A stretch of 64,000 nt of DNA, taken from Schmidtea nova (Eukaryota). The stretch lies in contig CM097883.1 in assembly GCA_044892505.1 (NCBI GenBank), positions 310,868,001 through 310,932,000 of the forward strand, given 5' to 3'. Shown here one piece after another: positions 1 through 64,000 of the stretch (positions within the stretch are counted from its first letter, which is position 1; each line of letters opens with the position of its first letter). The position numbers were made by a program, and so were the translations under genes. The notes under the pieces were generated by a model. The model searched no databases. It saw only the letters and a list, made by a program, of their open reading frames with translations, and was not told the origin of the DNA.

Positions 1-1
1 C

Positions 2-79
2 GCAAGTGATACGGACGAAAGTGACTTGGACGAAGTTGACACTGACGAAAGTGACACGGACGAAGAAAGTGAAAATTAG
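2..79 (+). CDS. 3' end of RING/acidic-tail gene, copy 0 (partial; allele state lies outside the window)
   Basis: Reads ASDTDESDLDEVDTDESDTDEESEN-TAG, identical to the tail of the other copies. Confidence 0.5.
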   Translation, partial: ASDTDESDLDEVDTDESDTDEESEN

Positions 80-849
80 TATCAAAATGTTATCATCAAT
101 ATAGAATAGGTTTGATAAATTAGGCTAATTGAAACTTCTTTCATGAAAAGATGATTCTTCCTTGAGTTTACTTTGCATTTATATTAGAATATTAAACGTT
201 TTCTGGGTATTGGTGATATTTGCGCTATTTATATTTGTATTTTGTTTTAATATTACTGCTCTTTATATATGAATAATACAAGAACTGCTGATTGTTTTGA
301 TATTTTAGACTAAAGGTTTATCAGGATATCGAAAGTGTGTTGGGAATCTATGAAATATCTGTTTTTTAATTATATTATTTTTATTATTATTAATATTACT
401 ATTATTGAAATTTTTATTATTTTTGATAATTTTAAACTTTTTTTATCATAAATACTAATTCTTTTAAAATCATTGAAGTAAAAAACAAAAAATACACTTA
501 ACGTCATTAGGATTTGTAATAATTATATATAGATATAACAATTTTCAATTAAATACATGGATGGTCGACTCGACTTTTACAATTATTTCAAATATTTTAT
601 TTTATGCTTGGCCTCCACAAACCAGTTATCCATTTCGTAAAAGTATTATTAGTTATGAGACTACAGCTGTTACCACCTTATAAATGTATTTTATCTGTAA
701 CATAAATGTAGTATATATGAAGTGGAATATGAAATCTTTTTTTCTCATGCATCCGTTTCATATGATTAATCGTATATCGTTAAAATTTCAAAATCTTTCT
801 TTTCTTTATCTTGCAAAGTACTTACGTAATTGTTTGATCCACGTTTCCG

Positions 850-851
<2 letters not shown>

Positions 852-905
<54 letters not shown>
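852..905. repeat. (AT)n microsatellite, one per unit, ending 316 bp upstream of each ATG; (AT)27 here, range 12-31
   Basis: Directly visible; accounts for nearly all unit-length variation. Confidence 0.98.
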
Positions 906-908
<3 letters not shown>

Positions 909-1177
909 ACGAAATGGAACATGGCTCCGTTTTCAATTCGTAAAATCGAATACAAGTGGAAGTTCTCATGGAATTTTTATCTTTTTGACAACAACACCGT
1001 CGTTTTTCAGTTTTTTCATCTTATACCTTGTAGTTGATAATTGAGTTTCACACTTTCAAAGATAACGTAAATCCATCTGCTTTTATTTAATTTTTAATTA
1101 CTTTTTATTGGTTTAAAGTGTTAAAGTAATCAGAATTCGACACTATTTATGTACGTTATTATATGAATTTTGACTAC

Positions 1178-1184
1178 TATAAAA
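1178..1184 (+). promoter_or_regulatory. Candidate TATA box (TATAAAA), present in every unit 43 bp upstream of the ATG
   Basis: Canonical motif at plausible spacing; ATG in AAAATG context. AT-rich background weakens the inference. Confidence 0.5.
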
Positions 1185-1220
1185 TAACGAGATAAAATTA
1201 AGAGTAAAGTGAAATTTAAA

Positions 1221-1547
1221 ATGTCAACTATACATTGTAGCATTTGTTTAGAAAATTGTTCGACTTCATTTGCAAAGTTATCTGAATGTCGTCATGAATT
1301 CTGTGAGAGTTGTATCAAAGGCTGGATGAAATATTCTTCTACGTGTCCATTAGATAGATCAGTAACTAAAACGTTAATTATATACAACAATCCTGTAGAA
1401 AGAACTATAAAAGATACTATTACTGTTAAACCTAAATCTTCAAACGACAACGACGACGACGATGACGATAATTATGAGTCACAATTCTTCGAATATGACT
1501 TGGCATATTATTTGACGGCTGATGATCATGAATTGGATGATGAATAA
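1221..1547 (+). CDS. RING-finger (C3HC3D) protein, truncated allele, 108 aa, copy 1
   Basis: Intact RING motif; TAA at codon 109; the frame downstream still encodes the acidic tail. ATG is 12 nt after the GTG used by the ORF track. Confidence 0.62.
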   Translation: MSTIHCSICLENCSTSFAKLSECRHEFCESCIKGWMKYSSTCPLDRSVTKTLIIYNNPVERTIKDTITVKPKSSNDNDDDDDDNYESQFFEYDLAYYLTADDHELDDE

Positions 1548-1817
1548 GGTAGCGATTTTGAGGTTGATTCAGATGAAGAAGAAGAAAGTGACACAGACGC
1601 AAGTTACACTGACGAAAGTGAAACAGACGCAAGTGATACGGACGAAAGTGACTTGGACGAAGTTGACACTGACGAAAGTGACACGGACGAAGAAAGTGAA
1701 AATTAGTATCAAAATGTTATCATCAATATAGAATAGGTTTGATAAATTAGGCTAATTGAAACTTCTTTCATGAAAAGATGATTCTTCCTTGAGTTTACTT
1801 TGCATTTATATTAGAAT

Positions 1818-1823
1818 ATTAAA
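1818..1823 (+). terminator. Candidate poly(A) signal ATTAAA, in every unit
   Basis: 112 bp after the full-length stop position and followed by a GT/T-rich tract. Confidence 0.35.
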
Positions 1824-2478
1824 CGTTTTCTGGGTATTGGTGATATTTGCGCTATTTATATTTGTATTTTGTTTTAATATTACTGCTCTTTATATATGAA
1901 TAATACAAGAACTGCTGATTGTTTTGATATTTTAGACTAAAGGTTTATCAGGATATCGAAAGTGTGTTGGGAATCTATGAAATATCTGTTTTTTAATTAT
2001 ATTATTTTTATTATTATTAATATTATTATTATTGAAATTTTTATTATTTTTGATAATTTTAAACTTTTTTTATCATAAATACTAATACTTTTAAAATCAT
2101 TGAAGTAAAAAACAAAAAATACACTTAACGTCATTAGGATTTGTAATAATTATATATAGATATAACAATTTTCAATTAAATACATGGATGGTCGACTCGA
2201 CTTTTACAATTATTTCAAATATTTTATTTTATGCTTGGCCTCCACAAACCAGTTATCCATTTCGTAAAAGTATTATTAGTTATGAGACTACAGCTGTTAC
2301 CACCTTATAAATGTATTTTATCTGTAACATAAATGTAGTATATATGAAGTGGAATATGAAATCTTTTTTTCTCATGCATCCGTTTCATATGATTAATCGT
2401 ATATCGTTAAAATTTCAAAATCTTTCTTTTCTTTATCTTGCAAAGTACTTACGTAATTGTTTGATCCACGTTTCCGTC

Positions 2479-2509
<31 letters not shown>

Positions 2510-2821
2510 ACGAAATGGAACATGGCTCCGTTTTCAATTCGTAAAATCGAATACAAGTGGAAGTTCTCATGGAATTTTTATCTTTTTGACAACAACACCG
2601 TCGTTTTTCAGTTTTTTCATCTTATACCTTGTAGTTGATAATTGAGTTTCACACTTTCAAAGATAACGTAAATCCATCTGCTTTTATTTAATTTTTAATT
2701 ACTTTTTATTGGTTTAAAGTGTTAAAGTAATCAGAATTCGACACTATTTATGTACGTTATTATATGAATTTTGACTACTATAAAATAACGAGATAAAATT
2801 AAGAGTAAAGTGAAATTTAAA

Positions 2822-3307
2822 ATGTCAACTATACATTGTAGCATTTGTTTAGAAAATTGTTCGACTTCATTTGCAAAGTTATCTGAATGTCGTCATGAAT
2901 TCTGTGAGAGTTGTATCAAAGGCTGGATGAAATATTCTTCTACGTGTCCATTAGATAGATCAGTAACTAAAACGTTAATTATATACAACAATCCTGTAGA
3001 AAGAACTATAAAAGATACTATTACTGTTAAACCTAAATCTTCAAACGACAACGACGACGACGATGACGATAATTATGAGTCACAATTCTTCGAATATGAC
3101 TTGGCATATTATTTGACGGCTGATGATCATGAATTGGATGATGAATCAGGTAGCGATTTTGAGGTTGATTCAGATGAAGAAGAAGAAAGTGACACAGGCG
3201 CAAGTTACACTGACGAAAGTGAAACAGACGCAAGTGATACGGACGAAAGTGACTTGGACGAAGTTGACACTGACGAAAGTGACACGGACGAAGAAAGTGA
3301 AAATTAG
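2822..3307 (+). CDS. RING-finger (C3HC3D) putative E3 ubiquitin ligase with acidic tail, full-length 161 aa, copy 2
   Basis: CSIC-x13-CRHEFCESC-x10-CPLD motif; conserved RING Trp (KGW); D/E/S/T-rich C-terminus; TCA at codon 109. Confidence 0.87.
   Translation: MSTIHCSICLENCSTSFAKLSECRHEFCESCIKGWMKYSSTCPLDRSVTKTLIIYNNPVERTIKDTITVKPKSSNDNDDDDDDNYESQFFEYDLAYYLTADDHELDDESGSDFEVDSDEEEESDTGASYTDESETDASDTDESDLDEVDTDESDTDEESEN
3185..3304 (+). repeat. Coding 15-bp (5-aa) degenerate repeat x8 forming the acidic tail; present in every unit
   Basis: ESDTG ASYTD ESETD ASDTD ESDLD EVDTD ESDTD EESEN. Confidence 0.85.
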
Positions 3308-4077
3308 TATCAAAATGTTATCATCAATATAGAATAGGTTTGATAAATTAGGCTAATTGAAACTTCTTTCATGAAAAGATGATTCTTCCTTGAGTTTACT
3401 TTGCATTTATATTAGAATATTAAACGTTTTCTGGGTATTGGTGATATTTGCGCTATTTATATTTTTATTTTGTTTTAATATTACTGCTCTTTATATATGA
3501 ATAATACAAGAACTGCTGATTGTTTTGATATTTTAGACTAAAGGTTTATCAGGATATCGAAAGTGTGTTGGGAATCTATGAAATATCTGTTTTTTAATTA
3601 TATTATTTTTATTATTATTAATATTATTATTATTGAAATTTTTATTATTTTTGATAATTTTAAACTTTTTTTATCATAAATACTAATACTTTTAAAATCA
3701 TTGAAGTAAAAAACAAAAAATACACTTAACGTCATTAGGATTTGTAATAATTATATATAGATATAACAATTTTCAATTAAATACATGGATGGTCGACTCG
3801 ACTTTTACAATTATTTCAAATATTTTATTTTATGCTTGGCCTCCACAAACCAGTTATCCATTTCGTAAAAGTATTATTAGTTATGAGACTACAGCTGTTA
3901 CCACCTTATAAATGTATTTTATCTGTAACATAAATGTAGTATATATGAAGTGGAATATGAAATCTTTTTTTCTCATGCATCCGTTTCATATGATTAATCG
4001 TATATCGTTAAAATTTCAAAATCTTTCTTTTCTTTATCTTGCAAAGTACTTACGTAATTGTTTGATCCACGTTTCCG

Positions 4078-4128
<51 letters not shown>

Positions 4129-4440
4129 ACGAAATGGAACATGGCTCCGTTTTCAATTCGTAAAATCGAATACAAGTGGAAGTTCTCATGGAATTTTTAT
4201 CTTTTTGACAACAACACCGTCGTTTTTCAGTTTTTTCATCTTATACCTTGTAGTGGATAATTGAGTTTCACACTTTCAAAGATAACGTAAATCCATCTGC
4301 TTTTATTTAATTTTTAATTACTTTTTATTGGTTTAAAGTGTTAAAGTAATCAGAATTCGACACTATTTATGTACGTTATTATATGAATTTTGACTACTAT
4401 AAAATAACGAGATAAAATTAAGAGTAAAGTGAAATTTAAA

Positions 4441-4767
4441 ATGTCAACTATACATTGTAGCATTTGTTTAGAAAATTGTTCGACTTCATTTGCAAAGTTA
4501 TCTGAATGTCGTCATGAATTCTGTGAGAGTTGTATCAAAGGCTGGATGAAATATTCTTCTACGTGTCCATTAGATAGATCAGTAACTAAAACGTTAATTA
4601 TATACAACAATCCTGTAGAAAGAACTATAAAAGATACTATTACTGTTAAACCTAAATCTTCAAACGACAACGACGACGACGATGACGATAATTATGAGTC
4701 ACAATTCTTCGAATATGACTTGGCATATTATTTGACGGCTGATGATCATGAATTGGATGATGAATAA
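4441..4767 (+). CDS. RING protein, truncated allele, copy 3
   Basis: Same ORF, TAA at codon 109. Confidence 0.62.
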   Translation: MSTIHCSICLENCSTSFAKLSECRHEFCESCIKGWMKYSSTCPLDRSVTKTLIIYNNPVERTIKDTITVKPKSSNDNDDDDDDNYESQFFEYDLAYYLTADDHELDDE

Positions 4768-5696
4768 GGTAGCGATTTTGAGGTTGATTCAGATGAAGAA
4801 GAAGAAAGTGACACAGACGCAAGTTACACTGACGAAAGTGAAACAGACGCAAGTGATACGGACGAAAGTGACTTGGACGAAGTTGACACTGACGAAAGTG
4901 ACACGGACGAAGAAAGTGAAAATTAGTATCAAAATGTTATCATCAATATAGAATAGGTTTGATAAATTAGGCTAATTGAAACTTCTTTCATGAAAAGATG
5001 ATTCTTCCTTGAGTTTACTTTGCATTTATATTAGAATATTAAACGTTTTCTGGGTATTGGTGATATTTGCGCTATTTATATTTGTATTTTGTTTTAATAT
5101 TACTGCTCTTTATATATGAATAATACAAGAACTGCTGATTGTTTTGATATTTTAGACTAAAGGTTTATCAGGATATCGAAAGTGTGTTGGGAATCTATGA
5201 AATATCTGTTTTTTAATTATATTATTTTTATTATTATTAATATTACTATTATTGAAATTTTTATTATTTTTGATAATTTTAAACTTTTTTTATCATAAAT
5301 ACTAATTCTTTTAAAATCATTGAAGTAAAAAACAAAAAATACACTTAACGTCATTAGGATTTGTAATAATTATATATAGATATAACAATTTTCAATTAAA
5401 TACATGGATGGTCGACTCGACTTTTACAATTATTTCAAATATTTTATTTTATGCTTGGCCTCCACAAACCAGTTATCCATTTCGTAAAAGTATTATTAGT
5501 TATGAGACTACAGCTGTTACCACCTTATAAATGTATTTTATCTGTAACATAAATGTAGTATATATGAAGTGGAATATGAAATCTTTTTTTCTCATGCATC
5601 CGTTTCATATGATTAATCGTATATCGTTAAAATTTCAAAATCTTTCTTTTCTTTATCTTGCAAAGTACTTACGTAATTGTTTGATCCACGTTTCCG

Positions 5697-5755
<59 letters not shown>

Positions 5756-6067
5756 ACGAAATGGAACATGGCTCCGTTTTCAATTCGTAAAATCGAATAC
5801 AAGTGGAAGTTCTCATGGAATTTTTATCTTTTTGACAACAACACCGTCGTTTTTCAGTTTTTTCATCTTATACCTTGTAGTTGATAATTGAGTTTCACAC
5901 TTTCAAAGATAACGTAAATCCATCTGCTTTTATTTAATTTTTAATTACTTTTTATTGGTTTAAAGTGTTAAAGTAATCAGAATTCGACACTATTTATGTA
6001 CGTTATTATATGAATTTTGACTACTATAAAATAACGAGATAAAATTAAGAGTAAAGTGAAATTTAAA

Positions 6068-6394
6068 ATGTCAACTATACATTGTAGCATTTGTTTAGAA
6101 AATTGTTCGACTTCATTTGCAAAGTTATCTGAATGTCGTCATGAATTCTGTGAGAGTTGTATCAAAGGCTGGATGAAATATTCTTCTACGTGTCCATTAG
6201 ATAGATCAGTAACTAAAACGTTAATTATATACAACAATCCTGTAGAAAGAACTATAAAAGATACTATTACTGTTAAACCTAAATCTTCAAACGACAACGA
6301 CGACGACGATGACGATAATTATGAGTCACAATTCTTCGAATATGACTTGGCATATTATTTGACGGCTGATGATCATGAATTGGATGATGAATAA
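6068..6394 (+). CDS. RING protein, truncated allele, copy 4
   Basis: Same ORF, TAA at codon 109. Confidence 0.62.
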   Translation: MSTIHCSICLENCSTSFAKLSECRHEFCESCIKGWMKYSSTCPLDRSVTKTLIIYNNPVERTIKDTITVKPKSSNDNDDDDDDNYESQFFEYDLAYYLTADDHELDDE

Positions 6395-7325
6395 GGTAGC
6401 GATTTTGAGGTTGATTCAGATGAAGAAGAAGAAAGTGACACAGACGCAAGTTACACTGACGAAAGTGAAACAGACGCAAGTGATACGGACGAAAGTGACT
6501 TGGACGAAGTTGACACTGACGAAAGTGACACGGACGAAGAAAGTGAAAATTAGTATCAAAATGTTATCATCAATATAGAATAGGTTTGATAAATTAGGCT
6601 AATTGAAACTTCTTTCATGAAAAGATGATTCTTCCTTGAGTTTACTTTGCATTTATATTAGAATATTAAACGTTTTCTGGGTATTGGTGATATTTGCGCT
6701 ATTTATATTTGTATTTTGTTTTAATATTACTGCTCTTTATATATGAATAATACAAGAACTGCTGATTGTTTTGATATTTTAGACTAAAGGTTTATCAGGA
6801 TATCGAAAGTGTGTTGGGAATCTATGAAATATCTGTTTTTTAATTATATTATTTTTATTATTATTAATATTATTATTATTGAAATTTTTATTATTTTTGA
6901 TAATTTTAAACTTTTTTTATCATAAATACTAATACTTTTAAAATCATTGAAGTAAAAAACAAAAAATACACTTAACGTCATTAGGATTTGTAATAATTAT
7001 ATATAGATATAACAATTTTCAATTAAATACATGGATGGTCGACTCGACTTTTACAATTATTTCAAATATTTTATTTTATGCTTGGCCTCCACAAACCAGT
7101 TATCCATTTCGTAAAAGTATTATTAGTTATGAGACTACAGCTGTTACCACCTTATAAATGTATTTTATCTGTAACATAAATGTAGTATATATGAAGTGGA
7201 ATATGAAATCTTTTTTTCTCATGCATCCGTTTCATATGATTAATCGTATATCGTTAAAATTTCAAAATCTTTCTTTTCTTTATCTTGCAAAGTACTTACG
7301 TAATTGTTTGATCCACGTTTCCGTC

Positions 7326-7356
<31 letters not shown>

Positions 7357-7668
7357 ACGAAATGGAACATGGCTCCGTTTTCAATTCGTAAAATCGAATA
7401 CAAGTGGAAGTTCTCATGGAATTTTTATCTTTTTGACAACAACACCGTCGTTTTTCAGTTTTTTCATCTTATACCTTGTAGTTGATAATTGAGTTTCACA
7501 CTTTCAAAGATAACGTAAATCCATCTGCTTTTATTTAATTTTTAATTACTTTTTATTGGTTTAAAGTGTTAAAGTAATCAGAATTCGACACTATTTATGT
7601 ACGTTATTATATGAATTTTGACTACTATAAAATAACGAGATAAAATTAAGAGTAAAGTGAAATTTAAA

Positions 7669-7995
7669 ATGTCAACTATACATTGTAGCATTTGTTTAGA
7701 AAATTGTTCGACTTCATTTGCAAAGTTATCTGAATGTCGTCATGAATTCTGTGAGAGTTGTATCAAAGGCTGGATGAAATATTCTTCTACGTGTCCATTA
7801 GATAGATCAGTAACTAAAACGTTAATTATATACAACAATCCTGTAGAAAGAACTATAAAAGATACTATTACTGTTAAACCTAAATCTTCAAACGACAACG
7901 ACGACGACGATGACGATAATTATGAGTCACAATTCTTCGAATATGACTTGGCATATTATTTGACGGCTGATGATCATGAATTGGATGATGAATAA
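7669..7995 (+). CDS. RING protein, truncated allele, copy 5
   Basis: Same ORF, TAA at codon 109. Confidence 0.62.
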   Translation: MSTIHCSICLENCSTSFAKLSECRHEFCESCIKGWMKYSSTCPLDRSVTKTLIIYNNPVERTIKDTITVKPKSSNDNDDDDDDNYESQFFEYDLAYYLTADDHELDDE

Positions 7996-9267
7996 GGTAG
8001 CGATTTTGAGGTTGATTCAGATGAAGAAGAAGAAAGTGACACAGACGCAAGTTACACTGACGAAAGTGAAACAGACGCAAGTGATACGGACGAAAGTGAC
8101 TTGGACGAAGTTGACACTGACGAAAGTGACACGGACGAAGAAAGTGAAAATTAGTATCAAAATGTTATCATCAATATAGAATAGGTTTGATAAATTAGGC
8201 TAATTGAAACTTCTTTCATGAAAAGATGATTCTTCCTTGAGTTTACTTTGCATTTATATTAGAATATTAAACGTTTTCTGGGTATTGGTGATATTTGCGC
8301 TATTTATATTTGTATTTTGTTTTAATATTACTGCTCTTTATATATGAATAATACAAGAACTGCTGATTGTTTTGATATTTTAGACTAAAGGTTTATCAGG
8401 ATATCGAAAGTGTGTTGGGAATCTATGAAATATCTGTTTTTTAATTATATTATTTTTATTATTATTAATATTATTATTATTGAAATTTTTATTATTTTTG
8501 ATAATTTTAAACTTTTTTTATCATAAATACTAATACTTTTAAAATCATTGAAGTAAAAAACAAAAAATACACTTAACGTCATTAGGATTTGTAATAATTA
8601 TATATAGATATAACAATTTTCAATTAAATACATGGATGGTCGACTCGACTTTTACAATTATTTCAAATATTTTATTTTATGCTTGGCCTCCACAAACCAG
8701 TTATCCATTTCGTAAAAGTATTATTAGTTATGAGACTACAGCTGTTACCACCTTATAAATGTATTTTATCTGTAACATAAATGTAGTATATATGAAGTGG
8801 AATATGAAATCTTTTTTTCTCATGCATCCGTTTCATATGATTAATCGTATATCGTTAAAATTTCAAAATCTTTCTTTTCTTTATCTTGCAAAGTACTTAC
8901 GTAATTGTTTGATCCACGTTTCCGTCATATATATATATATATATATATATATTTAACGAAATGGAACATGGCTCCGTTTTCAATTCGTAAAATCGAATAC
9001 AAGTGGAAGTTCTCATGGAATTTTTATCTTTTTGACAACAACACCGTCGTTTTTCAGTTTTTTCATCTTATACCTTGTAGTTGATAATTGAGTTTCACAC
9101 TTTCAAAGATAACGTAAATCCATCTGCTTTTATTTAATTTTTAATTACTTTTTATTGGTTTAAAGTGTTAAAGTAATCAGAATTCGACACTATTTATGTA
9201 CGTTATTATATGAATTTTGACTACTATAAAATAACGAGATAAAATTAAGAGTAAAGTGAAATTTAAA

Positions 9268-9753
9268 ATGTCAACTATACATTGTAGCATTTGTTTAGAA
9301 AATTGTTCGACTTCATTTGCAAAGTTATCTGAATGTCGTCATGAATTCTGTGAGAGTTGTATCAAAGGCTGGATGAAATATTCTTCTACGTGTCCATTAG
9401 ATAGATCAGTAACTAAAACGTTAATTATATACAACAATCCTGTAGAAAGAACTATAAAAGATACTATTACTGTTAAACCTAAATCTTCAAACGACAACGA
9501 CGACGACGATGACGATAATTATGAGTCACAATTCTTCGAATATGACTTGGCATATTATTTGACGGCTGATGATCATGAATTGGATGATGAATCAGGTAGC
9601 GATTTTGAGGTTGATTCAGATGAAGAAGAAGAAAGTGACACAGGCGCAAGTTACACTGACGAAAGTGAAACAGACGCAAGTGATACGGACGAAAGTGACT
9701 TGGACGAAGTTGACACTGACGAAAGTGACACGGACGAAGAAAGTGAAAATTAG
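9268..9753 (+). CDS. RING protein, full-length, copy 6
   Basis: Same ORF, TCA at codon 109. Confidence 0.87.
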   Translation: MSTIHCSICLENCSTSFAKLSECRHEFCESCIKGWMKYSSTCPLDRSVTKTLIIYNNPVERTIKDTITVKPKSSNDNDDDDDDNYESQFFEYDLAYYLTADDHELDDESGSDFEVDSDEEEESDTGASYTDESETDASDTDESDLDEVDTDESDTDEESEN

Positions 9754-10523
9754 TATCAAAATGTTATCATCAATATAGAATAGGTTTGATAAATTAGGCT
9801 AATTGAAACTTCTTTCATGAAAAGATGATTCTTCCTTGAGTTTACTTTGCATTTATATTAGAATATTAAACGTTTTCTGGGTATTGGTGATATTTGCGCT
9901 ATTTATATTTTTATTTTGTTTTAATATTACTGCTCTTTATATATGAATAATACAAGAACTGCTGATTGTTTTGATATTTTAGACTAAAGGTTTATCAGGA
10001 TATCGAAAGTGTGTTGGGAATCTATGAAATATCTGTTTTTTAATTATATTATTTTTATTATTATTAATATTATTATTATTGAAATTTTTATTATTTTTGA
10101 TAATTTTAAACTTTTTTTATCATAAATACTAATACTTTTAAAATCATTGAAGTAAAAAACAAAAAATACACTTAACGTCATTAGGATTTGTAATAATTAT
10201 ATATAGATATAACAATTTTCAATTAAATACATGGATGGTCGACTCGACTTTTACAATTATTTCAAATATTTTATTTTATGCTTGGCCTCCACAAACCAGT
10301 TATCCATTTCGTAAAAGTATTATTAGTTATGAGACTACAGCTGTTACCACCTTATAAATGTATTTTATCTGTAACATAAATGTAGTATATATGAAGTGGA
10401 ATATGAAATCTTTTTTTCTCATGCATCCGTTTCATATGATTAATCGTATATCGTTAAAATTTCAAAATCTTTCTTTTCTTTATCTTGCAAAGTACTTACG
10501 TAATTGTTTGATCCACGTTTCCG

Positions 10524-10572
<49 letters not shown>

Positions 10573-10884
10573 ACGAAATGGAACATGGCTCCGTTTTCAA
10601 TTCGTAAAATCGAATACAAGTGGAAGTTCTCATGGAATTTTTATCTTTTTGACAACAACACCGTCGTTTTTCAGTTTTTTCATCTTATACCTTGTAGTGG
10701 ATAATTGAGTTTCACACTTTCAAAGATAACGTAAATCCATCTGCTTTTATTTAATTTTTAATTACTTTTTATTGGTTTAAAGTGTTAAAGTAATCAGAAT
10801 TCGACACTATTTATGTACGTTATTATATGAATTTTGACTACTATAAAATAACGAGATAAAATTAAGAGTAAAGTGAAATTTAAA

Positions 10885-11211
10885 ATGTCAACTATACATT
10901 GTAGCATTTGTTTAGAAAATTGTTCGACTTCATTTGCAAAGTTATCTGAATGTCGTCATGAATTCTGTGAGAGTTGTATCAAAGGCTGGATGAAATATTC
11001 TTCTACGTGTCCATTAGATAGATCAGTAACTAAAACGTTAATTATATACAACAATCCTGTAGAAAGAACTATAAAAGATACTATTACTGTTAAACCTAAA
11101 TCTTCAAACGACAACGACGACGACGATGACGATAATTATGAGTCACAATTCTTCGAATATGACTTGGCATATTATTTGACGGCTGATGATCATGAATTGG
11201 ATGATGAATAA
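10885..11211 (+). CDS. RING protein, truncated allele, copy 7
   Basis: Same ORF, TAA at codon 109. Confidence 0.62.
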   Translation: MSTIHCSICLENCSTSFAKLSECRHEFCESCIKGWMKYSSTCPLDRSVTKTLIIYNNPVERTIKDTITVKPKSSNDNDDDDDDNYESQFFEYDLAYYLTADDHELDDE

Positions 11212-12140
11212 GGTAGCGATTTTGAGGTTGATTCAGATGAAGAAGAAGAAAGTGACACAGACGCAAGTTACACTGACGAAAGTGAAACAGACGCAAGTGA
11301 TACGGACGAAAGTGACTTGGACGAAGTTGACACTGACGAAAGTGACACGGACGAAGAAAGTGAAAATTAGTATCAAAATGTTATCATCAATATAGAATAG
11401 GTTTGATAAATTAGGCTAATTGAAACTTCTTTCATGAAAAGATGATTCTTCCTTGAGTTTACTTTGCATTTATATTAGAATATTAAACGTTTTCTGGGTA
11501 TTGGTGATATTTGCGCTATTTATATTTGTATTTTGTTTTAATATTACTGCTCTTTATATATGAATAATACAAGAACTGCTGATTGTTTTGATATTTTAGA
11601 CTAAAGGTTTATCAGGATATCGAAAGTGTGTTGGGAATCTATGAAATATCTGTTTTTTAATTATATTATTTTTATTATTATTAATATTACTATTATTGAA
11701 ATTTTTATTATTTTTGATAATTTTAAACTTTTTTTATCATAAATACTAATTCTTTTAAAATCATTGAAGTAAAAAACAAAAAATACACTTAACGTCATTA
11801 GGATTTGTAATAATTATATATAGATATAACAATTTTCAATTAAATACATGGATGGTCGACTCGACTTTTACAATTATTTCAAATATTTTATTTTATGCTT
11901 GGCCTCCACAAACCAGTTATCCATTTCGTAAAAGTATTATTAGTTATGAGACTACAGCTGTTACCACCTTATAAATGTATTTTATCTGTAACATAAATGT
12001 AGTATATATGAAGTGGAATATGAAATCTTTTTTTCTCATGCATCCGTTTCATATGATTAATCGTATATCGTTAAAATTTCAAAATCTTTCTTTTCTTTAT
12101 CTTGCAAAGTACTTACGTAATTGTTTGATCCACGTTTCCG

Positions 12141-12187
<47 letters not shown>

Positions 12188-12499
12188 ACGAAATGGAACA
12201 TGGCTCCGTTTTCAATTCGTAAAATCGAATACAAGTGGAAGTTCTCATGGAATTTTTATCTTTTTGACAACAACACCGTCGTTTTTCAGTTTTTTCATCT
12301 TATACCTTGTAGTGGATAATTGAGTTTCACACTTTCAAAGATAACGTAAATCCATCTGCTTTTATTTAATTTTTAATTACTTTTTATTGGTTTAAAGTGT
12401 TAAAGTAATCAGAATTCGACACTATTTATGTACGTTATTATATGAATTTTGACTACTATAAAATAACGAGATAAAATTAAGAGTAAAGTGAAATTTAAA

Positions 12500-12826
12500 A
12501 TGTCAACTATACATTGTAGCATTTGTTTAGAAAATTGTTCGACTTCATTTGCAAAGTTATCTGAATGTCGTCATGAATTCTGTGAGAGTTGTATCAAAGG
12601 CTGGATGAAATATTCTTCTACGTGTCCATTAGATAGATCAGTAACTAAAACGTTAATTATATACAACAATCCTGTAGAAAGAACTATAAAAGATACTATT
12701 ACTGTTAAACCTAAATCTTCAAACGACAACGACGACGACGATGACGATAATTATGAGTCACAATTCTTCGAATATGACTTGGCATATTATTTGACGGCTG
12801 ATGATCATGAATTGGATGATGAATAA
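12500..12826 (+). CDS. RING protein, truncated allele, copy 8
   Basis: Same ORF, TAA at codon 109. Confidence 0.62.
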   Translation: MSTIHCSICLENCSTSFAKLSECRHEFCESCIKGWMKYSSTCPLDRSVTKTLIIYNNPVERTIKDTITVKPKSSNDNDDDDDDNYESQFFEYDLAYYLTADDHELDDE

Positions 12827-14098
12827 GGTAGCGATTTTGAGGTTGATTCAGATGAAGAAGAAGAAAGTGACACAGACGCAAGTTACACTGACGAAAGTGA
12901 AACAGACGCAAGTGATACGGACGAAAGTGACTTGGACGAAGTTGACACTGACGAAAGTGACACGGACGAAGAAAGTGAAAATTAGTATCAAAATGTTATC
13001 ATCAATATAGAATAGGTTTGATAAATTAGGCTAATTGAAACTTCTTTCATGAAAAGATGATTCTTCCTTGAGTTTACTTTGCATTTATATTAGAATATTA
13101 AACGTTTTCTGGGTATTGGTGATATTTGCGCTATTTATATTTGTATTTTGTTTTAATATTACTGCTCTTTATATATGAATAATACAAGAACTGCTGATTG
13201 TTTTGATATTTTAGACTAAAGGTTTATCAGGATATCGAAAGTGTGTTGGGAATCTATGAAATATCTGTTTTTTAATTATATTATTTTTATTATTATTAAT
13301 ATTATTATTATTGAAATTTTTATTATTTTTGATAATTTTAAACTTTTTTTATCATAAATACTAATACTTTTAAAATCATTGAAGTAAAAAACAAAAAATA
13401 CACTTAACGTCATTAGGATTTGTAATAATTATATATAGATATAACAATTTTCAATTAAATACATGGATGGTCGACTCGACTTTTACAATTATTTCAAATA
13501 TTTTATTTTATGCTTGGCCTCCACAAACCAGTTATCCATTTCGTAAAAGTATTATTAGTTATGAGACTACAGCTGTTACCACCTTATAAATGTATTTTAT
13601 CTGTAACATAAATGTAGTATATATGAAGTGGAATATGAAATCTTTTTTTCTCATGCATCCGTTTCATATGATTAATCGTATATCGTTAAAATTTCAAAAT
13701 CTTTCTTTTCTTTATCTTGCAAAGTACTTACGTAATTGTTTGATCCACGTTTCCGTCATATATATATATATATATATATATATTTAACGAAATGGAACAT
13801 GGCTCCGTTTTCAATTCGTAAAATCGAATACAAGTGGAAGTTCTCATGGAATTTTTATCTTTTTGACAACAACACCGTCGTTTTTCAGTTTTTTCATCTT
13901 ATACCTTGTAGTTGATAATTGAGTTTCACACTTTCAAAGATAACGTAAATCCATCTGCTTTTATTTAATTTTTAATTACTTTTTATTGGTTTAAAGTGTT
14001 AAAGTAATCAGAATTCGACACTATTTATGTACGTTATTATATGAATTTTGACTACTATAAAATAACGAGATAAAATTAAGAGTAAAGTGAAATTTAAA

Positions 14099-14584
14099 AT
14101 GTCAACTATACATTGTAGCATTTGTTTAGAAAATTGTTCGACTTCATTTGCAAAGTTATCTGAATGTCGTCATGAATTCTGTGAGAGTTGTATCAAAGGC
14201 TGGATGAAATATTCTTCTACGTGTCCATTAGATAGATCAGTAACTAAAACGTTAATTATATACAACAATCCTGTAGAAAGAACTATAAAAGATACTATTA
14301 CTGTTAAACCTAAATCTTCAAACGACAACGACGACGACGATGACGATAATTATGAGTCACAATTCTTCGAATATGACTTGGCATATTATTTGACGGCTGA
14401 TGATCATGAATTGGATGATGAATCAGGTAGCGATTTTGAGGTTGATTCAGATGAAGAAGAAGAAAGTGACACAGACGCAAGTTACACTGACGAAAGTGAA
14501 ACAGACGCAAGTGATACGGACGAAAGTGACTTGGACGAAGTTGACACTGACGAAAGTGACACGGACGAAGAAAGTGAAAATTAG
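14099..14584 (+). CDS. RING protein, full-length, copy 9 (recombinant, D126)
   Basis: TCA at codon 109 but GAC at codon 126. Confidence 0.87.
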   Translation: MSTIHCSICLENCSTSFAKLSECRHEFCESCIKGWMKYSSTCPLDRSVTKTLIIYNNPVERTIKDTITVKPKSSNDNDDDDDDNYESQFFEYDLAYYLTADDHELDDESGSDFEVDSDEEEESDTDASYTDESETDASDTDESDLDEVDTDESDTDEESEN

Positions 14585-15697
14585 TATCAAAATGTTATCA
14601 TCAATATAGAATAGGTTTGATAAATTAGGCTAATTGAAACTTCTTTCATGAAAAGATGATTCTTCCTTGAGTTTACTTTGCATTTATATTAGAATATTAA
14701 ACGTTTTCTGGGTATTGGTGATATTTGCGCTATTTATATTTGTATTTTGTTTTAATATTACTGCTCTTTATATATGAATAATACAAGAACTGCTGATTGT
14801 TTTGATATTTTAGACTAAAGGTTTATCAGGATATCGAAAGTGTGTTGGGAATCTATGAAATATCTGTTTTTTAATTATATTATTTTTATTATTATTAATA
14901 TTATTATTATTGAAATTTTTATTATTTTTGATAATTTTAAACTTTTTTTATCATAAATACTAATACTTTTAAAATCATTGAAGTAAAAAACAAAAAATAC
15001 ACTTAACGTCATTAGGATTTGTAATAATTATATATAGATATAACAATTTTCAATTAAATACATGGATGGTCGACTCGACTTTTACAATTATTTCAAATAT
15101 TTTATTTTATGCTTGGCCTCCACAAACCAGTTATCCATTTCGTAAAAGTATTATTAGTTATGAGACTACAGCTGTTACCACCTTATAAATGTATTTTATC
15201 TGTAACATAAATGTAGTATATATGAAGTGGAATATGAAATCTTTTTTTCTCATGCATCCGTTTCATATGATTAATCGTATATCGTTAAAATTTCAAAATC
15301 TTTCTTTTCTTTATCTTGCAAAGTACTTACGTAATTGTTTGATCCACGTTTCCGTCATATATATATATATATATATATATATTTAACGAAATGGAACATG
15401 GCTCCGTTTTCAATTCGTAAAATCGAATACAAGTGGAAGTTCTCATGGAATTTTTATCTTTTTGACAACAACACCGTCGTTTTTCAGTTTTTTCATCTTA
15501 TACCTTGTAGTGGATAATTGAGTTTCACACTTTCAAAGATAACGTAAATCCATCTGCTTTTATTTAATTTTTAATTACTTTTTATTGGTTTAAAGTGTTA
15601 AAGTAATCAGAATTCGACACTATTTATGTACGTTATTATATGAATTTTGACTACTATAAAATAACGAGATAAAATTAAGAGTAAAGTGAAATTTAAA

Positions 15698-16024
15698 ATG
15701 TCAACTATACATTGTAGCATTTGTTTAGAAAATTGTTCGACTTCATTTGCAAAGTTATCTGAATGTCGTCATGAATTCTGTGAGAGTTGTATCAAAGGCT
15801 GGATGAAATATTCTTCTACGTGTCCATTAGATAGATCAGTAACTAAAACGTTAATTATATACAACAATCCTGTAGAAAGAACTATAAAAGATACTATTAC
15901 TGTTAAACCTAAATCTTCAAACGACAACGACGACGACGATGACGATAATTATGAGTCACAATTCTTCGAATATGACTTGGCATATTATTTGACGGCTGAT
16001 GATCATGAATTGGATGATGAATAA
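15698..16024 (+). CDS. RING protein, truncated allele, copy 10
   Basis: Same ORF, TAA at codon 109. Confidence 0.62.
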   Translation: MSTIHCSICLENCSTSFAKLSECRHEFCESCIKGWMKYSSTCPLDRSVTKTLIIYNNPVERTIKDTITVKPKSSNDNDDDDDDNYESQFFEYDLAYYLTADDHELDDE

Positions 16025-17294
16025 GGTAGCGATTTTGAGGTTGATTCAGATGAAGAAGAAGAAAGTGACACAGACGCAAGTTACACTGACGAAAGTGAAA
16101 CAGACGCAAGTGATACGGACGAAAGTGACTTGGACGAAGTTGACACTGACGAAAGTGACACGGACGAAGAAAGTGAAAATTAGTATCAAAATGTTATCAT
16201 CAATATAGAATAGGTTTGATAAATTAGGCTAATTGAAACTTCTTTCATGAAAAGATGATTCTTCCTTGAGTTTACTTTGCATTTATATTAGAATATTAAA
16301 CGTTTTCTGGGTATTGGTGATATTTGCGCTATTTATATTTGTATTTTGTTTTAATATTACTGCTCTTTATATATGAATAATACAAGAACTGCTGATTGTT
16401 TTGATATTTTAGACTAAAGGTTTATCAGGATATCGAAAGTGTGTTGGGAATCTATGAAATATCTGTTTTTTAATTATATTATTTTTATTATTATTAATAT
16501 TACTATTATTGAAATTTTTATTATTTTTGATAATTTTAAACTTTTTTTATCATAAATACTAATTCTTTTAAAATCATTGAAGTAAAAAACAAAAAATACA
16601 CTTAACGTCATTAGGATTTGTAATAATTATATATAGATATAACAATTTTCAATTAAATACATGGATGGTCGACTCGACTTTTACAATTATTTCAAATATT
16701 TTATTTTATGCTTGGCCTCCACAAACCAGTTATCCATTTCGTAAAAGTATTATTAGTTATGAGACTACAGCTGTTACCACCTTATAAATGTATTTTATCT
16801 GTAACATAAATGTAGTATATATGAAGTGGAATATGAAATCTTTTTTTCTCATGCATCCGTTTCATATGATTAATCGTATATCGTTAAAATTTCAAAATCT
16901 TTCTTTTCTTTATCTTGCAAAGTACTTACGTAATTGTTTGATCCACGTTTCCGTCATATATATATATATATATATATATTTAATGAAATGGAACATGGCT
17001 CCGTTTTCAATTCGTAAAATCGAATACAAGTGGAAGTTCTCATGGAATTTTTATCTTTTTGACAACAACACCGTCGTTTTTCAGTTTTTTCATCTTATAC
17101 CTTGTAGTTGATAATTGAGTTTCACACTTTCAAAGATAACGTAAATCCATCTGCTTTTATTTAATTTTTAATTACTTTTTATTGGTTTAAAGTGTTAAAG
17201 TAATCAGAATTCGACACTATTTATGTACGTTATTATATGAATTTTGACTACTATAAAATAACGAGATAAAATTAAGAGTAAAGTGAAATTTAAA

Positions 17295-17621
17295 ATGTCA
17301 ACTATACATTGTAGCATTTGTTTAGAAAATTGTTCGACTTCATTTGCAAAGTTATCTGAATGTCGTCATGAATTCTGTGAGAGTTGTATCAAAGGCTGGA
17401 TGAAATATTCTTCTACGTGTCCATTAGATAGATCAGTAACTAAAACGTTAATTATATACAACAATCCTGTAGAAAGAACTATAAAAGATACTATTACTGT
17501 TAAACCTAAATCTTCAAACGACAACGACGACGACGATGACGATAATTATGAGTCACAATTCTTCGAATATGACTTGGCATATTATTTGACGGCTGATGAT
17601 CATGAATTGGATGATGAATAA
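17295..17621 (+). CDS. RING protein, truncated allele, copy 11
   Basis: TAA at codon 109; GAA>AAA downstream of the stop. Confidence 0.62.
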   Translation: MSTIHCSICLENCSTSFAKLSECRHEFCESCIKGWMKYSSTCPLDRSVTKTLIIYNNPVERTIKDTITVKPKSSNDNDDDDDDNYESQFFEYDLAYYLTADDHELDDE

Positions 17622-18893
17622 GGTAGCGATTTTGAGGTTGATTCAGATGAAAAAGAAGAAAGTGACACAGACGCAAGTTACACTGACGAAAGTGAAACAG
17701 ACGCAAGTGATACGGACGAAAGTGACTTGGACGAAGTTGACACTGACGAAAGTGACACGGACGAAGAAAGTGAAAATTAGTATCAAAATGTTATCATCAA
17801 TATAGAATAGGTTTGATAAATTAGGCTAATTGAAACTTCTTTCATGAAAAGATGATTCTTCCTTGAGTTTACTTTGCATTTATATTAGAATATTAAACGT
17901 TTTCTGGGTATTGGTGATATTTGCGCTATTTATATTTGTATTTTGTTTTAATATTACTGCTCTTTATATATGAATAATACAAGAACTGCTGATTGTTTTG
18001 ATATTTTAGACTAAAGGTTTATCAGGATATCGAAAGTGTGTTGGGAATCTATGAAATATCTGTTTTTTAATTATATTATTTTTATTATTATTAATATTAT
18101 TATTATTGAAATTTTTATTATTTTTGATAATTTTAAACTTTTTTTATCATAAATACTAATACTTTTAAAATCATTGAAGTAAAAAACAAAAAATACACTT
18201 AACGTCATTAGGATTTGTAATAATTATATATAGATATAACAATTTTCAATTAAATACATGGATGGTCGACTCGACTTTTACAATTATTTCAAATATTTTA
18301 TTTTATGCTTGGCCTCCACAAACCAGTTATCCATTTCGTAAAAGTATTATTAGTTATGAGACTACAGCTGTTACCATCTTATAAATGTATTTTATCTGTA
18401 ACATAAATGTAGTATATATGAAGTGGAATATGAAATATTTTTTTCTCATGCATCCGTTTCATATGATTAATCGTATATCGTTAAAATTTCAAAATCTTTC
18501 TTTTCTTTATCTTGCAAAGTACTTACGTAATTGTTTGATCCACGTTTCCGTCATATATATATATATATATATATATATTTAACGAAATGGAACATGGCTC
18601 CGTTTTCAATTCGTAAAATCGAATACAAGTGGAAGTTCTCATGGAATTTTTATCTTTTTGACAACAACACCGTCGTTTTTCAGTTTTTTCATCTTATACC
18701 TTGTAGTTGATAATTGAGTTTCACACTTTCAAAGATAACGTAAATCCATCTGCTTTTATTTAATTTTTAATTACTTTTTATTGGTTTAAAGTGTTAAAGT
18801 AATCAGAATTCGACACTATTTATGTACGTTATTATATGAATTTTGACTACTATAAAATAACGAGATAAAATTAAGAGTAAAGTGAAATTTAAA

Positions 18894-19379
18894 ATGTCAA
18901 CTATACATTGTAGCATTTGTTTAGAAAATTGTTCGACTTCATTTGCAAAGTTATCTGAATGTCGTCATGAATTCTGTGAGAGTTGTATCAAAGGCTGGAT
19001 GAAATATTCTTCTACGTGTCCATTAGATAGATCAGTAACTAAAACGTTAATTATATACAACAATCCTGTAGAAAGAACTATAAAAGATACTATTACTGTT
19101 AAACCTAAATCTTCAAACGACAACGACGACGACGATGACGATAATTATGAGTCACAATTCTTCGAATATGACTTGGCATATTATTTGACGGCTGATGATC
19201 ATGAATTGGATGATGAATCAGGTAGCGATTTTGAGGTTGATTCAGATGAAGAAGAAGAAAGTGACACAGGCGCAAGTTACACTGACGAAAGTGAAACAGA
19301 CGCAAGTGATACGGACGAAAGTGACTTGGACGAAGTTGACACTGACGAAAGTGACACGGACGAAGAAAGTGAAAATTAG
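18894..19379 (+). CDS. RING protein, full-length, copy 12
   Basis: Same ORF, TCA at codon 109. Confidence 0.87.
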   Translation: MSTIHCSICLENCSTSFAKLSECRHEFCESCIKGWMKYSSTCPLDRSVTKTLIIYNNPVERTIKDTITVKPKSSNDNDDDDDDNYESQFFEYDLAYYLTADDHELDDESGSDFEVDSDEEEESDTGASYTDESETDASDTDESDLDEVDTDESDTDEESEN

Positions 19380-20151
19380 TATCAAAATGTTATCATCAAT
19401 ATAGAATAGGTTTGATAAATTAGGCTAATTGAAACTTCTTTCATGAAAAGATGATTCTTCCTTGAGTTTACTTTGCATTTATATTAGAATATTAAACGTT
19501 TTCTGGGTATTGGTGATATTTGCGCTATTTATATTTTTATTTTGTTTTAATATTACTGCTCTTTATATATGAATAATACAAGAACTGCTGATTGTTTTGA
19601 TATTTTAGACTAAAGGTTTATCAGGATATCGAAAGTGTGTTGGGAATCTATGAAATATCTGTTTTTTAATTATATTATTTTTATTATTATTAATATTATT
19701 ATTATTGAAATTTTTATTATTTTTGATAATTTTAAACTTTTTTTATCATAAATACTAATACTTTTAAAATCATTGAAGTAAAAAACAAAAAATACACTTA
19801 ACGTCATTAGGATTTGTAATAATTATATATAGATATAACAATTTTCAATTAAATACATGGATGGTCGACTCGACTTTTACAATTATTTCAAATATTTTAT
19901 TTTATGCTTGGCCTCCACAAACCAGTTATCCATTTCGTAAAAGTATTATTAGTTATGAGACTACAGCTGTTACCACCTTATAAATGTATTTTATCTGTAA
20001 CATAAATGTAGTATATATGAAGTGGAATATGAAATCTTTTTTTCTCATGCATCCGTTTCATATGATTAATCGTATATCGTTAAAATTTCAAAATCTTTCT
20101 TTTCTTTATCTTGCAAAGTACTTACGTAATTGTTTGATCCACGTTTCCGTC

Positions 20152-20182
<31 letters not shown>

Positions 20183-20494
20183 ATGAAATGGAACATGGCT
20201 CCGTTTTCAATTCGTAAAATCGAATACAAGTGGAAGTTCTCATGGAATTTTTATCTTTTTGACAACAACACCGTCGTTTTTCAGTTTTTTCATCTTATAC
20301 CTTGTAGTTGATAATTGAGTTTCACACTTTCAAAGATAACGTAAATCCATCTGCTTTTATTTAATTTTTAATTACTTTTTATTGGTTTAAAGTGTTAAAG
20401 TAATCAGAATTCGACACTATTTATGTACGTTATTATATGAATTTTGACTACTATAAAATAACGAGATAAAATTAAGAGTAAAGTGAAATTTAAA

Positions 20495-20980
20495 ATGTCA
20501 ACTATACATTGTAGCATTTGTTTAGAAAATTGTTCGACTTCATTTGCAAAGTTATCTGAATGTCGTCATGAATTCTGTGAGAGTTGTATCAAAGGCTGGA
20601 TGAAATATTCTTCTACGTGTCCATTAGATAGATCAGTAACTAAAACGTTAATTATATACAACAATCCTGTAGAAAGAACTATAAAAGATACTATTACTGT
20701 TAAACCTAAATCTTCAAACGACAACGACGACGACGATGACGATAATTATGAGTCACAATTCTTCGAATATGACTTGGCATATTATTTGACGGCTGATGAT
20801 CATGAATTGGATGATGAATCAGGTAGCGATTTTGAGGTTGATTCAGATGAAGAAGAAGAAAGTGACACAGGCGCAAGTTACACTGACGAAAGTGAAACAG
20901 ACGCAAGTGATACGGACGAAAGTGACTTGGACGAAGTTGACACTGACGAAAGTGACACGGACGAAGAAAGTGAAAATTAG
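20495..20980 (+). CDS. RING protein, full-length, copy 13
   Basis: Same ORF, TCA at codon 109. Confidence 0.87.
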   Translation: MSTIHCSICLENCSTSFAKLSECRHEFCESCIKGWMKYSSTCPLDRSVTKTLIIYNNPVERTIKDTITVKPKSSNDNDDDDDDNYESQFFEYDLAYYLTADDHELDDESGSDFEVDSDEEEESDTGASYTDESETDASDTDESDLDEVDTDESDTDEESEN

Positions 20981-21752
20981 TATCAAAATGTTATCATCAA
21001 TATAGAATAGGTTTGATAAATTAGGCTAATTGAAACTTCTTTCATGAAAAGATGATTCTTCCTTGAGTTTACTTTGCATTTATATTAGAATATTAAACGT
21101 TTTCTGGGTATTGGTGATATTTGCGCTATTTATATTTTTATTTTGTTTTAATATTACTGCTCTTTATATATGAATAATACAAGAACTGCTGATTGTTTTG
21201 ATATTTTAGACTAAAGGTTTATCAGGATATCGAAAGTGTGTTGGGAATCTATGAAATATCTGTTTTTTAATTATATTATTTTTATTATTATTAATATTAT
21301 TATTATTGAAATTTTTATTATTTTTGATAATTTTAAACTTTTTTTATCATAAATACTAATACTTTTAAAATCATTGAAGTAAAAAACAAAAAATACACTT
21401 AACGTCATTAGGATTTGTAATAATTATATATAGATATAACAATTTTCAATTAAATACATGGATGGTCGACTCGACTTTTACAATTATTTCAAATATTTTA
21501 TTTTATGCTTGGCCTCCACAAACCAGTTATCCATTTCGTAAAAGTATTATTAGTTATGAGACTACAGCTGTTACCACCTTATAAATGTATTTTATCTGTA
21601 ACATAAATGTAGTATATATGAAGTGGAATATGAAATCTTTTTTTCTCATGCATCCGTTTCATATGATTAATCGTATATCGTTAAAATTTCAAAATCTTTC
21701 TTTTCTTTATCTTGCAAAGTACTTACGTAATTGTTTGATCCACGTTTCCGTC

Positions 21753-21783
<31 letters not shown>

Positions 21784-22095
21784 ATGAAATGGAACATGGC
21801 TCCGTTTTCAATTCGTAAAATCGAATACAAGTGGAAGTTCTCATGGAATTTTTATCTTTTTGACAACAACACCGTCGTTTTTCAGTTTTTTCATCTTATA
21901 CCTTGTAGTTGATAATTGAGTTTCACACTTTCAAAGATAACGTAAATCCATCTGCTTTTATTTAATTTTTAATTACTTTTTATTGGTTTAAAGTGTTAAA
22001 GTAATCAGAATTCGACACTATTTATGTACGTTATTATATGAATTTTGACTACTATAAAATAACGAGATAAAATTAAGAGTAAAGTGAAATTTAAA

Positions 22096-22422
22096 ATGTC
22101 AACTATACATTGTAGCATTTGTTTAGAAAATTGTTCGACTTCATTTGCAAAGTTATCTGAATGTCGTCATGAATTCTGTGAGAGTTGTATCAAAGGCTGG
22201 ATGAAATATTCTTCTACGTGTCCATTAGATAGATCAGTAACTAAAACGTTAATTATATACAACAATCCTGTAGAAAGAACTATAAAAGATACTATTACTG
22301 TTAAACCTAAATCTTCAAACGACAACGACGACGACGATGACGATAATTATGAGTCACAATTCTTCGAATATGACTTGGCATATTATTTGACGGCTGATGA
22401 TCATGAATTGGATGATGAATAA
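22096..22422 (+). CDS. RING protein, truncated allele, copy 14
   Basis: TAA at codon 109; GAA>AAA downstream of the stop. Confidence 0.62.
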   Translation: MSTIHCSICLENCSTSFAKLSECRHEFCESCIKGWMKYSSTCPLDRSVTKTLIIYNNPVERTIKDTITVKPKSSNDNDDDDDDNYESQFFEYDLAYYLTADDHELDDE

Positions 22423-23694
22423 GGTAGCGATTTTGAGGTTGATTCAGATGAAAAAGAAGAAAGTGACACAGACGCAAGTTACACTGACGAAAGTGAAACA
22501 GACGCAAGTGATACGGACGAAAGTGACTTGGACGAAGTTGACACTGACGAAAGTGACACGGACGAAGAAAGTGAAAATTAGTATCAAAATGTTATCATCA
22601 ATATAGAATAGGTTTGATAAATTAGGCTAATTGAAACTTCTTTCATGAAAAGATGATTCTTCCTTGAGTTTACTTTGCATTTATATTAGAATATTAAACG
22701 TTTTCTGGGTATTGGTGATATTTGCGCTATTTATATTTGTATTTTGTTTTAATATTACTGCTCTTTATATATGAATAATACAAGAACTGCTGATTGTTTT
22801 GATATTTTAGACTAAAGGTTTATCAGGATATCGAAAGTGTGTTGGGAATCTATGAAATATCTGTTTTTTAATTATATTATTTTTATTATTATTAATATTA
22901 TTATTATTGAAATTTTTATTATTTTTGATAATTTTAAACTTTTTTTATCATAAATACTAATACTTTTAAAATCATTGAAGTAAAAAACAAAAAATACACT
23001 TAACGTCATTAGGATTTGTAATAATTATATATAGATATAACAATTTTCAATTAAATACATGGATGGTCGACTCGACTTTTACAATTATTTCAAATATTTT
23101 ATTTTATGCTTGGCCTCCACAAACCAGTTATCCATTTCGTAAAAGTATTATTAGTTATGAGACTACAGCTGTTACCATCTTATAAATGTATTTTATCTGT
23201 AACATAAATGTAGTATATATGAAGTGGAATATGAAATCTTTTTTTCTCATGCATCCGTTTCATATGATTAATCGTATATCGTTAAAATTTCAAAATCTTT
23301 CTTTTCTTTATCTTGCAAAGTACTTACGTAATTGTTTGATCCACGTTTCCGTCATATATATATATATATATATATATATTTAACGAAATGGAACATGGCT
23401 CCGTTTTCAATTCGTAAAATCGAATACAAGTGGAAGTTCTCATGGAATTTTTATCTTTTTGACAACAACACCGTCGTTTTTCAGTTTTTTCATCTTATAC
23501 CTTGTAGTTGATAATTGAGTTTCACACTTTCAAAGATAACGTAAATCCATCTGCTTTTATTTAATTTTTAATTACTTTTTATTGGTTTAAAGTGTTAAAG
23601 TAATCAGAATTCGACACTATTTATGTACGTTATTATATGAATTTTGACTACTATAAAATAACGAGATAAAATTAAGAGTAAAGTGAAATTTAAA

Positions 23695-24021
23695 ATGTCA
23701 ACTATACATTGTAGCATTTGTTTAGAAAATTGTTCGACTTCATTTGCAAAGTTATCTGAATGTCGTCATGAATTCTGTGAGAGTTGTATCAAAGGCTGGA
23801 TGAAATATTCTTCTACGTGTCCATTAGATAGATCAGTAACTAAAACGTTAATTATATACAACAATCCTGTAGAAAGAACTATAAAAGATACTATTACTGT
23901 TAAACCTAAATCTTCAAACGACAACGACGACGACGATGACGATAATTATGAGTCACAATTCTTCGAATATGACTTGGCATATTATTTGACGGCTGATGAT
24001 CATGAATTGGATGATGAATAA
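23695..24021 (+). CDS. RING protein, truncated allele, copy 15
   Basis: Same ORF, TAA at codon 109. Confidence 0.62.
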   Translation: MSTIHCSICLENCSTSFAKLSECRHEFCESCIKGWMKYSSTCPLDRSVTKTLIIYNNPVERTIKDTITVKPKSSNDNDDDDDDNYESQFFEYDLAYYLTADDHELDDE

Positions 24022-25291
24022 GGTAGCGATTTTGAGGTTGATTCAGATGAAGAAGAAGAAAGTGACACAGACGCAAGTTACACTGACGAAAGTGAAACAG
24101 ACGCAAGTGATACGGACGAAAGTGACTTGGACGAAGTTGACACTGACGAAAGTGACACGGACGAAGAAAGTGAAAATTAGTATCAAAATGTTATCATCAA
24201 TATAGAATAGGTTTGATAAATTAGGCTAATTGAAACTTCTTTCATGAAAAGATGATTCTTCCTTGAGTTTACTTTGCATTTATATTAGAATATTAAACGT
24301 TTTCTGGGTATTGGTGATATTTGCGCTATTTATATTTGTATTTTGTTTTAATATTACTGCTCTTTATATATGAATAATACAAGAACTGCTGATTGTTTTG
24401 ATATTTTAGACTAAAGGTTTATCAGGATATCGAAAGTGTGTTGGGAATCTATGAAATATCTGTTTTTTAATTATATTATTTTTATTATTATTAATATTAT
24501 TATTATTGAAATTTTTATTATTTTTGATAATTTTAAACTTTTTTTATCATAAATACTAATACTTTTAAAATCATTGAAGTAAAAAACAAAAAATACACTT
24601 AACGTCATTAGGATTTGTAATAATTATATATAGATATAACAATTTTCAATTAAATACATGGATGGTCGACTCGACTTTTACAATTATTTCAAATATTTTA
24701 TTTTATGCTTGGCCTCCACAAACCAGTTATCCATTTCGTAAAAGTATTATTAGTTATGAGACTACAGCTGTTACCACCTTATAAATGTATTTTATCTGTA
24801 ACATAAATGTAGTATATATGAAGTGGAATATGAAATCTTTTTTTCTCATGCATCCGTTTCATATGATTAATCGTATATCGTTAAAATTTCAAAATCTTTC
24901 TTTTCTTTATCTTGCAAAGTACTTACGTAATTGTTTGATCCACGTTTCCGTCATATATATATATATATATATATATTTAACGAAATGGAACATGGCTCCG
25001 TTTTCAATTCGTAAAATCGAATACAAGTGGAAGTTCTCATGGAATTTTTATCTTTTTGACAACAACACCGTCGTTTTTCAGTTTTTTCATCTTATACCTT
25101 GTAGTTGATAATTGAGTTTCACACTTTCAAAGATAACGTAAATCCATCTGCTTTTATTTAATTTTTAATTACTTTTTATTGGTTTAAAGTGTTAAAGTAA
25201 TCAGAATTCGACACTATTTATGTACGTTATTATATGAATTTTGACTACTATAAAATAACGAGATAAAATTAAGAGTAAAGTGAAATTTAAA

Positions 25292-25618
25292 ATGTCAACT
25301 ATACATTGTAGCATTTGTTTAGAAAATTGTTCGACTTCATTTGCAAAGTTATCTGAATGTCGTCATGAATTCTGTGAGAGTTGTATCAAAGGCTGGATGA
25401 AATATTCTTCTACGTGTCCATTAGATAGATCAGTAACTAAAACGTTAATTATATACAACAATCCTGTAGAAAGAACTATAAAAGATACTATTACTGTTAA
25501 ACCTAAATCTTCAAACGACAACGACGACGACGATGACGATAATTATGAGTCACAATTCTTCGAATATGACTTGGCATATTATTTGACGGCTGATGATCAT
25601 GAATTGGATGATGAATAA
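25292..25618 (+). CDS. RING protein, truncated allele, copy 16
   Basis: Same ORF, TAA at codon 109. Confidence 0.62.
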   Translation: MSTIHCSICLENCSTSFAKLSECRHEFCESCIKGWMKYSSTCPLDRSVTKTLIIYNNPVERTIKDTITVKPKSSNDNDDDDDDNYESQFFEYDLAYYLTADDHELDDE

Positions 25619-26547
25619 GGTAGCGATTTTGAGGTTGATTCAGATGAAGAAGAAGAAAGTGACACAGACGCAAGTTACACTGACGAAAGTGAAACAGACG
25701 CAAGTGATACGGACGAAAGTGACTTGGACGAAGTTGACACTGACGAAAGTGACACGGACGAAGAAAGTGAAAATTAGTATCAAAATGTTATCATCAATAT
25801 AGAATAGGTTTGATAAATTAGGCTAATTGAAACTTCTTTCATGAAAAGATGATTCTTCCTTGAGTTTACTTTGCATTTATATTAGAATATTAAACGTTTT
25901 CTGGGTATTGGTGATATTTGCGCTATTTATATTTGTATTTTGTTTTAATATTACTGCTCTTTATATATGAATAATACAAGAACTGCTGATTGTTTTGATA
26001 TTTTAGACTAAAGGTTTATCAGGATATCGAAAGTGTGTTGGGAATCTATGAAATATCTGTTTTTTAATTATATTATTTTTATTATTATTAATATTATTAT
26101 TATTGAAATTTTTATTATTTTTGATAATTTTAAACTTTTTTTATCATAAATACTAATACTTTTAAAATCATTGAAGTAAAAAACAAAAAATACACTTAAC
26201 GTCATTAGGATTTGTAATAATTATATATAGATATAACAATTTTCAATTAAATACATGGATGGTCGACTCGACTTTTACAATTATTTCAAATATTTTATTT
26301 TATGCTTGGCCTCCACAAACCAGTTATCCATTTCGTAAAAGTATTATTAGTTATGAGACTACAGCTGTTACCACCTTATAAATGTATTTTATCTGTAACA
26401 TAAATGTAGTATATATGAAGTGGAATATGAAATCTTTTTTTCTCATGCATCCGTTTCATATGATTAATCGTATATCGTTAAAATTTCAAAATCTTTCTTT
26501 TCTTTATCTTGCAAAGTACTTACGTAATTGTTTGATCCACGTTTCCG

Positions 26548-26586
<39 letters not shown>

Positions 26587-26898
26587 ACGAAATGGAACAT
26601 GGCTCCGTTTTCAATTCGTAAAATCGAATACAAGTGGAAGTTCTCATGGAATTTTTATCTTTTTGACAACAACACCGTCGTTTTTCAGTTTTTTCATCTT
26701 ATACCTTGTAGTTGATAATTGAGTTTCACACTTTCAAAGATAACGTAAATCCATCTGCTTTTATTTAATTTTTAATTACTTTTTATTGGTTTAAAGTGTT
26801 AAAGTAATCAGAATTCGACACTATTTATGTACGTTATTATATGAATTTTGACTACTATAAAATAACGAGATAAAATTAAGAGTAAAGTGAAATTTAAA

Positions 26899-27384
26899 AT
26901 GTCAACTATACATTGTAGCATTTGTTTAGAAAATTGTTCGACTTCATTTGCAAAGTTATCTGAATGTCGTCATGAATTCTGTGAGAGTTGTATCAAAGGC
27001 TGGATGAAATATTCTTCTACGTGTCCATTAGATAGATCAGTAACTAAAACGTTAATTATATACAACAATCCTGTAGAAAGAACTATAAAAGATACTATTA
27101 CTGTTAAACCTAAATCTTCAAACGACAACGACGACGACGATGACGATAATTATGAGTCACAATTCTTCGAATATGACTTGGCATATTATTTGACGGCTGA
27201 TGATCATGAATTGGATGATGAATCAGGTAGCGATTTTGAGGTTGATTCAGATGAAGAAGAAGAAAGTGACACAGGCGCAAGTTACACTGACGAAAGTGAA
27301 ACAGACGCAAGTGATACGGACGAAAGTGACTTGGACGAAGTTGACACTGACGAAAGTGACACGGACGAAGAAAGTGAAAATTAG
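26899..27384 (+). CDS. RING protein, full-length, copy 17
   Basis: Same ORF, TCA at codon 109. Confidence 0.87.
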   Translation: MSTIHCSICLENCSTSFAKLSECRHEFCESCIKGWMKYSSTCPLDRSVTKTLIIYNNPVERTIKDTITVKPKSSNDNDDDDDDNYESQFFEYDLAYYLTADDHELDDESGSDFEVDSDEEEESDTGASYTDESETDASDTDESDLDEVDTDESDTDEESEN

Positions 27385-28154
27385 TATCAAAATGTTATCA
27401 TCAATATAGAATAGGTTTGATAAATTAGGCTAATTGAAACTTCTTTCATGAAAAGATGATTCTTCCTTGAGTTTACTTTGCATTTATATTAGAATATTAA
27501 ACGTTTTCTGGGTATTGGTGATATTTGCGCTATTTATATTTTTATTTTGTTTTAATATTACTGCTCTTTATATATGAATAATACAAGAACTGCTGATTGT
27601 TTTGATATTTTAGACTAAAGGTTTATCAGGATATCGAAAGTGTGTTGGGAATCTATGAAATATCTGTTTTTTAATTATATTATTTTTATTATTATTAATA
27701 TTATTATTATTGAAATTTTTATTATTTTTGATAATTTTAAACTTTTTTTATCATAAATACTAATACTTTTAAAATCATTGAAGTAAAAAACAAAAAATAC
27801 ACTTAACGTCATTAGGATTTGTAATAATTATATATAGATATAACAATTTTCAATTAAATACATGGATGGTCGACTCGACTTTTACAATTATTTCAAATAT
27901 TTTATTTTATGCTTGGCCTCCACAAACCAGTTATCCATTTCGTAAAAGTATTATTAGTTATGAGACTACAGCTGTTACCACCTTATAAATGTATTTTATC
28001 TGTAACATAAATGTAGTATATATGAAGTGGAATATGAAATCTTTTTTTCTCATGCATCCGTTTCATATGATTAATCGTATATCGTTAAAATTTCAAAATC
28101 TTTCTTTTCTTTATCTTGCAAAGTACTTACGTAATTGTTTGATCCACGTTTCCG

Positions 28155-28193
<39 letters not shown>

Positions 28194-28505
28194 ACGAAAT
28201 GGAACATGGCTCCGTTTTCAATTCGTAAAATCGAATACAAGTGGAAGTTCTCATGGAATTTTTATCTTTTTGACAACAACACCGTCGTTTTTCAGTTTTT
28301 TCATCTTATACCTTGTAGTTGATAATTGAGTTTCACACTTTCAAAGATAACGTAAATCCATCTGCTTTTATTTAATTTTTAATTACTTTTTATTGGTTTA
28401 AAGTGTTAAAGTAATCAGAATTCGACACTATTTATGTACGTTATTATATGAATTTTGACTACTATAAAATAACGAGATAAAATTAAGAGTAAAGTGAAAT
28501 TTAAA

Positions 28506-28832
28506 ATGTCAACTATACATTGTAGCATTTGTTTAGAAAATTGTTCGACTTCATTTGCAAAGTTATCTGAATGTCGTCATGAATTCTGTGAGAGTTGTAT
28601 CAAAGGCTGGATGAAATATTCTTCTACGTGTCCATTAGATAGATCAGTAACTAAAACGTTAATTATATACAACAATCCTGTAGAAAGAACTATAAAAGAT
28701 ACTATTACTGTTAAACCTAAATCTTCAAACGACAACGACGACGACGATGACGATAATTATGAGTCACAATTCTTCGAATATGACTTGGCATATTATTTGA
28801 CGGCTGATGATCATGAATTGGATGATGAATAA
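28506..28832 (+). CDS. RING protein, truncated allele, copy 18
   Basis: Same ORF, TAA at codon 109. Confidence 0.62.
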   Translation: MSTIHCSICLENCSTSFAKLSECRHEFCESCIKGWMKYSSTCPLDRSVTKTLIIYNNPVERTIKDTITVKPKSSNDNDDDDDDNYESQFFEYDLAYYLTADDHELDDE

Positions 28833-29761
28833 GGTAGCGATTTTGAGGTTGATTCAGATGAAGAAGAAGAAAGTGACACAGACGCAAGTTACACTGACGA
28901 AAGTGAAACAGACGCAAGTGATACGGACGAAAGTGACTTGGACGAAGTTGACACTGACGAAAGTGACACGGACGAAGAAAGTGAAAATTAGTATCAAAAT
29001 GTTATCATCAATATAGAATAGGTTTGATAAATTAGGCTAATTGAAACTTCTTTCATGAAAAGATGATTCTTCCTTGAGTTTACTTTGCATTTATATTAGA
29101 ATATTAAACGTTTTCTGGGTATTGGTGATATTTGCGCTATTTATATTTGTATTTTGTTTTAATATTACTGCTCTTTATATATGAATAATACAAGAACTGC
29201 TGATTGTTTTGATATTTTAGACTAAAGGTTTATCAGGATATCGAAAGTGTGTTGGGAATCTATGAAATATCTGTTTTTTAATTATATTATTTTTATTATT
29301 ATTAATATTATTATTATTGAAATTTTTATTATTTTTGATAATTTTAAACTTTTTTTATCATAAATACTAATACTTTTAAAATCATTGAAGTAAAAAACAA
29401 AAAATACACTTAACGTCATTAGGATTTGTAATAATTATATATAGATATAACAATTTTCAATTAAATACATGGATGGTCGACTCGACTTTTACAATTATTT
29501 CAAATATTTTATTTTATGCTTGGCCTCCACAAACCAGTTATCCATTTCGTAAAAGTATTATTAGTTATGAGACTACAGCTGTTACCACCTTATAAATGTA
29601 TTTTATCTGTAACATAAATGTAGTATATATGAAGTGGAATATGAAATCTTTTTTTCTCATGCATCCGTTTCATATGATTAATCGTATATCGTTAAAATTT
29701 CAAAATCTTTCTTTTCTTTATCTTGCAAAGTACTTACGTAATTGTTTGATCCACGTTTCCG

Positions 29762-29796
<35 letters not shown>

Positions 29797-30108
29797 ACGA
29801 AATGGAACATGGCTCCGTTTTCAATTCGTAAAATCGAATACAAGTGGAAGTTCTCATGGAATTTTTATCTTTTTGACAACAACACCGTCGTTTTTCAGTT
29901 TTTTCATCTTATACCTTGTAGTTGATAATTGAGTTTCACACTTTCAAAGATAACGTAAATCCATCTGCTTTTATTTAATTTTTAATTACTTTTTATTGGT
30001 TTAAAGTGTTAAAGTAATCAGAATTCGACACTATTTATGTACGTTATTATATGAATTTTGACTACTATAAAATAACGAGATAAAATTAAGAGTAAAGTGA
30101 AATTTAAA

Positions 30109-30594
30109 ATGTCAACTATACATTGTAGCATTTGTTTAGAAAATTGTTCGACTTCATTTGCAAAGTTATCTGAATGTCGTCATGAATTCTGTGAGAGTTG
30201 TATCAAAGGCTGGATGAAATATTCTTCTACGTGTCCATTAGATAGATCAGTAACTAAAACGTTAATTATATACAACAATCCTGTAGAAAGAACTATAAAA
30301 GATACTATTACTGTTAAACCTAAATCTTCAAACGACAACGACGACGACGATGACGATAATTATGAGTCACAATTCTTCGAATATGACTTGGCATATTATT
30401 TGACGGCTGATGATCATGAATTGGATGATGAATCAGGTAGCGATTTTGAGGTTGATTCAGATGAAGAAGAAGAAAGTGACACAGGCGCAAGTTACACTGA
30501 CGAAAGTGAAACAGACGCAAGTGATACGGACGAAAGTGACTTGGACGAAGTTGACACTGACGAAAGTGACACGGACGAAGAAAGTGAAAATTAG
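30109..30594 (+). CDS. RING protein, full-length, copy 19
   Basis: Same ORF, TCA at codon 109. Confidence 0.87.
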   Translation: MSTIHCSICLENCSTSFAKLSECRHEFCESCIKGWMKYSSTCPLDRSVTKTLIIYNNPVERTIKDTITVKPKSSNDNDDDDDDNYESQFFEYDLAYYLTADDHELDDESGSDFEVDSDEEEESDTGASYTDESETDASDTDESDLDEVDTDESDTDEESEN

Positions 30595-31364
30595 TATCAA
30601 AATGTTATCATCAATATAGAATAGGTTTGATAAATTAGGCTAATTGAAACTTCTTTCATGAAAAGATGATTCTTCCTTGAGTTTACTTTGCATTTATATT
30701 AGAATATTAAACGTTTTCTGGGTATTGGTGATATTTGCGCTATTTATATTTTTATTTTGTTTTAATATTACTGCTCTTTATATATGAATAATACAAGAAC
30801 TGCTGATTGTTTTGATATTTTAGACTAAAGGTTTATCAGGATATCGAAAGTGTGTTGGGAATCTATGAAATATCTGTTTTTTAATTATATTATTTTTATT
30901 ATTATTAATATTATTATTATTGAAATTTTTATTATTTTTGATAATTTTAAACTTTTTTTATCATAAATACTAATACTTTTAAAATCATTGAAGTAAAAAA
31001 CAAAAAATACACTTAACGTCATTAGGATTTGTAATAATTATATATAGATATAACAATTTTCAATTAAATACATGGATGGTCGACTCGACTTTTACAATTA
31101 TTTCAAATATTTTATTTTATGCTTGGCCTCCACAAACCAGTTATCCATTTCGTAAAAGTATTATTAGTTATGAGACTACAGCTGTTACCACCTTATAAAT
31201 GTATTTTATCTGTAACATAAATGTAGTATATATGAAGTGGAATATGAAATCTTTTTTTCTCATGCATCCGTTTCATATGATTAATCGTATATCGTTAAAA
31301 TTTCAAAATCTTTCTTTTCTTTATCTTGCAAAGTACTTACGTAATTGTTTGATCCACGTTTCCG

Positions 31365-31399
<35 letters not shown>

Positions 31400-31711
31400 A
31401 CGAAATGGAACATGGCTCCGTTTTCAATTCGTAAAATCGAATACAAGTGGAAGTTCTCATGGAATTTTTATCTTTTTGACAACAACACCGTCGTTTTTCA
31501 GTTTTTTCATCTTATACCTTGTAGTTGATAATTGAGTTTCACACTTTCAAAGATAACGTAAATCCATCTGCTTTTATTTAATTTTTAATTACTTTTTATT
31601 GGTTTAAAGTGTTAAAGTAATCAGAATTCGACACTATTTATGTACGTTATTATATGAATTTTGACTACTATAAAATAACGAGATAAAATTAAGAGTAAAG
31701 TGAAATTTAAA

Positions 31712-32197
31712 ATGTCAACTATACATTGTAGCATTTGTTTAGAAAATTGTTCGACTTCATTTGCAAAGTTATCTGAATGTCGTCATGAATTCTGTGAGAG
31801 TTGTATCAAAGGCTGGATGAAATATTCTTCTACGTGTCCATTAGATAGATCAGTAACTAAAACGTTAATTATATACAACAATCCTGTAGAAAGAACTATA
31901 AAAGATACTATTACTGTTAAACCTAAATCTTCAAACGACAACGACGACGACGATGACGATAATTATGAGTCACAATTCTTCGAATATGACTTGGCATATT
32001 ATTTGACGGCTGATGATCATGAATTGGATGATGAATCAGGTAGCGATTTTGAGGTTGATTCAGATGAAGAAGAAGAAAGTGACACAGGCGCAAGTTACAC
32101 TGACGAAAGTGAAACAGACGCAAGTGATACGGACGAAAGTGACTTGGACGAAGTTGACACTGACGAAAGTGACACGGACGAAGAAAGTGAAAATTAG
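31712..32197 (+). CDS. RING protein, full-length, copy 20
   Basis: Same ORF, TCA at codon 109. Confidence 0.87.
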   Translation: MSTIHCSICLENCSTSFAKLSECRHEFCESCIKGWMKYSSTCPLDRSVTKTLIIYNNPVERTIKDTITVKPKSSNDNDDDDDDNYESQFFEYDLAYYLTADDHELDDESGSDFEVDSDEEEESDTGASYTDESETDASDTDESDLDEVDTDESDTDEESEN

Positions 32198-32967
32198 TAT
32201 CAAAATGTTATCATCAATATAGAATAGGTTTGATAAATTAGGCTAATTGAAACTTCTTTCATGAAAAGATGATTCTTCCTTGAGTTTACTTTGCATTTAT
32301 ATTAGAATATTAAACGTTTTCTGGGTATTGGTGATATTTGCGCTATTTATATTTTTATTTTGTTTTAATATTACTGCTCTTTATATATGAATAATACAAG
32401 AACTGCTGATTGTTTTGATATTTTAGACTAAAGGTTTATCAGGATATCGAAAGTGTGTTGGGAATCTATGAAATATCTGTTTTTTAATTATATTATTTTT
32501 ATTATTATTAATATTATTATTATTGAAATTTTTATTATTTTTGATAATTTTAAACTTTTTTTATCATAAATACTAATACTTTTAAAATCATTGAAGTAAA
32601 AAACAAAAAATACACTTAACGTCATTAGGATTTGTAATAATTATATATAGATATAACAATTTTCAATTAAATACATGGATGGTCGACTCGACTTTTACAA
32701 TTATTTCAAATATTTTATTTTATGCTTGGCCTCCACAAACCAGTTATCCATTTCGTAAAAGTATTATTAGTTATGAGACTACAGCTGTTACCACCTTATA
32801 AATGTATTTTATCTGTAACATAAATGTAGTATATATGAAGTGGAATATGAAATCTTTTTTTCTCATGCATCCGTTTCATATGATTAATCGTATATCGTTA
32901 AAATTTCAAAATCTTTCTTTTCTTTATCTTGCAAAGTACTTACGTAATTGTTTGATCCACGTTTCCG

Positions 32968-33002
<35 letters not shown>

Positions 33003-33314
33003 ATGAAATGGAACATGGCTCCGTTTTCAATTCGTAAAATCGAATACAAGTGGAAGTTCTCATGGAATTTTTATCTTTTTGACAACAACACCGTCGTTTT
33101 TCAGTTTTTTCATCTTATACCTTGTAGTTGATAATTGAGTTTCACACTTTCAAAGATAACGTAAATCCATCTGCTTTTATTTAATTTTTAATTACTTTTT
33201 ATTGGTTTAAAGTGTTAAAGTAATCAGAATTCGACACTATTTATGTACGTTATTATATGAATTTTGACTACTATAAAATAACGAGATAAAATTAAGAGTA
33301 AAGTGAAATTTAAA

Positions 33315-33641
33315 ATGTCAACTATACATTGTAGCATTTGTTTAGAAAATTGTTCGACTTCATTTGCAAAGTTATCTGAATGTCGTCATGAATTCTGTGA
33401 GAGTTGTATCAAAGGCTGGATGAAATATTCTTCTACGTGTCCATTAGATAGATCAGTAACTAAAACGTTAATTATATACAACAATCCTGTAGAAAGAACT
33501 ATAAAAGATACTATTACTGTTAAACCTAAATCTTCAAACGACAACGACGACGACGATGACGATAATTATGAGTCACAATTCTTCGAATATGACTTGGCAT
33601 ATTATTTGACGGCTGATGATCATGAATTGGATGATGAATAA
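33315..33641 (+). CDS. RING protein, truncated allele, copy 21
   Basis: TAA at codon 109; GAA>AAA downstream of the stop. Confidence 0.62.
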   Translation: MSTIHCSICLENCSTSFAKLSECRHEFCESCIKGWMKYSSTCPLDRSVTKTLIIYNNPVERTIKDTITVKPKSSNDNDDDDDDNYESQFFEYDLAYYLTADDHELDDE

Positions 33642-34570
33642 GGTAGCGATTTTGAGGTTGATTCAGATGAAAAAGAAGAAAGTGACACAGACGCAAGTTA
33701 CACTGACGAAAGTGAAACAGACGCAAGTGATACGGACGAAAGTGACTTGGACGAAGTTGACACTGACGAAAGTGACACGGACGAAGAAAGTGAAAATTAG
33801 TATCAAAATGTTATCATCAATATAGAATAGGTTTGATAAATTAGGCTAATTGAAACTTCTTTCATGAAAAGATGATTCTTCCTTGAGTTTACTTTGCATT
33901 TATATTAGAATATTAAACGTTTTCTGGGTATTGGTGATATTTGCGCTATTTATATTTGTATTTTGTTTTAATATTACTGCTCTTTATATATGAATAATAC
34001 AAGAACTGCTGATTGTTTTGATATTTTAGACTAAAGGTTTATCAGGATATCGAAAGTGTGTTGGGAATCTATGAAATATCTGTTTTTTAATTATATTATT
34101 TTTATTATTATTAATATTATTATTATTGAAATTTTTATTATTTTTGATAATTTTAAACTTTTTTTATCATAAATACTAATACTTTTAAAATCATTGAAGT
34201 AAAAAACAAAAAATACACTTAACGTCATTAGGATTTGTAATAATTATATATAGATATAACAATTTTCAATTAAATACATGGATGGTCGACTCGACTTTTA
34301 CAATTATTTCAAATATTTTATTTTATGCTTGGCCTCCACAAACCAGTTATCCATTTCGTAAAAGTATTATTAGTTATGAGACTACAGCTGTTACCACCTT
34401 ATAAATGTATTTTATCTGTAACATAAATGTAGTATATATGAAGTGGAATATGAAATCTTTTTTTCTCATGCATCCGTTTCATATGATTAATCGTATATCG
34501 TTAAAATTTCAAAATCTTTCTTTTCTTTATCTTGCAAAGTACTTACGTAATTGTTTGATCCACGTTTCCG

Positions 34571-34605
<35 letters not shown>

Positions 34606-34917
34606 ATGAAATGGAACATGGCTCCGTTTTCAATTCGTAAAATCGAATACAAGTGGAAGTTCTCATGGAATTTTTATCTTTTTGACAACAACACCGTCGT
34701 TTTTCAGTTTTTTCATCTTATACCTTGTAGTTGATAATTGAGTTTCACACTTTCAAAGATAACGTAAATCCATCTGCTTTTATTTAATTTTTAATTACTT
34801 TTTATTGGTTTAAAGTGTTAAAGTAATCAGAATTCGACACTATTTATGTACGTTATTATATGAATTTTGACTACTATAAAATAACGAGATAAAATTAAGA
34901 GTAAAGTGAAATTTAAA

Positions 34918-35403
34918 ATGTCAACTATACATTGTAGCATTTGTTTAGAAAATTGTTCGACTTCATTTGCAAAGTTATCTGAATGTCGTCATGAATTCTG
35001 TGAGAGTTGTATCAAAGGCTGGATGAAATATTCTTCTACGTGTCCATTAGATAGATCAGTAACTAAAACGTTAATTATATACAACAATCCTGTAGAAAGA
35101 ACTATAAAAGATACTATTACTGTTAAACCTAAATCTTCAAACGACAACGACGACGACGATGACGATAATTATGAGTCACAATTCTTCGAATATGACTTGG
35201 CATATTATTTGACGGCTGATGATCATGAATTGGATGATGAATCAGGTAGCGATTTTGAGGTTGATTCAGATGAAGAAGAAGAAAGTGACACAGGCGCAAG
35301 TTACACTGACGAAAGTGAAACAGACGCAAGTGATACGGACGAAAGTGACTTGGACGAAGTTGACACTGACGAAAGTGACACGGACGAAGAAAGTGAAAAT
35401 TAG
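34918..35403 (+). CDS. RING protein, full-length, copy 22
   Basis: Same ORF, TCA at codon 109. Confidence 0.87.
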   Translation: MSTIHCSICLENCSTSFAKLSECRHEFCESCIKGWMKYSSTCPLDRSVTKTLIIYNNPVERTIKDTITVKPKSSNDNDDDDDDNYESQFFEYDLAYYLTADDHELDDESGSDFEVDSDEEEESDTGASYTDESETDASDTDESDLDEVDTDESDTDEESEN

Positions 35404-36173
35404 TATCAAAATGTTATCATCAATATAGAATAGGTTTGATAAATTAGGCTAATTGAAACTTCTTTCATGAAAAGATGATTCTTCCTTGAGTTTACTTTGC
35501 ATTTATATTAGAATATTAAACGTTTTCTGGGTATTGGTGATATTTGCGCTATTTATATTTTTATTTTGTTTTAATATTACTGCTCTTTATATATGAATAA
35601 TACAAGAACTGCTGATTGTTTTGATATTTTAGACTAAAGGTTTATCAGGATATCGAAAGTGTGTTGGGAATCTATGAAATATCTGTTTTTTAATTATATT
35701 ATTTTTATTATTATTAATATTATTATTATTGAAATTTTTATTATTTTTGATAATTTTAAACTTTTTTTATCATAAATACTAATTCTTTTAAAATCATTGA
35801 AGTAAAAAACAAAAAATACACTTAACGTCATTAGGATTTGTAATAATTATATATAGATATAACAATTTTCAATTAAATACATGGATGGTCGACTCGACTT
35901 TTACAATTATTTCAAATATTTTATTTTATGCTTGGCCTCCACAAACCAGTTATCCATTTCGTAAAAGTATTATTAGTTATGAGACTACAGCTGTTACCAC
36001 CTTATAAATGTATTTTATCTGTAACATAAATGTAGTATATATGAAGTGGAATATGAAATCTTTTTTTCTCATGCATCCGTTTCATATGATTAATCGTATA
36101 TCGTTAAAATTTCAAAATCTTTCTTTTCTTTATCTTGCAAAGTACTTACGTAATTGTTTGATCCACGTTTCCG

Positions 36174-36224
<51 letters not shown>

Positions 36225-36536
36225 ATGAAATGGAACATGGCTCCGTTTTCAATTCGTAAAATCGAATACAAGTGGAAGTTCTCATGGAATTTTTATCTTT
36301 TTGACAACAACACCGTCGTTTTTCAGTTTTTTCATCTTATACCTTGTAGTTGATAATTGAGTTTCACACTTTCAAAGATAACGTAAATCCATCTGCTTTT
36401 ATTTAATTTTTAATTACTTTTTATTGGTTTAAAGTGTTAAAGTAATCAGAATTCGACACTATTTATGTACGTTATTATATGAATTTTGACTACTATAAAA
36501 TAACGAGATAAAATTAAGAGTAAAGTGAAATTTAAA

Positions 36537-37022
36537 ATGTCAACTATACATTGTAGCATTTGTTTAGAAAATTGTTCGACTTCATTTGCAAAGTTATCTG
36601 AATGTCGTCATGAATTCTGTGAGAGTTGTATCAAAGGCTGGATGAAATATTCTTCTACGTGTCCATTAGATAGATCAGTAACTAAAACGTTAATTATATA
36701 CAACAATCCTGTAGAAAGAACTATAAAAGATACTATTACTGTTAAACCTAAATCTTCAAACGACAACGACGACGACGATGACGATAATTATGAGTCACAA
36801 TTCTTCGAATATGACTTGGCATATTATTTGACGGCTGATGATCATGAATTGGATGATGAATCAGGTAGCGATTTTGAGGTTGATTCAGATGAAGAAGAAG
36901 AAAGTGACACAGGCGCAAGTTACACTGACGAAAGTGAAACAGACGCAAGTGATACGGACGAAAGTGACTTGGACGAAGTTGACACTGACGAAAGTGACAC
37001 GGACGAAGAAAGTGAAAATTAG
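36537..37022 (+). CDS. RING protein, full-length, copy 23
   Basis: Same ORF, TCA at codon 109. Confidence 0.87.
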   Translation: MSTIHCSICLENCSTSFAKLSECRHEFCESCIKGWMKYSSTCPLDRSVTKTLIIYNNPVERTIKDTITVKPKSSNDNDDDDDDNYESQFFEYDLAYYLTADDHELDDESGSDFEVDSDEEEESDTGASYTDESETDASDTDESDLDEVDTDESDTDEESEN

Positions 37023-37792
37023 TATCAAAATGTTATCATCAATATAGAATAGGTTTGATAAATTAGGCTAATTGAAACTTCTTTCATGAAAAGATGATTC
37101 TTCCTTGAGTTTACTTTGCATTTATATTAGAATATTAAACGTTTTCTGGGTATTGGTGATATTTGCGCTATTTATATTTTTATTTTGTTTTAATATTACT
37201 GCTCTTTATATATGAATAATACAAGAACTGCTGATTGTTTTGATATTTTAGACTAAAGGTTTATCAGGATATCGAAAGTGTGTTGGGAATCTATGAAATA
37301 TCTGTTTTTTAATTATATTATTTTTATTATTATTAATATTATTATTATTGAAATTTTTATTATTTTTGATAATTTTAAACTTTTTTTATCATAAATACTA
37401 ATACTTTTAAAATCATTGAAGTAAAAAACAAAAAATACACTTAACGTCATTAGGATTTGTAATAATTATATATAGATATAACAATTTTCAATTAAATACA
37501 TGGATGGTCGACTCGACTTTTACAATTATTTCAAATATTTTATTTTATGCTTGGCCTCCACAAACCAGTTATCCATTTCGTAAAAGTATTATTAGTTATG
37601 AGACTACAGCTGTTACCACCTTATAAATGTATTTTATCTGTAACATAAATGTAGTATATATGAAGTGGAATATGAAATCTTTTTTTCTCATGCATCCGTT
37701 TCATATGATTAATCGTATATCGTTAAAATTTCAAAATCTTTCTTTTCTTTATCTTGCAAAGTACTTACGTAATTGTTTGATCCACGTTTCCG

Positions 37793-37851
<59 letters not shown>

Positions 37852-38163
37852 ACGAAATGGAACATGGCTCCGTTTTCAATTCGTAAAATCGAATACAAGT
37901 GGAAGTTCTCATGGAATTTTTATCTTTTTGACAACAACACCGTCGTTTTTCAGTTTTTTCATCTTATACCTTGTAGTTGATAATTGAGTTTCACACTTTC
38001 AAAGATAACGTAAATCCATCTGCTTTTATTTAATTTTTAATTACTTTTTATTGGTTTAAAGTGTTAAAGTAATCAGAATTCGACACTATTTATGTACGTT
38101 ATTATATGAATTTTGACTACTATAAAATAACGAGATAAAATTAAGAGTAAAGTGAAATTTAAA

Positions 38164-38490
38164 ATGTCAACTATACATTGTAGCATTTGTTTAGAAAATT
38201 GTTCGACTTCATTTGCAAAGTTATCTGAATGTCGTCATGAATTCTGTGAGAGTTGTATCAAAGGCTGGATGAAATATTCTTCTACGTGTCCATTAGATAG
38301 ATCAGTAACTAAAACGTTAATTATATACAACAATCCTGTAGAAAGAACTATAAAAGATACTATTACTGTTAAACCTAAATCTTCAAACGACAACGACGAC
38401 GACGATGACGATAATTATGAGTCACAATTCTTCGAATATGACTTGGCATATTATTTGACGGCTGATGATCATGAATTGGATGATGAATAA
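38164..38490 (+). CDS. RING protein, truncated allele, copy 24
   Basis: Same ORF, TAA at codon 109. Confidence 0.62.
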   Translation: MSTIHCSICLENCSTSFAKLSECRHEFCESCIKGWMKYSSTCPLDRSVTKTLIIYNNPVERTIKDTITVKPKSSNDNDDDDDDNYESQFFEYDLAYYLTADDHELDDE

Positions 38491-39419
38491 GGTAGCGATT
38501 TTGAGGTTGATTCAGATGAAGAAGAAGAAAGTGACACAGACGCAAGTTACACTGACGAAAGTGAAACAGACGCAAGTGATACGGACGAAAGTGACTTGGA
38601 CGAAGTTGACACTGACGAAAGTGACACGGACGAAGAAAGTGAAAATTAGTATCAAAATGTTATCATCAATATAGAATAGGTTTGATAAATTAGGCTAATT
38701 GAAACTTCTTTCATGAAAAGATGATTCTTCCTTGAGTTTACTTTGCATTTATATTAGAATATTAAACGTTTTCTGGGTATTGGTGATATTTGCGCTATTT
38801 ATATTTGTATTTTGTTTTAATATTACTGCTCTTTATATATGAATAATACAAGAACTGCTGATTGTTTTGATATTTTAGACTAAAGGTTTATCAGGATATC
38901 GAAAGTGTGTTGGGAATCTATGAAATATCTGTTTTTTAATTATATTATTTTTATTATTATTAATATTACTATTATTGAAATTTTTATTATTTTTGATAAT
39001 TTTAAACTTTTTTTATCATAAATACTAATTCTTTTAAAATCATTGAAGTAAAAAACAAAAAATACACTTAACGTCATTAGGATTTGTAATAATTATATAT
39101 AGATATAACAATTTTCAATTAAATACATGGATGGTCGACTCGACTTTTACAATTATTTCAAATATTTTATTTTATGCTTGGCCTCCACAAACCAGTTATC
39201 CATTTCGTAAAAGTATTATTAGTTATGAGACTACAGCTGTTACCACCTTATAAATGTATTTTATCTGTAACATAAATGTAGTATATATGAAGTGGAATAT
39301 GAAATCTTTTTTTCTCATGCATCCGTTTCATATGATTAATCGTATATCGTTAAAATTTCAAAATCTTTCTTTTCTTTATCTTGCAAAGTACTTACGTAAT
39401 TGTTTGATCCACGTTTCCG

Positions 39420-39474
<55 letters not shown>

Positions 39475-39786
39475 ACGAAATGGAACATGGCTCCGTTTTC
39501 AATTCGTAAAATCGAATACAAGTGGAAGTTCTCATGGAATTTTTATCTTTTTGACAACAACACCGTCGTTTTTCAGTTTTTTCATCTTATACCTTGTAGT
39601 TGATAATTGAGTTTCACACTTTCAAAGATAACGTAAATCCATCTGCTTTTATTTAATTTTTAATTACTTTTTATTGGTTTAAAGTGTTAAAGTAATCAGA
39701 ATTCGACACTATTTATGTACGTTATTATATGAATTTTGACTACTATAAAATAACGAGATAAAATTAAGAGTAAAGTGAAATTTAAA

Positions 39787-40113
39787 ATGTCAACTATACA
39801 TTGTAGCATTTGTTTAGAAAATTGTTCGACTTCATTTGCAAAGTTATCTGAATGTCGTCATGAATTCTGTGAGAGTTGTATCAAAGGCTGGATGAAATAT
39901 TCTTCTACGTGTCCATTAGATAGATCAGTAACTAAAACGTTAATTATATACAACAATCCTGTAGAAAGAACTATAAAAGATACTATTACTGTTAAACCTA
40001 AATCTTCAAACGACAACGACGACGACGATGACGATAATTATGAGTCACAATTCTTCGAATATGACTTGGCATATTATTTGACGGCTGATGATCATGAATT
40101 GGATGATGAATAA
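39787..40113 (+). CDS. RING protein, truncated allele, copy 25
   Basis: Same ORF, TAA at codon 109. Confidence 0.62.
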   Translation: MSTIHCSICLENCSTSFAKLSECRHEFCESCIKGWMKYSSTCPLDRSVTKTLIIYNNPVERTIKDTITVKPKSSNDNDDDDDDNYESQFFEYDLAYYLTADDHELDDE

Positions 40114-41385
40114 GGTAGCGATTTTGAGGTTGATTCAGATGAAGAAGAAGAAAGTGACACAGACGCAAGTTACACTGACGAAAGTGAAACAGACGCAAGT
40201 GATACGGACGAAAGTGACTTGGACGAAGTTGACACTGACGAAAGTGACACGGACGAAGAAAGTGAAAATTAGTATCAAAATGTTATCATCAATATAGAAT
40301 AGGTTTGATAAATTAGGCTAATTGAAACTTCTTTCATGAAAAGATGATTCTTCCTTGAGTTTACTTTGCATTTATATTAGAATATTAAACGTTTTCTGGG
40401 TATTGGTGATATTTGCGCTATTTATATTTGTATTTTGTTTTAATATTACTGCTCTTTATATATGAATAATACAAGAACTGCTGATTGTTTTGATATTTTA
40501 GACTAAAGGTTTATCAGGATATCGAAAGTGTGTTGGGAATCTATGAAATATCTGTTTTTTAATTATATTATTTTTATTATTATTAATATTACTATTATTG
40601 AAATTTTTATTATTTTTGATAATTTTAAACTTTTTTTATCATAAATACTAATTCTTTTAAAATCATTGAAGTAAAAAACAAAAAATACACTTAACGTCAT
40701 TAGGATTTGTAATAATTATATATAGATATAACAATTTTCAATTAAATACATGGATGGTCGACTCGACTTTTACAATTATTTCAAATATTTTATTTTATGC
40801 TTGGCCTCCACAAACCAGTTATCCATTTCGTAAAAGTATTATTAGTTATGAGACTACAGCTGTTACCACCTTATAAATGTATTTTATCTGTAACATAAAT
40901 GTAGTATATATGAAGTGGAATATGAAATCTTTTTTTCTCATGCATCCGTTTCATATGATTAATCGTATATCGTTAAAATTTCAAAATCTTTCTTTTCTTT
41001 ATCTTGCAAAGTACTTACGTAATTGTTTGATCCACGTTTCCGTCATATATATATATATATATATATATATTTAATGAAATGGAACATGGCTCCGTTTTCA
41101 ATTCGTAAAATCGAATACAAGTGGAAGTTCTCATGGAATTTTTATCTTTTTGACAACAACACCGTCGTTTTTCAGTTTTTTCATCTTATACCTTGTAGTT
41201 GATAATTGAGTTTCACACTTTCAAAGATAACGTAAATCCATCTGCTTTTATTTAATTTTTAATTACTTTTTATTGGTTTAAAGTGTTAAAGTAATCAGAA
41301 TTCGACACTATTTATGTACGTTATTATATGAATTTTGACTACTATAAAATAACGAGATAAAATTAAGAGTAAAGTGAAATTTAAA

Positions 41386-41712
41386 ATGTCAACTATACAT
41401 TGTAGCATTTGTTTAGAAAATTGTTCGACTTCATTTGCAAAGTTATCTGAATGTCGTCATGAATTCTGTGAGAGTTGTATCAAAGGCTGGATGAAATATT
41501 CTTCTACGTGTCCATTAGATAGATCAGTAACTAAAACGTTAATTATATACAACAATCCTGTAGAAAGAACTATAAAAGATACTATTACTGTTAAACCTAA
41601 ATCTTCAAACGACAACGACGACGACGATGACGATAATTATGAGTCACAATTCTTCGAATATGACTTGGCATATTATTTGACGGCTGATGATCATGAATTG
41701 GATGATGAATAA
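41386..41712 (+). CDS. RING protein, truncated allele, copy 26 (recombinant)
   Basis: TAA at codon 109 but GGC at codon 126. Confidence 0.62.
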   Translation: MSTIHCSICLENCSTSFAKLSECRHEFCESCIKGWMKYSSTCPLDRSVTKTLIIYNNPVERTIKDTITVKPKSSNDNDDDDDDNYESQFFEYDLAYYLTADDHELDDE

Positions 41713-42641
41713 GGTAGCGATTTTGAGGTTGATTCAGATGAAGAAGAAGAAAGTGACACAGGCGCAAGTTACACTGACGAAAGTGAAACAGACGCAAGTG
41801 ATACGGACGAAAGTGACTTGGACGAAGTTGACACTGACGAAAGTGACACGGACGAAGAAAGTGAAAATTAGTATCAAAATGTTATCATCAATATAGAATA
41901 GGTTTGATAAATTAGGCTAATTGAAACTTCTTTCATGAAAAGATGATTCTTCCTTGAGTTTACTTTGCATTTATATTAGAATATTAAACGTTTTCTGGGT
42001 ATTGGTGATATTTGCGCTATTTATATTTGTATTTTGTTTTAATATTACTGCTCTTTATATATGAATAATACAAGAACTGCTGATTGTTTTGATATTTTAG
42101 ACTAAAGGTTTATCAGGATATCGAAAGTGTGTTGGGAATCTATGAAATATCTGTTTTTTAATTATATTATTTTTATTATTATTAATATTACTATTATTGA
42201 AATTTTTATTATTTTTGATAATTTTAAACTTTTTTTATCATAAATACTAATTCTTTTAAAATCATTGAAGTAAAAAACAAAAAATACACTTAACGTCATT
42301 AGGATTTGTAATAATTATATATAGATATAACAATTTTCAATTAAATACATGGATGGTCGACTCGACTTTTACAATTATTTCAAATATTTTATTTTATGCT
42401 TGGCCTCCACAAACCAGTTATCCATTTCGTAAAAGTATTATTAGTTATGAGACTACAGCTGTTACCACCTTATAAATGTATTTTATCTGTAACATAAATG
42501 TAGTATATATGAAGTGGAATATGAAATCTTTTTTTCTCATGCATCCGTTTCATATGATTAATCGTATATCGTTAAAATTTCAAAATCTTTCTTTTCTTTA
42601 TCTTGCAAAGTACTTACGTAATTGTTTGATCCACGTTTCCG

Positions 42642-42708
<67 letters not shown>

Positions 42709-43020
42709 ACGAAATGGAACATGGCTCCGTTTTCAATTCGTAAAATCGAATACAAGTGGAAGTTCTCATGGAATTTTTATCTTTTTGACAACAACACCGT
42801 CGTTTTTCAGTTTTTTCATCTTATACCTTGTAGTTGATAATTGAGTTTCACACTTTCAAAGATAACGTAAATCCATCTGCTTTTATTTAATTTTTAATTA
42901 CTTTTTATTGGTTTAAAGTGTTAAAGTAATCAGAATTCGACACTATTTATGTACGTTATTATATGAATTTTGACTACTATAAAATAACGAGATAAAATTA
43001 AGAGTAAAGTGAAATTTAAA

Positions 43021-43347
43021 ATGTCAACTATACATTGTAGCATTTGTTTAGAAAATTGTTCGACTTCATTTGCAAAGTTATCTGAATGTCGTCATGAATT
43101 CTGTGAGAGTTGTATCAAAGGCTGGATGAAATATTCTTCTACGTGTCCATTAGATAGATCAGTAACTAAAACGTTAATTATATACAACAATCCTGTAGAA
43201 AGAACTATAAAAGATACTATTACTGTTAAACCTAAATCTTCAAACGACAACGACGACGACGATGACGATAATTATGAGTCACAATTCTTCGAATATGACT
43301 TGGCATATTATTTGACGGCTGATGATCATGAATTGGATGATGAATAA
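43021..43347 (+). CDS. RING protein, truncated allele, copy 27
   Basis: Same ORF, TAA at codon 109. Confidence 0.62.
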   Translation: MSTIHCSICLENCSTSFAKLSECRHEFCESCIKGWMKYSSTCPLDRSVTKTLIIYNNPVERTIKDTITVKPKSSNDNDDDDDDNYESQFFEYDLAYYLTADDHELDDE

Positions 43348-44276
43348 GGTAGCGATTTTGAGGTTGATTCAGATGAAGAAGAAGAAAGTGACACAGACGC
43401 AAGTTACACTGACGAAAGTGAAACAGACGCAAGTGATACGGACGAAAGTGACTTGGACGAAGTTGACACTGACGAAAGTGACACGGACGAAGAAAGTGAA
43501 AATTAGTATCAAAATGTTATCATCAATATAGAATAGGTTTGATAAATTAGGCTAATTGAAACTTCTTTCATGAAAAGATGATTCTTCCTTGAGTTTACTT
43601 TGCATTTATATTAGAATATTAAACGTTTTCTGGGTATTGGTGATATTTGCGCTATTTATATTTGTATTTTGTTTTAATATTACTGCTCTTTATATATGAA
43701 TAATACAAGAACTGCTGATTGTTTTGATATTTTAGACTAAAGGTTTATCAGGATATCGAAAGTGTGTTGGGAATCTATGAAATATCTGTTTTTTAATTAT
43801 ATTATTTTTATTATTATTAATATTATTATTATTGAAATTTTTATTATTTTTGATAATTTTAAACTTTTTTTATCATAAATACTAATACTTTTAAAATCAT
43901 TGAAGTAAAAAACAAAAAATACACTTAACGTCATTAGGATTTGTAATAATTATATATAGATATAACAATTTTCAATTAAATACATGGATGGTCGACTCGA
44001 CTTTTACAATTATTTCAAATATTTTATTTTATGCTTGGCCTCCACAAACCAGTTATCCATTTCGTAAAAGTATTATTAGTTATGAGACTACAGCTGTTAC
44101 CACCTTATAAATGTATTTTATCTGTAACATAAATGTAGTATATATGAAGTGGAATATGAAATCTTTTTTTCTCATGCATCCGTTTCATATGATTAATCGT
44201 ATATCGTTAAAATTTCAAAATCTTTCTTTTCTTTATCTTGCAAAGTACTTACGTAATTGTTTGATCCACGTTTCCG

Positions 44277-44310
<34 letters not shown>

Positions 44311-44313
<3 letters not shown>

Positions 44314-44645
44314 CATAATTATCTTTTTTCACCTTTGATCTTTTTTTATTATTATTATCAATAATTCTCATAATGACTATAGATCAAAATTTTTTTTTAT
44401 AAACAATAACACAATATTTCGGCACAGCCTTTATCAAGTGTGTATTTATTATTATCAATAATTCTCATAATGACTATAGATCAAAATTTTTTTTTATAAA
44501 CAATAACACAATATTTCGGCACAGCCTTTATCAAGTGTGTATTTCTCAAATACACACTTGATAAAGGCTGTGCCGAAATATTGTGTTATTGTTTATAAAA
44601 AAAAATTTTGATCTATAGTCATTATGAGAATTATTGATAATAATA
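44311..44645. other. 335-bp foreign insertion within the (AT)n tract: unique 37 bp + A (100 bp) + A' (97 bp) + CTC + reverse complement of A
   Basis: Unit length 1962 = 1573 + (AT)16 + (AT)11 + 335. 44348-44447 is repeated at 44448-44544 and inverted at 44548-44647. Confidence 0.95.
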
Positions 44646-44982
44646 ATATATATATATATATATATATTTAACGAAATGGAACATGGCTCCGTTTTCAATT
44701 CGTAAAATCGAATACAAGTGGAAGTTCTCATGGAATTTTTATCTTTTTGACAACAACACCGTCGTTTTTCAGTTTTTTCATCTTATACCTTGTAGTTGAT
44801 AATTGAGTTTCACACTTTCAAAGATAACGTAAATCCATCTGCTTTTATTTAATTTTTAATTACTTTTTATTGGTTTAAAGTGTTAAAGTAATCAGAATTC
44901 GACACTATTTATGTACGTTATTATATGAATTTTGACTACTATAAAATAACGAGATAAAATTAAGAGTAAAGTGAAATTTAAA

Positions 44983-45309
44983 ATGTCAACTATACATTGT
45001 AGCATTTGTTTAGAAAATTGTTCGACTTCATTTGCAAAGTTATCTGAATGTCGTCATGAATTCTGTGAGAGTTGTATCAAAGGCTGGATGAAATATTCTT
45101 CTACGTGTCCATTAGATAGATCAGTAACTAAAACGTTAATTATATACAACAATCCTGTAGAAAGAACTATAAAAGATACTATTACTGTTAAACCTAAATC
45201 TTCAAACGACAACGACGACGACGATGACGATAATTATGAGTCACAATTCTTCGAATATGACTTGGCATATTATTTGACGGCTGATGATCATGAATTGGAT
45301 GATGAATAA
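44983..45309 (+). CDS. RING protein, truncated allele, copy 28
   Basis: Same ORF, TAA at codon 109. Confidence 0.6.
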   Translation: MSTIHCSICLENCSTSFAKLSECRHEFCESCIKGWMKYSSTCPLDRSVTKTLIIYNNPVERTIKDTITVKPKSSNDNDDDDDDNYESQFFEYDLAYYLTADDHELDDE

Positions 45310-46240
45310 GGTAGCGATTTTGAGGTTGATTCAGATGAAGAAGAAGAAAGTGACACAGACGCAAGTTACACTGACGAAAGTGAAACAGACGCAAGTGATA
45401 CGGACGAAAGTGACTTGGACGAAGTTGACACTGACGAAAGTGACACGGACGAAGAAAGTGAAAATTAGTATCAAAATGTTATCATCAATATAGAATAGGT
45501 TTGATAAATTAGGCTAATTGAAACTTCTTTCATGAAAAGATGATTCTTCCTTGAGTTTACTTTGCATTTATATTAGAATATTAAACGTTTTCTGGGTATT
45601 GGTGATATTTGCGCTATTTATATTTGTATTTTGTTTTAATATTACTGCTCTTTATATATGAATAATACAAGAACTGCTGATTGTTTTGATATTTTAGACT
45701 AAAGGTTTATCAGGATATCGAAAGTGTGTTGGGAATCTATGAAATATCTGTTTTTTAATTATATTATTTTTATTATTATTAATATTACTATTATTGAAAT
45801 TTTTATTATTTTTGATAATTTTAAACTTTTTTTATCATAAATACTAATTCTTTTAAAATCATTGAAGTAAAAAACAAAAAATACACTTAACGTCATTAGG
45901 ATTTGTAATAATTATATATAGATATAACAATTTTCAATTAAATACATGGATGGTCGACTCGACTTTTACAATTATTTCAAATATTTTATTTTATGCTTGG
46001 CCTCCACAAACCAGTTATCCATTTCGTAAAAGTATTATTAGTTATGAGACTACAGCTGTTACCACCTTATAAATGTATTTTATCTGTAACATAAATGTAG
46101 TATATATGAAGTGGAATATGAAATCTTTTTTTCTCATGCATCCGTTTCATATGATTAATCGTATATCGTTAAAATTTCAAAATCTTTCTTTTCTTTATCT
46201 TGCAAAGTACTTACGTAATTGTTTGATCCACGTTTCCGTC

Positions 46241-46271
<31 letters not shown>

Positions 46272-46583
46272 ATGAAATGGAACATGGCTCCGTTTTCAAT
46301 TCGTAAAATCGAATACAAGTGGAAGTTCTCATGGAATTTTTATCTTTTTGACAACAACACCGTCGTTTTTCAGTTTTTTCATCTTATACCTTGTAGTTGA
46401 TAATTGAGTTTCACACTTTCAAAGATAACGTAAATCCATCTGCTTTTATTTAATTTTTAATTACTTTTTATTGGTTTAAAGTGTTAAAGTAATCAGAATT
46501 CGACACTATTTATGTACGTTATTATATGAATTTTGACTACTATAAAATAACGAGATAAAATTAAGAGTAAAGTGAAATTTAAA

Positions 46584-47069
46584 ATGTCAACTATACATTG
46601 TAGCATTTGTTTAGAAAATTGTTCGACTTCATTTGCAAAGTTATCTGAATGTCGTCATGAATTCTGTGAGAGTTGTATCAAAGGCTGGATGAAATATTCT
46701 TCTACGTGTCCATTAGATAGATCAGTAACTAAAACGTTAATTATATACAACAATCCTGTAGAAAGAACTATAAAAGATACTATTACTGTTAAACCTAAAT
46801 CTTCAAACGACAACGACGACGACGATGACGATAATTATGAGTCACAATTCTTCGAATATGACTTGGCATATTATTTGACGGCTGATGATCATGAATTGGA
46901 TGATGAATCAGGTAGCGATTTTGAGGTTGATTCAGATGAAGAAGAAGAAAGTGACACAGGCGCAAGTTACACTGACGAAAGTGAAACAGACGCAAGTGAT
47001 ACGGACGAAAGTGACTTGGACGAAGTTGACACTGACGAAAGTGACACGGACGAAGAAAGTGAAAATTAG
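46584..47069 (+). CDS. RING protein, full-length, copy 29
   Basis: Same ORF, TCA at codon 109. Confidence 0.87.
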   Translation: MSTIHCSICLENCSTSFAKLSECRHEFCESCIKGWMKYSSTCPLDRSVTKTLIIYNNPVERTIKDTITVKPKSSNDNDDDDDDNYESQFFEYDLAYYLTADDHELDDESGSDFEVDSDEEEESDTGASYTDESETDASDTDESDLDEVDTDESDTDEESEN

Positions 47070-47839
47070 TATCAAAATGTTATCATCAATATAGAATAGG
47101 TTTGATAAATTAGGCTAATTGAAACTTCTTTCATGAAAAGATGATTCTTCCTTGAGTTTACTTTGCATTTATATTAGAATATTAAACGTTTTCTGGGTAT
47201 TGGTGATATTTGCGCTATTTATATTTTTATTTTGTTTTAATATTACTGCTCTTTATATATGAATAATACAAGAACTGCTGATTGTTTTGATATTTTAGAC
47301 TAAAGGTTTATCAGGATATCGAAAGTGTGTTGGGAATCTATGAAATATCTGTTTTTTAATTATATTATTTTTATTATTATTAATATTATTATTATTGAAA
47401 TTTTTATTATTTTTGATAATTTTAAACTTTTTTTATCATAAATACTAATACTTTTAAAATCATTGAAGTAAAAAACAAAAAATACACTTAACGTCATTAG
47501 GATTTGTAATAATTATATATAGATATAACAATTTTCAATTAAATACATGGATGGTCGACTCGACTTTTACAATTATTTCAAATATTTTATTTTATGCTTG
47601 GCCTCCACAAACCAGTTATCCATTTCGTAAAAGTATTATTAGTTATGAGACTACAGCTGTTACCACCTTATAAATGTATTTTATCTGTAACATAAATGTA
47701 GTATATATGAAGTGGAATATGAAATCTTTTTTTCTCATGCATCCGTTTCATATGATTAATCGTATATCGTTAAAATTTCAAAATCTTTCTTTTCTTTATC
47801 TTGCAAAGTACTTACGTAATTGTTTGATCCACGTTTCCG

Positions 47840-47892
<53 letters not shown>

Positions 47893-48204
47893 ACGAAATG
47901 GAACATGGCTCCGTTTTCAATTCGTAAAATCGAATACAAGTGGAAGTTCTCATGGAATTTTTATCTTTTTGACAACAACACCGTCGTTTTTCAGTTTTTT
48001 CATCTTATACCTTGTAGTTGATAATTGAGTTTCACACTTTCAAAGATAACGTAAATCCATCTGCTTTTATTTAATTTTTAATTACTTTTTATTGGTTTAA
48101 AGTGTTAAAGTAATCAGAATTCGACACTATTTATGTACGTTATTATATGAATTTTGACTACTATAAAATAACGAGATAAAATTAAGAGTAAAGTGAAATT
48201 TAAA

Positions 48205-48531
48205 ATGTCAACTATACATTGTAGCATTTGTTTAGAAAATTGTTCGACTTCATTTGCAAAGTTATCTGAATGTCGTCATGAATTCTGTGAGAGTTGTATC
48301 AAAGGCTGGATGAAATATTCTTCTACGTGTCCATTAGATAGATCAGTAACTAAAACGTTAATTATATACAACAATCCTGTAGAAAGAACTATAAAAGATA
48401 CTATTACTGTTAAACCTAAATCTTCAAACGACAACGACGACGACGATGACGATAATTATGAGTCACAATTCTTCGAATATGACTTGGCATATTATTTGAC
48501 GGCTGATGATCATGAATTGGATGATGAATAA
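48205..48531 (+). CDS. RING protein, truncated allele, copy 30
   Basis: Same ORF, TAA at codon 109. Confidence 0.62.
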   Translation: MSTIHCSICLENCSTSFAKLSECRHEFCESCIKGWMKYSSTCPLDRSVTKTLIIYNNPVERTIKDTITVKPKSSNDNDDDDDDNYESQFFEYDLAYYLTADDHELDDE

Positions 48532-49461
48532 GGTAGCGATTTTGAGGTTGATTCAGATGAAGAAGAAGAAAGTGACACAGACGCAAGTTACACTGACGAA
48601 AGTGAAACAGACGCAAGTGATACGGACGAAAGTGACTTGGACGAAGTTGACACTGACGAAAGTGACACGGACGAAGAAAGTGAAAATTAGTATCAAAATG
48701 TTATCATCAATATAGAATAGGTTTGATAAATTAGGCTAATTGAAACTTCTTTCATGAAAAGATGATTCTTCCTTGAGTTTACTTTGCATTTATATTAGAA
48801 TATTAAACGTTTTCTGGGTATTGGTGATATTTGCGCTATTTATATTTGTATTTTGTTTTAATATTACTGCTCTTTATATATGAATAATACAAGAACTGCT
48901 GATTGTTTTGATATTTTAGACTAAAGGTTTATCAGGATATCGAAAGTGTGTTGGGAATCTATGAAATATCTGTTTTTTAATTATATTATTTTTATTATTA
49001 TTAATATTACTATTATTGAAATTTTTATTATTTTTGATAATTTTAAACTTTTTTTTCATAAATACTAATTCTTTTAAAATCATTGAAGTAAAAAACAAAA
49101 AATACACTTAACGTCATTAGGATTTGTAATAATTATATATAGATATAACAATTTTCAATTAAATACATGGATGGTCGACTCGACTTTTACAATTATTTCA
49201 AATATTTTATTTTATGCTTGGCCTCCACAAACCAGTTATCCATTTCGTAAAAGTATTATTAGTTATGAGACTACAGCTGTTACCACCTTATAAATGTATT
49301 TTATCTGTAACATAAATGTAGTATATATGAAGTGGAATATGAAATCTTTTTTTCTCATGCATCCGTTTCATATGATTAATCGTATATCGTTAAAATTTCA
49401 AAATCTTTCTTTTCTTTATCTTGCAAAGTACTTACGTAATTGTTTGATCCACGTTTCCGTC

Positions 49462-49492
<31 letters not shown>

Positions 49493-49804
49493 ATGAAATG
49501 GAACATGGCTCCGTTTTCAATTCGTAAAATCGAATACAAGTGGAAGTTCTCATGGAATTTTTATCTTTTTGACAACAACACCGTCGTTTTTCAGTTTTTT
49601 CATCTTATACCTTGTAGTTGATAATTGAGTTTCACACTTTCAAAGATAACGTAAATCCATCTGCTTTTATTTAATTTTTAATTACTTTTTATTGGTTTAA
49701 AGTGTTAAAGTAATCAGAATTCGACACTATTTATGTACGTTATTATATGAATTTTGACTACTATAAAATAACGAGATAAAATTAAGAGTAAAGTGAAATT
49801 TAAA

Positions 49805-50290
49805 ATGTCAACTATACATTGTAGCATTTGTTTAGAAAATTGTTCGACTTCATTTGCAAAGTTATCTGAATGTCGTCATGAATTCTGTGAGAGTTGTATC
49901 AAAGGCTGGATGAAATATTCTTCTACGTGTCCATTAGATAGATCAGTAACTAAAACGTTAATTATATACAACAATCCTGTAGAAAGAACTATAAAAGATA
50001 CTATTACTGTTAAACCTAAATCTTCAAACGACAACGACGACGACGATGACGATAATTATGAGTCACAATTCTTCGAATATGACTTGGCATATTATTTGAC
50101 GGCTGATGATCATGAATTGGATGATGAATCAGGTAGCGATTTTGAGGTTGATTCAGATGAAGAAGAAGAAAGTGACACAGGCGCAAGTTACACTGACGAA
50201 AGTGAAACAGACGCAAGTGATACGGACGAAAGTGACTTGGACGAAGTTGACACTGACGAAAGTGACACGGACGAAGAAAGTGAAAATTAG
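49805..50290 (+). CDS. RING protein, full-length, copy 31
   Basis: Same ORF, TCA at codon 109. Confidence 0.87.
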   Translation: MSTIHCSICLENCSTSFAKLSECRHEFCESCIKGWMKYSSTCPLDRSVTKTLIIYNNPVERTIKDTITVKPKSSNDNDDDDDDNYESQFFEYDLAYYLTADDHELDDESGSDFEVDSDEEEESDTGASYTDESETDASDTDESDLDEVDTDESDTDEESEN

Positions 50291-51060
50291 TATCAAAATG
50301 TTATCATCAATATAGAATAGGTTTGATAAATTAGGCTAATTGAAACTTCTTTCATGAAAAGATGATTCTTCCTTGAGTTTACTTTGCATTTATATTAGAA
50401 TATTAAACGTTTTCTGGGTATTGGTGATATTTGCGCTATTTATATTTTTATTTTGTTTTAATATTACTGCTCTTTATATATGAATAATACAAGAACTGCT
50501 GATTGTTTTGATATTTTAGACTAAAGGTTTATCAGGATATCGAAAGTGTGTTGGGAATCTATGAAATATCTGTTTTTTAATTATATTATTTTTATTATTA
50601 TTAATATTATTATTATTGAAATTTTTATTATTTTTGATAATTTTAAACTTTTTTTATCATAAATACTAATACTTTTAAAATCATTGAAGTAAAAAACAAA
50701 AAATACACTTAACGTCATTAGGATTTGTAATAATTATATATAGATATAACAATTTTCAATTAAATACATGGATGGTCGACTCGACTTTTACAATTATTTC
50801 AAATATTTTATTTTATGCTTGGCCTCCACAAACCAGTTATCCATTTCGTAAAAGTATTATTAGTTATGAGACTACAGCTGTTACCACCTTATAAATGTAT
50901 TTTATCTGTAACATAAATGTAGTATATATGAAGTGGAATATGAAATCTTTTTTTCTCATGCATCCGTTTCATATGATTAATCGTATATCGTTAAAATTTC
51001 AAAATCTTTCTTTTCTTTATCTTGCAAAGTACTTACGTAATTGTTTGATCCACGTTTCCG

Positions 51061-51115
<55 letters not shown>

Positions 51116-51427
51116 ACGAAATGGAACATGGCTCCGTTTTCAATTCGTAAAATCGAATACAAGTGGAAGTTCTCATGGAATTTTTATCTTTTTGACAACA
51201 ACACCGTCGTTTTTCAGTTTTTTCATCTTATACCTTGTAGTTGATAATTGAGTTTCACACTTTCAAAGATAACGTAAATCCATCTGCTTTTATTTAATTT
51301 TTAATTACTTTTTATTGGTTTAAAGTGTTAAAGTAATCAGAATTCGACACTATTTATGTACGTTATTATATGAATTTTGACTACTATAAAATAACGAGAT
51401 AAAATTAAGAGTAAAGTGAAATTTAAA

Positions 51428-51754
51428 ATGTCAACTATACATTGTAGCATTTGTTTAGAAAATTGTTCGACTTCATTTGCAAAGTTATCTGAATGTCGTC
51501 ATGAATTCTGTGAGAGTTGTATCAAAGGCTGGATGAAATATTCTTCTACGTGTCCATTAGATAGATCAGTAACTAAAACGTTAATTATATACAACAATCC
51601 TGTAGAAAGAACTATAAAAGATACTATTACTGTTAAACCTAAATCTTCAAACGACAACGACGACGACGATGACGATAATTATGAGTCACAATTCTTCGAA
51701 TATGACTTGGCATATTATTTGACGGCTGATGATCATGAATTGGATGATGAATAA
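51428..51754 (+). CDS. RING protein, truncated allele, copy 32
   Basis: Same ORF, TAA at codon 109. Confidence 0.62.
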   Translation: MSTIHCSICLENCSTSFAKLSECRHEFCESCIKGWMKYSSTCPLDRSVTKTLIIYNNPVERTIKDTITVKPKSSNDNDDDDDDNYESQFFEYDLAYYLTADDHELDDE

Positions 51755-52683
51755 GGTAGCGATTTTGAGGTTGATTCAGATGAAGAAGAAGAAAGTGACA
51801 CAGACGCAAGTTACACTGACGAAAGTGAAACAGACGCAAGTGATACGGACGAAAGTGACTTGGACGAAGTTGACACTGACGAAAGTGACACGGACGAAGA
51901 AAGTGAAAATTAGTATCAAAATGTTATCATCAATATAGAATAGGTTTGATAAATTAGGCTAATTGAAACTTCTTTCATGAAAAGATGATTCTTCCTTGAG
52001 TTTACTTTGCATTTATATTAGAATATTAAACGTTTTCTGGGTATTGGTGATATTTGCGCTATTTATATTTGTATTTTGTTTTAATATTACTGCTCTTTAT
52101 ATATGAATAATACAAGAACTGCTGATTGTTTTGATATTTTAGACTAAAGGTTTATCAGGATATCGAAAGTGTGTTGGGAATCTATGAAATATCTGTTTTT
52201 TAATTATATTATTTTTATTATTATTAATATTATTATTATTGAAATTTTTATTATTTTTGATAATTTTAAACTTTTTTTATCATAAATACTAATACTTTTA
52301 AAATCATTGAAGTAAAAAACAAAAAATACACTTAACGTCATTAGGATTTGTAATAATTATATATAGATATAACAATTTTCAATTAAATACATGGATGGTC
52401 GACTCGACTTTTACAATTATTTCAAATATTTTATTTTATGCTTGGCCTCCACAAACCAGTTATCCATTTCGTAAAAGTATTATTAGTTATGAGACTACAG
52501 CTGTTACCACCTTATAAATGTATTTTATCTGTAACATAAATGTAGTATATATGAAGTGGAATATGAAATCTTTTTTTCTCATGCATCCGTTTCATATGAT
52601 TAATCGTATATCGTTAAAATTTCAAAATCTTTCTTTTCTTTATCTTGCAAAGTACTTACGTAATTGTTTGATCCACGTTTCCG

Positions 52684-52726
<43 letters not shown>

Positions 52727-53038
52727 ACGAAATGGAACATGGCTCCGTTTTCAATTCGTAAAATCGAATACAAGTGGAAGTTCTCATGGAATTTTTATCT
52801 TTTTGACAACAACACCGTCGTTTTTCAGTTTTTTCATCTTATACCTTGTAGTTGATAATTGAGTTTCACACTTTCAAAGATAACGTAAATCCATCTGCTT
52901 TTATTTAATTTTTAATTACTTTTTATTGGTTTAAAGTGTTAAAGTAATCAGAATTCGACACTATTTATGTACGTTATTATATGAATTTTGACTACTATAA
53001 AATAACGAGATAAAATTAAGAGTAAAGTGAAATTTAAA

Positions 53039-53365
53039 ATGTCAACTATACATTGTAGCATTTGTTTAGAAAATTGTTCGACTTCATTTGCAAAGTTATC
53101 TGAATGTCGTCATGAATTCTGTGAGAGTTGTATCAAAGGCTGGATGAAATATTCTTCTACGTGTCCATTAGATAGATCAGTAACTAAAACGTTAATTATA
53201 TACAACAATCCTGTAGAAAGAACTATAAAAGATACTATTACTGTTAAACCTAAATCTTCAAACGACAACGACGACGACGATGACGATAATTATGAGTCAC
53301 AATTCTTCGAATATGACTTGGCATATTATTTGACGGCTGATGATCATGAATTGGATGATGAATAA
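53039..53365 (+). CDS. RING protein, truncated allele, copy 33
   Basis: Same ORF, TAA at codon 109. Confidence 0.62.
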   Translation: MSTIHCSICLENCSTSFAKLSECRHEFCESCIKGWMKYSSTCPLDRSVTKTLIIYNNPVERTIKDTITVKPKSSNDNDDDDDDNYESQFFEYDLAYYLTADDHELDDE

Positions 53366-54635
53366 GGTAGCGATTTTGAGGTTGATTCAGATGAAGAAGA
53401 AGAAAGTGACACAGACGCAAGTTACACTGACGAAAGTGAAACAGACGCAAGTGATACGGACGAAAGTGACTTGGACGAAGTTGACACTGACGAAAGTGAC
53501 ACGGACGAAGAAAGTGAAAATTAGTATCAAAATGTTATCATCAATATAGAATAGGTTTGATAAATTAGGCTAATTGAAACTTCTTTCATGAAAAGATGAT
53601 TCTTCCTTGAGTTTACTTTGCATTTATATTAGAATATTAAACGTTTTCTGGGTATTGGTGATATTTGCGCTATTTATATTTGTATTTTGTTTTAATATTA
53701 CTGCTCTTTATATATGAATAATACAAGAACTGCTGATTGTTTTGATATTTTAGACTAAAGGTTTATCAGGATATCGAAAGTGTGTTGGGAATCTATGAAA
53801 TATCTGTTTTTTAATTATATTATTTTTATTATTATTAATATTACTATTATTGAAATTTTTATTATTTTTGATAATTTTAAACTTTTTTTATCATAAATAC
53901 TAATTCTTTTAAAATCATTGAAGTAAAAAACAAAAAATACACTTAACGTCATTAGGATTTGTAATAATTATATATAGATATAACAATTTTCAATTAAATA
54001 CATGGATGGTCGACTCGACTTTTACAATTATTTCAAATATTTTATTTTATGCTTGGCCTCCACAAACCAGTTATCCATTTCGTAAAAGTATTATTAGTTA
54101 TGAGACTACAGCTGTTACCACCTTATAAATGTATTTTATCTGTAACATAAATGTAGTATATATGAAGTGGAATATGAAATCTTTTTTTCTCATGCATCCG
54201 TTTCATATGATTAATCGTATATCGTTAAAATTTCAAAATCTTTCTTTTCTTTATCTTGCAAAGTACTTACGTAATTGTTTGATCCACGTTTCCGTCATAT
54301 ATATATATATATATATATATTTAATGAAATGGAACATGGCTCCGTTTTCAATTCGTAAAATCGAATACAAGTGGAAGTTCTCATGGAATTTTTATCTTTT
54401 TGACAACAACACCGTCGTTTTTCAGTTTTTTCATCTTATACCTTGTAGTTGATAATTGAGTTTCACACTTTCAAAGATAACGTAAATCCATCTGCTTTTA
54501 TTTAATTTTTAATTACTTTTTATTGGTTTAAAGTGTTAAAGTAATCAGAATTCGACACTATTTATGTACGTTATTATATGAATTTTGACTACTATAAAAT
54601 AACGAGATAAAATTAAGAGTAAAGTGAAATTTAAA

Positions 54636-55121
54636 ATGTCAACTATACATTGTAGCATTTGTTTAGAAAATTGTTCGACTTCATTTGCAAAGTTATCTGA
54701 ATGTCGTCATGAATTCTGTGAGAGTTGTATCAAAGGCTGGATGAAATATTCTTCTACGTGTCCATTAGATAGATCAGTAACTAAAACGTTAATTATATAC
54801 AACAATCCTGTAGAAAGAACTATAAAAGATACTATTACTGTTAAACCTAAATCTTCAAACGACAACGACGACGACGATGACGATAATTATGAGTCACAAT
54901 TCTTCGAATATGACTTGGCATATTATTTGACGGCTGATGATCATGAATTGGATGATGAATCAGGTAGCGATTTTGAGGTTGATTCAGATGAAGAAGAAGA
55001 AAGTGACACAGGCGCAAGTTACACTGACGAAAGTGAAACAGACGCAAGTGATACGGACGAAAGTGACTTGGACGAAGTTGACACTGACGAAAGTGACACG
55101 GACGAAGAAAGTGAAAATTAG
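54636..55121 (+). CDS. RING protein, full-length, copy 34
   Basis: Same ORF, TCA at codon 109. Confidence 0.87.
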   Translation: MSTIHCSICLENCSTSFAKLSECRHEFCESCIKGWMKYSSTCPLDRSVTKTLIIYNNPVERTIKDTITVKPKSSNDNDDDDDDNYESQFFEYDLAYYLTADDHELDDESGSDFEVDSDEEEESDTGASYTDESETDASDTDESDLDEVDTDESDTDEESEN

Positions 55122-56234
55122 TATCAAAATGTTATCATCAATATAGAATAGGTTTGATAAATTAGGCTAATTGAAACTTCTTTCATGAAAAGATGATTCT
55201 TCCTTGAGTTTACTTTGCATTTATATTAGAATATTAAACGTTTTCTGGGTATTGGTGATATTTGCGCTATTTATATTTTTATTTTGTTTTAATATTACTG
55301 CTCTTTATATATGAATAATACAAGAACTGCTGATTGTTTTGATATTTTAGACTAAAGGTTTATCAGGATATCGAAAGTGTGTTGGGAATCTATGAAATAT
55401 CTGTTTTTTAATTATATTATTTTTATTATTATTAATATTATTATTATTGAAATTTTTATTATTTTTGATAATTTTAAACTTTTTTTATCATAAATACTAA
55501 TACTTTTAAAATCATTGAAGTAAAAAACAAAAAATACACTTAACGTCATTAGGATTTGTAATAATTATATATAGATATAACAATTTTCAATTAAATACAT
55601 GGATGGTCGACTCGACTTTTACAATTATTTCAAATATTTTATTTTATGCTTGGCCTCCACAAACCAGTTATCCATTTCGTAAAAGTATTATTAGTTATGA
55701 GACTACAGCTGTTACCACCTTATAAATGTATTTTATCTGTAACATAAATGTAGTATATATGAAGTGGAATATGAAATCTTTTTTTCTCATGCATCCGTTT
55801 CATATGATTAATCGTATATCGTTAAAATTTCAAAATCTTTCTTTTCTTTATCTTGCAAAGTACTTACGTAATTGTTTGATCCACGTTTCCGTCATATATA
55901 TATATATATATATATATATTTAATGAAATGGAACATGGCTCCGTTTTCAATTCGTAAAATCGAATACAAGTGGAAGTTCTCATGGAATTTTTATCTTTTT
56001 GACAACAACACCGTCGTTTTTCAGTTTTTTCATCTTATACCTTGTAGTTGATAATTGAGTTTCACACTTTCAAAGATAACGTAAATCCATCTGCTTTTAT
56101 TTAATTTTTAATTACTTTTTATTGGTTTAAAGTGTTAAAGTAATCAGAATTCGACACTATTTATGTACGTTATTATATGAATTTTGACTACTATAAAATA
56201 ACGAGATAAAATTAAGAGTAAAGTGAAATTTAAA

Positions 56235-56720
56235 ATGTCAACTATACATTGTAGCATTTGTTTAGAAAATTGTTCGACTTCATTTGCAAAGTTATCTGAA
56301 TGTCGTCATGAATTCTGTGAGAGTTGTATCAAAGGCTGGATGAAATATTCTTCTACGTGTCCATTAGATAGATCAGTAACTAAAACGTTAATTATATACA
56401 ACAATCCTGTAGAAAGAACTATAAAAGATACTATTACTGTTAAACCTAAATCTTCAAACGACAACGACGACGACGATGACGATAATTATGAGTCACAATT
56501 CTTCGAATATGACTTGGCATATTATTTGACGGCTGATGATCATGAATTGGATGATGAATCAGGTAGCGATTTTGAGGTTGATTCAGATGAAGAAGAAGAA
56601 AGTGACACAGGCGCAAGTTACACTGACGAAAGTGAAACAGACGCAAGTGATACGGACGAAAGTGACTTGGACGAAGTTGACACTGACGAAAGTGACACGG
56701 ACGAAGAAAGTGAAAATTAG
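56235..56720 (+). CDS. RING protein, full-length, copy 35
   Basis: Same ORF, TCA at codon 109. Confidence 0.87.
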   Translation: MSTIHCSICLENCSTSFAKLSECRHEFCESCIKGWMKYSSTCPLDRSVTKTLIIYNNPVERTIKDTITVKPKSSNDNDDDDDDNYESQFFEYDLAYYLTADDHELDDESGSDFEVDSDEEEESDTGASYTDESETDASDTDESDLDEVDTDESDTDEESEN

Positions 56721-57490
56721 TATCAAAATGTTATCATCAATATAGAATAGGTTTGATAAATTAGGCTAATTGAAACTTCTTTCATGAAAAGATGATTCTT
56801 CCTTGAGTTTACTTTGCATTTATATTAGAATATTAAACGTTTTCTGGGTATTGGTGATATTTGCGCTATTTATATTTTTATTTTGTTTTAATATTACTGC
56901 TCTTTATATATGAATAATACAAGAACTGCTGATTGTTTTGATATTTTAGACTAAAGGTTTATCAGGATATCGAAAGTGTGTTGGGAATCTATGAAATATC
57001 TGTTTTTTAATTATATTATTTTTATTATTATTAATATTATTATTATTGAAATTTTTATTATTTTTGATAATTTTAAACTTTTTTTATCATAAATACTAAT
57101 ACTTTTAAAATCATTGAAGTAAAAAACAAAAAATACACTTAACGTCATTAGGATTTGTAATAATTATATATAGATATAACAATTTTCAATTAAATACATG
57201 GATGGTCGACTCGACTTTTACAATTATTTCAAATATTTTATTTTATGCTTGGCCTCCACAAACCAGTTATCCATTTCGTAAAAGTATTATTAGTTATGAG
57301 ACTACAGCTGTTACCACCTTATAAATGTATTTTATCTGTAACATAAATGTAGTATATATGAAGTGGAATATGAAATCTTTTTTTCTCATGCATCCGTTTC
57401 ATATGATTAATCGTATATCGTTAAAATTTCAAAATCTTTCTTTTCTTTATCTTGCAAAGTACTTACGTAATTGTTTGATCCACGTTTCCG

Positions 57491-57531
<41 letters not shown>

Positions 57532-57843
57532 ACGAAATGGAACATGGCTCCGTTTTCAATTCGTAAAATCGAATACAAGTGGAAGTTCTCATGGAATTTT
57601 TATCTTTTTGACAACAACACCGTCGTTTTTCAGTTTTTTCATCTTATACCTTGTAGTTGATAATTGAGTTTCACACTTTCAAAGATAACGTAAATCCATC
57701 TGCTTTTATTTAATTTTTAATTACTTTTTATTGGTTTAAAGTGTTAAAGTAATCAGAATTCGACACTATTTATGTACGTTATTATATGAATTTTGACTAC
57801 TATAAAATAACGAGATAAAATTAAGAGTAAAGTGAAATTTAAA

Positions 57844-58170
57844 ATGTCAACTATACATTGTAGCATTTGTTTAGAAAATTGTTCGACTTCATTTGCAAAG
57901 TTATCTGAATGTCGTCATGAATTCTGTGAGAGTTGTATCAAAGGCTGGATGAAATATTCTTCTACGTGTCCATTAGATAGATCAGTAACTAAAACGTTAA
58001 TTATATACAACAATCCTGTAGAAAGAACTATAAAAGATACTATTACTGTTAAACCTAAATCTTCAAACGACAACGACGACGACGATGACGATAATTATGA
58101 GTCACAATTCTTCGAATATGACTTGGCATATTATTTGACGGCTGATGATCATGAATTGGATGATGAATAA
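57844..58170 (+). CDS. RING protein, truncated allele, copy 36
   Basis: Same ORF, TAA at codon 109. Confidence 0.62.
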   Translation: MSTIHCSICLENCSTSFAKLSECRHEFCESCIKGWMKYSSTCPLDRSVTKTLIIYNNPVERTIKDTITVKPKSSNDNDDDDDDNYESQFFEYDLAYYLTADDHELDDE

Positions 58171-59099
58171 GGTAGCGATTTTGAGGTTGATTCAGATGAA
58201 GAAGAAGAAAGTGACACAGACGCAAGTTACACTGACGAAAGTGAAACAGACGCAAGTGATACGGACGAAAGTGACTTGGACGAAGTTGACACTGACGAAA
58301 GTGACACGGACGAAGAAAGTGAAAATTAGTATCAAAATGTTATCATCAATATAGAATAGGTTTGATAAATTAGGCTAATTGAAACTTCTTTCATGAAAAG
58401 ATGATTCTTCCTTGAGTTTACTTTGCATTTATATTAGAATATTAAACGTTTTCTGGGTATTGGTGATATTTGCGCTATTTATATTTGTATTTTGTTTTAA
58501 TATTACTGCTCTTTATATATGAATAATACAAGAACTGCTGATTGTTTTGATATTTTAGACTAAAGGTTTATCAGGATATCGAAAGTGTGTTGGGAATCTA
58601 TGAAATATCTGTTTTTTAATTATATTATTTTTATTATTATTAATATTACTATTATTGAAATTTTTATTATTTTTGATAATTTTAAACTTTTTTTATCATA
58701 AATACTAATTCTTTTAAAATCATTGAAGTAAAAAACAAAAAATACACTTAACGTCATTAGGATTTGTAATAATTATATATAGATATAACAATTTTCAATT
58801 AAATACATGGATGGTCGACTCGACTTTTACAATTATTTCAAATATTTTATTTTATGCTTGGCCTCCACAAACCAGTTATCCATTTCGTAAAAGTATTATT
58901 AGTTATGAGACTACAGCTGTTACCACCTTATAAATGTATTTTATCTGTAACATAAATGTAGTATATATGAAGTGGAATATGAAATCTTTTTTTCTCATGC
59001 ATCCGTTTCATATGATTAATCGTATATCGTTAAAATTTCAAAATCTTTCTTTTCTTTATCTTGCAAAGTACTTACGTAATTGTTTGATCCACGTTTCCG

Positions 59100-59134
<35 letters not shown>

Positions 59135-59446
59135 ATGAAATGGAACATGGCTCCGTTTTCAATTCGTAAAATCGAATACAAGTGGAAGTTCTCATGGAAT
59201 TTTTATCTTTTTGACAACAACACCGTCGTTTTTCAGTTTTTTCATCTTATACCTTGTAGTTGATAATTGAGTTTCACACTTTCAAAGATAACGTAAATCC
59301 ATCTGCTTTTATTTAATTTTTAATTACTTTTTATTGGTTTAAAGTGTTAAAGTAATCAGAATTCGACACTATTTATGTACGTTATTATATGAATTTTGAC
59401 TACTATAAAATAACGAGATAAAATTAAGAGTAAAGTGAAATTTAAA

Positions 59447-59932
59447 ATGTCAACTATACATTGTAGCATTTGTTTAGAAAATTGTTCGACTTCATTTGCA
59501 AAGTTATCTGAATGTCGTCATGAATTCTGTGAGAGTTGTATCAAAGGCTGGATGAAATATTCTTCTACGTGTCCATTAGATAGATCAGTAACTAAAACGT
59601 TAATTATATACAACAATCCTGTAGAAAGAACTATAAAAGATACTATTACTGTTAAACCTAAATCTTCAAACGACAACGACGATGACGATGACGATAATTA
59701 TGAGTCACAATTCTTCGAATATGACTTGGCATATTATTTGACGGCTGATGATCATGAATTGGATGATGAATCAGGTAGCGATTTTGAGGTTGATTCAGAT
59801 GAAGAAGAAGAAAGTGACACAGGCGCAAGTTACACTGACGAAAGTGAAACAGACGCAAGTGATACGGACGAAAGTGACTTGGACGAAGTTGACACTGACG
59901 AAAGTGACACGGACGAAGAAAGTGAAAATTAG
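59447..59932 (+). CDS. RING protein, full-length, copy 37
   Basis: TCA at codon 109; one synonymous GAC>GAT at 59683. Confidence 0.87.
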   Translation: MSTIHCSICLENCSTSFAKLSECRHEFCESCIKGWMKYSSTCPLDRSVTKTLIIYNNPVERTIKDTITVKPKSSNDNDDDDDDNYESQFFEYDLAYYLTADDHELDDESGSDFEVDSDEEEESDTGASYTDESETDASDTDESDLDEVDTDESDTDEESEN

Positions 59933-60702
59933 TATCAAAATGTTATCATCAATATAGAATAGGTTTGATAAATTAGGCTAATTGAAACTTCTTTCATGAA
60001 AAGATGATTCTTCCTTGAGTTTACTTTGCATTTATATTAGAATATTAAACGTTTTCTGGGTATTGGTGATATTTGCGCTATTTATATTTTTATTTTGTTT
60101 TAATATTACTGCTCTTTATATATGAATAATACAAGAACTGCTGATTGTTTTGATATTATAGACTAAAGGTTTATCAGGATATCGAAAGTGTGTTGGGAAT
60201 CTATGAAATATCTGTTTTTTAATTATATTATTTTTATTATTATTAATATTATTATTATTGAAATTTTTATTATTTTTGATAATTTTAAACTTTTTTTATC
60301 ATAAATACTAATACTTTTAAAATCATTGAAGTAAAAAACAAAAAATACACTTAACGTCATTAGGATTTGTAATAATTATATATAGATATAACAATTTTCA
60401 ATTAAATACATGGATGGTCGACTCGACTTTTACAATTATTTCAAATATTTTATTTTATGCTTGGCCTCCACAAACCAGTTATCCATTTCGTAAAAGTATT
60501 ATTAGTTATGAGACTACAGCTGTTACCACCTTATAAATGTATTTTATCTGTAACATAAATGTAGTATATATGAAGTGGAATATGAAATCTTTTTTTCTCA
60601 TGCATCCGTTTCATATGATTAATCGTATATCGTTAAAATTTCAAAATCTTTCTTTTCTTTATCTTGCAAAGTACTTACGTAATTGTTTGATCCACGTTTC
60701 CG

Positions 60703-60753
<51 letters not shown>

Positions 60754-61065
60754 ACGAAATGGAACATGGCTCCGTTTTCAATTCGTAAAATCGAATACAA
60801 GTGGAAGTTCTCATGGAATTTTTATCTTTTTGACAACAACACCGTCGTTTTTCAGTTTTTTCATCTTATACCTTGTAGTTGATAATTGAGTTTCACACTT
60901 TCAAAGATAACGTAAATCCATCTGCTTTTATTTAATTTTTAATTACTTTTTATTGGTTTAAAGTGTTAAAGTAATCAGAATTCGACACTATTTATGTACG
61001 TTATTATATGAATTTTGACTACTATAAAATAACGAGATAAAATTAAGAGTAAAGTGAAATTTAAA

Positions 61066-61392
61066 ATGTCAACTATACATTGTAGCATTTGTTTAGAAAA
61101 TTGTTCGACTTCATTTGCAAAGTTATCTGAATGTCGTCATGAATTCTGTGAGAGTTGTATCAAAGGCTGGATGAAATATTCTTCTACGTGTCCATTAGAT
61201 AGATCAGTAACTAAAACGTTAATTATATACAACAATCCTGTAGAAAGAACTATAAAAGATACTATTACTGTTAAACCTAAATCTTCAAACGACAACGACG
61301 ACGACGATGACGATAATTATGAGTCACAATTCTTCGAATATGACTTGGCATATTATTTGACGGCTGATGATCATGAATTGGATGATGAATAA
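61066..61392 (+). CDS. RING protein, truncated allele, copy 38 (unit interrupted at 61708)
   Basis: TAA at codon 109; GAA>AAA downstream of the stop. Confidence 0.62.
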   Translation: MSTIHCSICLENCSTSFAKLSECRHEFCESCIKGWMKYSSTCPLDRSVTKTLIIYNNPVERTIKDTITVKPKSSNDNDDDDDDNYESQFFEYDLAYYLTADDHELDDE

Positions 61393-61945
61393 GGTAGCGA
61401 TTTTGAGGTTGATTCAGATGAAAAAGAAGAAAGTGACACAGACGCAAGTTACACTGACGAAAGTGAAACAGACGCAAGTGATACGGACGAAAGTGACTTG
61501 GACGAAGTTGACACTGACGAAAGTGACACGGACGAAGAAAGTGAAAATTAGTATCAAAATGTTATCATCAATATAGAATAGGTTTGATAAATTAGGCTAA
61601 TTGAAACTTCTTTCATGAAAAGATGATTCTTCCTTGAGTTTACTTTGCATTTATATTAGAATATTAAACGTTTTCTGGGTATTGGTGATATTTGCGCTAT
61701 TTATATTTAGTAGGCAGACATGAGGAGCCGGGAACAAAGAACTATTACGTAATCGATGACATAACAAAGAACATACCCCCTCCCCTCCCCTTTTTTTCCA
61801 ACCCCCCCTTTTTTTACATACACACAGACGATGAGTCATAAAAATTTTTTTATGGCGTCATCGATGACTCATTTCAAATTTAAATTTTAAATTTAAATTC
61901 CCAAGGGCCAAATAAGGTCAAACCTTCAAACAAGGGTATCATTCG

Positions 61946-62241
61946 AAAGGTCTTGGAGAGGTCTATACAATGGTCATACCCTCGAAGGTGTATGGAGGGT
62001 CCTTAACTTTCAAGGGTCAAAAACCTTCAACCTTTTACAATCCTTATTATATATATATATATATATATATATCAAACAAAAGGTCATTGAGAGGTTAGTA
62101 TGATGGTCATACTTTCGAAGGTGTATGGAGGTTCCTGAACCTTGAAAGGGTCAAAAACCTTCAACCTTTTTTAATTCTTATAATATGTACATCAAACAAA
62201 AGGTAATTGAAGGGTGAGTATAATGGTCATACCATTGAAGA
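61946..62241. repeat. Degenerate tandem repeat, about 2.4 copies of 120-133 bp, containing a (TA)n tract at 62048-62072
   Basis: Cores AAAGGTc..GAGAGGT...ATGGTCATAC recur at 61946, 62079 and 62199; GAAGGTGTATGGAGG and GGGTCAAAAACCTTCAACCTTTT each occur twice. Confidence 0.85.
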
Positions 62242-62257
62242 TTAAATTGTTTTCTTA

Positions 62258-62829
62258 ATGACTCATTGGTATGATTTATTTGGATGACTCATCGGTATGA
62301 CTCATCTACATGACTCATCTACATGATTCATCAGTGGGACTCATCAAGATGACTCATCAGTATGACTCATCAGTATGACTCATCTACATGATTCATCAGT
62401 ATTACTCATCAGTATGACTCATCAGTATGACTCATCAGTATGACTCATCTACATGATTCATCAGTATGACTCATCAGTGTGACTCATTGGGATGACTCAT
62501 CTACATGACTCATCTACATGATTCATCAGTGTGACTCATCAATATGACTCATCAGTATGACTCATCAGTATGACTCATCTACATGATTCATCAGTATGAC
62601 TCATCAGTATGACTAATCTACATGACTCATCAGTATGACTCATCTACATGATTCATCAGTATGACTCATCAGTATGACTCATCAGTATGACTTATCAGTA
62701 TGACTCATCAGCATGACTCATCAGTATGACTCATCAGTGTGACTCATCAGTATGACTCATCAGTATGACTCATCCGTATGACTCATCAGTATGACTCATC
62801 AGTATGACTCATCAGTATGACTCATCAAC
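62258..62829. repeat. 13-bp minisatellite x44 (consensus ATGACTCATCAGT), AP-1/TRE site array
   Basis: 44 units in phase with no indels; 33 carry exact TGACTCA. Confidence 0.97.
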
Positions 62830-63007
62830 AAAAACAAATATTAACAAAGATATAGCAATGCACGTGCAAATTAACAAAGACTTTGCAAAGTGAATGCAAA
62901 GAAACAAAGACTAATTTTTAGGGAATTTTAACATTTTTAAGGTCAAAAATTCAAAAACATAAAAAACTTAAAATTTTTTCAAAAACACAAAGTGAGAATT
63001 AATCAAC

Positions 63008-63021
63008 ATTTATTAATAAAT
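63008..63021. terminator. Palindromic bidirectional poly(A) signal ATTTATTAATAAAT
   Basis: AATAAA on both strands; the minus-strand copy lies ~40 nt after the stop of the 147-aa ORF. Confidence 0.55.
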
Positions 63022-63052
63022 ACACATATATATGACAACAATGTTATTCCAA

Positions 63053-63496
63053 CTATGCAATTCTTGCGCTTTTTATCTTCCAAATTGGAGACATTGATTC
63101 TTTTGGATCGATTTTATATCCTTGGATGGATATATCAATAAACCAATTTTCATTATCCGTATATTCAACTGATTGAAATGCATCATGAAATTCAGTGTTC
63201 CTGTTGTTGATGAATATAGTTTCATTGCAAGATAATTTCTTGTTGATTTTCGTCAACACTTTATTGATTGCAACAACATCTTCTTTATAAATCTGACCAA
63301 TCAAGTTGGAATATTGCGAAGTCGAAAGCTTTACCGGATTTGGGACCTTGAAAGAGATTTCGTTTACCAAGAAAAACATTTGGTAATCGTGAAACATCTG
63401 AACCGGTCGTAAATCAAATTTGTTTTGAGTTGATTTGTTATCGTTCCTAACTGGTTTCATTTTAATTGGACTCAATTTACTGAAAAGATTTTGCAT
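63053..63496 (-). CDS. Hypothetical protein, 147 aa; possibly viral or Polinton-associated, with a beta-rich C-terminus reminiscent of an OB-fold SSB
   Basis: Unique-sequence ORF with AAAATG start context, upstream TATAAATA and CCAAT, downstream AATAAA; no homology search run. Confidence 0.75.
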   Translation of the reverse strand: MQNLFSKLSPIKMKPVRNDNKSTQNKFDLRPVQMFHDYQMFFLVNEISFKVPNPVKLSTSQYSNLIGQIYKEDVVAINKVLTKINKKLSCNETIFINNRNTEFHDAFQSVEYTDNENWFIDISIQGYKIDPKESMSPIWKIKSARIA

Positions 63497-63524
63497 TTTA
63501 TGAACAATTCTATTTTTGTTTTCT

Positions 63525-63561
63525 TATTTATACTCGTCATCGTCTGTGTGCAGCCAATCAG
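63525..63561 (-). promoter_or_regulatory. Candidate promoter of the 147-aa ORF: TATAAATA (63525-63532, minus) and CCAAT box AGCCAATCAG (63552-63561)
   Basis: Canonical TATA starting 36 nt before the ATG; NF-Y-consensus CCAAT just upstream; second CCAAT near 63609-63613 on the minus strand. Confidence 0.55.
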
Positions 63562-63565
63562 ATTC

Positions 63566-63609
63566 TTGCACATGTCTTGTAAATCAATTGCACATGTCTT
63601 GCTAATCAA
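63566..63609. repeat. 22-bp tandem duplication containing CACATG (E-box)
   Basis: TTGCACATGTCTTGTAAATCAA / TTGCACATGTCTTGCTAATCAA. Confidence 0.85.
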
Positions 63610-63810
63610 TTGGCTATGTATTAATAATTGACTTTGTATACATGTTATTATACATCCTTAACTCCATCGATATTATAAAACTTTCTAAAATTATAACAAA
63701 ACGTAGAAAAAAAAAATCATTTAAATAAATCTTGTATTTTTTATATATATATCACAAAGTTAATTTTATCACAATGTTTATTTTCACATATTGATACTGC
63801 GGATACAATC

Positions 63811-63913
63811 TCTGAACAAACTGGTTTTTGGATGATATGTTTTCTGAACAATCTGGTTTTTGGATGATATGTTTTCTGGACAAACTGTTTTGATATGTTT
63901 TCTGCTCAAACTG
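63811..63913. repeat. 32-bp tandem repeat, two near-perfect copies plus degenerate copies
   Basis: TCTGAACAAACTGGTTTTTGGATGATATGTTT at 63811 and 63843, decayed copies at 63875 and 63901. Confidence 0.85.
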
Positions 63914-63934
63914 ATTAAGATTCTATTGGATCTG

Positions 63935-64000
<66 letters not shown>
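63935..64000. repeat. (ATA)n microsatellite, at least 22 units, continues past the window end
   Basis: Directly visible. Confidence 0.98.

Follow-up and report, generated by a model that had tools for sequence, protein, structure and literature searches.

A young tandem array of intronless RING-finger genes in the planarian Schmidtea nova

Gene-bearing macrosatellites are few and are known mostly from mammals and flies. D4Z4/DUX4, TSPY, Stellate and Sdic are all represented by tens of near-identical tandem copies of a single gene, homogenised by unequal exchange. In humans, the units of the RS447 megasatellite carry the intronless gene of the deubiquitinase USP17 (DUB3) (PMC2874809). Here we describe an array in a planarian genome, analysed in a window of 64,000 nucleotides (the whole stretch of DNA presented above), which resembles RS447 in being a macrosatellite with one intronless ubiquitin-system gene per unit. 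The literature yielded no paper on intronless tandem gene arrays of planarians, and the genome paper (PMC11410931) does not mention them. An earlier note on this DNA had recognised no described example of such an array; this stands for a RING gene, but not for a ubiquitin-system macrosatellite, for which RS447/USP17 is a known case (PMC2874809).

Structure of the array and variation among its copies

A 30-nt anchor placed at the start of the ORF matched 38 times between positions 1219 and 61064 of the window, with spacings of 1597-1635 bp and one single spacing of 1962 bp, and the peaks of k-mer distances fell at 1597-1627. Anchors and k-mer spacing were used because the array is outside the range of TRF, whose longest period is 500. 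As the window opens in the middle of a unit, the 38 copies are a lower bound. The array ends at 61708/61709 and does not resume before 64000. With head-to-tail units of at least 1 kb, tens of copies and one complete gene in each unit, as in other gene-bearing macrosatellites, the locus is a genuine tandem gene array on a large planarian chromosome (Table 1). At least 38 near-identical copies with a period of about 1.6 kb had been proposed in the earlier note, and the anchors and their spacings bear this out; its description of a macrosatellite with a single small intronless RING gene per unit holds as well, an intact ORF being present in each of the 38 copies.

Table 1. Coordinates of the array and of its features within the window
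Feature	Position	Strand	Remark
Head-to-tail array	1..61708	+	partial unit (1-1218) at the start, then 37 full units and a final unit truncated at 61708
Example unit (unit 2)	2820..4438	+	1619 bp
Candidate promoter only, TATAAAA	2779..2785	+	43 nt upstream of ATG
Long-form ORF	2822..3307	+	161 aa; form present in 15 copies
Short-form ORF	1221..1547	+	108 aa, TAA at codon 109; form present in 23 copies
RING finger, residues 5-47	2834..2962	+	C3HC3D, CPLDR; ligands C6 C9 C23 H25 C28 C31 C42 D45
Post-RING beta-hairpin, residues 48-72	2963..3037	+	common to PHRF1-type proteins; predicted strands 51-55, 63-68
Acidic disordered tail, residues 73-161	3038..3304	+	43 D/E, 0 K/R, 20 S/T, 11 S/T-x-x-D/E motifs
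Codon 109, sense/nonsense polymorphism	3146..3148	+	TCA here; TAA in 23 other copies, e.g. 1545-1547
Candidate poly(A) signal only, ATTAAA	3419..3424	+	112 nt past long-form stop
(TA)n microsatellite in spacer	2480..2506	.	11-30 repeats among units; chief source of unit-length differences
Foldback insertion in (TA)n tract, unit 27	44311..44647	.	~337 bp; 97-110-nt segment in two direct copies and one inverted
Synonymous change, unit 37	59683	+	C>T, codon 79 GAC>GAT; sole change within codons 1-108
Non-array flank	61709..62257	.	very high-copy repeat

AATAAA is absent from the unit. No tRNA was found in it, and the Rfam matches were confined to hairpins scoring below threshold, in the foldback insertion and the (TA)n tract; an RNA gene in the unit was therefore rejected. 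Further ORFs were rejected as well, since the other frames overlap the RING gene or run through (TA)n. Neither an integrase or transposase nor an LTR, a TIR or any further ORF is present in the unit.

Only 12 substitution sites were observed across the copies, the remaining differences being the length of the (TA)n tract (19 distinct lengths among units) and the single 337-bp insertion. Three interspersed haplotypes and recombinants between them could be distinguished. With a mean divergence of 0.21%, the array is either young or recently or continually homogenised. Of the variable sites, eight fall within the 1130 bp of spacer and four within the ORF, which measures 486 bp (Fisher p = 0.76). 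Since uniformity is as high in the spacer as in the gene, the identity of the coding sequences reflects youth or homogenisation rather than selection, and the array itself bears no sign of selection, although this comparison rests on few variable sites (12).

Residues 1-105 are identical in all 38 copies. That the RING-coding part would be identical except for one synonymous change (position 59683) was thus correctly noted before. Contrary to the earlier description of one repeated gene, the copies do not all carry the same gene: codon 109 reads TAA in 23 of them and TCA in 15, and the tail varies at codon 120 (E/K) and codon 126 (D/G). The nonsense codon drops the last 53 residues in 60% of copies (23/38); what remains comprises the RING and hairpin plus 36 residues of the acidic tail. 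Up to codon 108, all ORFs are intact, with neither frameshift nor stop (38/38), and in every short copy (23/23) the tail frame beyond codon 109 is otherwise open. In the outgroups, the ORF extends past this point, and its acidic tail is of comparable length. As relatives retain the long tail and the tail frame of the short copies is still open, the stop looks derived. Its presence in 23 copies is best explained by a recent variant spread by array homogenisation, and it argues that the exact dose of the full-length protein is not under tight selection.

The encoded protein and its relatives

The N-terminal domain is a RING finger by sequence and predicted fold. All eight zinc ligands occur with cross-brace spacing in each of the 38 copies; across 23 relatives, C6, C9, C23, H25, C28, C31 and C42 are invariant and D45 nearly so. 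Two Pfam families matched above their cut-offs, zf-RING_2 (35.2 bits, cut-off 27.3) and zf-C3HC4 (32.4, cut-off 21), and the best PDB sequence match was RNF4 (4ap4_A, E 2.5e-7). In the AF2 model, residues 1-72 are predicted with pLDDT >90, and a Foldseek search with this model retrieved the RINGs of RNF4, RING1B, RNF8, RAD18 and RNF12 with a probability of about 1.0 and rmsd of 1.2-1.8 A. All of these are active RING E3s. In the RNF4 alignment, residues I8, W35, P43 and R46 coincide with the expected positions of the E2-contact and linchpin residues of c-Cbl and RNF4. Having these residues is no proof of catalysis, and the product is a putative E3.

Among described proteins, PHRF1 and SCAF11 likewise have an N-terminal RING whose final zinc ligand is Asp (CPxD, then R). 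CPxD was present in 65 of 108 parsed top matches, and homology of PHRF1/SCAF11 to the array protein runs approximately 25-30 residues beyond the RING; in RING+PHD proteins, the profile matches extend to positions 68-79. The best long matches carry a PHD finger or a SCAF11-like C-terminal domain, one of them being named PHRF1 (Hymenolepis), and a PHD finger is present in relatives P0006, P0012, P0013, P0040, P0102 and P0123. Judged by these sequence features, the RING is of PHRF1/SCAF11 type.

Similar small proteins proved rare: just five were found among billions searched, all encoded on short environmental contigs. Identity reaches 62% in the closest relative (P0001), whose architecture is the same; the other four (P0003, P0015, P0023 and P0037) share the layout of RING plus acidic tail. 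A word-based protein search detected one relative, a profile built from the six members added none, and a metagenome scan revealed nothing beyond an already known contig. The exact 161-aa product is absent from the gene-position collection. No terminal overlaps or internal repeats were seen on the relatives' short contigs, which speaks neither for nor against a tandem arrangement there. Within the family, DNA-level alignment is confined to the coding part. Compared with the closest relative, dN/dS was about 0.17 for codons 1-78 and 0.30 for the RING, with dS near saturation; on the basis of these sequences, the gene family is real and under purifying selection between species. In a tree of the 76-residue region, P0001 is the partner of the array protein, and the remaining four acidic-tail proteins group in one clade (100/100); the base of the tree supports neither monophyly nor non-monophyly of the six. 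By sequence, the array gene marks out a small-protein branch of the PHRF1/SCAF11 RING type that had no name before.

Origin and possible function of the array

We favour, with a probability of roughly 0.6, a genuine, young or homogenised array of RING genes from a rare family, in which each copy is most likely an independent Pol II gene. A 1.6-kb unit with one intronless gene would have been amplified to at least 38 copies, and unequal crossing-over together with gene conversion would keep these uniform, a process to which the (TA)n tract of every spacer may contribute. The protein consists of three parts: i) an N-terminal C3HC3D RING of PHRF1/SCAF11 type, which would most likely bind E2~ubiquitin, ii) a short beta-hairpin, and iii) a long acidic, S/T-rich disordered tail, which would engage basic partners or be regulated by phosphorylation. 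We infer that the genes are probably transcribed, that their product probably acts as an E3, that the acidic tail may have a role of its own, and that copy number may be of benefit. The amplification had earlier been regarded as recent and dosage-driven. A recent date, or a recent homogenisation, agrees with the 0.21% divergence, but the role of dosage is an assumption, the spacer being equally conserved and the nonsense codon present in 23 of 38 copies.

These last two observations would also fit an inert or decaying satellite, a reading that is possible but on balance unlikely. A small gene might have been caught together with its surroundings in a tandem amplification, its copies being silent or useless and their ORFs intact merely through youth, while the function resides in a single-copy parent gene elsewhere. 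The lack of a canonical poly(A) signal points in the same direction. On the other hand, codons 1-108 are free of frameshifts and stops in all 38 copies, purifying selection acts on the family between species, and even the short form keeps its RING, hairpin and 36 residues of the acidic tail.

A wider extension of the independent-gene reading can be offered only tentatively, by analogy with mammalian cleavage-stage arrays (DUX, USP17L, TRIM43/49). The planarian genome might harbour a class of young macrosatellites, each amplifying a nuclear-regulator gene that is intact and free of introns. The RING array could then be transcribed in a burst, for example in the germline, in early embryos or in stem cells, its numerous templates supplying a short-lived acidic E3 ligase, or it could be one side of a genomic conflict.

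Conflict as the force maintaining copy number, as in an arms race over meiotic drive, viruses or transposons with the RING as a dosage-sensitive weapon or decoy, seems improbable to us. It takes up the role in meiotic drive, antiviral or anti-TE defence that the earlier note had suggested as an example. It draws only on the parallel with Stellate, Sdic and comparable arrays, to which the extreme youth of the array may be added; small RING proteins are also common in viruses, so that a counterpart or decoy in the host could be imagined. However, no positive selection was detected (dN/dS 0.17-0.30 versus the closest relative), the unit lacks a paired suppressor repeat and has neither an antisense ORF nor an RNA gene, and the planarian host is a hermaphrodite without sex chromosomes.

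Even less credible is an artefact, in which the assembler inflated a few true copies into a long array. Near-identical 1.6-kb repeats are indeed hard to order, and the assembly was produced from HiFi reads with canu (PMC11410931), so the copy order and exact number are not guaranteed in an array of 99.8% identity. Nevertheless, the interspersed haplotypes, the recombinants and the (TA)11-30 variation speak against collapse or expansion during assembly: the copies can be told apart by a private insertion, by 19 different lengths of the (TA)n tract and by the three haplotypes with their recombinants. Moreover, Logan contigs from four separate Tn5 libraries, belonging to one study and probably to the same strain, cover the whole unit (ORF and spacer) and join position 61558 back to 59940, which represents the tandem junction. 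Their k-mer depth was 124-188 for unit contigs versus 7.5 for an exact-match flank contig (run X4), which is a rough indication and gives no copy number. All runs found to contain the array sequence behave like DNA.

Least probable of all is a cargo gene of giant-virus or transposon origin within an integrated or amplified element. In favour of it, the language-model clusters nearest to the protein consist of small Nucleocytoviricota RING proteins (score <=0.88), and the relatives reside on short AT-rich environmental contigs. Against it, the matches on viral contigs (IMG/VR) are generic RINGs only (residues 6-47, 29-48% identity, none with hairpin or tail), and a viral origin was rejected on these grounds. 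The unit is also devoid of integrase, transposase, LTR, TIR and other ORFs, and among relatives that bear a name the closest are PHRF1-type proteins of animals, tapeworms included.

Comparison with known systems

The array represents a macrosatellite of a ubiquitin-ligase-type gene in a regenerating flatworm. If expressed, it would provide a natural system for the interplay of copy number, homogenisation and partial inactivation, with a stop codon sweeping through the array; if silent, it would be a clean example of a satellite born from a gene. This small-protein branch of PHRF1/SCAF11-type RINGs would be cheap to assay biochemically.

At the level of the protein, the best fold match is RNF4 (2xeu_A, rmsd 1.8 A over 56 columns), in which the Arg following the last ligand is conserved. 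The RNF4 RING, however, is C-terminal and ends in Cys instead of Asp, and RNF4 dimerises via its C-terminus, with SUMO-interaction motifs preceding the RING. PHRF1 and SCAF11 share the RING type and exceed 1000 aa, whereas the array protein has 161 or 108 aa. It shows neither a PHD finger (no Pfam match, no further Cys/His cluster) nor a SCAF11-like/SRI-type C-terminal domain (no match to PF23030) or an Arg/Ser-rich region. Instead, its acidic tail follows straight after the RING region, and its gene, unlike those of PHRF1/SCAF11, is intronless and tandemly amplified.

At the level of the array, RS447/USP17 differs in encoding a deubiquitinase and not a RING protein, in its unit of 4.7 kb and in its mammalian host, and also in its documented expression and copy-number variation. 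D4Z4/DUX4, TSPY, Stellate and Sdic are likewise tandem near-identical copies of a single gene, belonging to other gene classes. Several of them have ties to sex chromosomes, germline conflict or cleavage-stage activation.

Uniformity of the array units

The window is evenly AT-rich (G+C 26-30%), and k-mer self-distances within the array peak at 1597-1627 bp. A 30-nt anchor at the ORF start was found 38 times, first at 1219 and last at 61064, with spacings of 1597-1635 bp and a single exception of 1962 bp. Because the window opens in the middle of a unit (1-1218), 38 copies represent a minimum on the left side; the right edge is abrupt (61708/61709). The array is located in the interior of a very large chromosome, not at its end.

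Multiple alignment of all units revealed 12 substitution columns in ~1600 bp, the mean pairwise divergence being 0.21% and the maximum 8 differences. Three features account for the differences in unit length: the (TA)n tract (11-30 repeats), an indel of one base and, in unit 27, a foldback insertion of 337 bp. In this insertion, a 97-nt segment occurs twice in direct orientation without mismatch and then once inverted, which yields a perfect hairpin of 99 nt around a 3-nt loop; it could represent a small foldback/MITE-like element, a palindrome generated by replication or an artefact of long reads. The earlier note had claimed a single, synonymous change in the RING-coding part at 59683, and this was confirmed as C>T in codon 79 (GAC>GAT). 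As for the distribution of variable sites, 8 were present in 1130 bp of spacer versus 4 in 486 bp of the long ORF (Fisher p = 0.76), and codons 1-108 contained one in 324 bp versus 11 elsewhere (p = 0.48). Gene and spacer being equally uniform, the coding identity among copies reflects an array that is very young or under active homogenisation, and is no sign of selection on the protein. That the whole array is an inert, newly born satellite is the serious rival explanation.

Two forms of the protein are encoded. At codon 109, 23 copies read TAA and encode 108 aa, and the other 15 read TCA and encode 161 aa; codons 120 (E/K) and 126 (D/G) of the tail are also polymorphic. The remaining 52 codons are open in 23/23 short copies, and ORFs of the relatives run on through acidic tails of comparable length. 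From these two observations, the long form is most likely ancestral, and TAA most likely a recent mutation spread by homogenisation to 60% of the copies in the window. A stop codon at such frequency is hard to square with tight dose selection on the full-length protein. The short form retains the RING, the hairpin that follows it and 36 residues of the acidic tail.

Each unit contains one credible ORF; the other listed ORFs overlap the RING ORF in other frames or traverse the (TA)n tract. A candidate promoter (TATAAAA) is located 43 nt 5' of the ATG. AATAAA is absent from the unit, and a candidate poly(A) signal, ATTAAA, lies 112 nt 3' of the long-form stop. Scans of the unit detected no tRNA and no Rfam family above threshold. 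The microRNA-like Rfam matches below threshold correspond to the (TA)n tract and to the palindromic foldback of unit 27, whose hairpin accounts for the match to mir-31. The role in conflict or defence that the earlier note proposed is neither favoured nor contradicted. No positive selection is apparent, and the unit contains neither an antisense partner nor a small-RNA feature.

Authenticity and right flank of the array

The assembly was produced from HiFi reads with canu (PMC11410931), and with units 99.8% identical their exact order and number are not guaranteed. The array as such is unlikely to be an assembly artefact. Its units represent three main haplotypes and several recombinants, mixed with no fixed higher-order period, and (TA)n length changes from unit to unit, a pattern that simple assembler duplication would not produce. 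Moreover, of the words sampled from a unit, 93-94% occur in four public runs of one 2024 study. Their Logan contigs, compared over 59940-62250, span ORF and spacer equally and join 61558 back to 59940, i.e. they contain the head-to-tail junction. The mean k-mer depth of array contigs was 124-188 and that of an exact-match flank contig (61761-61843) was 7.5 in one of the four runs (X4); such depths are not copy numbers and were taken only as consistent with many copies. Because the Tn5 mosaic-end adapter was found among loose contig ends, and S. nova ATAC-seq of normal and irradiated animals forms part of the four-species Schmidtea genome paper (PMC11410931), we infer that the four runs are those ATAC-seq libraries, i.e. 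DNA.

At the stop/sense site (61391 and equivalents), the assembled contigs of all four runs carry C (TCA, long form); as a contig keeps one path only, this shows the presence of the long form in the reads, not its frequency. Within the window, unlike in these contigs, TAA is the majority variant.

A very high-copy repeat element bounds or interrupts the array on its right side, and array sequence does not recur between 61709 and 64000. Summed contig depth of this repeat reached 3x10^5 to 6x10^5 at 61812-62045 in the four runs, versus ~150 for the array, and many variant joints were present in its contigs. The 147-aa ORF further into the flank may be a part of the flanking repeat element. Every copy of the 13-bp tandem repeat contains TGACTCA.

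Coordinates of features in the window and of ORFs in the contigs of the relatives (L001, L002, L004, L005)
Feature	Sequence	Position	Strand	Remarks
Foldback insertion	window	44311-44647		inside (TA)n tract of unit 27; 337 bp
High-copy repeat	window	61709-62257		directly 3' of array
13-bp tandem repeat ATGACTCATCAGT	window	62258-62827		~44 copies, 65-bp higher order
147-aa ORF	window	63053-63496	-	flank
(TAA)n microsatellite	window	63938-64000		window end
ORF of relative	L001	287-763		
ORF of relative	L002	320-769		
ORF of relative	L004	38-700		
ORF of relative	L005	131-637		

The RING protein and its relatives

Residues 5-47 matched Pfam zf-RING_2 with 35.2 bits (cut-off 27.3), and zf-C3HC4 was matched too. 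The zinc ligands are C6, C9, C23, H25, C28, C31, C42 and D45, the final ligand being an Asp within CPLDR. The solved structures that matched best by sequence were RNF4 (E 2.5e-7), HRD1, RING1B/BMI1 and the RING of equine herpesvirus-1. A viral or mobile-element origin of the gene is unlikely, as viral contigs match the generic RING core only, giant-virus RING neighbours found with a language model score below evidence level, and the unit is devoid of element-type genes or termini.

An AlphaFold2 model, built with an alignment of 23 relatives as input, contains the RING and a two-stranded hairpin (51-55, 63-68) with pLDDT >90 over residues 1-72, while residues 73-161 are disordered. In Foldseek, the ordered part retrieved the RINGs of RNF4, RING1B, RNF8, RAD18 and RNF12, all of them active ligases, with rmsd of 1.2-1.8 A and probability ~1 (with weak E-values, as the small size of the domain would lead one to expect). 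Residues I8, W35, P43 and R46, which from the alignment with RNF4 we take to be the E2-contact and linchpin positions of c-Cbl/RNF4, would be compatible with an active E3. In the tail (73-161), 43 residues are Asp/Glu and 20 are Ser/Thr, Lys/Arg are absent, and S/T-x-x-D/E motifs number 11; the tail is strongly acidic and probably phosphorylated. In the long form it includes DEVD at residues 146-149 (window 3257-3268), the classical caspase-3-type cleavage motif, which may well occur by chance in so acidic a tail.

Among 5.8 billion proteins, a word-based search detected a sole relative, P0001 (158 aa, 62% identity, same layout), encoded on a 1755-bp contig of 22% G+C from a public run. A profile searched exhaustively against 1.84 billion representatives yielded 1745 RING matches. 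Only four small proteins among them (P0003, P0015, P0023 and P0037) match from residue 1 to ~75, share the layout of small RING plus acidic tail, and come from short, AT-rich contigs of metagenome assemblies or public sequencing runs. Each of the five relatives is encoded by a single ORF without introns on a contig of 0.8-1.8 kb, originating from soil or other metagenomes or from unlabelled runs; these contigs showed no sign of tandem organisation.

The best long matches were RING+PHD proteins, several of them with a SCAF11-like C-terminal domain and one, from a tapeworm, named PHRF1. CPxD terminates the RING in 65 of the 108 top matches with a parsable RING. In the alignment, the acidic tail starts where PHRF1-type proteins enter the PHD finger, which bears out a separate earlier suggestion of a resemblance between the RING and the N-terminus of PHRF1/SCAF11. 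Unlike members of that family, the window protein has no PHD, RS region or C-terminal domain, and we class it as having a RING of PHRF1/SCAF11 type rather than as an orthologue of PHRF1. In a tree of the 76-residue region, it paired with P0001 and the other four relatives grouped together (100/100); a single six-member clade was neither supported nor rejected. Between the window gene and P0001, dN/dS was 0.17 over codons 1-78 and 0.30 over the RING, with dS near saturation, and their DNA could be aligned in the RING-coding 138 bp only. Low dN/dS together with coding-only DNA alignment indicates that the family was kept protein-coding over a long divergence. These proteins appear to constitute a so far unnamed family of small RING-plus-acidic-tail proteins.

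Comparison with known arrays

Gene-bearing macrosatellites are already known, for example DUX4 in D4Z4, TSPY, Stellate and others. The ubiquitin system is represented among them by RS447, a megasatellite with intronless genes for the deubiquitinase USP17 (PMC2874809). No literature on planarian gene-bearing macrosatellites of this sort was found, and such arrays are not discussed in the Schmidtea genome paper (PMC11410931). The array would be of much greater interest if a particular cell type or stage proved to transcribe it. With its one small gene per unit, the S. nova RING array joins the known class of gene-bearing macrosatellites.

Follow-up and report, generated by a model that had tools for sequence, protein, structure and literature searches.

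Positions 1 to 61710 of the 64,000 nucleotides of Schmidtea nova DNA analysed here (the window) are the right-hand part, 61.7 kb long, of a head-to-tail array (array A) on chromosome scaffold 2 (C2). To the left the array continues for 11 further copies, to about C2:310844683, which brings its total to ~85 kb, and on the right it ends within a unit (unit position ~645), immediately before a 500-N gap. There are 38 complete open reading frames (ORFs) in the window (Table 1), together with the tail of another one at the window start. They begin at positions 1221 to 61066 and are spaced 1597-1635 bp apart, with a single exception of 1962 bp. The units are more than 99.5% identical, and only nine substitutions are informative.

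A paralogous array of ~0.5 Mb (array B) lies 46 Mb from array A, and the two are plain paralogs on the same chromosome and the same strand. Genome-wide the family has about 380 copies, counted as ORF starts, which cover ~0.6 Mb with the majority in array B, and its very AT-rich units are 1.4-1.6 kb long. No mention of the family was found in the S. nova genome paper. Each unit of array A looks like a compact intronless gene with a promoter, a RING ORF and a disordered acidic tail. Conservation between the arrays is maximal from -200 to +250 (82-94%) and drops to ~50% in the spacer; in the representative unit u02 the presumed promoter block is 82-88% identical to array B and contains TATAAAA at 2779-2785, 37-43 nt upstream of the ATG. 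The near-identical kilobase units with complete ORFs make this an ORF-bearing macrosatellite, or tandem multicopy gene array, and the coding constraint indicated by the comparison of the arrays would set it apart from plain satellite DNA.

The two forms of the gene

A single TCA>TAA change at codon 109 separates a full-length form (L) from a short one (S). The first-pass annotation had claimed 15 full-length and 23 truncated copies, and translation of the 38 ORFs gives exactly these numbers, in an order that agrees with the annotation letter for letter (SLSSSLSSLSSLLSSSLSLLSLLSSSSSLSLSSLLSLS) and with ORF ends that match the program-made ORF listing. Its description of the stop is also borne out by the sequence: the RING and the first acidic patch precede TAA, the 15-bp-repeat tail follows it, the frame beyond the stop is open to the normal TAG in 23/23 S copies, and no further stop or frameshift occurs in any of the 38 translated ORFs. 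Codons 1-108 show no variation among the 38 copies, and the remaining coding differences are E119K in four S copies and D126G in 14 L copies and one S copy. At the left end of array A there are S copies with a 30-bp deletion in the tail and with E>K, D>N and S>I beyond the stop.

Table 1. Features of array A in the window, with L units of 161 and S units of 108 codons
Feature	Position	Strand	Basis or remark
Array A, right part	1..61710	+	~1.6-kb head-to-tail units
u01 S (108 aa)	1221..1547	+	ORF translation
Conserved proximal promoter/leader, u02 (representative)	2622..2821	+	Identity to array B; putative promoter
u02 L, 161 aa	2822..3307	+	RING, beta hairpin 51-69, disordered acidic tail 75-161
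Codon 109 of u02 (TCA)	3146..3148	+	S units have A for the C at 3147, giving TAA, then G
15-bp repeat block, TDESD-like pentapeptide tail, u02	3185..3292	+	3' of stop in S units
AATAAT, possible polyadenylation signal variant	3500..3505	+	Putative; AATAAA at the homologous place in array B
u03 S	4441..4767	+	ORF translation
u04 S	6068..6394	+	ORF translation
u05 S	7669..7995	+	ORF translation
u06 L	9268..9753	+	ORF translation
u07 S	10885..11211	+	ORF translation
u08 S	12500..12826	+	ORF translation
u09 L, ancestral haplotype C326-A377-G644 (Asp126)	14099..14584	+	ORF translation and haplotypes
u10 S	15698..16024	+	ORF translation
u11 S, E119K beyond stop	17295..17621	+	ORF translation
u12 L	18894..19379	+	ORF translation
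u13 L	20495..20980	+	ORF translation
u14 S, E119K	22096..22422	+	ORF translation
u15 S	23695..24021	+	ORF translation
u16 S	25292..25618	+	ORF translation
u17 L	26899..27384	+	ORF translation
u18 S	28506..28832	+	ORF translation
u19 L	30109..30594	+	ORF translation
u20 L	31712..32197	+	ORF translation
u21 S, E119K	33315..33641	+	ORF translation
u22 L	34918..35403	+	ORF translation
u23 L	36537..37022	+	ORF translation
u24 S	38164..38490	+	ORF translation
u25 S	39787..40113	+	ORF translation
u26 S, recombinant haplotype A326-G377-G644	41386..41712	+	ORF translation and haplotypes
u27 S, unit with 337-bp insertion at 44311-44647	43021..43347	+	ORF translation
u28 S	44983..45309	+	ORF translation
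u29 L	46584..47069	+	ORF translation
u30 S	48205..48531	+	ORF translation
u31 L	49805..50290	+	ORF translation
u32 S	51428..51754	+	ORF translation
u33 S	53039..53365	+	ORF translation
u34 L	54636..55121	+	ORF translation
u35 L	56235..56720	+	ORF translation
u36 S	57844..58170	+	ORF translation
u37 L	59447..59932	+	ORF translation
u38 S, E119K; final unit, cut off at 61710	61066..61392	+	ORF translation

The RING protein and its relatives

The putative zinc ligands C6-C9-C23-H25-C28-C31-C42-D45 (C3HC3D) follow the RING spacing C-x2-C-x(9-39)-C-x(1-3)-H-x(2-3)-C-x2-C-x(4-48)-C-x2-C/D and are invariant in 12/12 family members, and on this spacing the domain is assigned to the RING-type zinc fingers (zf-RING_2/zf-C3HC4 clan) of the C3HC3D subtype. 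The Pfam models zf-RING_2 (PF13639) and PF00097 match with 35.2 bits (cut-off 27.3) and 32.4 bits (cut-off 21). A RING fold is also what the AlphaFold2 model predicts, with a pLDDT above 90 over residues 1-72 (RING and beta hairpin; 90-94 over 1-70) and below 50 for 75-118; in Foldseek 43-51 residues superpose on RING1B/BMI1, RAD18, RNF12 and RNF8 at 1.0-1.5 Å, and the E-values, ~0.01, are weak owing to the small size of the domain. The E2 surface of RINGs is formed by an Ile after the first Cys pair, a Trp in the helix and a Pro after the seventh ligand, with a linchpin Arg or Lys after the last one, roles that rest on established RING-E2 structures. The corresponding Ile8, Trp35 and Pro43 (predicted E2 contacts) and the linchpin Arg46 are present in 38/38 copies, W35 and P43 are invariant or almost so across the family, and the array protein is probably a ubiquitin ligase. 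Beyond residue 72 there is a disordered, very acidic and Ser/Thr-rich tail, the sequence and length of which drift in the family.

Sequence matches in the PDB include TRAF6, RNF4, RNF8 and BMI1, but even with the best-matching solved RING the identity is about 30-38% across ~50 residues, so orthology to these is not established. PHRF1 has a PHD finger and SCAF11 an RS/SR-rich domain, each after an N-terminal C3HC3D RING. The array protein shares with them the Asp as eighth ligand and the extreme N-terminal position of the RING, but it has neither a PHD nor an RS domain; only the acidic tail follows the RING, there is no second Pfam domain, and membership in this group was rejected. The TRAF6-type RING (PDB 3HCT class) is also C3HC3D (PMC3166285). 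The likeness lies in the Asp, the eighth zinc ligand in CP-x-D-R/N, and in the N-terminal RING followed by a beta strand or hairpin, whereas the array protein lacks the TRAF domain and the zinc-finger repeats.

Closer in architecture are small proteins with an N-terminal RING and an acidic tail from AT-rich eukaryotic contigs (P0001, P0003, P0009, P0011 and P0032), which have the invariant ligands and the post-RING hairpin in common with the array protein. They are 149-254 aa long and 21-50% identical over the full length, with P0001 reaching 65% over the first 78 residues, but they are found on short single contigs of 0.8-1.8 kb where no tandem arrangement is seen. The RING region is kept in a foreign homolog with flanks that do not align, and there are distant relatives in Hymenolepis and Seison. 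No short form comparable to S was found in the 84 sampled array B copies or in the foreign homologs.

As an array, the locus resembles two human macrosatellites, RS447, whose 4.7-kb units each encode the USP17/DUB-3 deubiquitinase (PMC2874809), and D4Z4 with DUX4 (PMC5687341). All have kilobase head-to-tail units, each with one complete intronless ORF and its own promoter, in tens to hundreds of near-identical copies, as expected from concerted evolution, where intact copies stand beside defective ones; USP17 belongs, like the array protein, to the ubiquitin system. The hosts of RS447 and D4Z4 are however mammals, and copy-number polymorphism and expression are documented for them, whereas array A is a planarian array with a shorter, AT-rich unit and a RING product. 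Concerted evolution is also familiar from the multicopy arrays of histone, 5S and rDNA genes and from the ampliconic germline genes Stellate/Su(Ste) of Drosophila. The classical arrays are similar in that selection acts on the array and not on single copies, that the edge copies are the most diverged and that variant or pseudogene units are gained or lost by unequal exchange and gene conversion, but arrays A and B show no sign of germline-restricted expression, of sex linkage or of an antagonistic partner array.

Selection and the origin of the stop

Between arrays A and B the dN/dS ratio of codons 1-76 is 0.17 (Fisher p=3.7e-5), and that of the tail is 0.92, near neutral; as judged from these substitutions, the RING part has been under purifying selection between the arrays. 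Within array B the picture is another one. In 84 sampled copies the variant sites within codons 1-76 comprise 18 missense, 2 nonsense and 7 synonymous ones (pN/pS ~0.7), zinc-ligand changes included, and this spectrum shows near-neutral variation between copies, where a single copy tolerates both missense and nonsense changes.

The L units have the haplotype C326-G377-T644 and the S units A326-A377-G644, and two units are recombinant. The ancestral haplotype C-A-G is carried by u09 and, at the array edges, by the copies at C2:310844683 and C2:310937512, and an intermediate C-G-G is present in the L copies of contig C92. The haplotypes show that S and L are two classes, separately derived from the ancestral C326-A377-G644 unit, and that units of array A have recombined with each other: all four gametes are found for sites 326 and 377, which are 51 bp apart. 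TAA is the derived state, as had been proposed from the intact frame: array B encodes Ser at the equivalent codon, the diverged copies at the edges of array A do so too, and the foreign homolog P0001 has a full-length ORF with Ser. The order of L and S along the array is indistinguishable from random (runs test: 23 observed, 19.2 expected, p=0.13), and there is neither a higher-order periodicity along array A nor a constant ratio between blocks; L:S is 1:8 in nine units leftward, 15:23 in the window and 6:1 in contig C92.

Passenger allele or second component

The first-pass annotation had offered two readings, that a nonsense allele hitchhiked through concerted evolution or that the array encodes a two-component system. 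The former agrees with the derived TAA, the haplotypes, the random order, the varying ratio and the near-neutral variants of array B, and for the latter no positive support was found: no periodicity, no constant ratio and no short form in the homologs searched. We therefore consider it rather probable that S is a nonsense allele that spread as a passenger of ordinary repeat turnover and not a selected second component. The RING part of the ~380-copy family would be kept by purifying selection and the tail left to vary in sequence and length, and the redundancy among the copies would make selection on any one of them negligible. One C>A change at codon 109 would have arisen on the ancestral unit type, and unequal crossing-over and short-tract gene conversion would have carried it to ~60% of the array A units, randomly mixed with the second derived, intact type. 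We infer that the units are transcribed, that the product has E3 activity and that S is harmless; the S units would then be neutral or mildly hypomorphic copies that encode a tail-less RING.

Three observations sit less easily with this. The segment directly 3' of the stop (SGSDFEVDSDEEEESD) has 13/18 residues conserved between the arrays, more than the segment preceding the stop, so its loss in S may be costly, which may fit poorly with a purely neutral rise. Null alleles were also found in only 1-2 of the 84 sampled array B copies, against ~57% S in array A, and S could thus be more than a null passenger, or a small array could drift faster. Finally, contigs assembled from four short-read runs retain only the TCA path, although most copies in the primary assembly have TAA.

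A less likely explanation is that array A is a decaying or silent, satellite-like offshoot in which a young dead gene happens to lie, that array B or the edge copies hold any function of the family and that L versus S is irrelevant. The invariance of codons 1-108 means that constraint within array A cannot be demonstrated, and the dN/dS signal could stem from the B lineage alone; about 57% of the copies are truncated, the deletion and substitutions behind the stop at the left end would suit decay, and a listing of sequencing runs contained no RNA run. Against it stands the comparison of A with B, in which no part of the unit is better conserved than the promoter block and the RING ORF. All ORFs are, TAA aside, free of stops and frameshifts, with 15 fully intact, which is a weak argument since homogenisation alone could produce it.

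It is still less probable that the tail-less RING is a partner, decoy or dominant-negative modulator whose dose is set by the L:S ratio. S does retain the entire folded domain, including the predicted E2 contacts and the linchpin, and it is common (23/38) and diversified into subtypes. Exon-junction-dependent decay spares intronless transcripts, so TAA transcripts should evade it, and TAA with a following G terminates translation efficiently, so that a discrete 108-aa product is expected. The irregular order, the varying ratio, the lack of a short form in the 84 array B copies and in the foreign homologs and the origin of TAA in a single recent change nevertheless speak against it. The same low probability goes for a copy-ratio rheostat within the macrosatellite, where a stable tail-less RING competes for E2s or partners and so tunes ligase output; if it were true and the array transcribed, unequal crossing-over would shift the dose between individuals.

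An artefact of collapsed or mis-polished repeats is scarcely credible: the contigs from the four short-read runs show only C at this site, and the 500-N gap is close by, but the codon-109 SNP is strongly linked to two SNPs up to 318 bp away, recurs on the independent, unplaced contig C92 and lies outside any homopolymer, so that it is not a sequencing slip, and the S subtypes bear further variants of their own.

The larger point is that S. nova has about 380 copies of an apparently functional intronless RING gene, a family not described before, which if expressed would form one of the largest arrays of tandem genes from the ubiquitin system. Such a dose could then serve burst expression, reflect a genetic conflict with the many RING- and IAP-carrying mobile elements of S. 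nova, or be plain satellite-like amplification. The L/S polymorphism has the appearance of a textbook by-product of concerted evolution and offers a clean natural example, which combines two derived unit types, the ancestral type at the array edges and recombinants, and in the sister array B near-neutral variation between copies is seen beside long-term purifying selection on the consensus.

Copies of the two forms and their arrangement

The window covers C2:310868001-310932000 of the planarian's nuclear DNA. Searched for as a motif, the ORF start occurs there in 38 copies, spaced by 1597-1635 bp with a single exception of 1962 bp. When translated, 15 of them give the full protein of 161 aa (L units) and 23 end at codon 109, where TAA stands in place of TCA (S units). 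The first-pass annotation had reported these numbers and the order of the two forms from the sequence, and both agree in full with the search and the translation, as does its claim that none of the 38 ORFs has a further stop or frameshift. The frame past TAA, which it had called intact, stays open up to the normal TAG in all S copies. The remaining coding differences are E119K, found in four S copies, and D126G, found in 14 L copies and one S copy. The array (array A) extends to the left of the window with 11 extra copies, of which eight are S and one is L, the other two being an intact edge copy and a broken one; four adjacent S copies among the eight have a 30-bp tail deletion in common. At the right the array ends inside a unit, and another intact copy lies 8 kb further on, beyond a 500-N gap.

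A paralogous array on the same chromosome, array B, has roughly 320 units of 1.36-1.41 kb, with an ORF of 129 aa that is 72% identical to the A-type protein. This shorter ORF is not an earlier nonsense truncation that became fixed, since in the alignment it has fewer 15-bp repeats and differs at its natural end by a small indel. The S. nova assembly schNov1 is that of Ivankovic et al. 2024 (PMC11410931), and a pattern search found 380 ORF starts genome-wide. At a distance of 11 Mb from the array there is also a lone, degenerate RING ORF copy with several stops and a 15-bp tail repeat expanded to at least 12 copies.

The unplaced contig C92 (61 kb) is an alternative version of the right flank of array A, and comes either from the other haplotype or from a part of the locus left unresolved. 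In place of a single L copy on the chromosome it carries a small array of 5-6 L units, one S unit and partial units, and it has about 8.8 kb at the place of the 500-N gap. In some of its copies the first acidic patch is longer by one Asp codon. The flank that follows the cut-off unit in the window consists of a C-rich/T-rich stretch, three direct repeats of about 120 bp and then a 13-bp satellite (ATGACTCATCAGT-like) over about 550 bp. On C92 the small array is preceded by the same flank in inverted orientation, with 93% identity. An ORF of 147 aa further to the right could be a genuine neighbour, a gene or an exon; it had no Pfam match above threshold, the best being ICAT (0.012) and FGF (0.021), both below the cut-off.

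Coordinates of the features discussed (window positions, unless scaffold C2, the genome prefix G000 or contig C92 is named)
Feature	Position	Strand
Array A, left end	about C2:310844683	
Array A, first to last of the 38 ORF starts	1221 to 61066	
Array A, right end	61710	
Example of a 107-117-aa spacer ORF	684-1037	+
Stretch compared with contigs of the four sequencing runs	2507-3591	
Insertion in unit u27	44311-44647	
Right flank with direct repeats and satellite	61711-62810	
147-aa ORF	63053-63496	-
Array B	C2:264649774-265137247	
Degenerate RING ORF copy	G000:C2:322057663-322058034	-
Alternative right flank	C92:1-61093	

The encoded protein and its relatives

The protein carries a C3HC3D-type RING, above the Pfam cut-offs, with C6, C9, C23, H25, C28, C31, C42 and D45 as ligands, and its best sequence matches among solved structures are RING E3s such as RNF4, RNF8, BMI1 and TRAF6. 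An AlphaFold2 model, made from a 12-sequence family alignment, predicts a RING and a beta hairpin (51-69) within residues 1-72 with pLDDT >90, and on superposition matches structures of RING E3s to about 1 A; residues 75-161 are predicted to be disordered. The roles of the E2-contact and linchpin residues are known from established RING-E2 structures. The usual contact residues Ile8, Trp35 and Pro43 and the linchpin Arg46 are all present in the sequence, and by these the array protein is likely an E3-type RING. The stop at codon 109 sits in the predicted disordered tail, which bears out the earlier reading that it spares the RING and removes the 15-bp-repeat tail: the folded domain is whole in S, and what is lost is 53 acidic, Ser/Thr-rich residues with the repeat block among them. 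A homodimer prediction for residues 1-76 scored 0.00 and counts neither way. A protein-atlas search returned small RING proteins of giant viruses with scores of only 0.85-0.88, and a viral origin of the gene is a lead only.

The comparison of the two arrays gives a dN/dS of 0.17 over codons 1-76 (12 non-synonymous vs 14 synonymous, Fisher p=3.7e-5) and 0.92 for the tail. Their identity along the unit is highest, 82-94%, at -200 to +250 from the ATG and falls to about 50% in the spacer, so that the conserved block comprises the RING ORF and a promoter-like stretch in which TATAAAA stands 37-43 nt upstream of the ATG. An exhaustive HMMER search recovered a small family of the same architecture, in which P0001 comes closest (65% identity over the first 78 residues), followed by P0003, P0009, P0011 and P0032; distant named relatives come from Hymenolepis and Seison. 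The homologs lie on short AT-rich contigs with flanks that are not alignable to the S. nova unit. Together, the dN/dS, the conservation of promoter and RING and the family of homologs indicate, at the level of sequence comparison, a protein-coding family under long-term constraint. A non-coding RNA was rejected, as Rfam gave only sub-threshold miRNA-like matches on an (AT)n hairpin. The plus-strand spacer ORFs of 107-117 aa are spurious: they cross the (AT)n tract, their length changes with it, they lack a Pfam match, and the spacer in which they lie shows no conservation with array B.

Arrays of this kind are known as ORF-bearing macrosatellites or multicopy gene arrays, and comparable ones are RS447, which carries USP17 (PMC2874809), and D4Z4, which carries DUX4 (PMC5687341). 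What is new is an undescribed small RING family that has this form in a planarian.

Origin and spread of the stop codon

The stop is absent from array B, from P0001 and from both diverged edge copies of array A, and TAA is thus the derived state, as had been presumed. TAA codes for Tyr in the alternative flatworm mitochondrial code, but a sense codon is ruled out here because the locus is on a nuclear scaffold of 455.7 Mb and array B normally terminates with TAA. Since TAA-G is a strong terminator context and the tail has no in-frame ATG, readthrough or reinitiation past codon 109 was rejected as well.

Aligned as whole units, the copies differ by only nine informative substitutions across 1.6 kb. 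The L haplotype is C326-G377-T644 and the S haplotype A326-A377-G644; C-A-G is found in the edge copies and in copy u09, and the intermediate C-G-G in the L copies of C92. L and S are thus separate derivatives of one ancestral intact unit. All four gametes occur at two sites 51 bp apart, completed by u09 (C-A) and u26 (A-G), which demonstrates exchange between units. The order of L and S has 23 runs against an expected 19.2 +/- 2.9 (p=0.13), with no alternation or higher-order periodicity. The L:S ratio is not constant: the window has 15:23, the nine units directly to its left have 1:8, and C92 has 6:1.

The unit was also found in four public runs, available as Logan contigs, from one 2024 study and none recorded as RNA. 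ATAC-seq on S. nova has been described (PMC11410931), and the runs are probably chromatin-type libraries of the genome-paper study and not independent animals. The main contig in all four has C3147, A3198 and G3465, the ancestral combination, of which the assembly has few copies. In none of the four runs did a contig with A at 3147 reach 5% of the depth, and none carried the G3198/T3465 type, but as contigs discard minor paths they cannot give the share of TAA and show only that intact units are present. Contigs with TCA only are odd against the TAA majority in the primary assembly, and could be explained by the path choice of the assembler or by a second haplotype that went unassembled and has many intact units.

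The first-pass annotation had left two explanations, a nonsense allele that hitchhiked through concerted evolution or a system in which L and S are both functional in a tuned ratio. The former is the best supported, and we consider it fairly probable that TAA is a passenger, in view of its derived state, the exchange between units and the random order. Redundancy would shield single copies, with selection acting on the consensus of the array, and unequal exchange could then let a nonsense allele drift to a high frequency within a small array. Array B was sampled as 110 kb and two 10-kb pieces with 84 usable copies, and its near-neutral variation is the picture expected from such shielding. Codons 1-76 have 18 missense and two nonsense variant sites vs seven synonymous, a within-array pN/pS of about 0.7 that includes replacements of zinc ligands; the contrast between polymorphism in B and the fixed differences between A and B is borderline (McDonald-Kreitman-type test, p=0.051). 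Several missense subtypes form local blocks (such as N90S in 33 of 84 copies and F27L+I32T in seven), 67 of 71 copies in the final 110 kb are intact, and the null alleles (four of five copies with a stop) are nearly all in one or two copies each, none in the sample being as frequent as S in array A. The loss of the 18 residues after the stop may not be free, as the A-B conservation of these is higher than that of the 32 residues ahead of it.

That array A is a silent offshoot seems unlikely to us. A two-component system is less credible still: if transcribed, a gene that has no introns and ends in TAA-G should give a stable truncated product, but nothing speaks positively for a function of both forms.

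About 320 bp upstream of each ATG is an (AT)n tract of 24 to 62 bp, which tends to be longer before S ORFs (median 40 vs 28 bp, Mann-Whitney p=0.02) and to be alike in length in adjacent units (p=0.07). The tract of unit u27 has an insertion of 337 bp with terminal inverted repeats of about 100 nt, which form a hairpin, and an internal direct duplication; it resembles a MITE that entered at a TA.

Follow-up and report, generated by a model that had tools for sequence, protein, structure and literature searches.

The window, that is, the whole 64,000-nucleotide stretch of DNA that was analysed, contains no Ns, has a GC content of about 27-28% and is occupied from position 1 to position 61708 (plus strand) by a tandem array, or macrosatellite, with units of about 1.6 kb. 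Thirty-eight complete units follow one another from position 237, and a partial one runs off the left end. Unit lengths are 1597-1635 nt, except for one of 1962 nt; an (AT)n run that spans 24-62 nt accounts for the variation. Pairwise identity among the complete units is 99.4-100%, with 12 variable columns. Private substitutions are limited to three in the 38 units, two of which (59683 and 60158) are located in the last two units, possibly reflecting an edge effect on homogenisation or consensus errors.

The array carries an intronless RING-finger (C3HC4-type) ORF with an acidic, Ser/Thr-rich tail, of which an open example of 161 aa is found at 59447-59932 (plus strand). Its zinc-ligand pattern scores above the Pfam cut-off and places it among RING proteins, matching zf-RING_2 (E 1.7e-8, 35 bits; cut-off 27.3) and zf-C3HC4 (E 9.1e-8, 32.3 bits; cut-off 21). 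Fifteen of the 38 units keep the frame open over 161 codons, and the other 23, including the last unit (61066-61392, plus strand), have an in-frame stop after codon 108. This truncated 108-aa allele, the majority form, is mixed with open copies in no fixed order and retains the RING, most of the acidic tail being gone. The tail of the 161-aa protein, 47% D/E, is coded by a degenerate 15-nt x 7 repeat found in the same place in each unit (e.g. 59810-59930), yielding Asp/Glu/Ser/Thr pentapeptides that we take to resemble CK2 sites. The long form also has, at residue 113, a hydrophobic-acidic word presumably resembling a SUMO-interaction motif, which is missing from the truncated form. One TGAGTCA site is located inside the RING ORF of each unit (e.g. 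59701), 38 in all.

Among 140 candidates, a single database homolog of the RING ORF was found, P0003, 62% identical over 85 aa and with the same layout. Sequence comparison with the PDB returned 31 matches, all generic RING ligases, with RNF4 at rank 1, an equine herpesvirus RING (EHV-1) at rank 3 and a RING2-BMI1 chimera also at the top. These ranks and the SUMO-interaction-like word recall RNF4 and the herpesvirus ICP0-type RING E3 ligases; RING domains match one another generically, and the truncated form loses the word at residue 113. At the level of the array, RS447/USP17 and D4Z4/DUX4 are gene-bearing macrosatellites that likewise have kilobase-scale head-to-tail units with one intronless ORF each, homogenised to more than 99%, and both open and truncated copies. 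The RING array differs from them in its 1.6-kb unit, in its RING-plus-acidic-tail protein with a single database homolog, and in its AT-rich eukaryotic host (27-28% GC), for which composition and microsatellites point to an invertebrate.

The array junction and the terminal region

As the sequence-only reading had described, the array ends base-sharp at 61708, its last letters being ATATTT (61703-61708), and the unique DNA from 61709 starts with AGTAGG. A 25-nt anchor ending at 61708 occurs in 39 copies in the window at a spacing of about 1.6 kb; 38 of them lead into the next unit, and the final copy alone leaves the unit sequence for unique DNA. The first 8 to 24 nt past the junction are single copy in the window and absent from its minus strand. 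Common 14-mers between the array and the 2292-nt tail beyond it are all of low complexity, and the two have no non-trivial sequence in common. An alternative placement, with a 1-nt insertion followed by 3 nt matching the unit, would move the junction 4 nt rightward to 61712/61713.

The junction is located in the spacer, 157 nt past the stop of the long RING ORF and 976 nt ahead of the next start. Of the ~1600 columns of the unit only 12 are variable, and the boundary at 61708/61709 is located precisely at one of them. The first base after the anchor is G in 24 and T in 14 of the 38 continuing copies, and T is linked in 14 of 14 cases with alleles about 220-270 nt upstream in the previous unit, as an ordinary SNP in a spanning block would be. 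An earlier prediction that the right flank would start with G fits this local haplotype, if the array resumes, since T is found only after 14 units that share a haplotype to which the last unit does not belong. In the same spacer, 61703-61708 (plus strand) is a candidate left copy of a 6-bp target-site duplication, the second copy of which would be beyond the window.

The tail has 84 occurrences of AG, 38 of AGT and a single AGTAG, which starts directly at 61709; as the motif was selected post hoc, its position is suggestive only. No inverted copy of the terminus was found within the 2292 nt up to the window end at 64000, which excludes a short non-autonomous element with both of its ends in the window.

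Base composition changes at the junction, with a GC content of 46% in the first 52 nt after it versus 27% in the array unit. The putative element terminus AGTAGG and a terminal region with host-transcription-factor-like words span 61709-61900 (plus strand) and are unique in the window. These words comprise two copies of WWCAAAG, bZIP half sites and C-rich boxes, motifs chosen after the fact, with each count reached by 0-3 of 500 shuffles; we assume that they correspond to host-transcription-factor sites. An inward-facing promoter-like word at 61821-61845 (plus strand) is common to the region just upstream of the gene described in the next section, where it is located at 63526-63550 (minus strand), the 25-nt arms being 80% complementary. 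Its 14-nt exact core has two copies in the window, a length of 14 nt being reached by 0 of 500 shuffles and one of 13 nt by 8 of 500. The presence of this word both at the terminus and before the gene links the two as parts of one element.

Further inward, diverged direct repeats of about 133 nt, two full and one partial, occupy 61937-62240 (plus strand; 74% identity over 100 nt), with (AT)12 between the first two. They are followed at 62258-62827 (plus strand) by a tandem array of 43.8 copies of a 13-nt unit with a 65-nt higher-order period, in which 33 of 44 units contain a perfect TGACTCA, which we take to be the AP-1/TRE consensus. Two further TGACTCA sites close to the terminus compare with a shuffle mean of 0.16 (P about 0.01). 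Internally repetitive subterminal DNA spans about 1.1 kb past the junction. A special hairpin origin was unsupported, as 61709-62000 folded as single-stranded DNA gave a z of -0.73, with 42 of 200 shuffles folding equally well.

Short tandem repeats are also present upstream of the gene, with periods of 32/16 nt (63801-63916) and 22 nt (63566-63628), before an (AAT)n microsatellite at 63935-64000 (plus strand). This run has at least 22 copies, starts 2.2 kb inside the tail and runs off the window end; it may mark decay or the end of a fragment, with the copy truncated or non-autonomous. Rfam gave no matches over 58000-64000, the terminus sequence had none in bacterial and archaeal genomes, and nothing matched in the phage collection (tblastn) or the plasmid collection (blastn).

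A predicted OB-fold protein encoded in the tail

The only ORF of at least 100 aa after the junction within the window is an intact, intronless frame of 147 aa at 63053-63496 (minus strand), whose predicted structure is an OB fold of the single-stranded-DNA-binding (SSB) class of T7 gp2.5, Enc34 and African swine fever virus (ASFV) CP312R. A TATA-like box, 36 nt ahead of the start codon of this frame, comes after the promoter-like word, CCAAT-like words are located further upstream, and an AATAAA is found 38 nt past the stop.

At the sequence level, the closest homolog is P0002, with 47% identity, and when a profile built from the two sequences was run against 1.84 billion cluster representatives, 69 matched at E ≤ 1e-3, most of them 110-200 aa long. 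The family alignment was made from 57 of these 69 matches, leaving out 12 (short partial matches and one repetitive 1118-aa protein). Pfam and PHROGs searches on 58 family members gave weak matches to single members only, none of them convincing, and no member among the 58 matched the Pfam families DUF2738, DUF2815, DUF5871 or Pox_I3 at E ≤ 0.01. Pfam suggestions of ICAT, FGF and FAM186 for the 147-aa ORF were rejected, all being under the cut-off. The best match in a PDB sequence search had an E of 0.33, no second SSB-like copy was found in the six frames of the window, and 66 pattern matches in bacterial and archaeal genomes yielded none that was confirmed.

The AlphaFold2 model of the protein has a pLDDT of 91.7. 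In a fold search of 48161 PDB chains, this model ranked DUF2815 first (Z 7.8, rmsd 2.5, 98 aligned residues), followed by ASFV CP312R (Z 7.6, rmsd 3.4, 123 aligned), Enc34 SSB (Z 7.0, rmsd 3.3, 100 aligned) and T7 gp2.5 (Z 6.8, rmsd 2.9, 102 aligned). A second family member, P0012 (pLDDT 89.2), was modelled from 52 sequences excluding the window protein and P0002, and led to the same four PDB proteins at Z 6.2-7.5, the next being at 4.7. Both models show an OB-fold barrel with the gp2.5-type helix insertion (Z 6.2-7.8, rmsd 2.5-4.4, 98-135 aligned), at Z-scores under about 8, a range that the tool itself calls middling. In a second-look search the small OB-fold copper chaperone CusF tied or led (Z 8.2, 76 aligned). 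When the PDB was searched with Foldseek, no match reached E ≤ 1e-3, and Enc34 SSB ranked first.

Within this modelled likeness to T7 gp2.5, Enc34 ORF6, DUF2815, ASFV CP312R and DUF2738-type SSBs, in which the predicted fold and helix insertion are the same, the 147-aa protein differs from the gp2.5, Enc34 and CP312R SSBs in being shorter and basic (pI 9.3), in an identity of 6-12%, and in having no sequence-level match in Pfam, PHROGs or the PDB. It is also without an acidic tail, unlike, as we understand it, T7 gp2.5. The models support the OB fold firmly and make membership in the gp2.5-like class likely; from them we infer binding of single-stranded DNA.

Among predicted viral structures in BFVD, 30 matches were obtained at E ≤ 1e-3, six of them unnamed, and all 24 named ones are giant-virus or iridovirus proteins, namely 23 uncharacterised proteins and one ranavirus P31K; a baculovirus DNA-binding protein appeared at rank 35, and the search from P0012 was similar. 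Identity to these targets is 6-14%, and they tend to be larger proteins, at 176-673 aa for the 30. Neither Polintons nor adintoviruses are named among the best 50 matches in either search, in a database that may hold few such proteins. Atlas neighbours of the 147-aa protein are mostly labelled Nucleocytoviricota, and carry Pox_I3 and DUF2738 among leads with shares of 11-17% and scores of 0.86-0.88, which are weak and below the Atlas recognition threshold. The family member P0004 had no match in the Atlas.

Origin of the DNA beyond the junction

The sequence-only reading had placed the end of a virus-like element immediately after the array, and this view gains support from the AGT-AG start, the ~1.1 kb of repetitive subterminal DNA and the intact viral-type OB-fold gene, a clue which that reading had not used. 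As the 147-aa ORF and P0012 both fold, in their models, like the T7 gp2.5, Enc34 and ASFV CP312R SSBs, the tail would be DNA of a virus-like replicon, and it is quite likely the end of a mobile virus-like element of some kind.

Polintons are described as elements of 13-25 kb with terminal inverted repeats (TIRs) of 100-1500 bp and target-site duplications (TSDs) of 5-8 bp in the available text of 10.1101/2023.08.22.554363. For vertebrate Mavericks, PMC8097293 gives ends of (AGT)2, (AG)3 or (AC)3A, 6-bp TSDs, TIRs of 46-1447 bp and accessory ORF regions flanking the core modules. The tail shares with the Polintons and Mavericks (Polintoviricetes; animal 'adintoviruses') its 5'-AGT start, a long internally repetitive terminal region of a size within the published TIR range, and a small intronless accessory ORF just inside its end. 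Of the suggested Polinton-like AGTAG terminus, the 5'-AG is present, and AGTAGG agrees with (AGT)2 in 5 of 6 positions, but it is identical to no published vertebrate end motif, and that it is none of the three counts against a Polinton.

On balance, we consider that 61709 is probably the first base, at the left end, of a Polinton/Maverick-class element, an endogenous polintovirus that is autonomous or a deleted derivative, inserted in the spacer of the RING macrosatellite. For this locus the term is best read as 'works like, probably is' a Polinton, the 5'-AG alone of the family-defining features being visible here. A far inverted repeat, a second copy of the hexamer and the Polinton core genes (pPolB, retroviral-type integrase, packaging ATPase, Ulp1-like protease, major and minor capsid proteins) would all be located past position 64000, only 2.3 kb of the element falling in the window. 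The chances that the 6-bp duplication is present and that the array resumes appear evenly balanced, and a complete autonomous copy of 15-20 kb is somewhat doubtful. Polinton insertions are common, and such an insertion would itself be ordinary, the element being of a known kind.

Under the Polinton/Maverick reading, a retroviral-type integrase would have made a staggered cut in the spacer, duplicating 61703-61708, and the DNA from 61709 to about 62830 would constitute all or most of a terminal inverted repeat together with the replication origin. Slide-back initiation is known from adenovirus and phi29, and the AG-T-AG repeat could similarly allow a protein-primed polymerase to start and then slide back. 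A terminal-protein domain for protein-primed initiation is attributed to the Polinton polymerase pPolB in the consulted portion of PMC11161782. In strand-displacement replication, the 147-aa protein would quite likely coat the displaced single strand. The TGACTCA block might act as an enhancer that recruits host Fos/Jun-type (bZIP) factors and switches on the genes of the element, a role that we propose only tentatively.

Alternatively, the tandem amplicon could simply have its natural right-hand boundary at the junction, with the RING unit amplified in place beside or inside older virus-derived DNA and with no insertion, no duplication and no resumption of the array. Tandem amplicons normally have sharp edges, since any head-to-tail amplification ends in this way, but on this account it would be a coincidence that the flank opens with the sole AGTAG of the tail and goes on into DNA resembling a terminal repeat. 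The coincidence of the junction with one of 12 variable columns in ~1600 would suit an amplicon edge; however, the variant at that column behaves like an ordinary SNP in its 14/14 linkage with upstream alleles. The position of the break in the spacer, 157 nt past the stop and 976 nt before the start, would make every unit a whole gene cassette, and the small size and lack of introns of the RING gene are traits often seen in viral accessory genes; yet nothing non-trivial is common to unit and tail, the promoter-like word included. That the last two units hold two of the three private substitutions hints at a long-standing edge and speaks against a Polinton. Taken together, we regard a natural edge as unlikely.

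The tail could also come, as an end or a fragment, from a different DNA virus or element that codes for an SSB: a Polinton-like virus (PLV), a MELD virus without integrase, or endogenous DNA of giant-virus/nudivirus-like type. Non-homologous repair or another recombinase would then have joined it to the array. That all 24 named fold matches at E ≤ 1e-3 belong to Nucleocytoviricota, together with most of the Atlas neighbours, points in this direction and weighs against a Polinton, but these matches have an identity of 6-14% and are mostly larger proteins (176-673 aa), set against a compact sequence family of 110-200 aa. The available text of 10.1101/2022.07.28.501842 lists a DUF2738/5871 protein among PLV genes, and that of PMC8502044 reports integrase-less MELD viruses in Hydra and spider datasets. 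The departure of the terminus from the vertebrate Maverick motifs would also be accommodated, although the AGT start of the tail, and Pol II-type TATA, CCAAT-like and AATAAA signals, which fit a nuclear animal element, argue for the contrary. We consider such an origin improbable. An assembly chimera, in which a collapsed or mis-joined array was fused to an unrelated repeat copy, is very improbable indeed: junctions of long repeats are error-prone and a microsatellite is present at the window end, but there are no Ns, the (AT)n length (24-62 nt) and the SNP haplotypes vary non-periodically, as in arrays resolved by long reads, no array-tail homology could have seeded a mis-join, and the join lands on the AGT start.

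Returning to the Polinton/Maverick reading, the proposal that the 147-aa family is both Polinton-borne and able to bind single-stranded DNA is one that we favour slightly. No description of a gp2.5-type Polinton SSB was found in the available text of PMC11161782, PMC10748475, PMC11131425, PMC11296320, 10.1101/2022.07.12.499685, 10.1101/2025.02.07.637071, 10.64898/2026.10.13.758929 and 10.64898/2026.06.19.733378, nor in a Polinton and SSB literature search, among the matches listed; Repbase reports, subscription papers or bioRxiv supplements may describe such features. The idea is not wholly new, since Supplementary Fig. S2 of PMC8502044 has the label 'SSDBP' next to its adintovirus maps for Hydra and Stylophora, the term being absent from the main text in the portion consulted. 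Protein-primed dsDNA viruses have been named as a possible exception to the universal OB-fold SSB in a 2021 paper (PMC8276246, as far as its available text goes). If true, the presence of a gp2.5-type SSB in Polintons would supply a missing piece of their replication and a new marker of element ends. The 147-aa model, for its part, would give a structural identity to a family of 69 matches that has no Pfam name.

The tail also differs from the Polintons in the literature listed in its 33-site TGACTCA array and in the long (AAT)n run inside it, which counts against the Polinton reading, and neither TGACTCA nor 'AP-1 binding site' was found in the Polinton literature, among the matches listed. 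So dense a cluster of AP-1-like sites near the end points to a possible trigger for the activation of such elements. A more elaborate scenario would combine a polintovirus having a 33-site AP-1 enhancer in its terminal repeat as a wounding or stress switch, a previously unnamed, widespread gp2.5-type SSB family serving protein-primed replication, and insertion into a macrosatellite, at least 61 kb long, whose virus-like RING/SUMO-targeted ligase gene may itself have been captured from a virus as an accessory gene that counters silencing. The enhancer, less than 1 kb from the last copy, would now drive the array; as a whole, we see it as a distinctly long shot.

With an insertion in an array homogenised to 99.8%, 38 pre-insertion alleles would be found alongside the element, and the target site, the duplication length and the age could be read exactly with the far end. 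Separately, unit 28 of the array (43664-45625), alone among the 38, contains an insertion of about 337 nt at 44310-44646 inside its (AT)n run, made up of a 99-nt direct repeat and a palindrome of about 201 nt (98.5%), similar to a foldback or MITE-type element targeting TA repeats.
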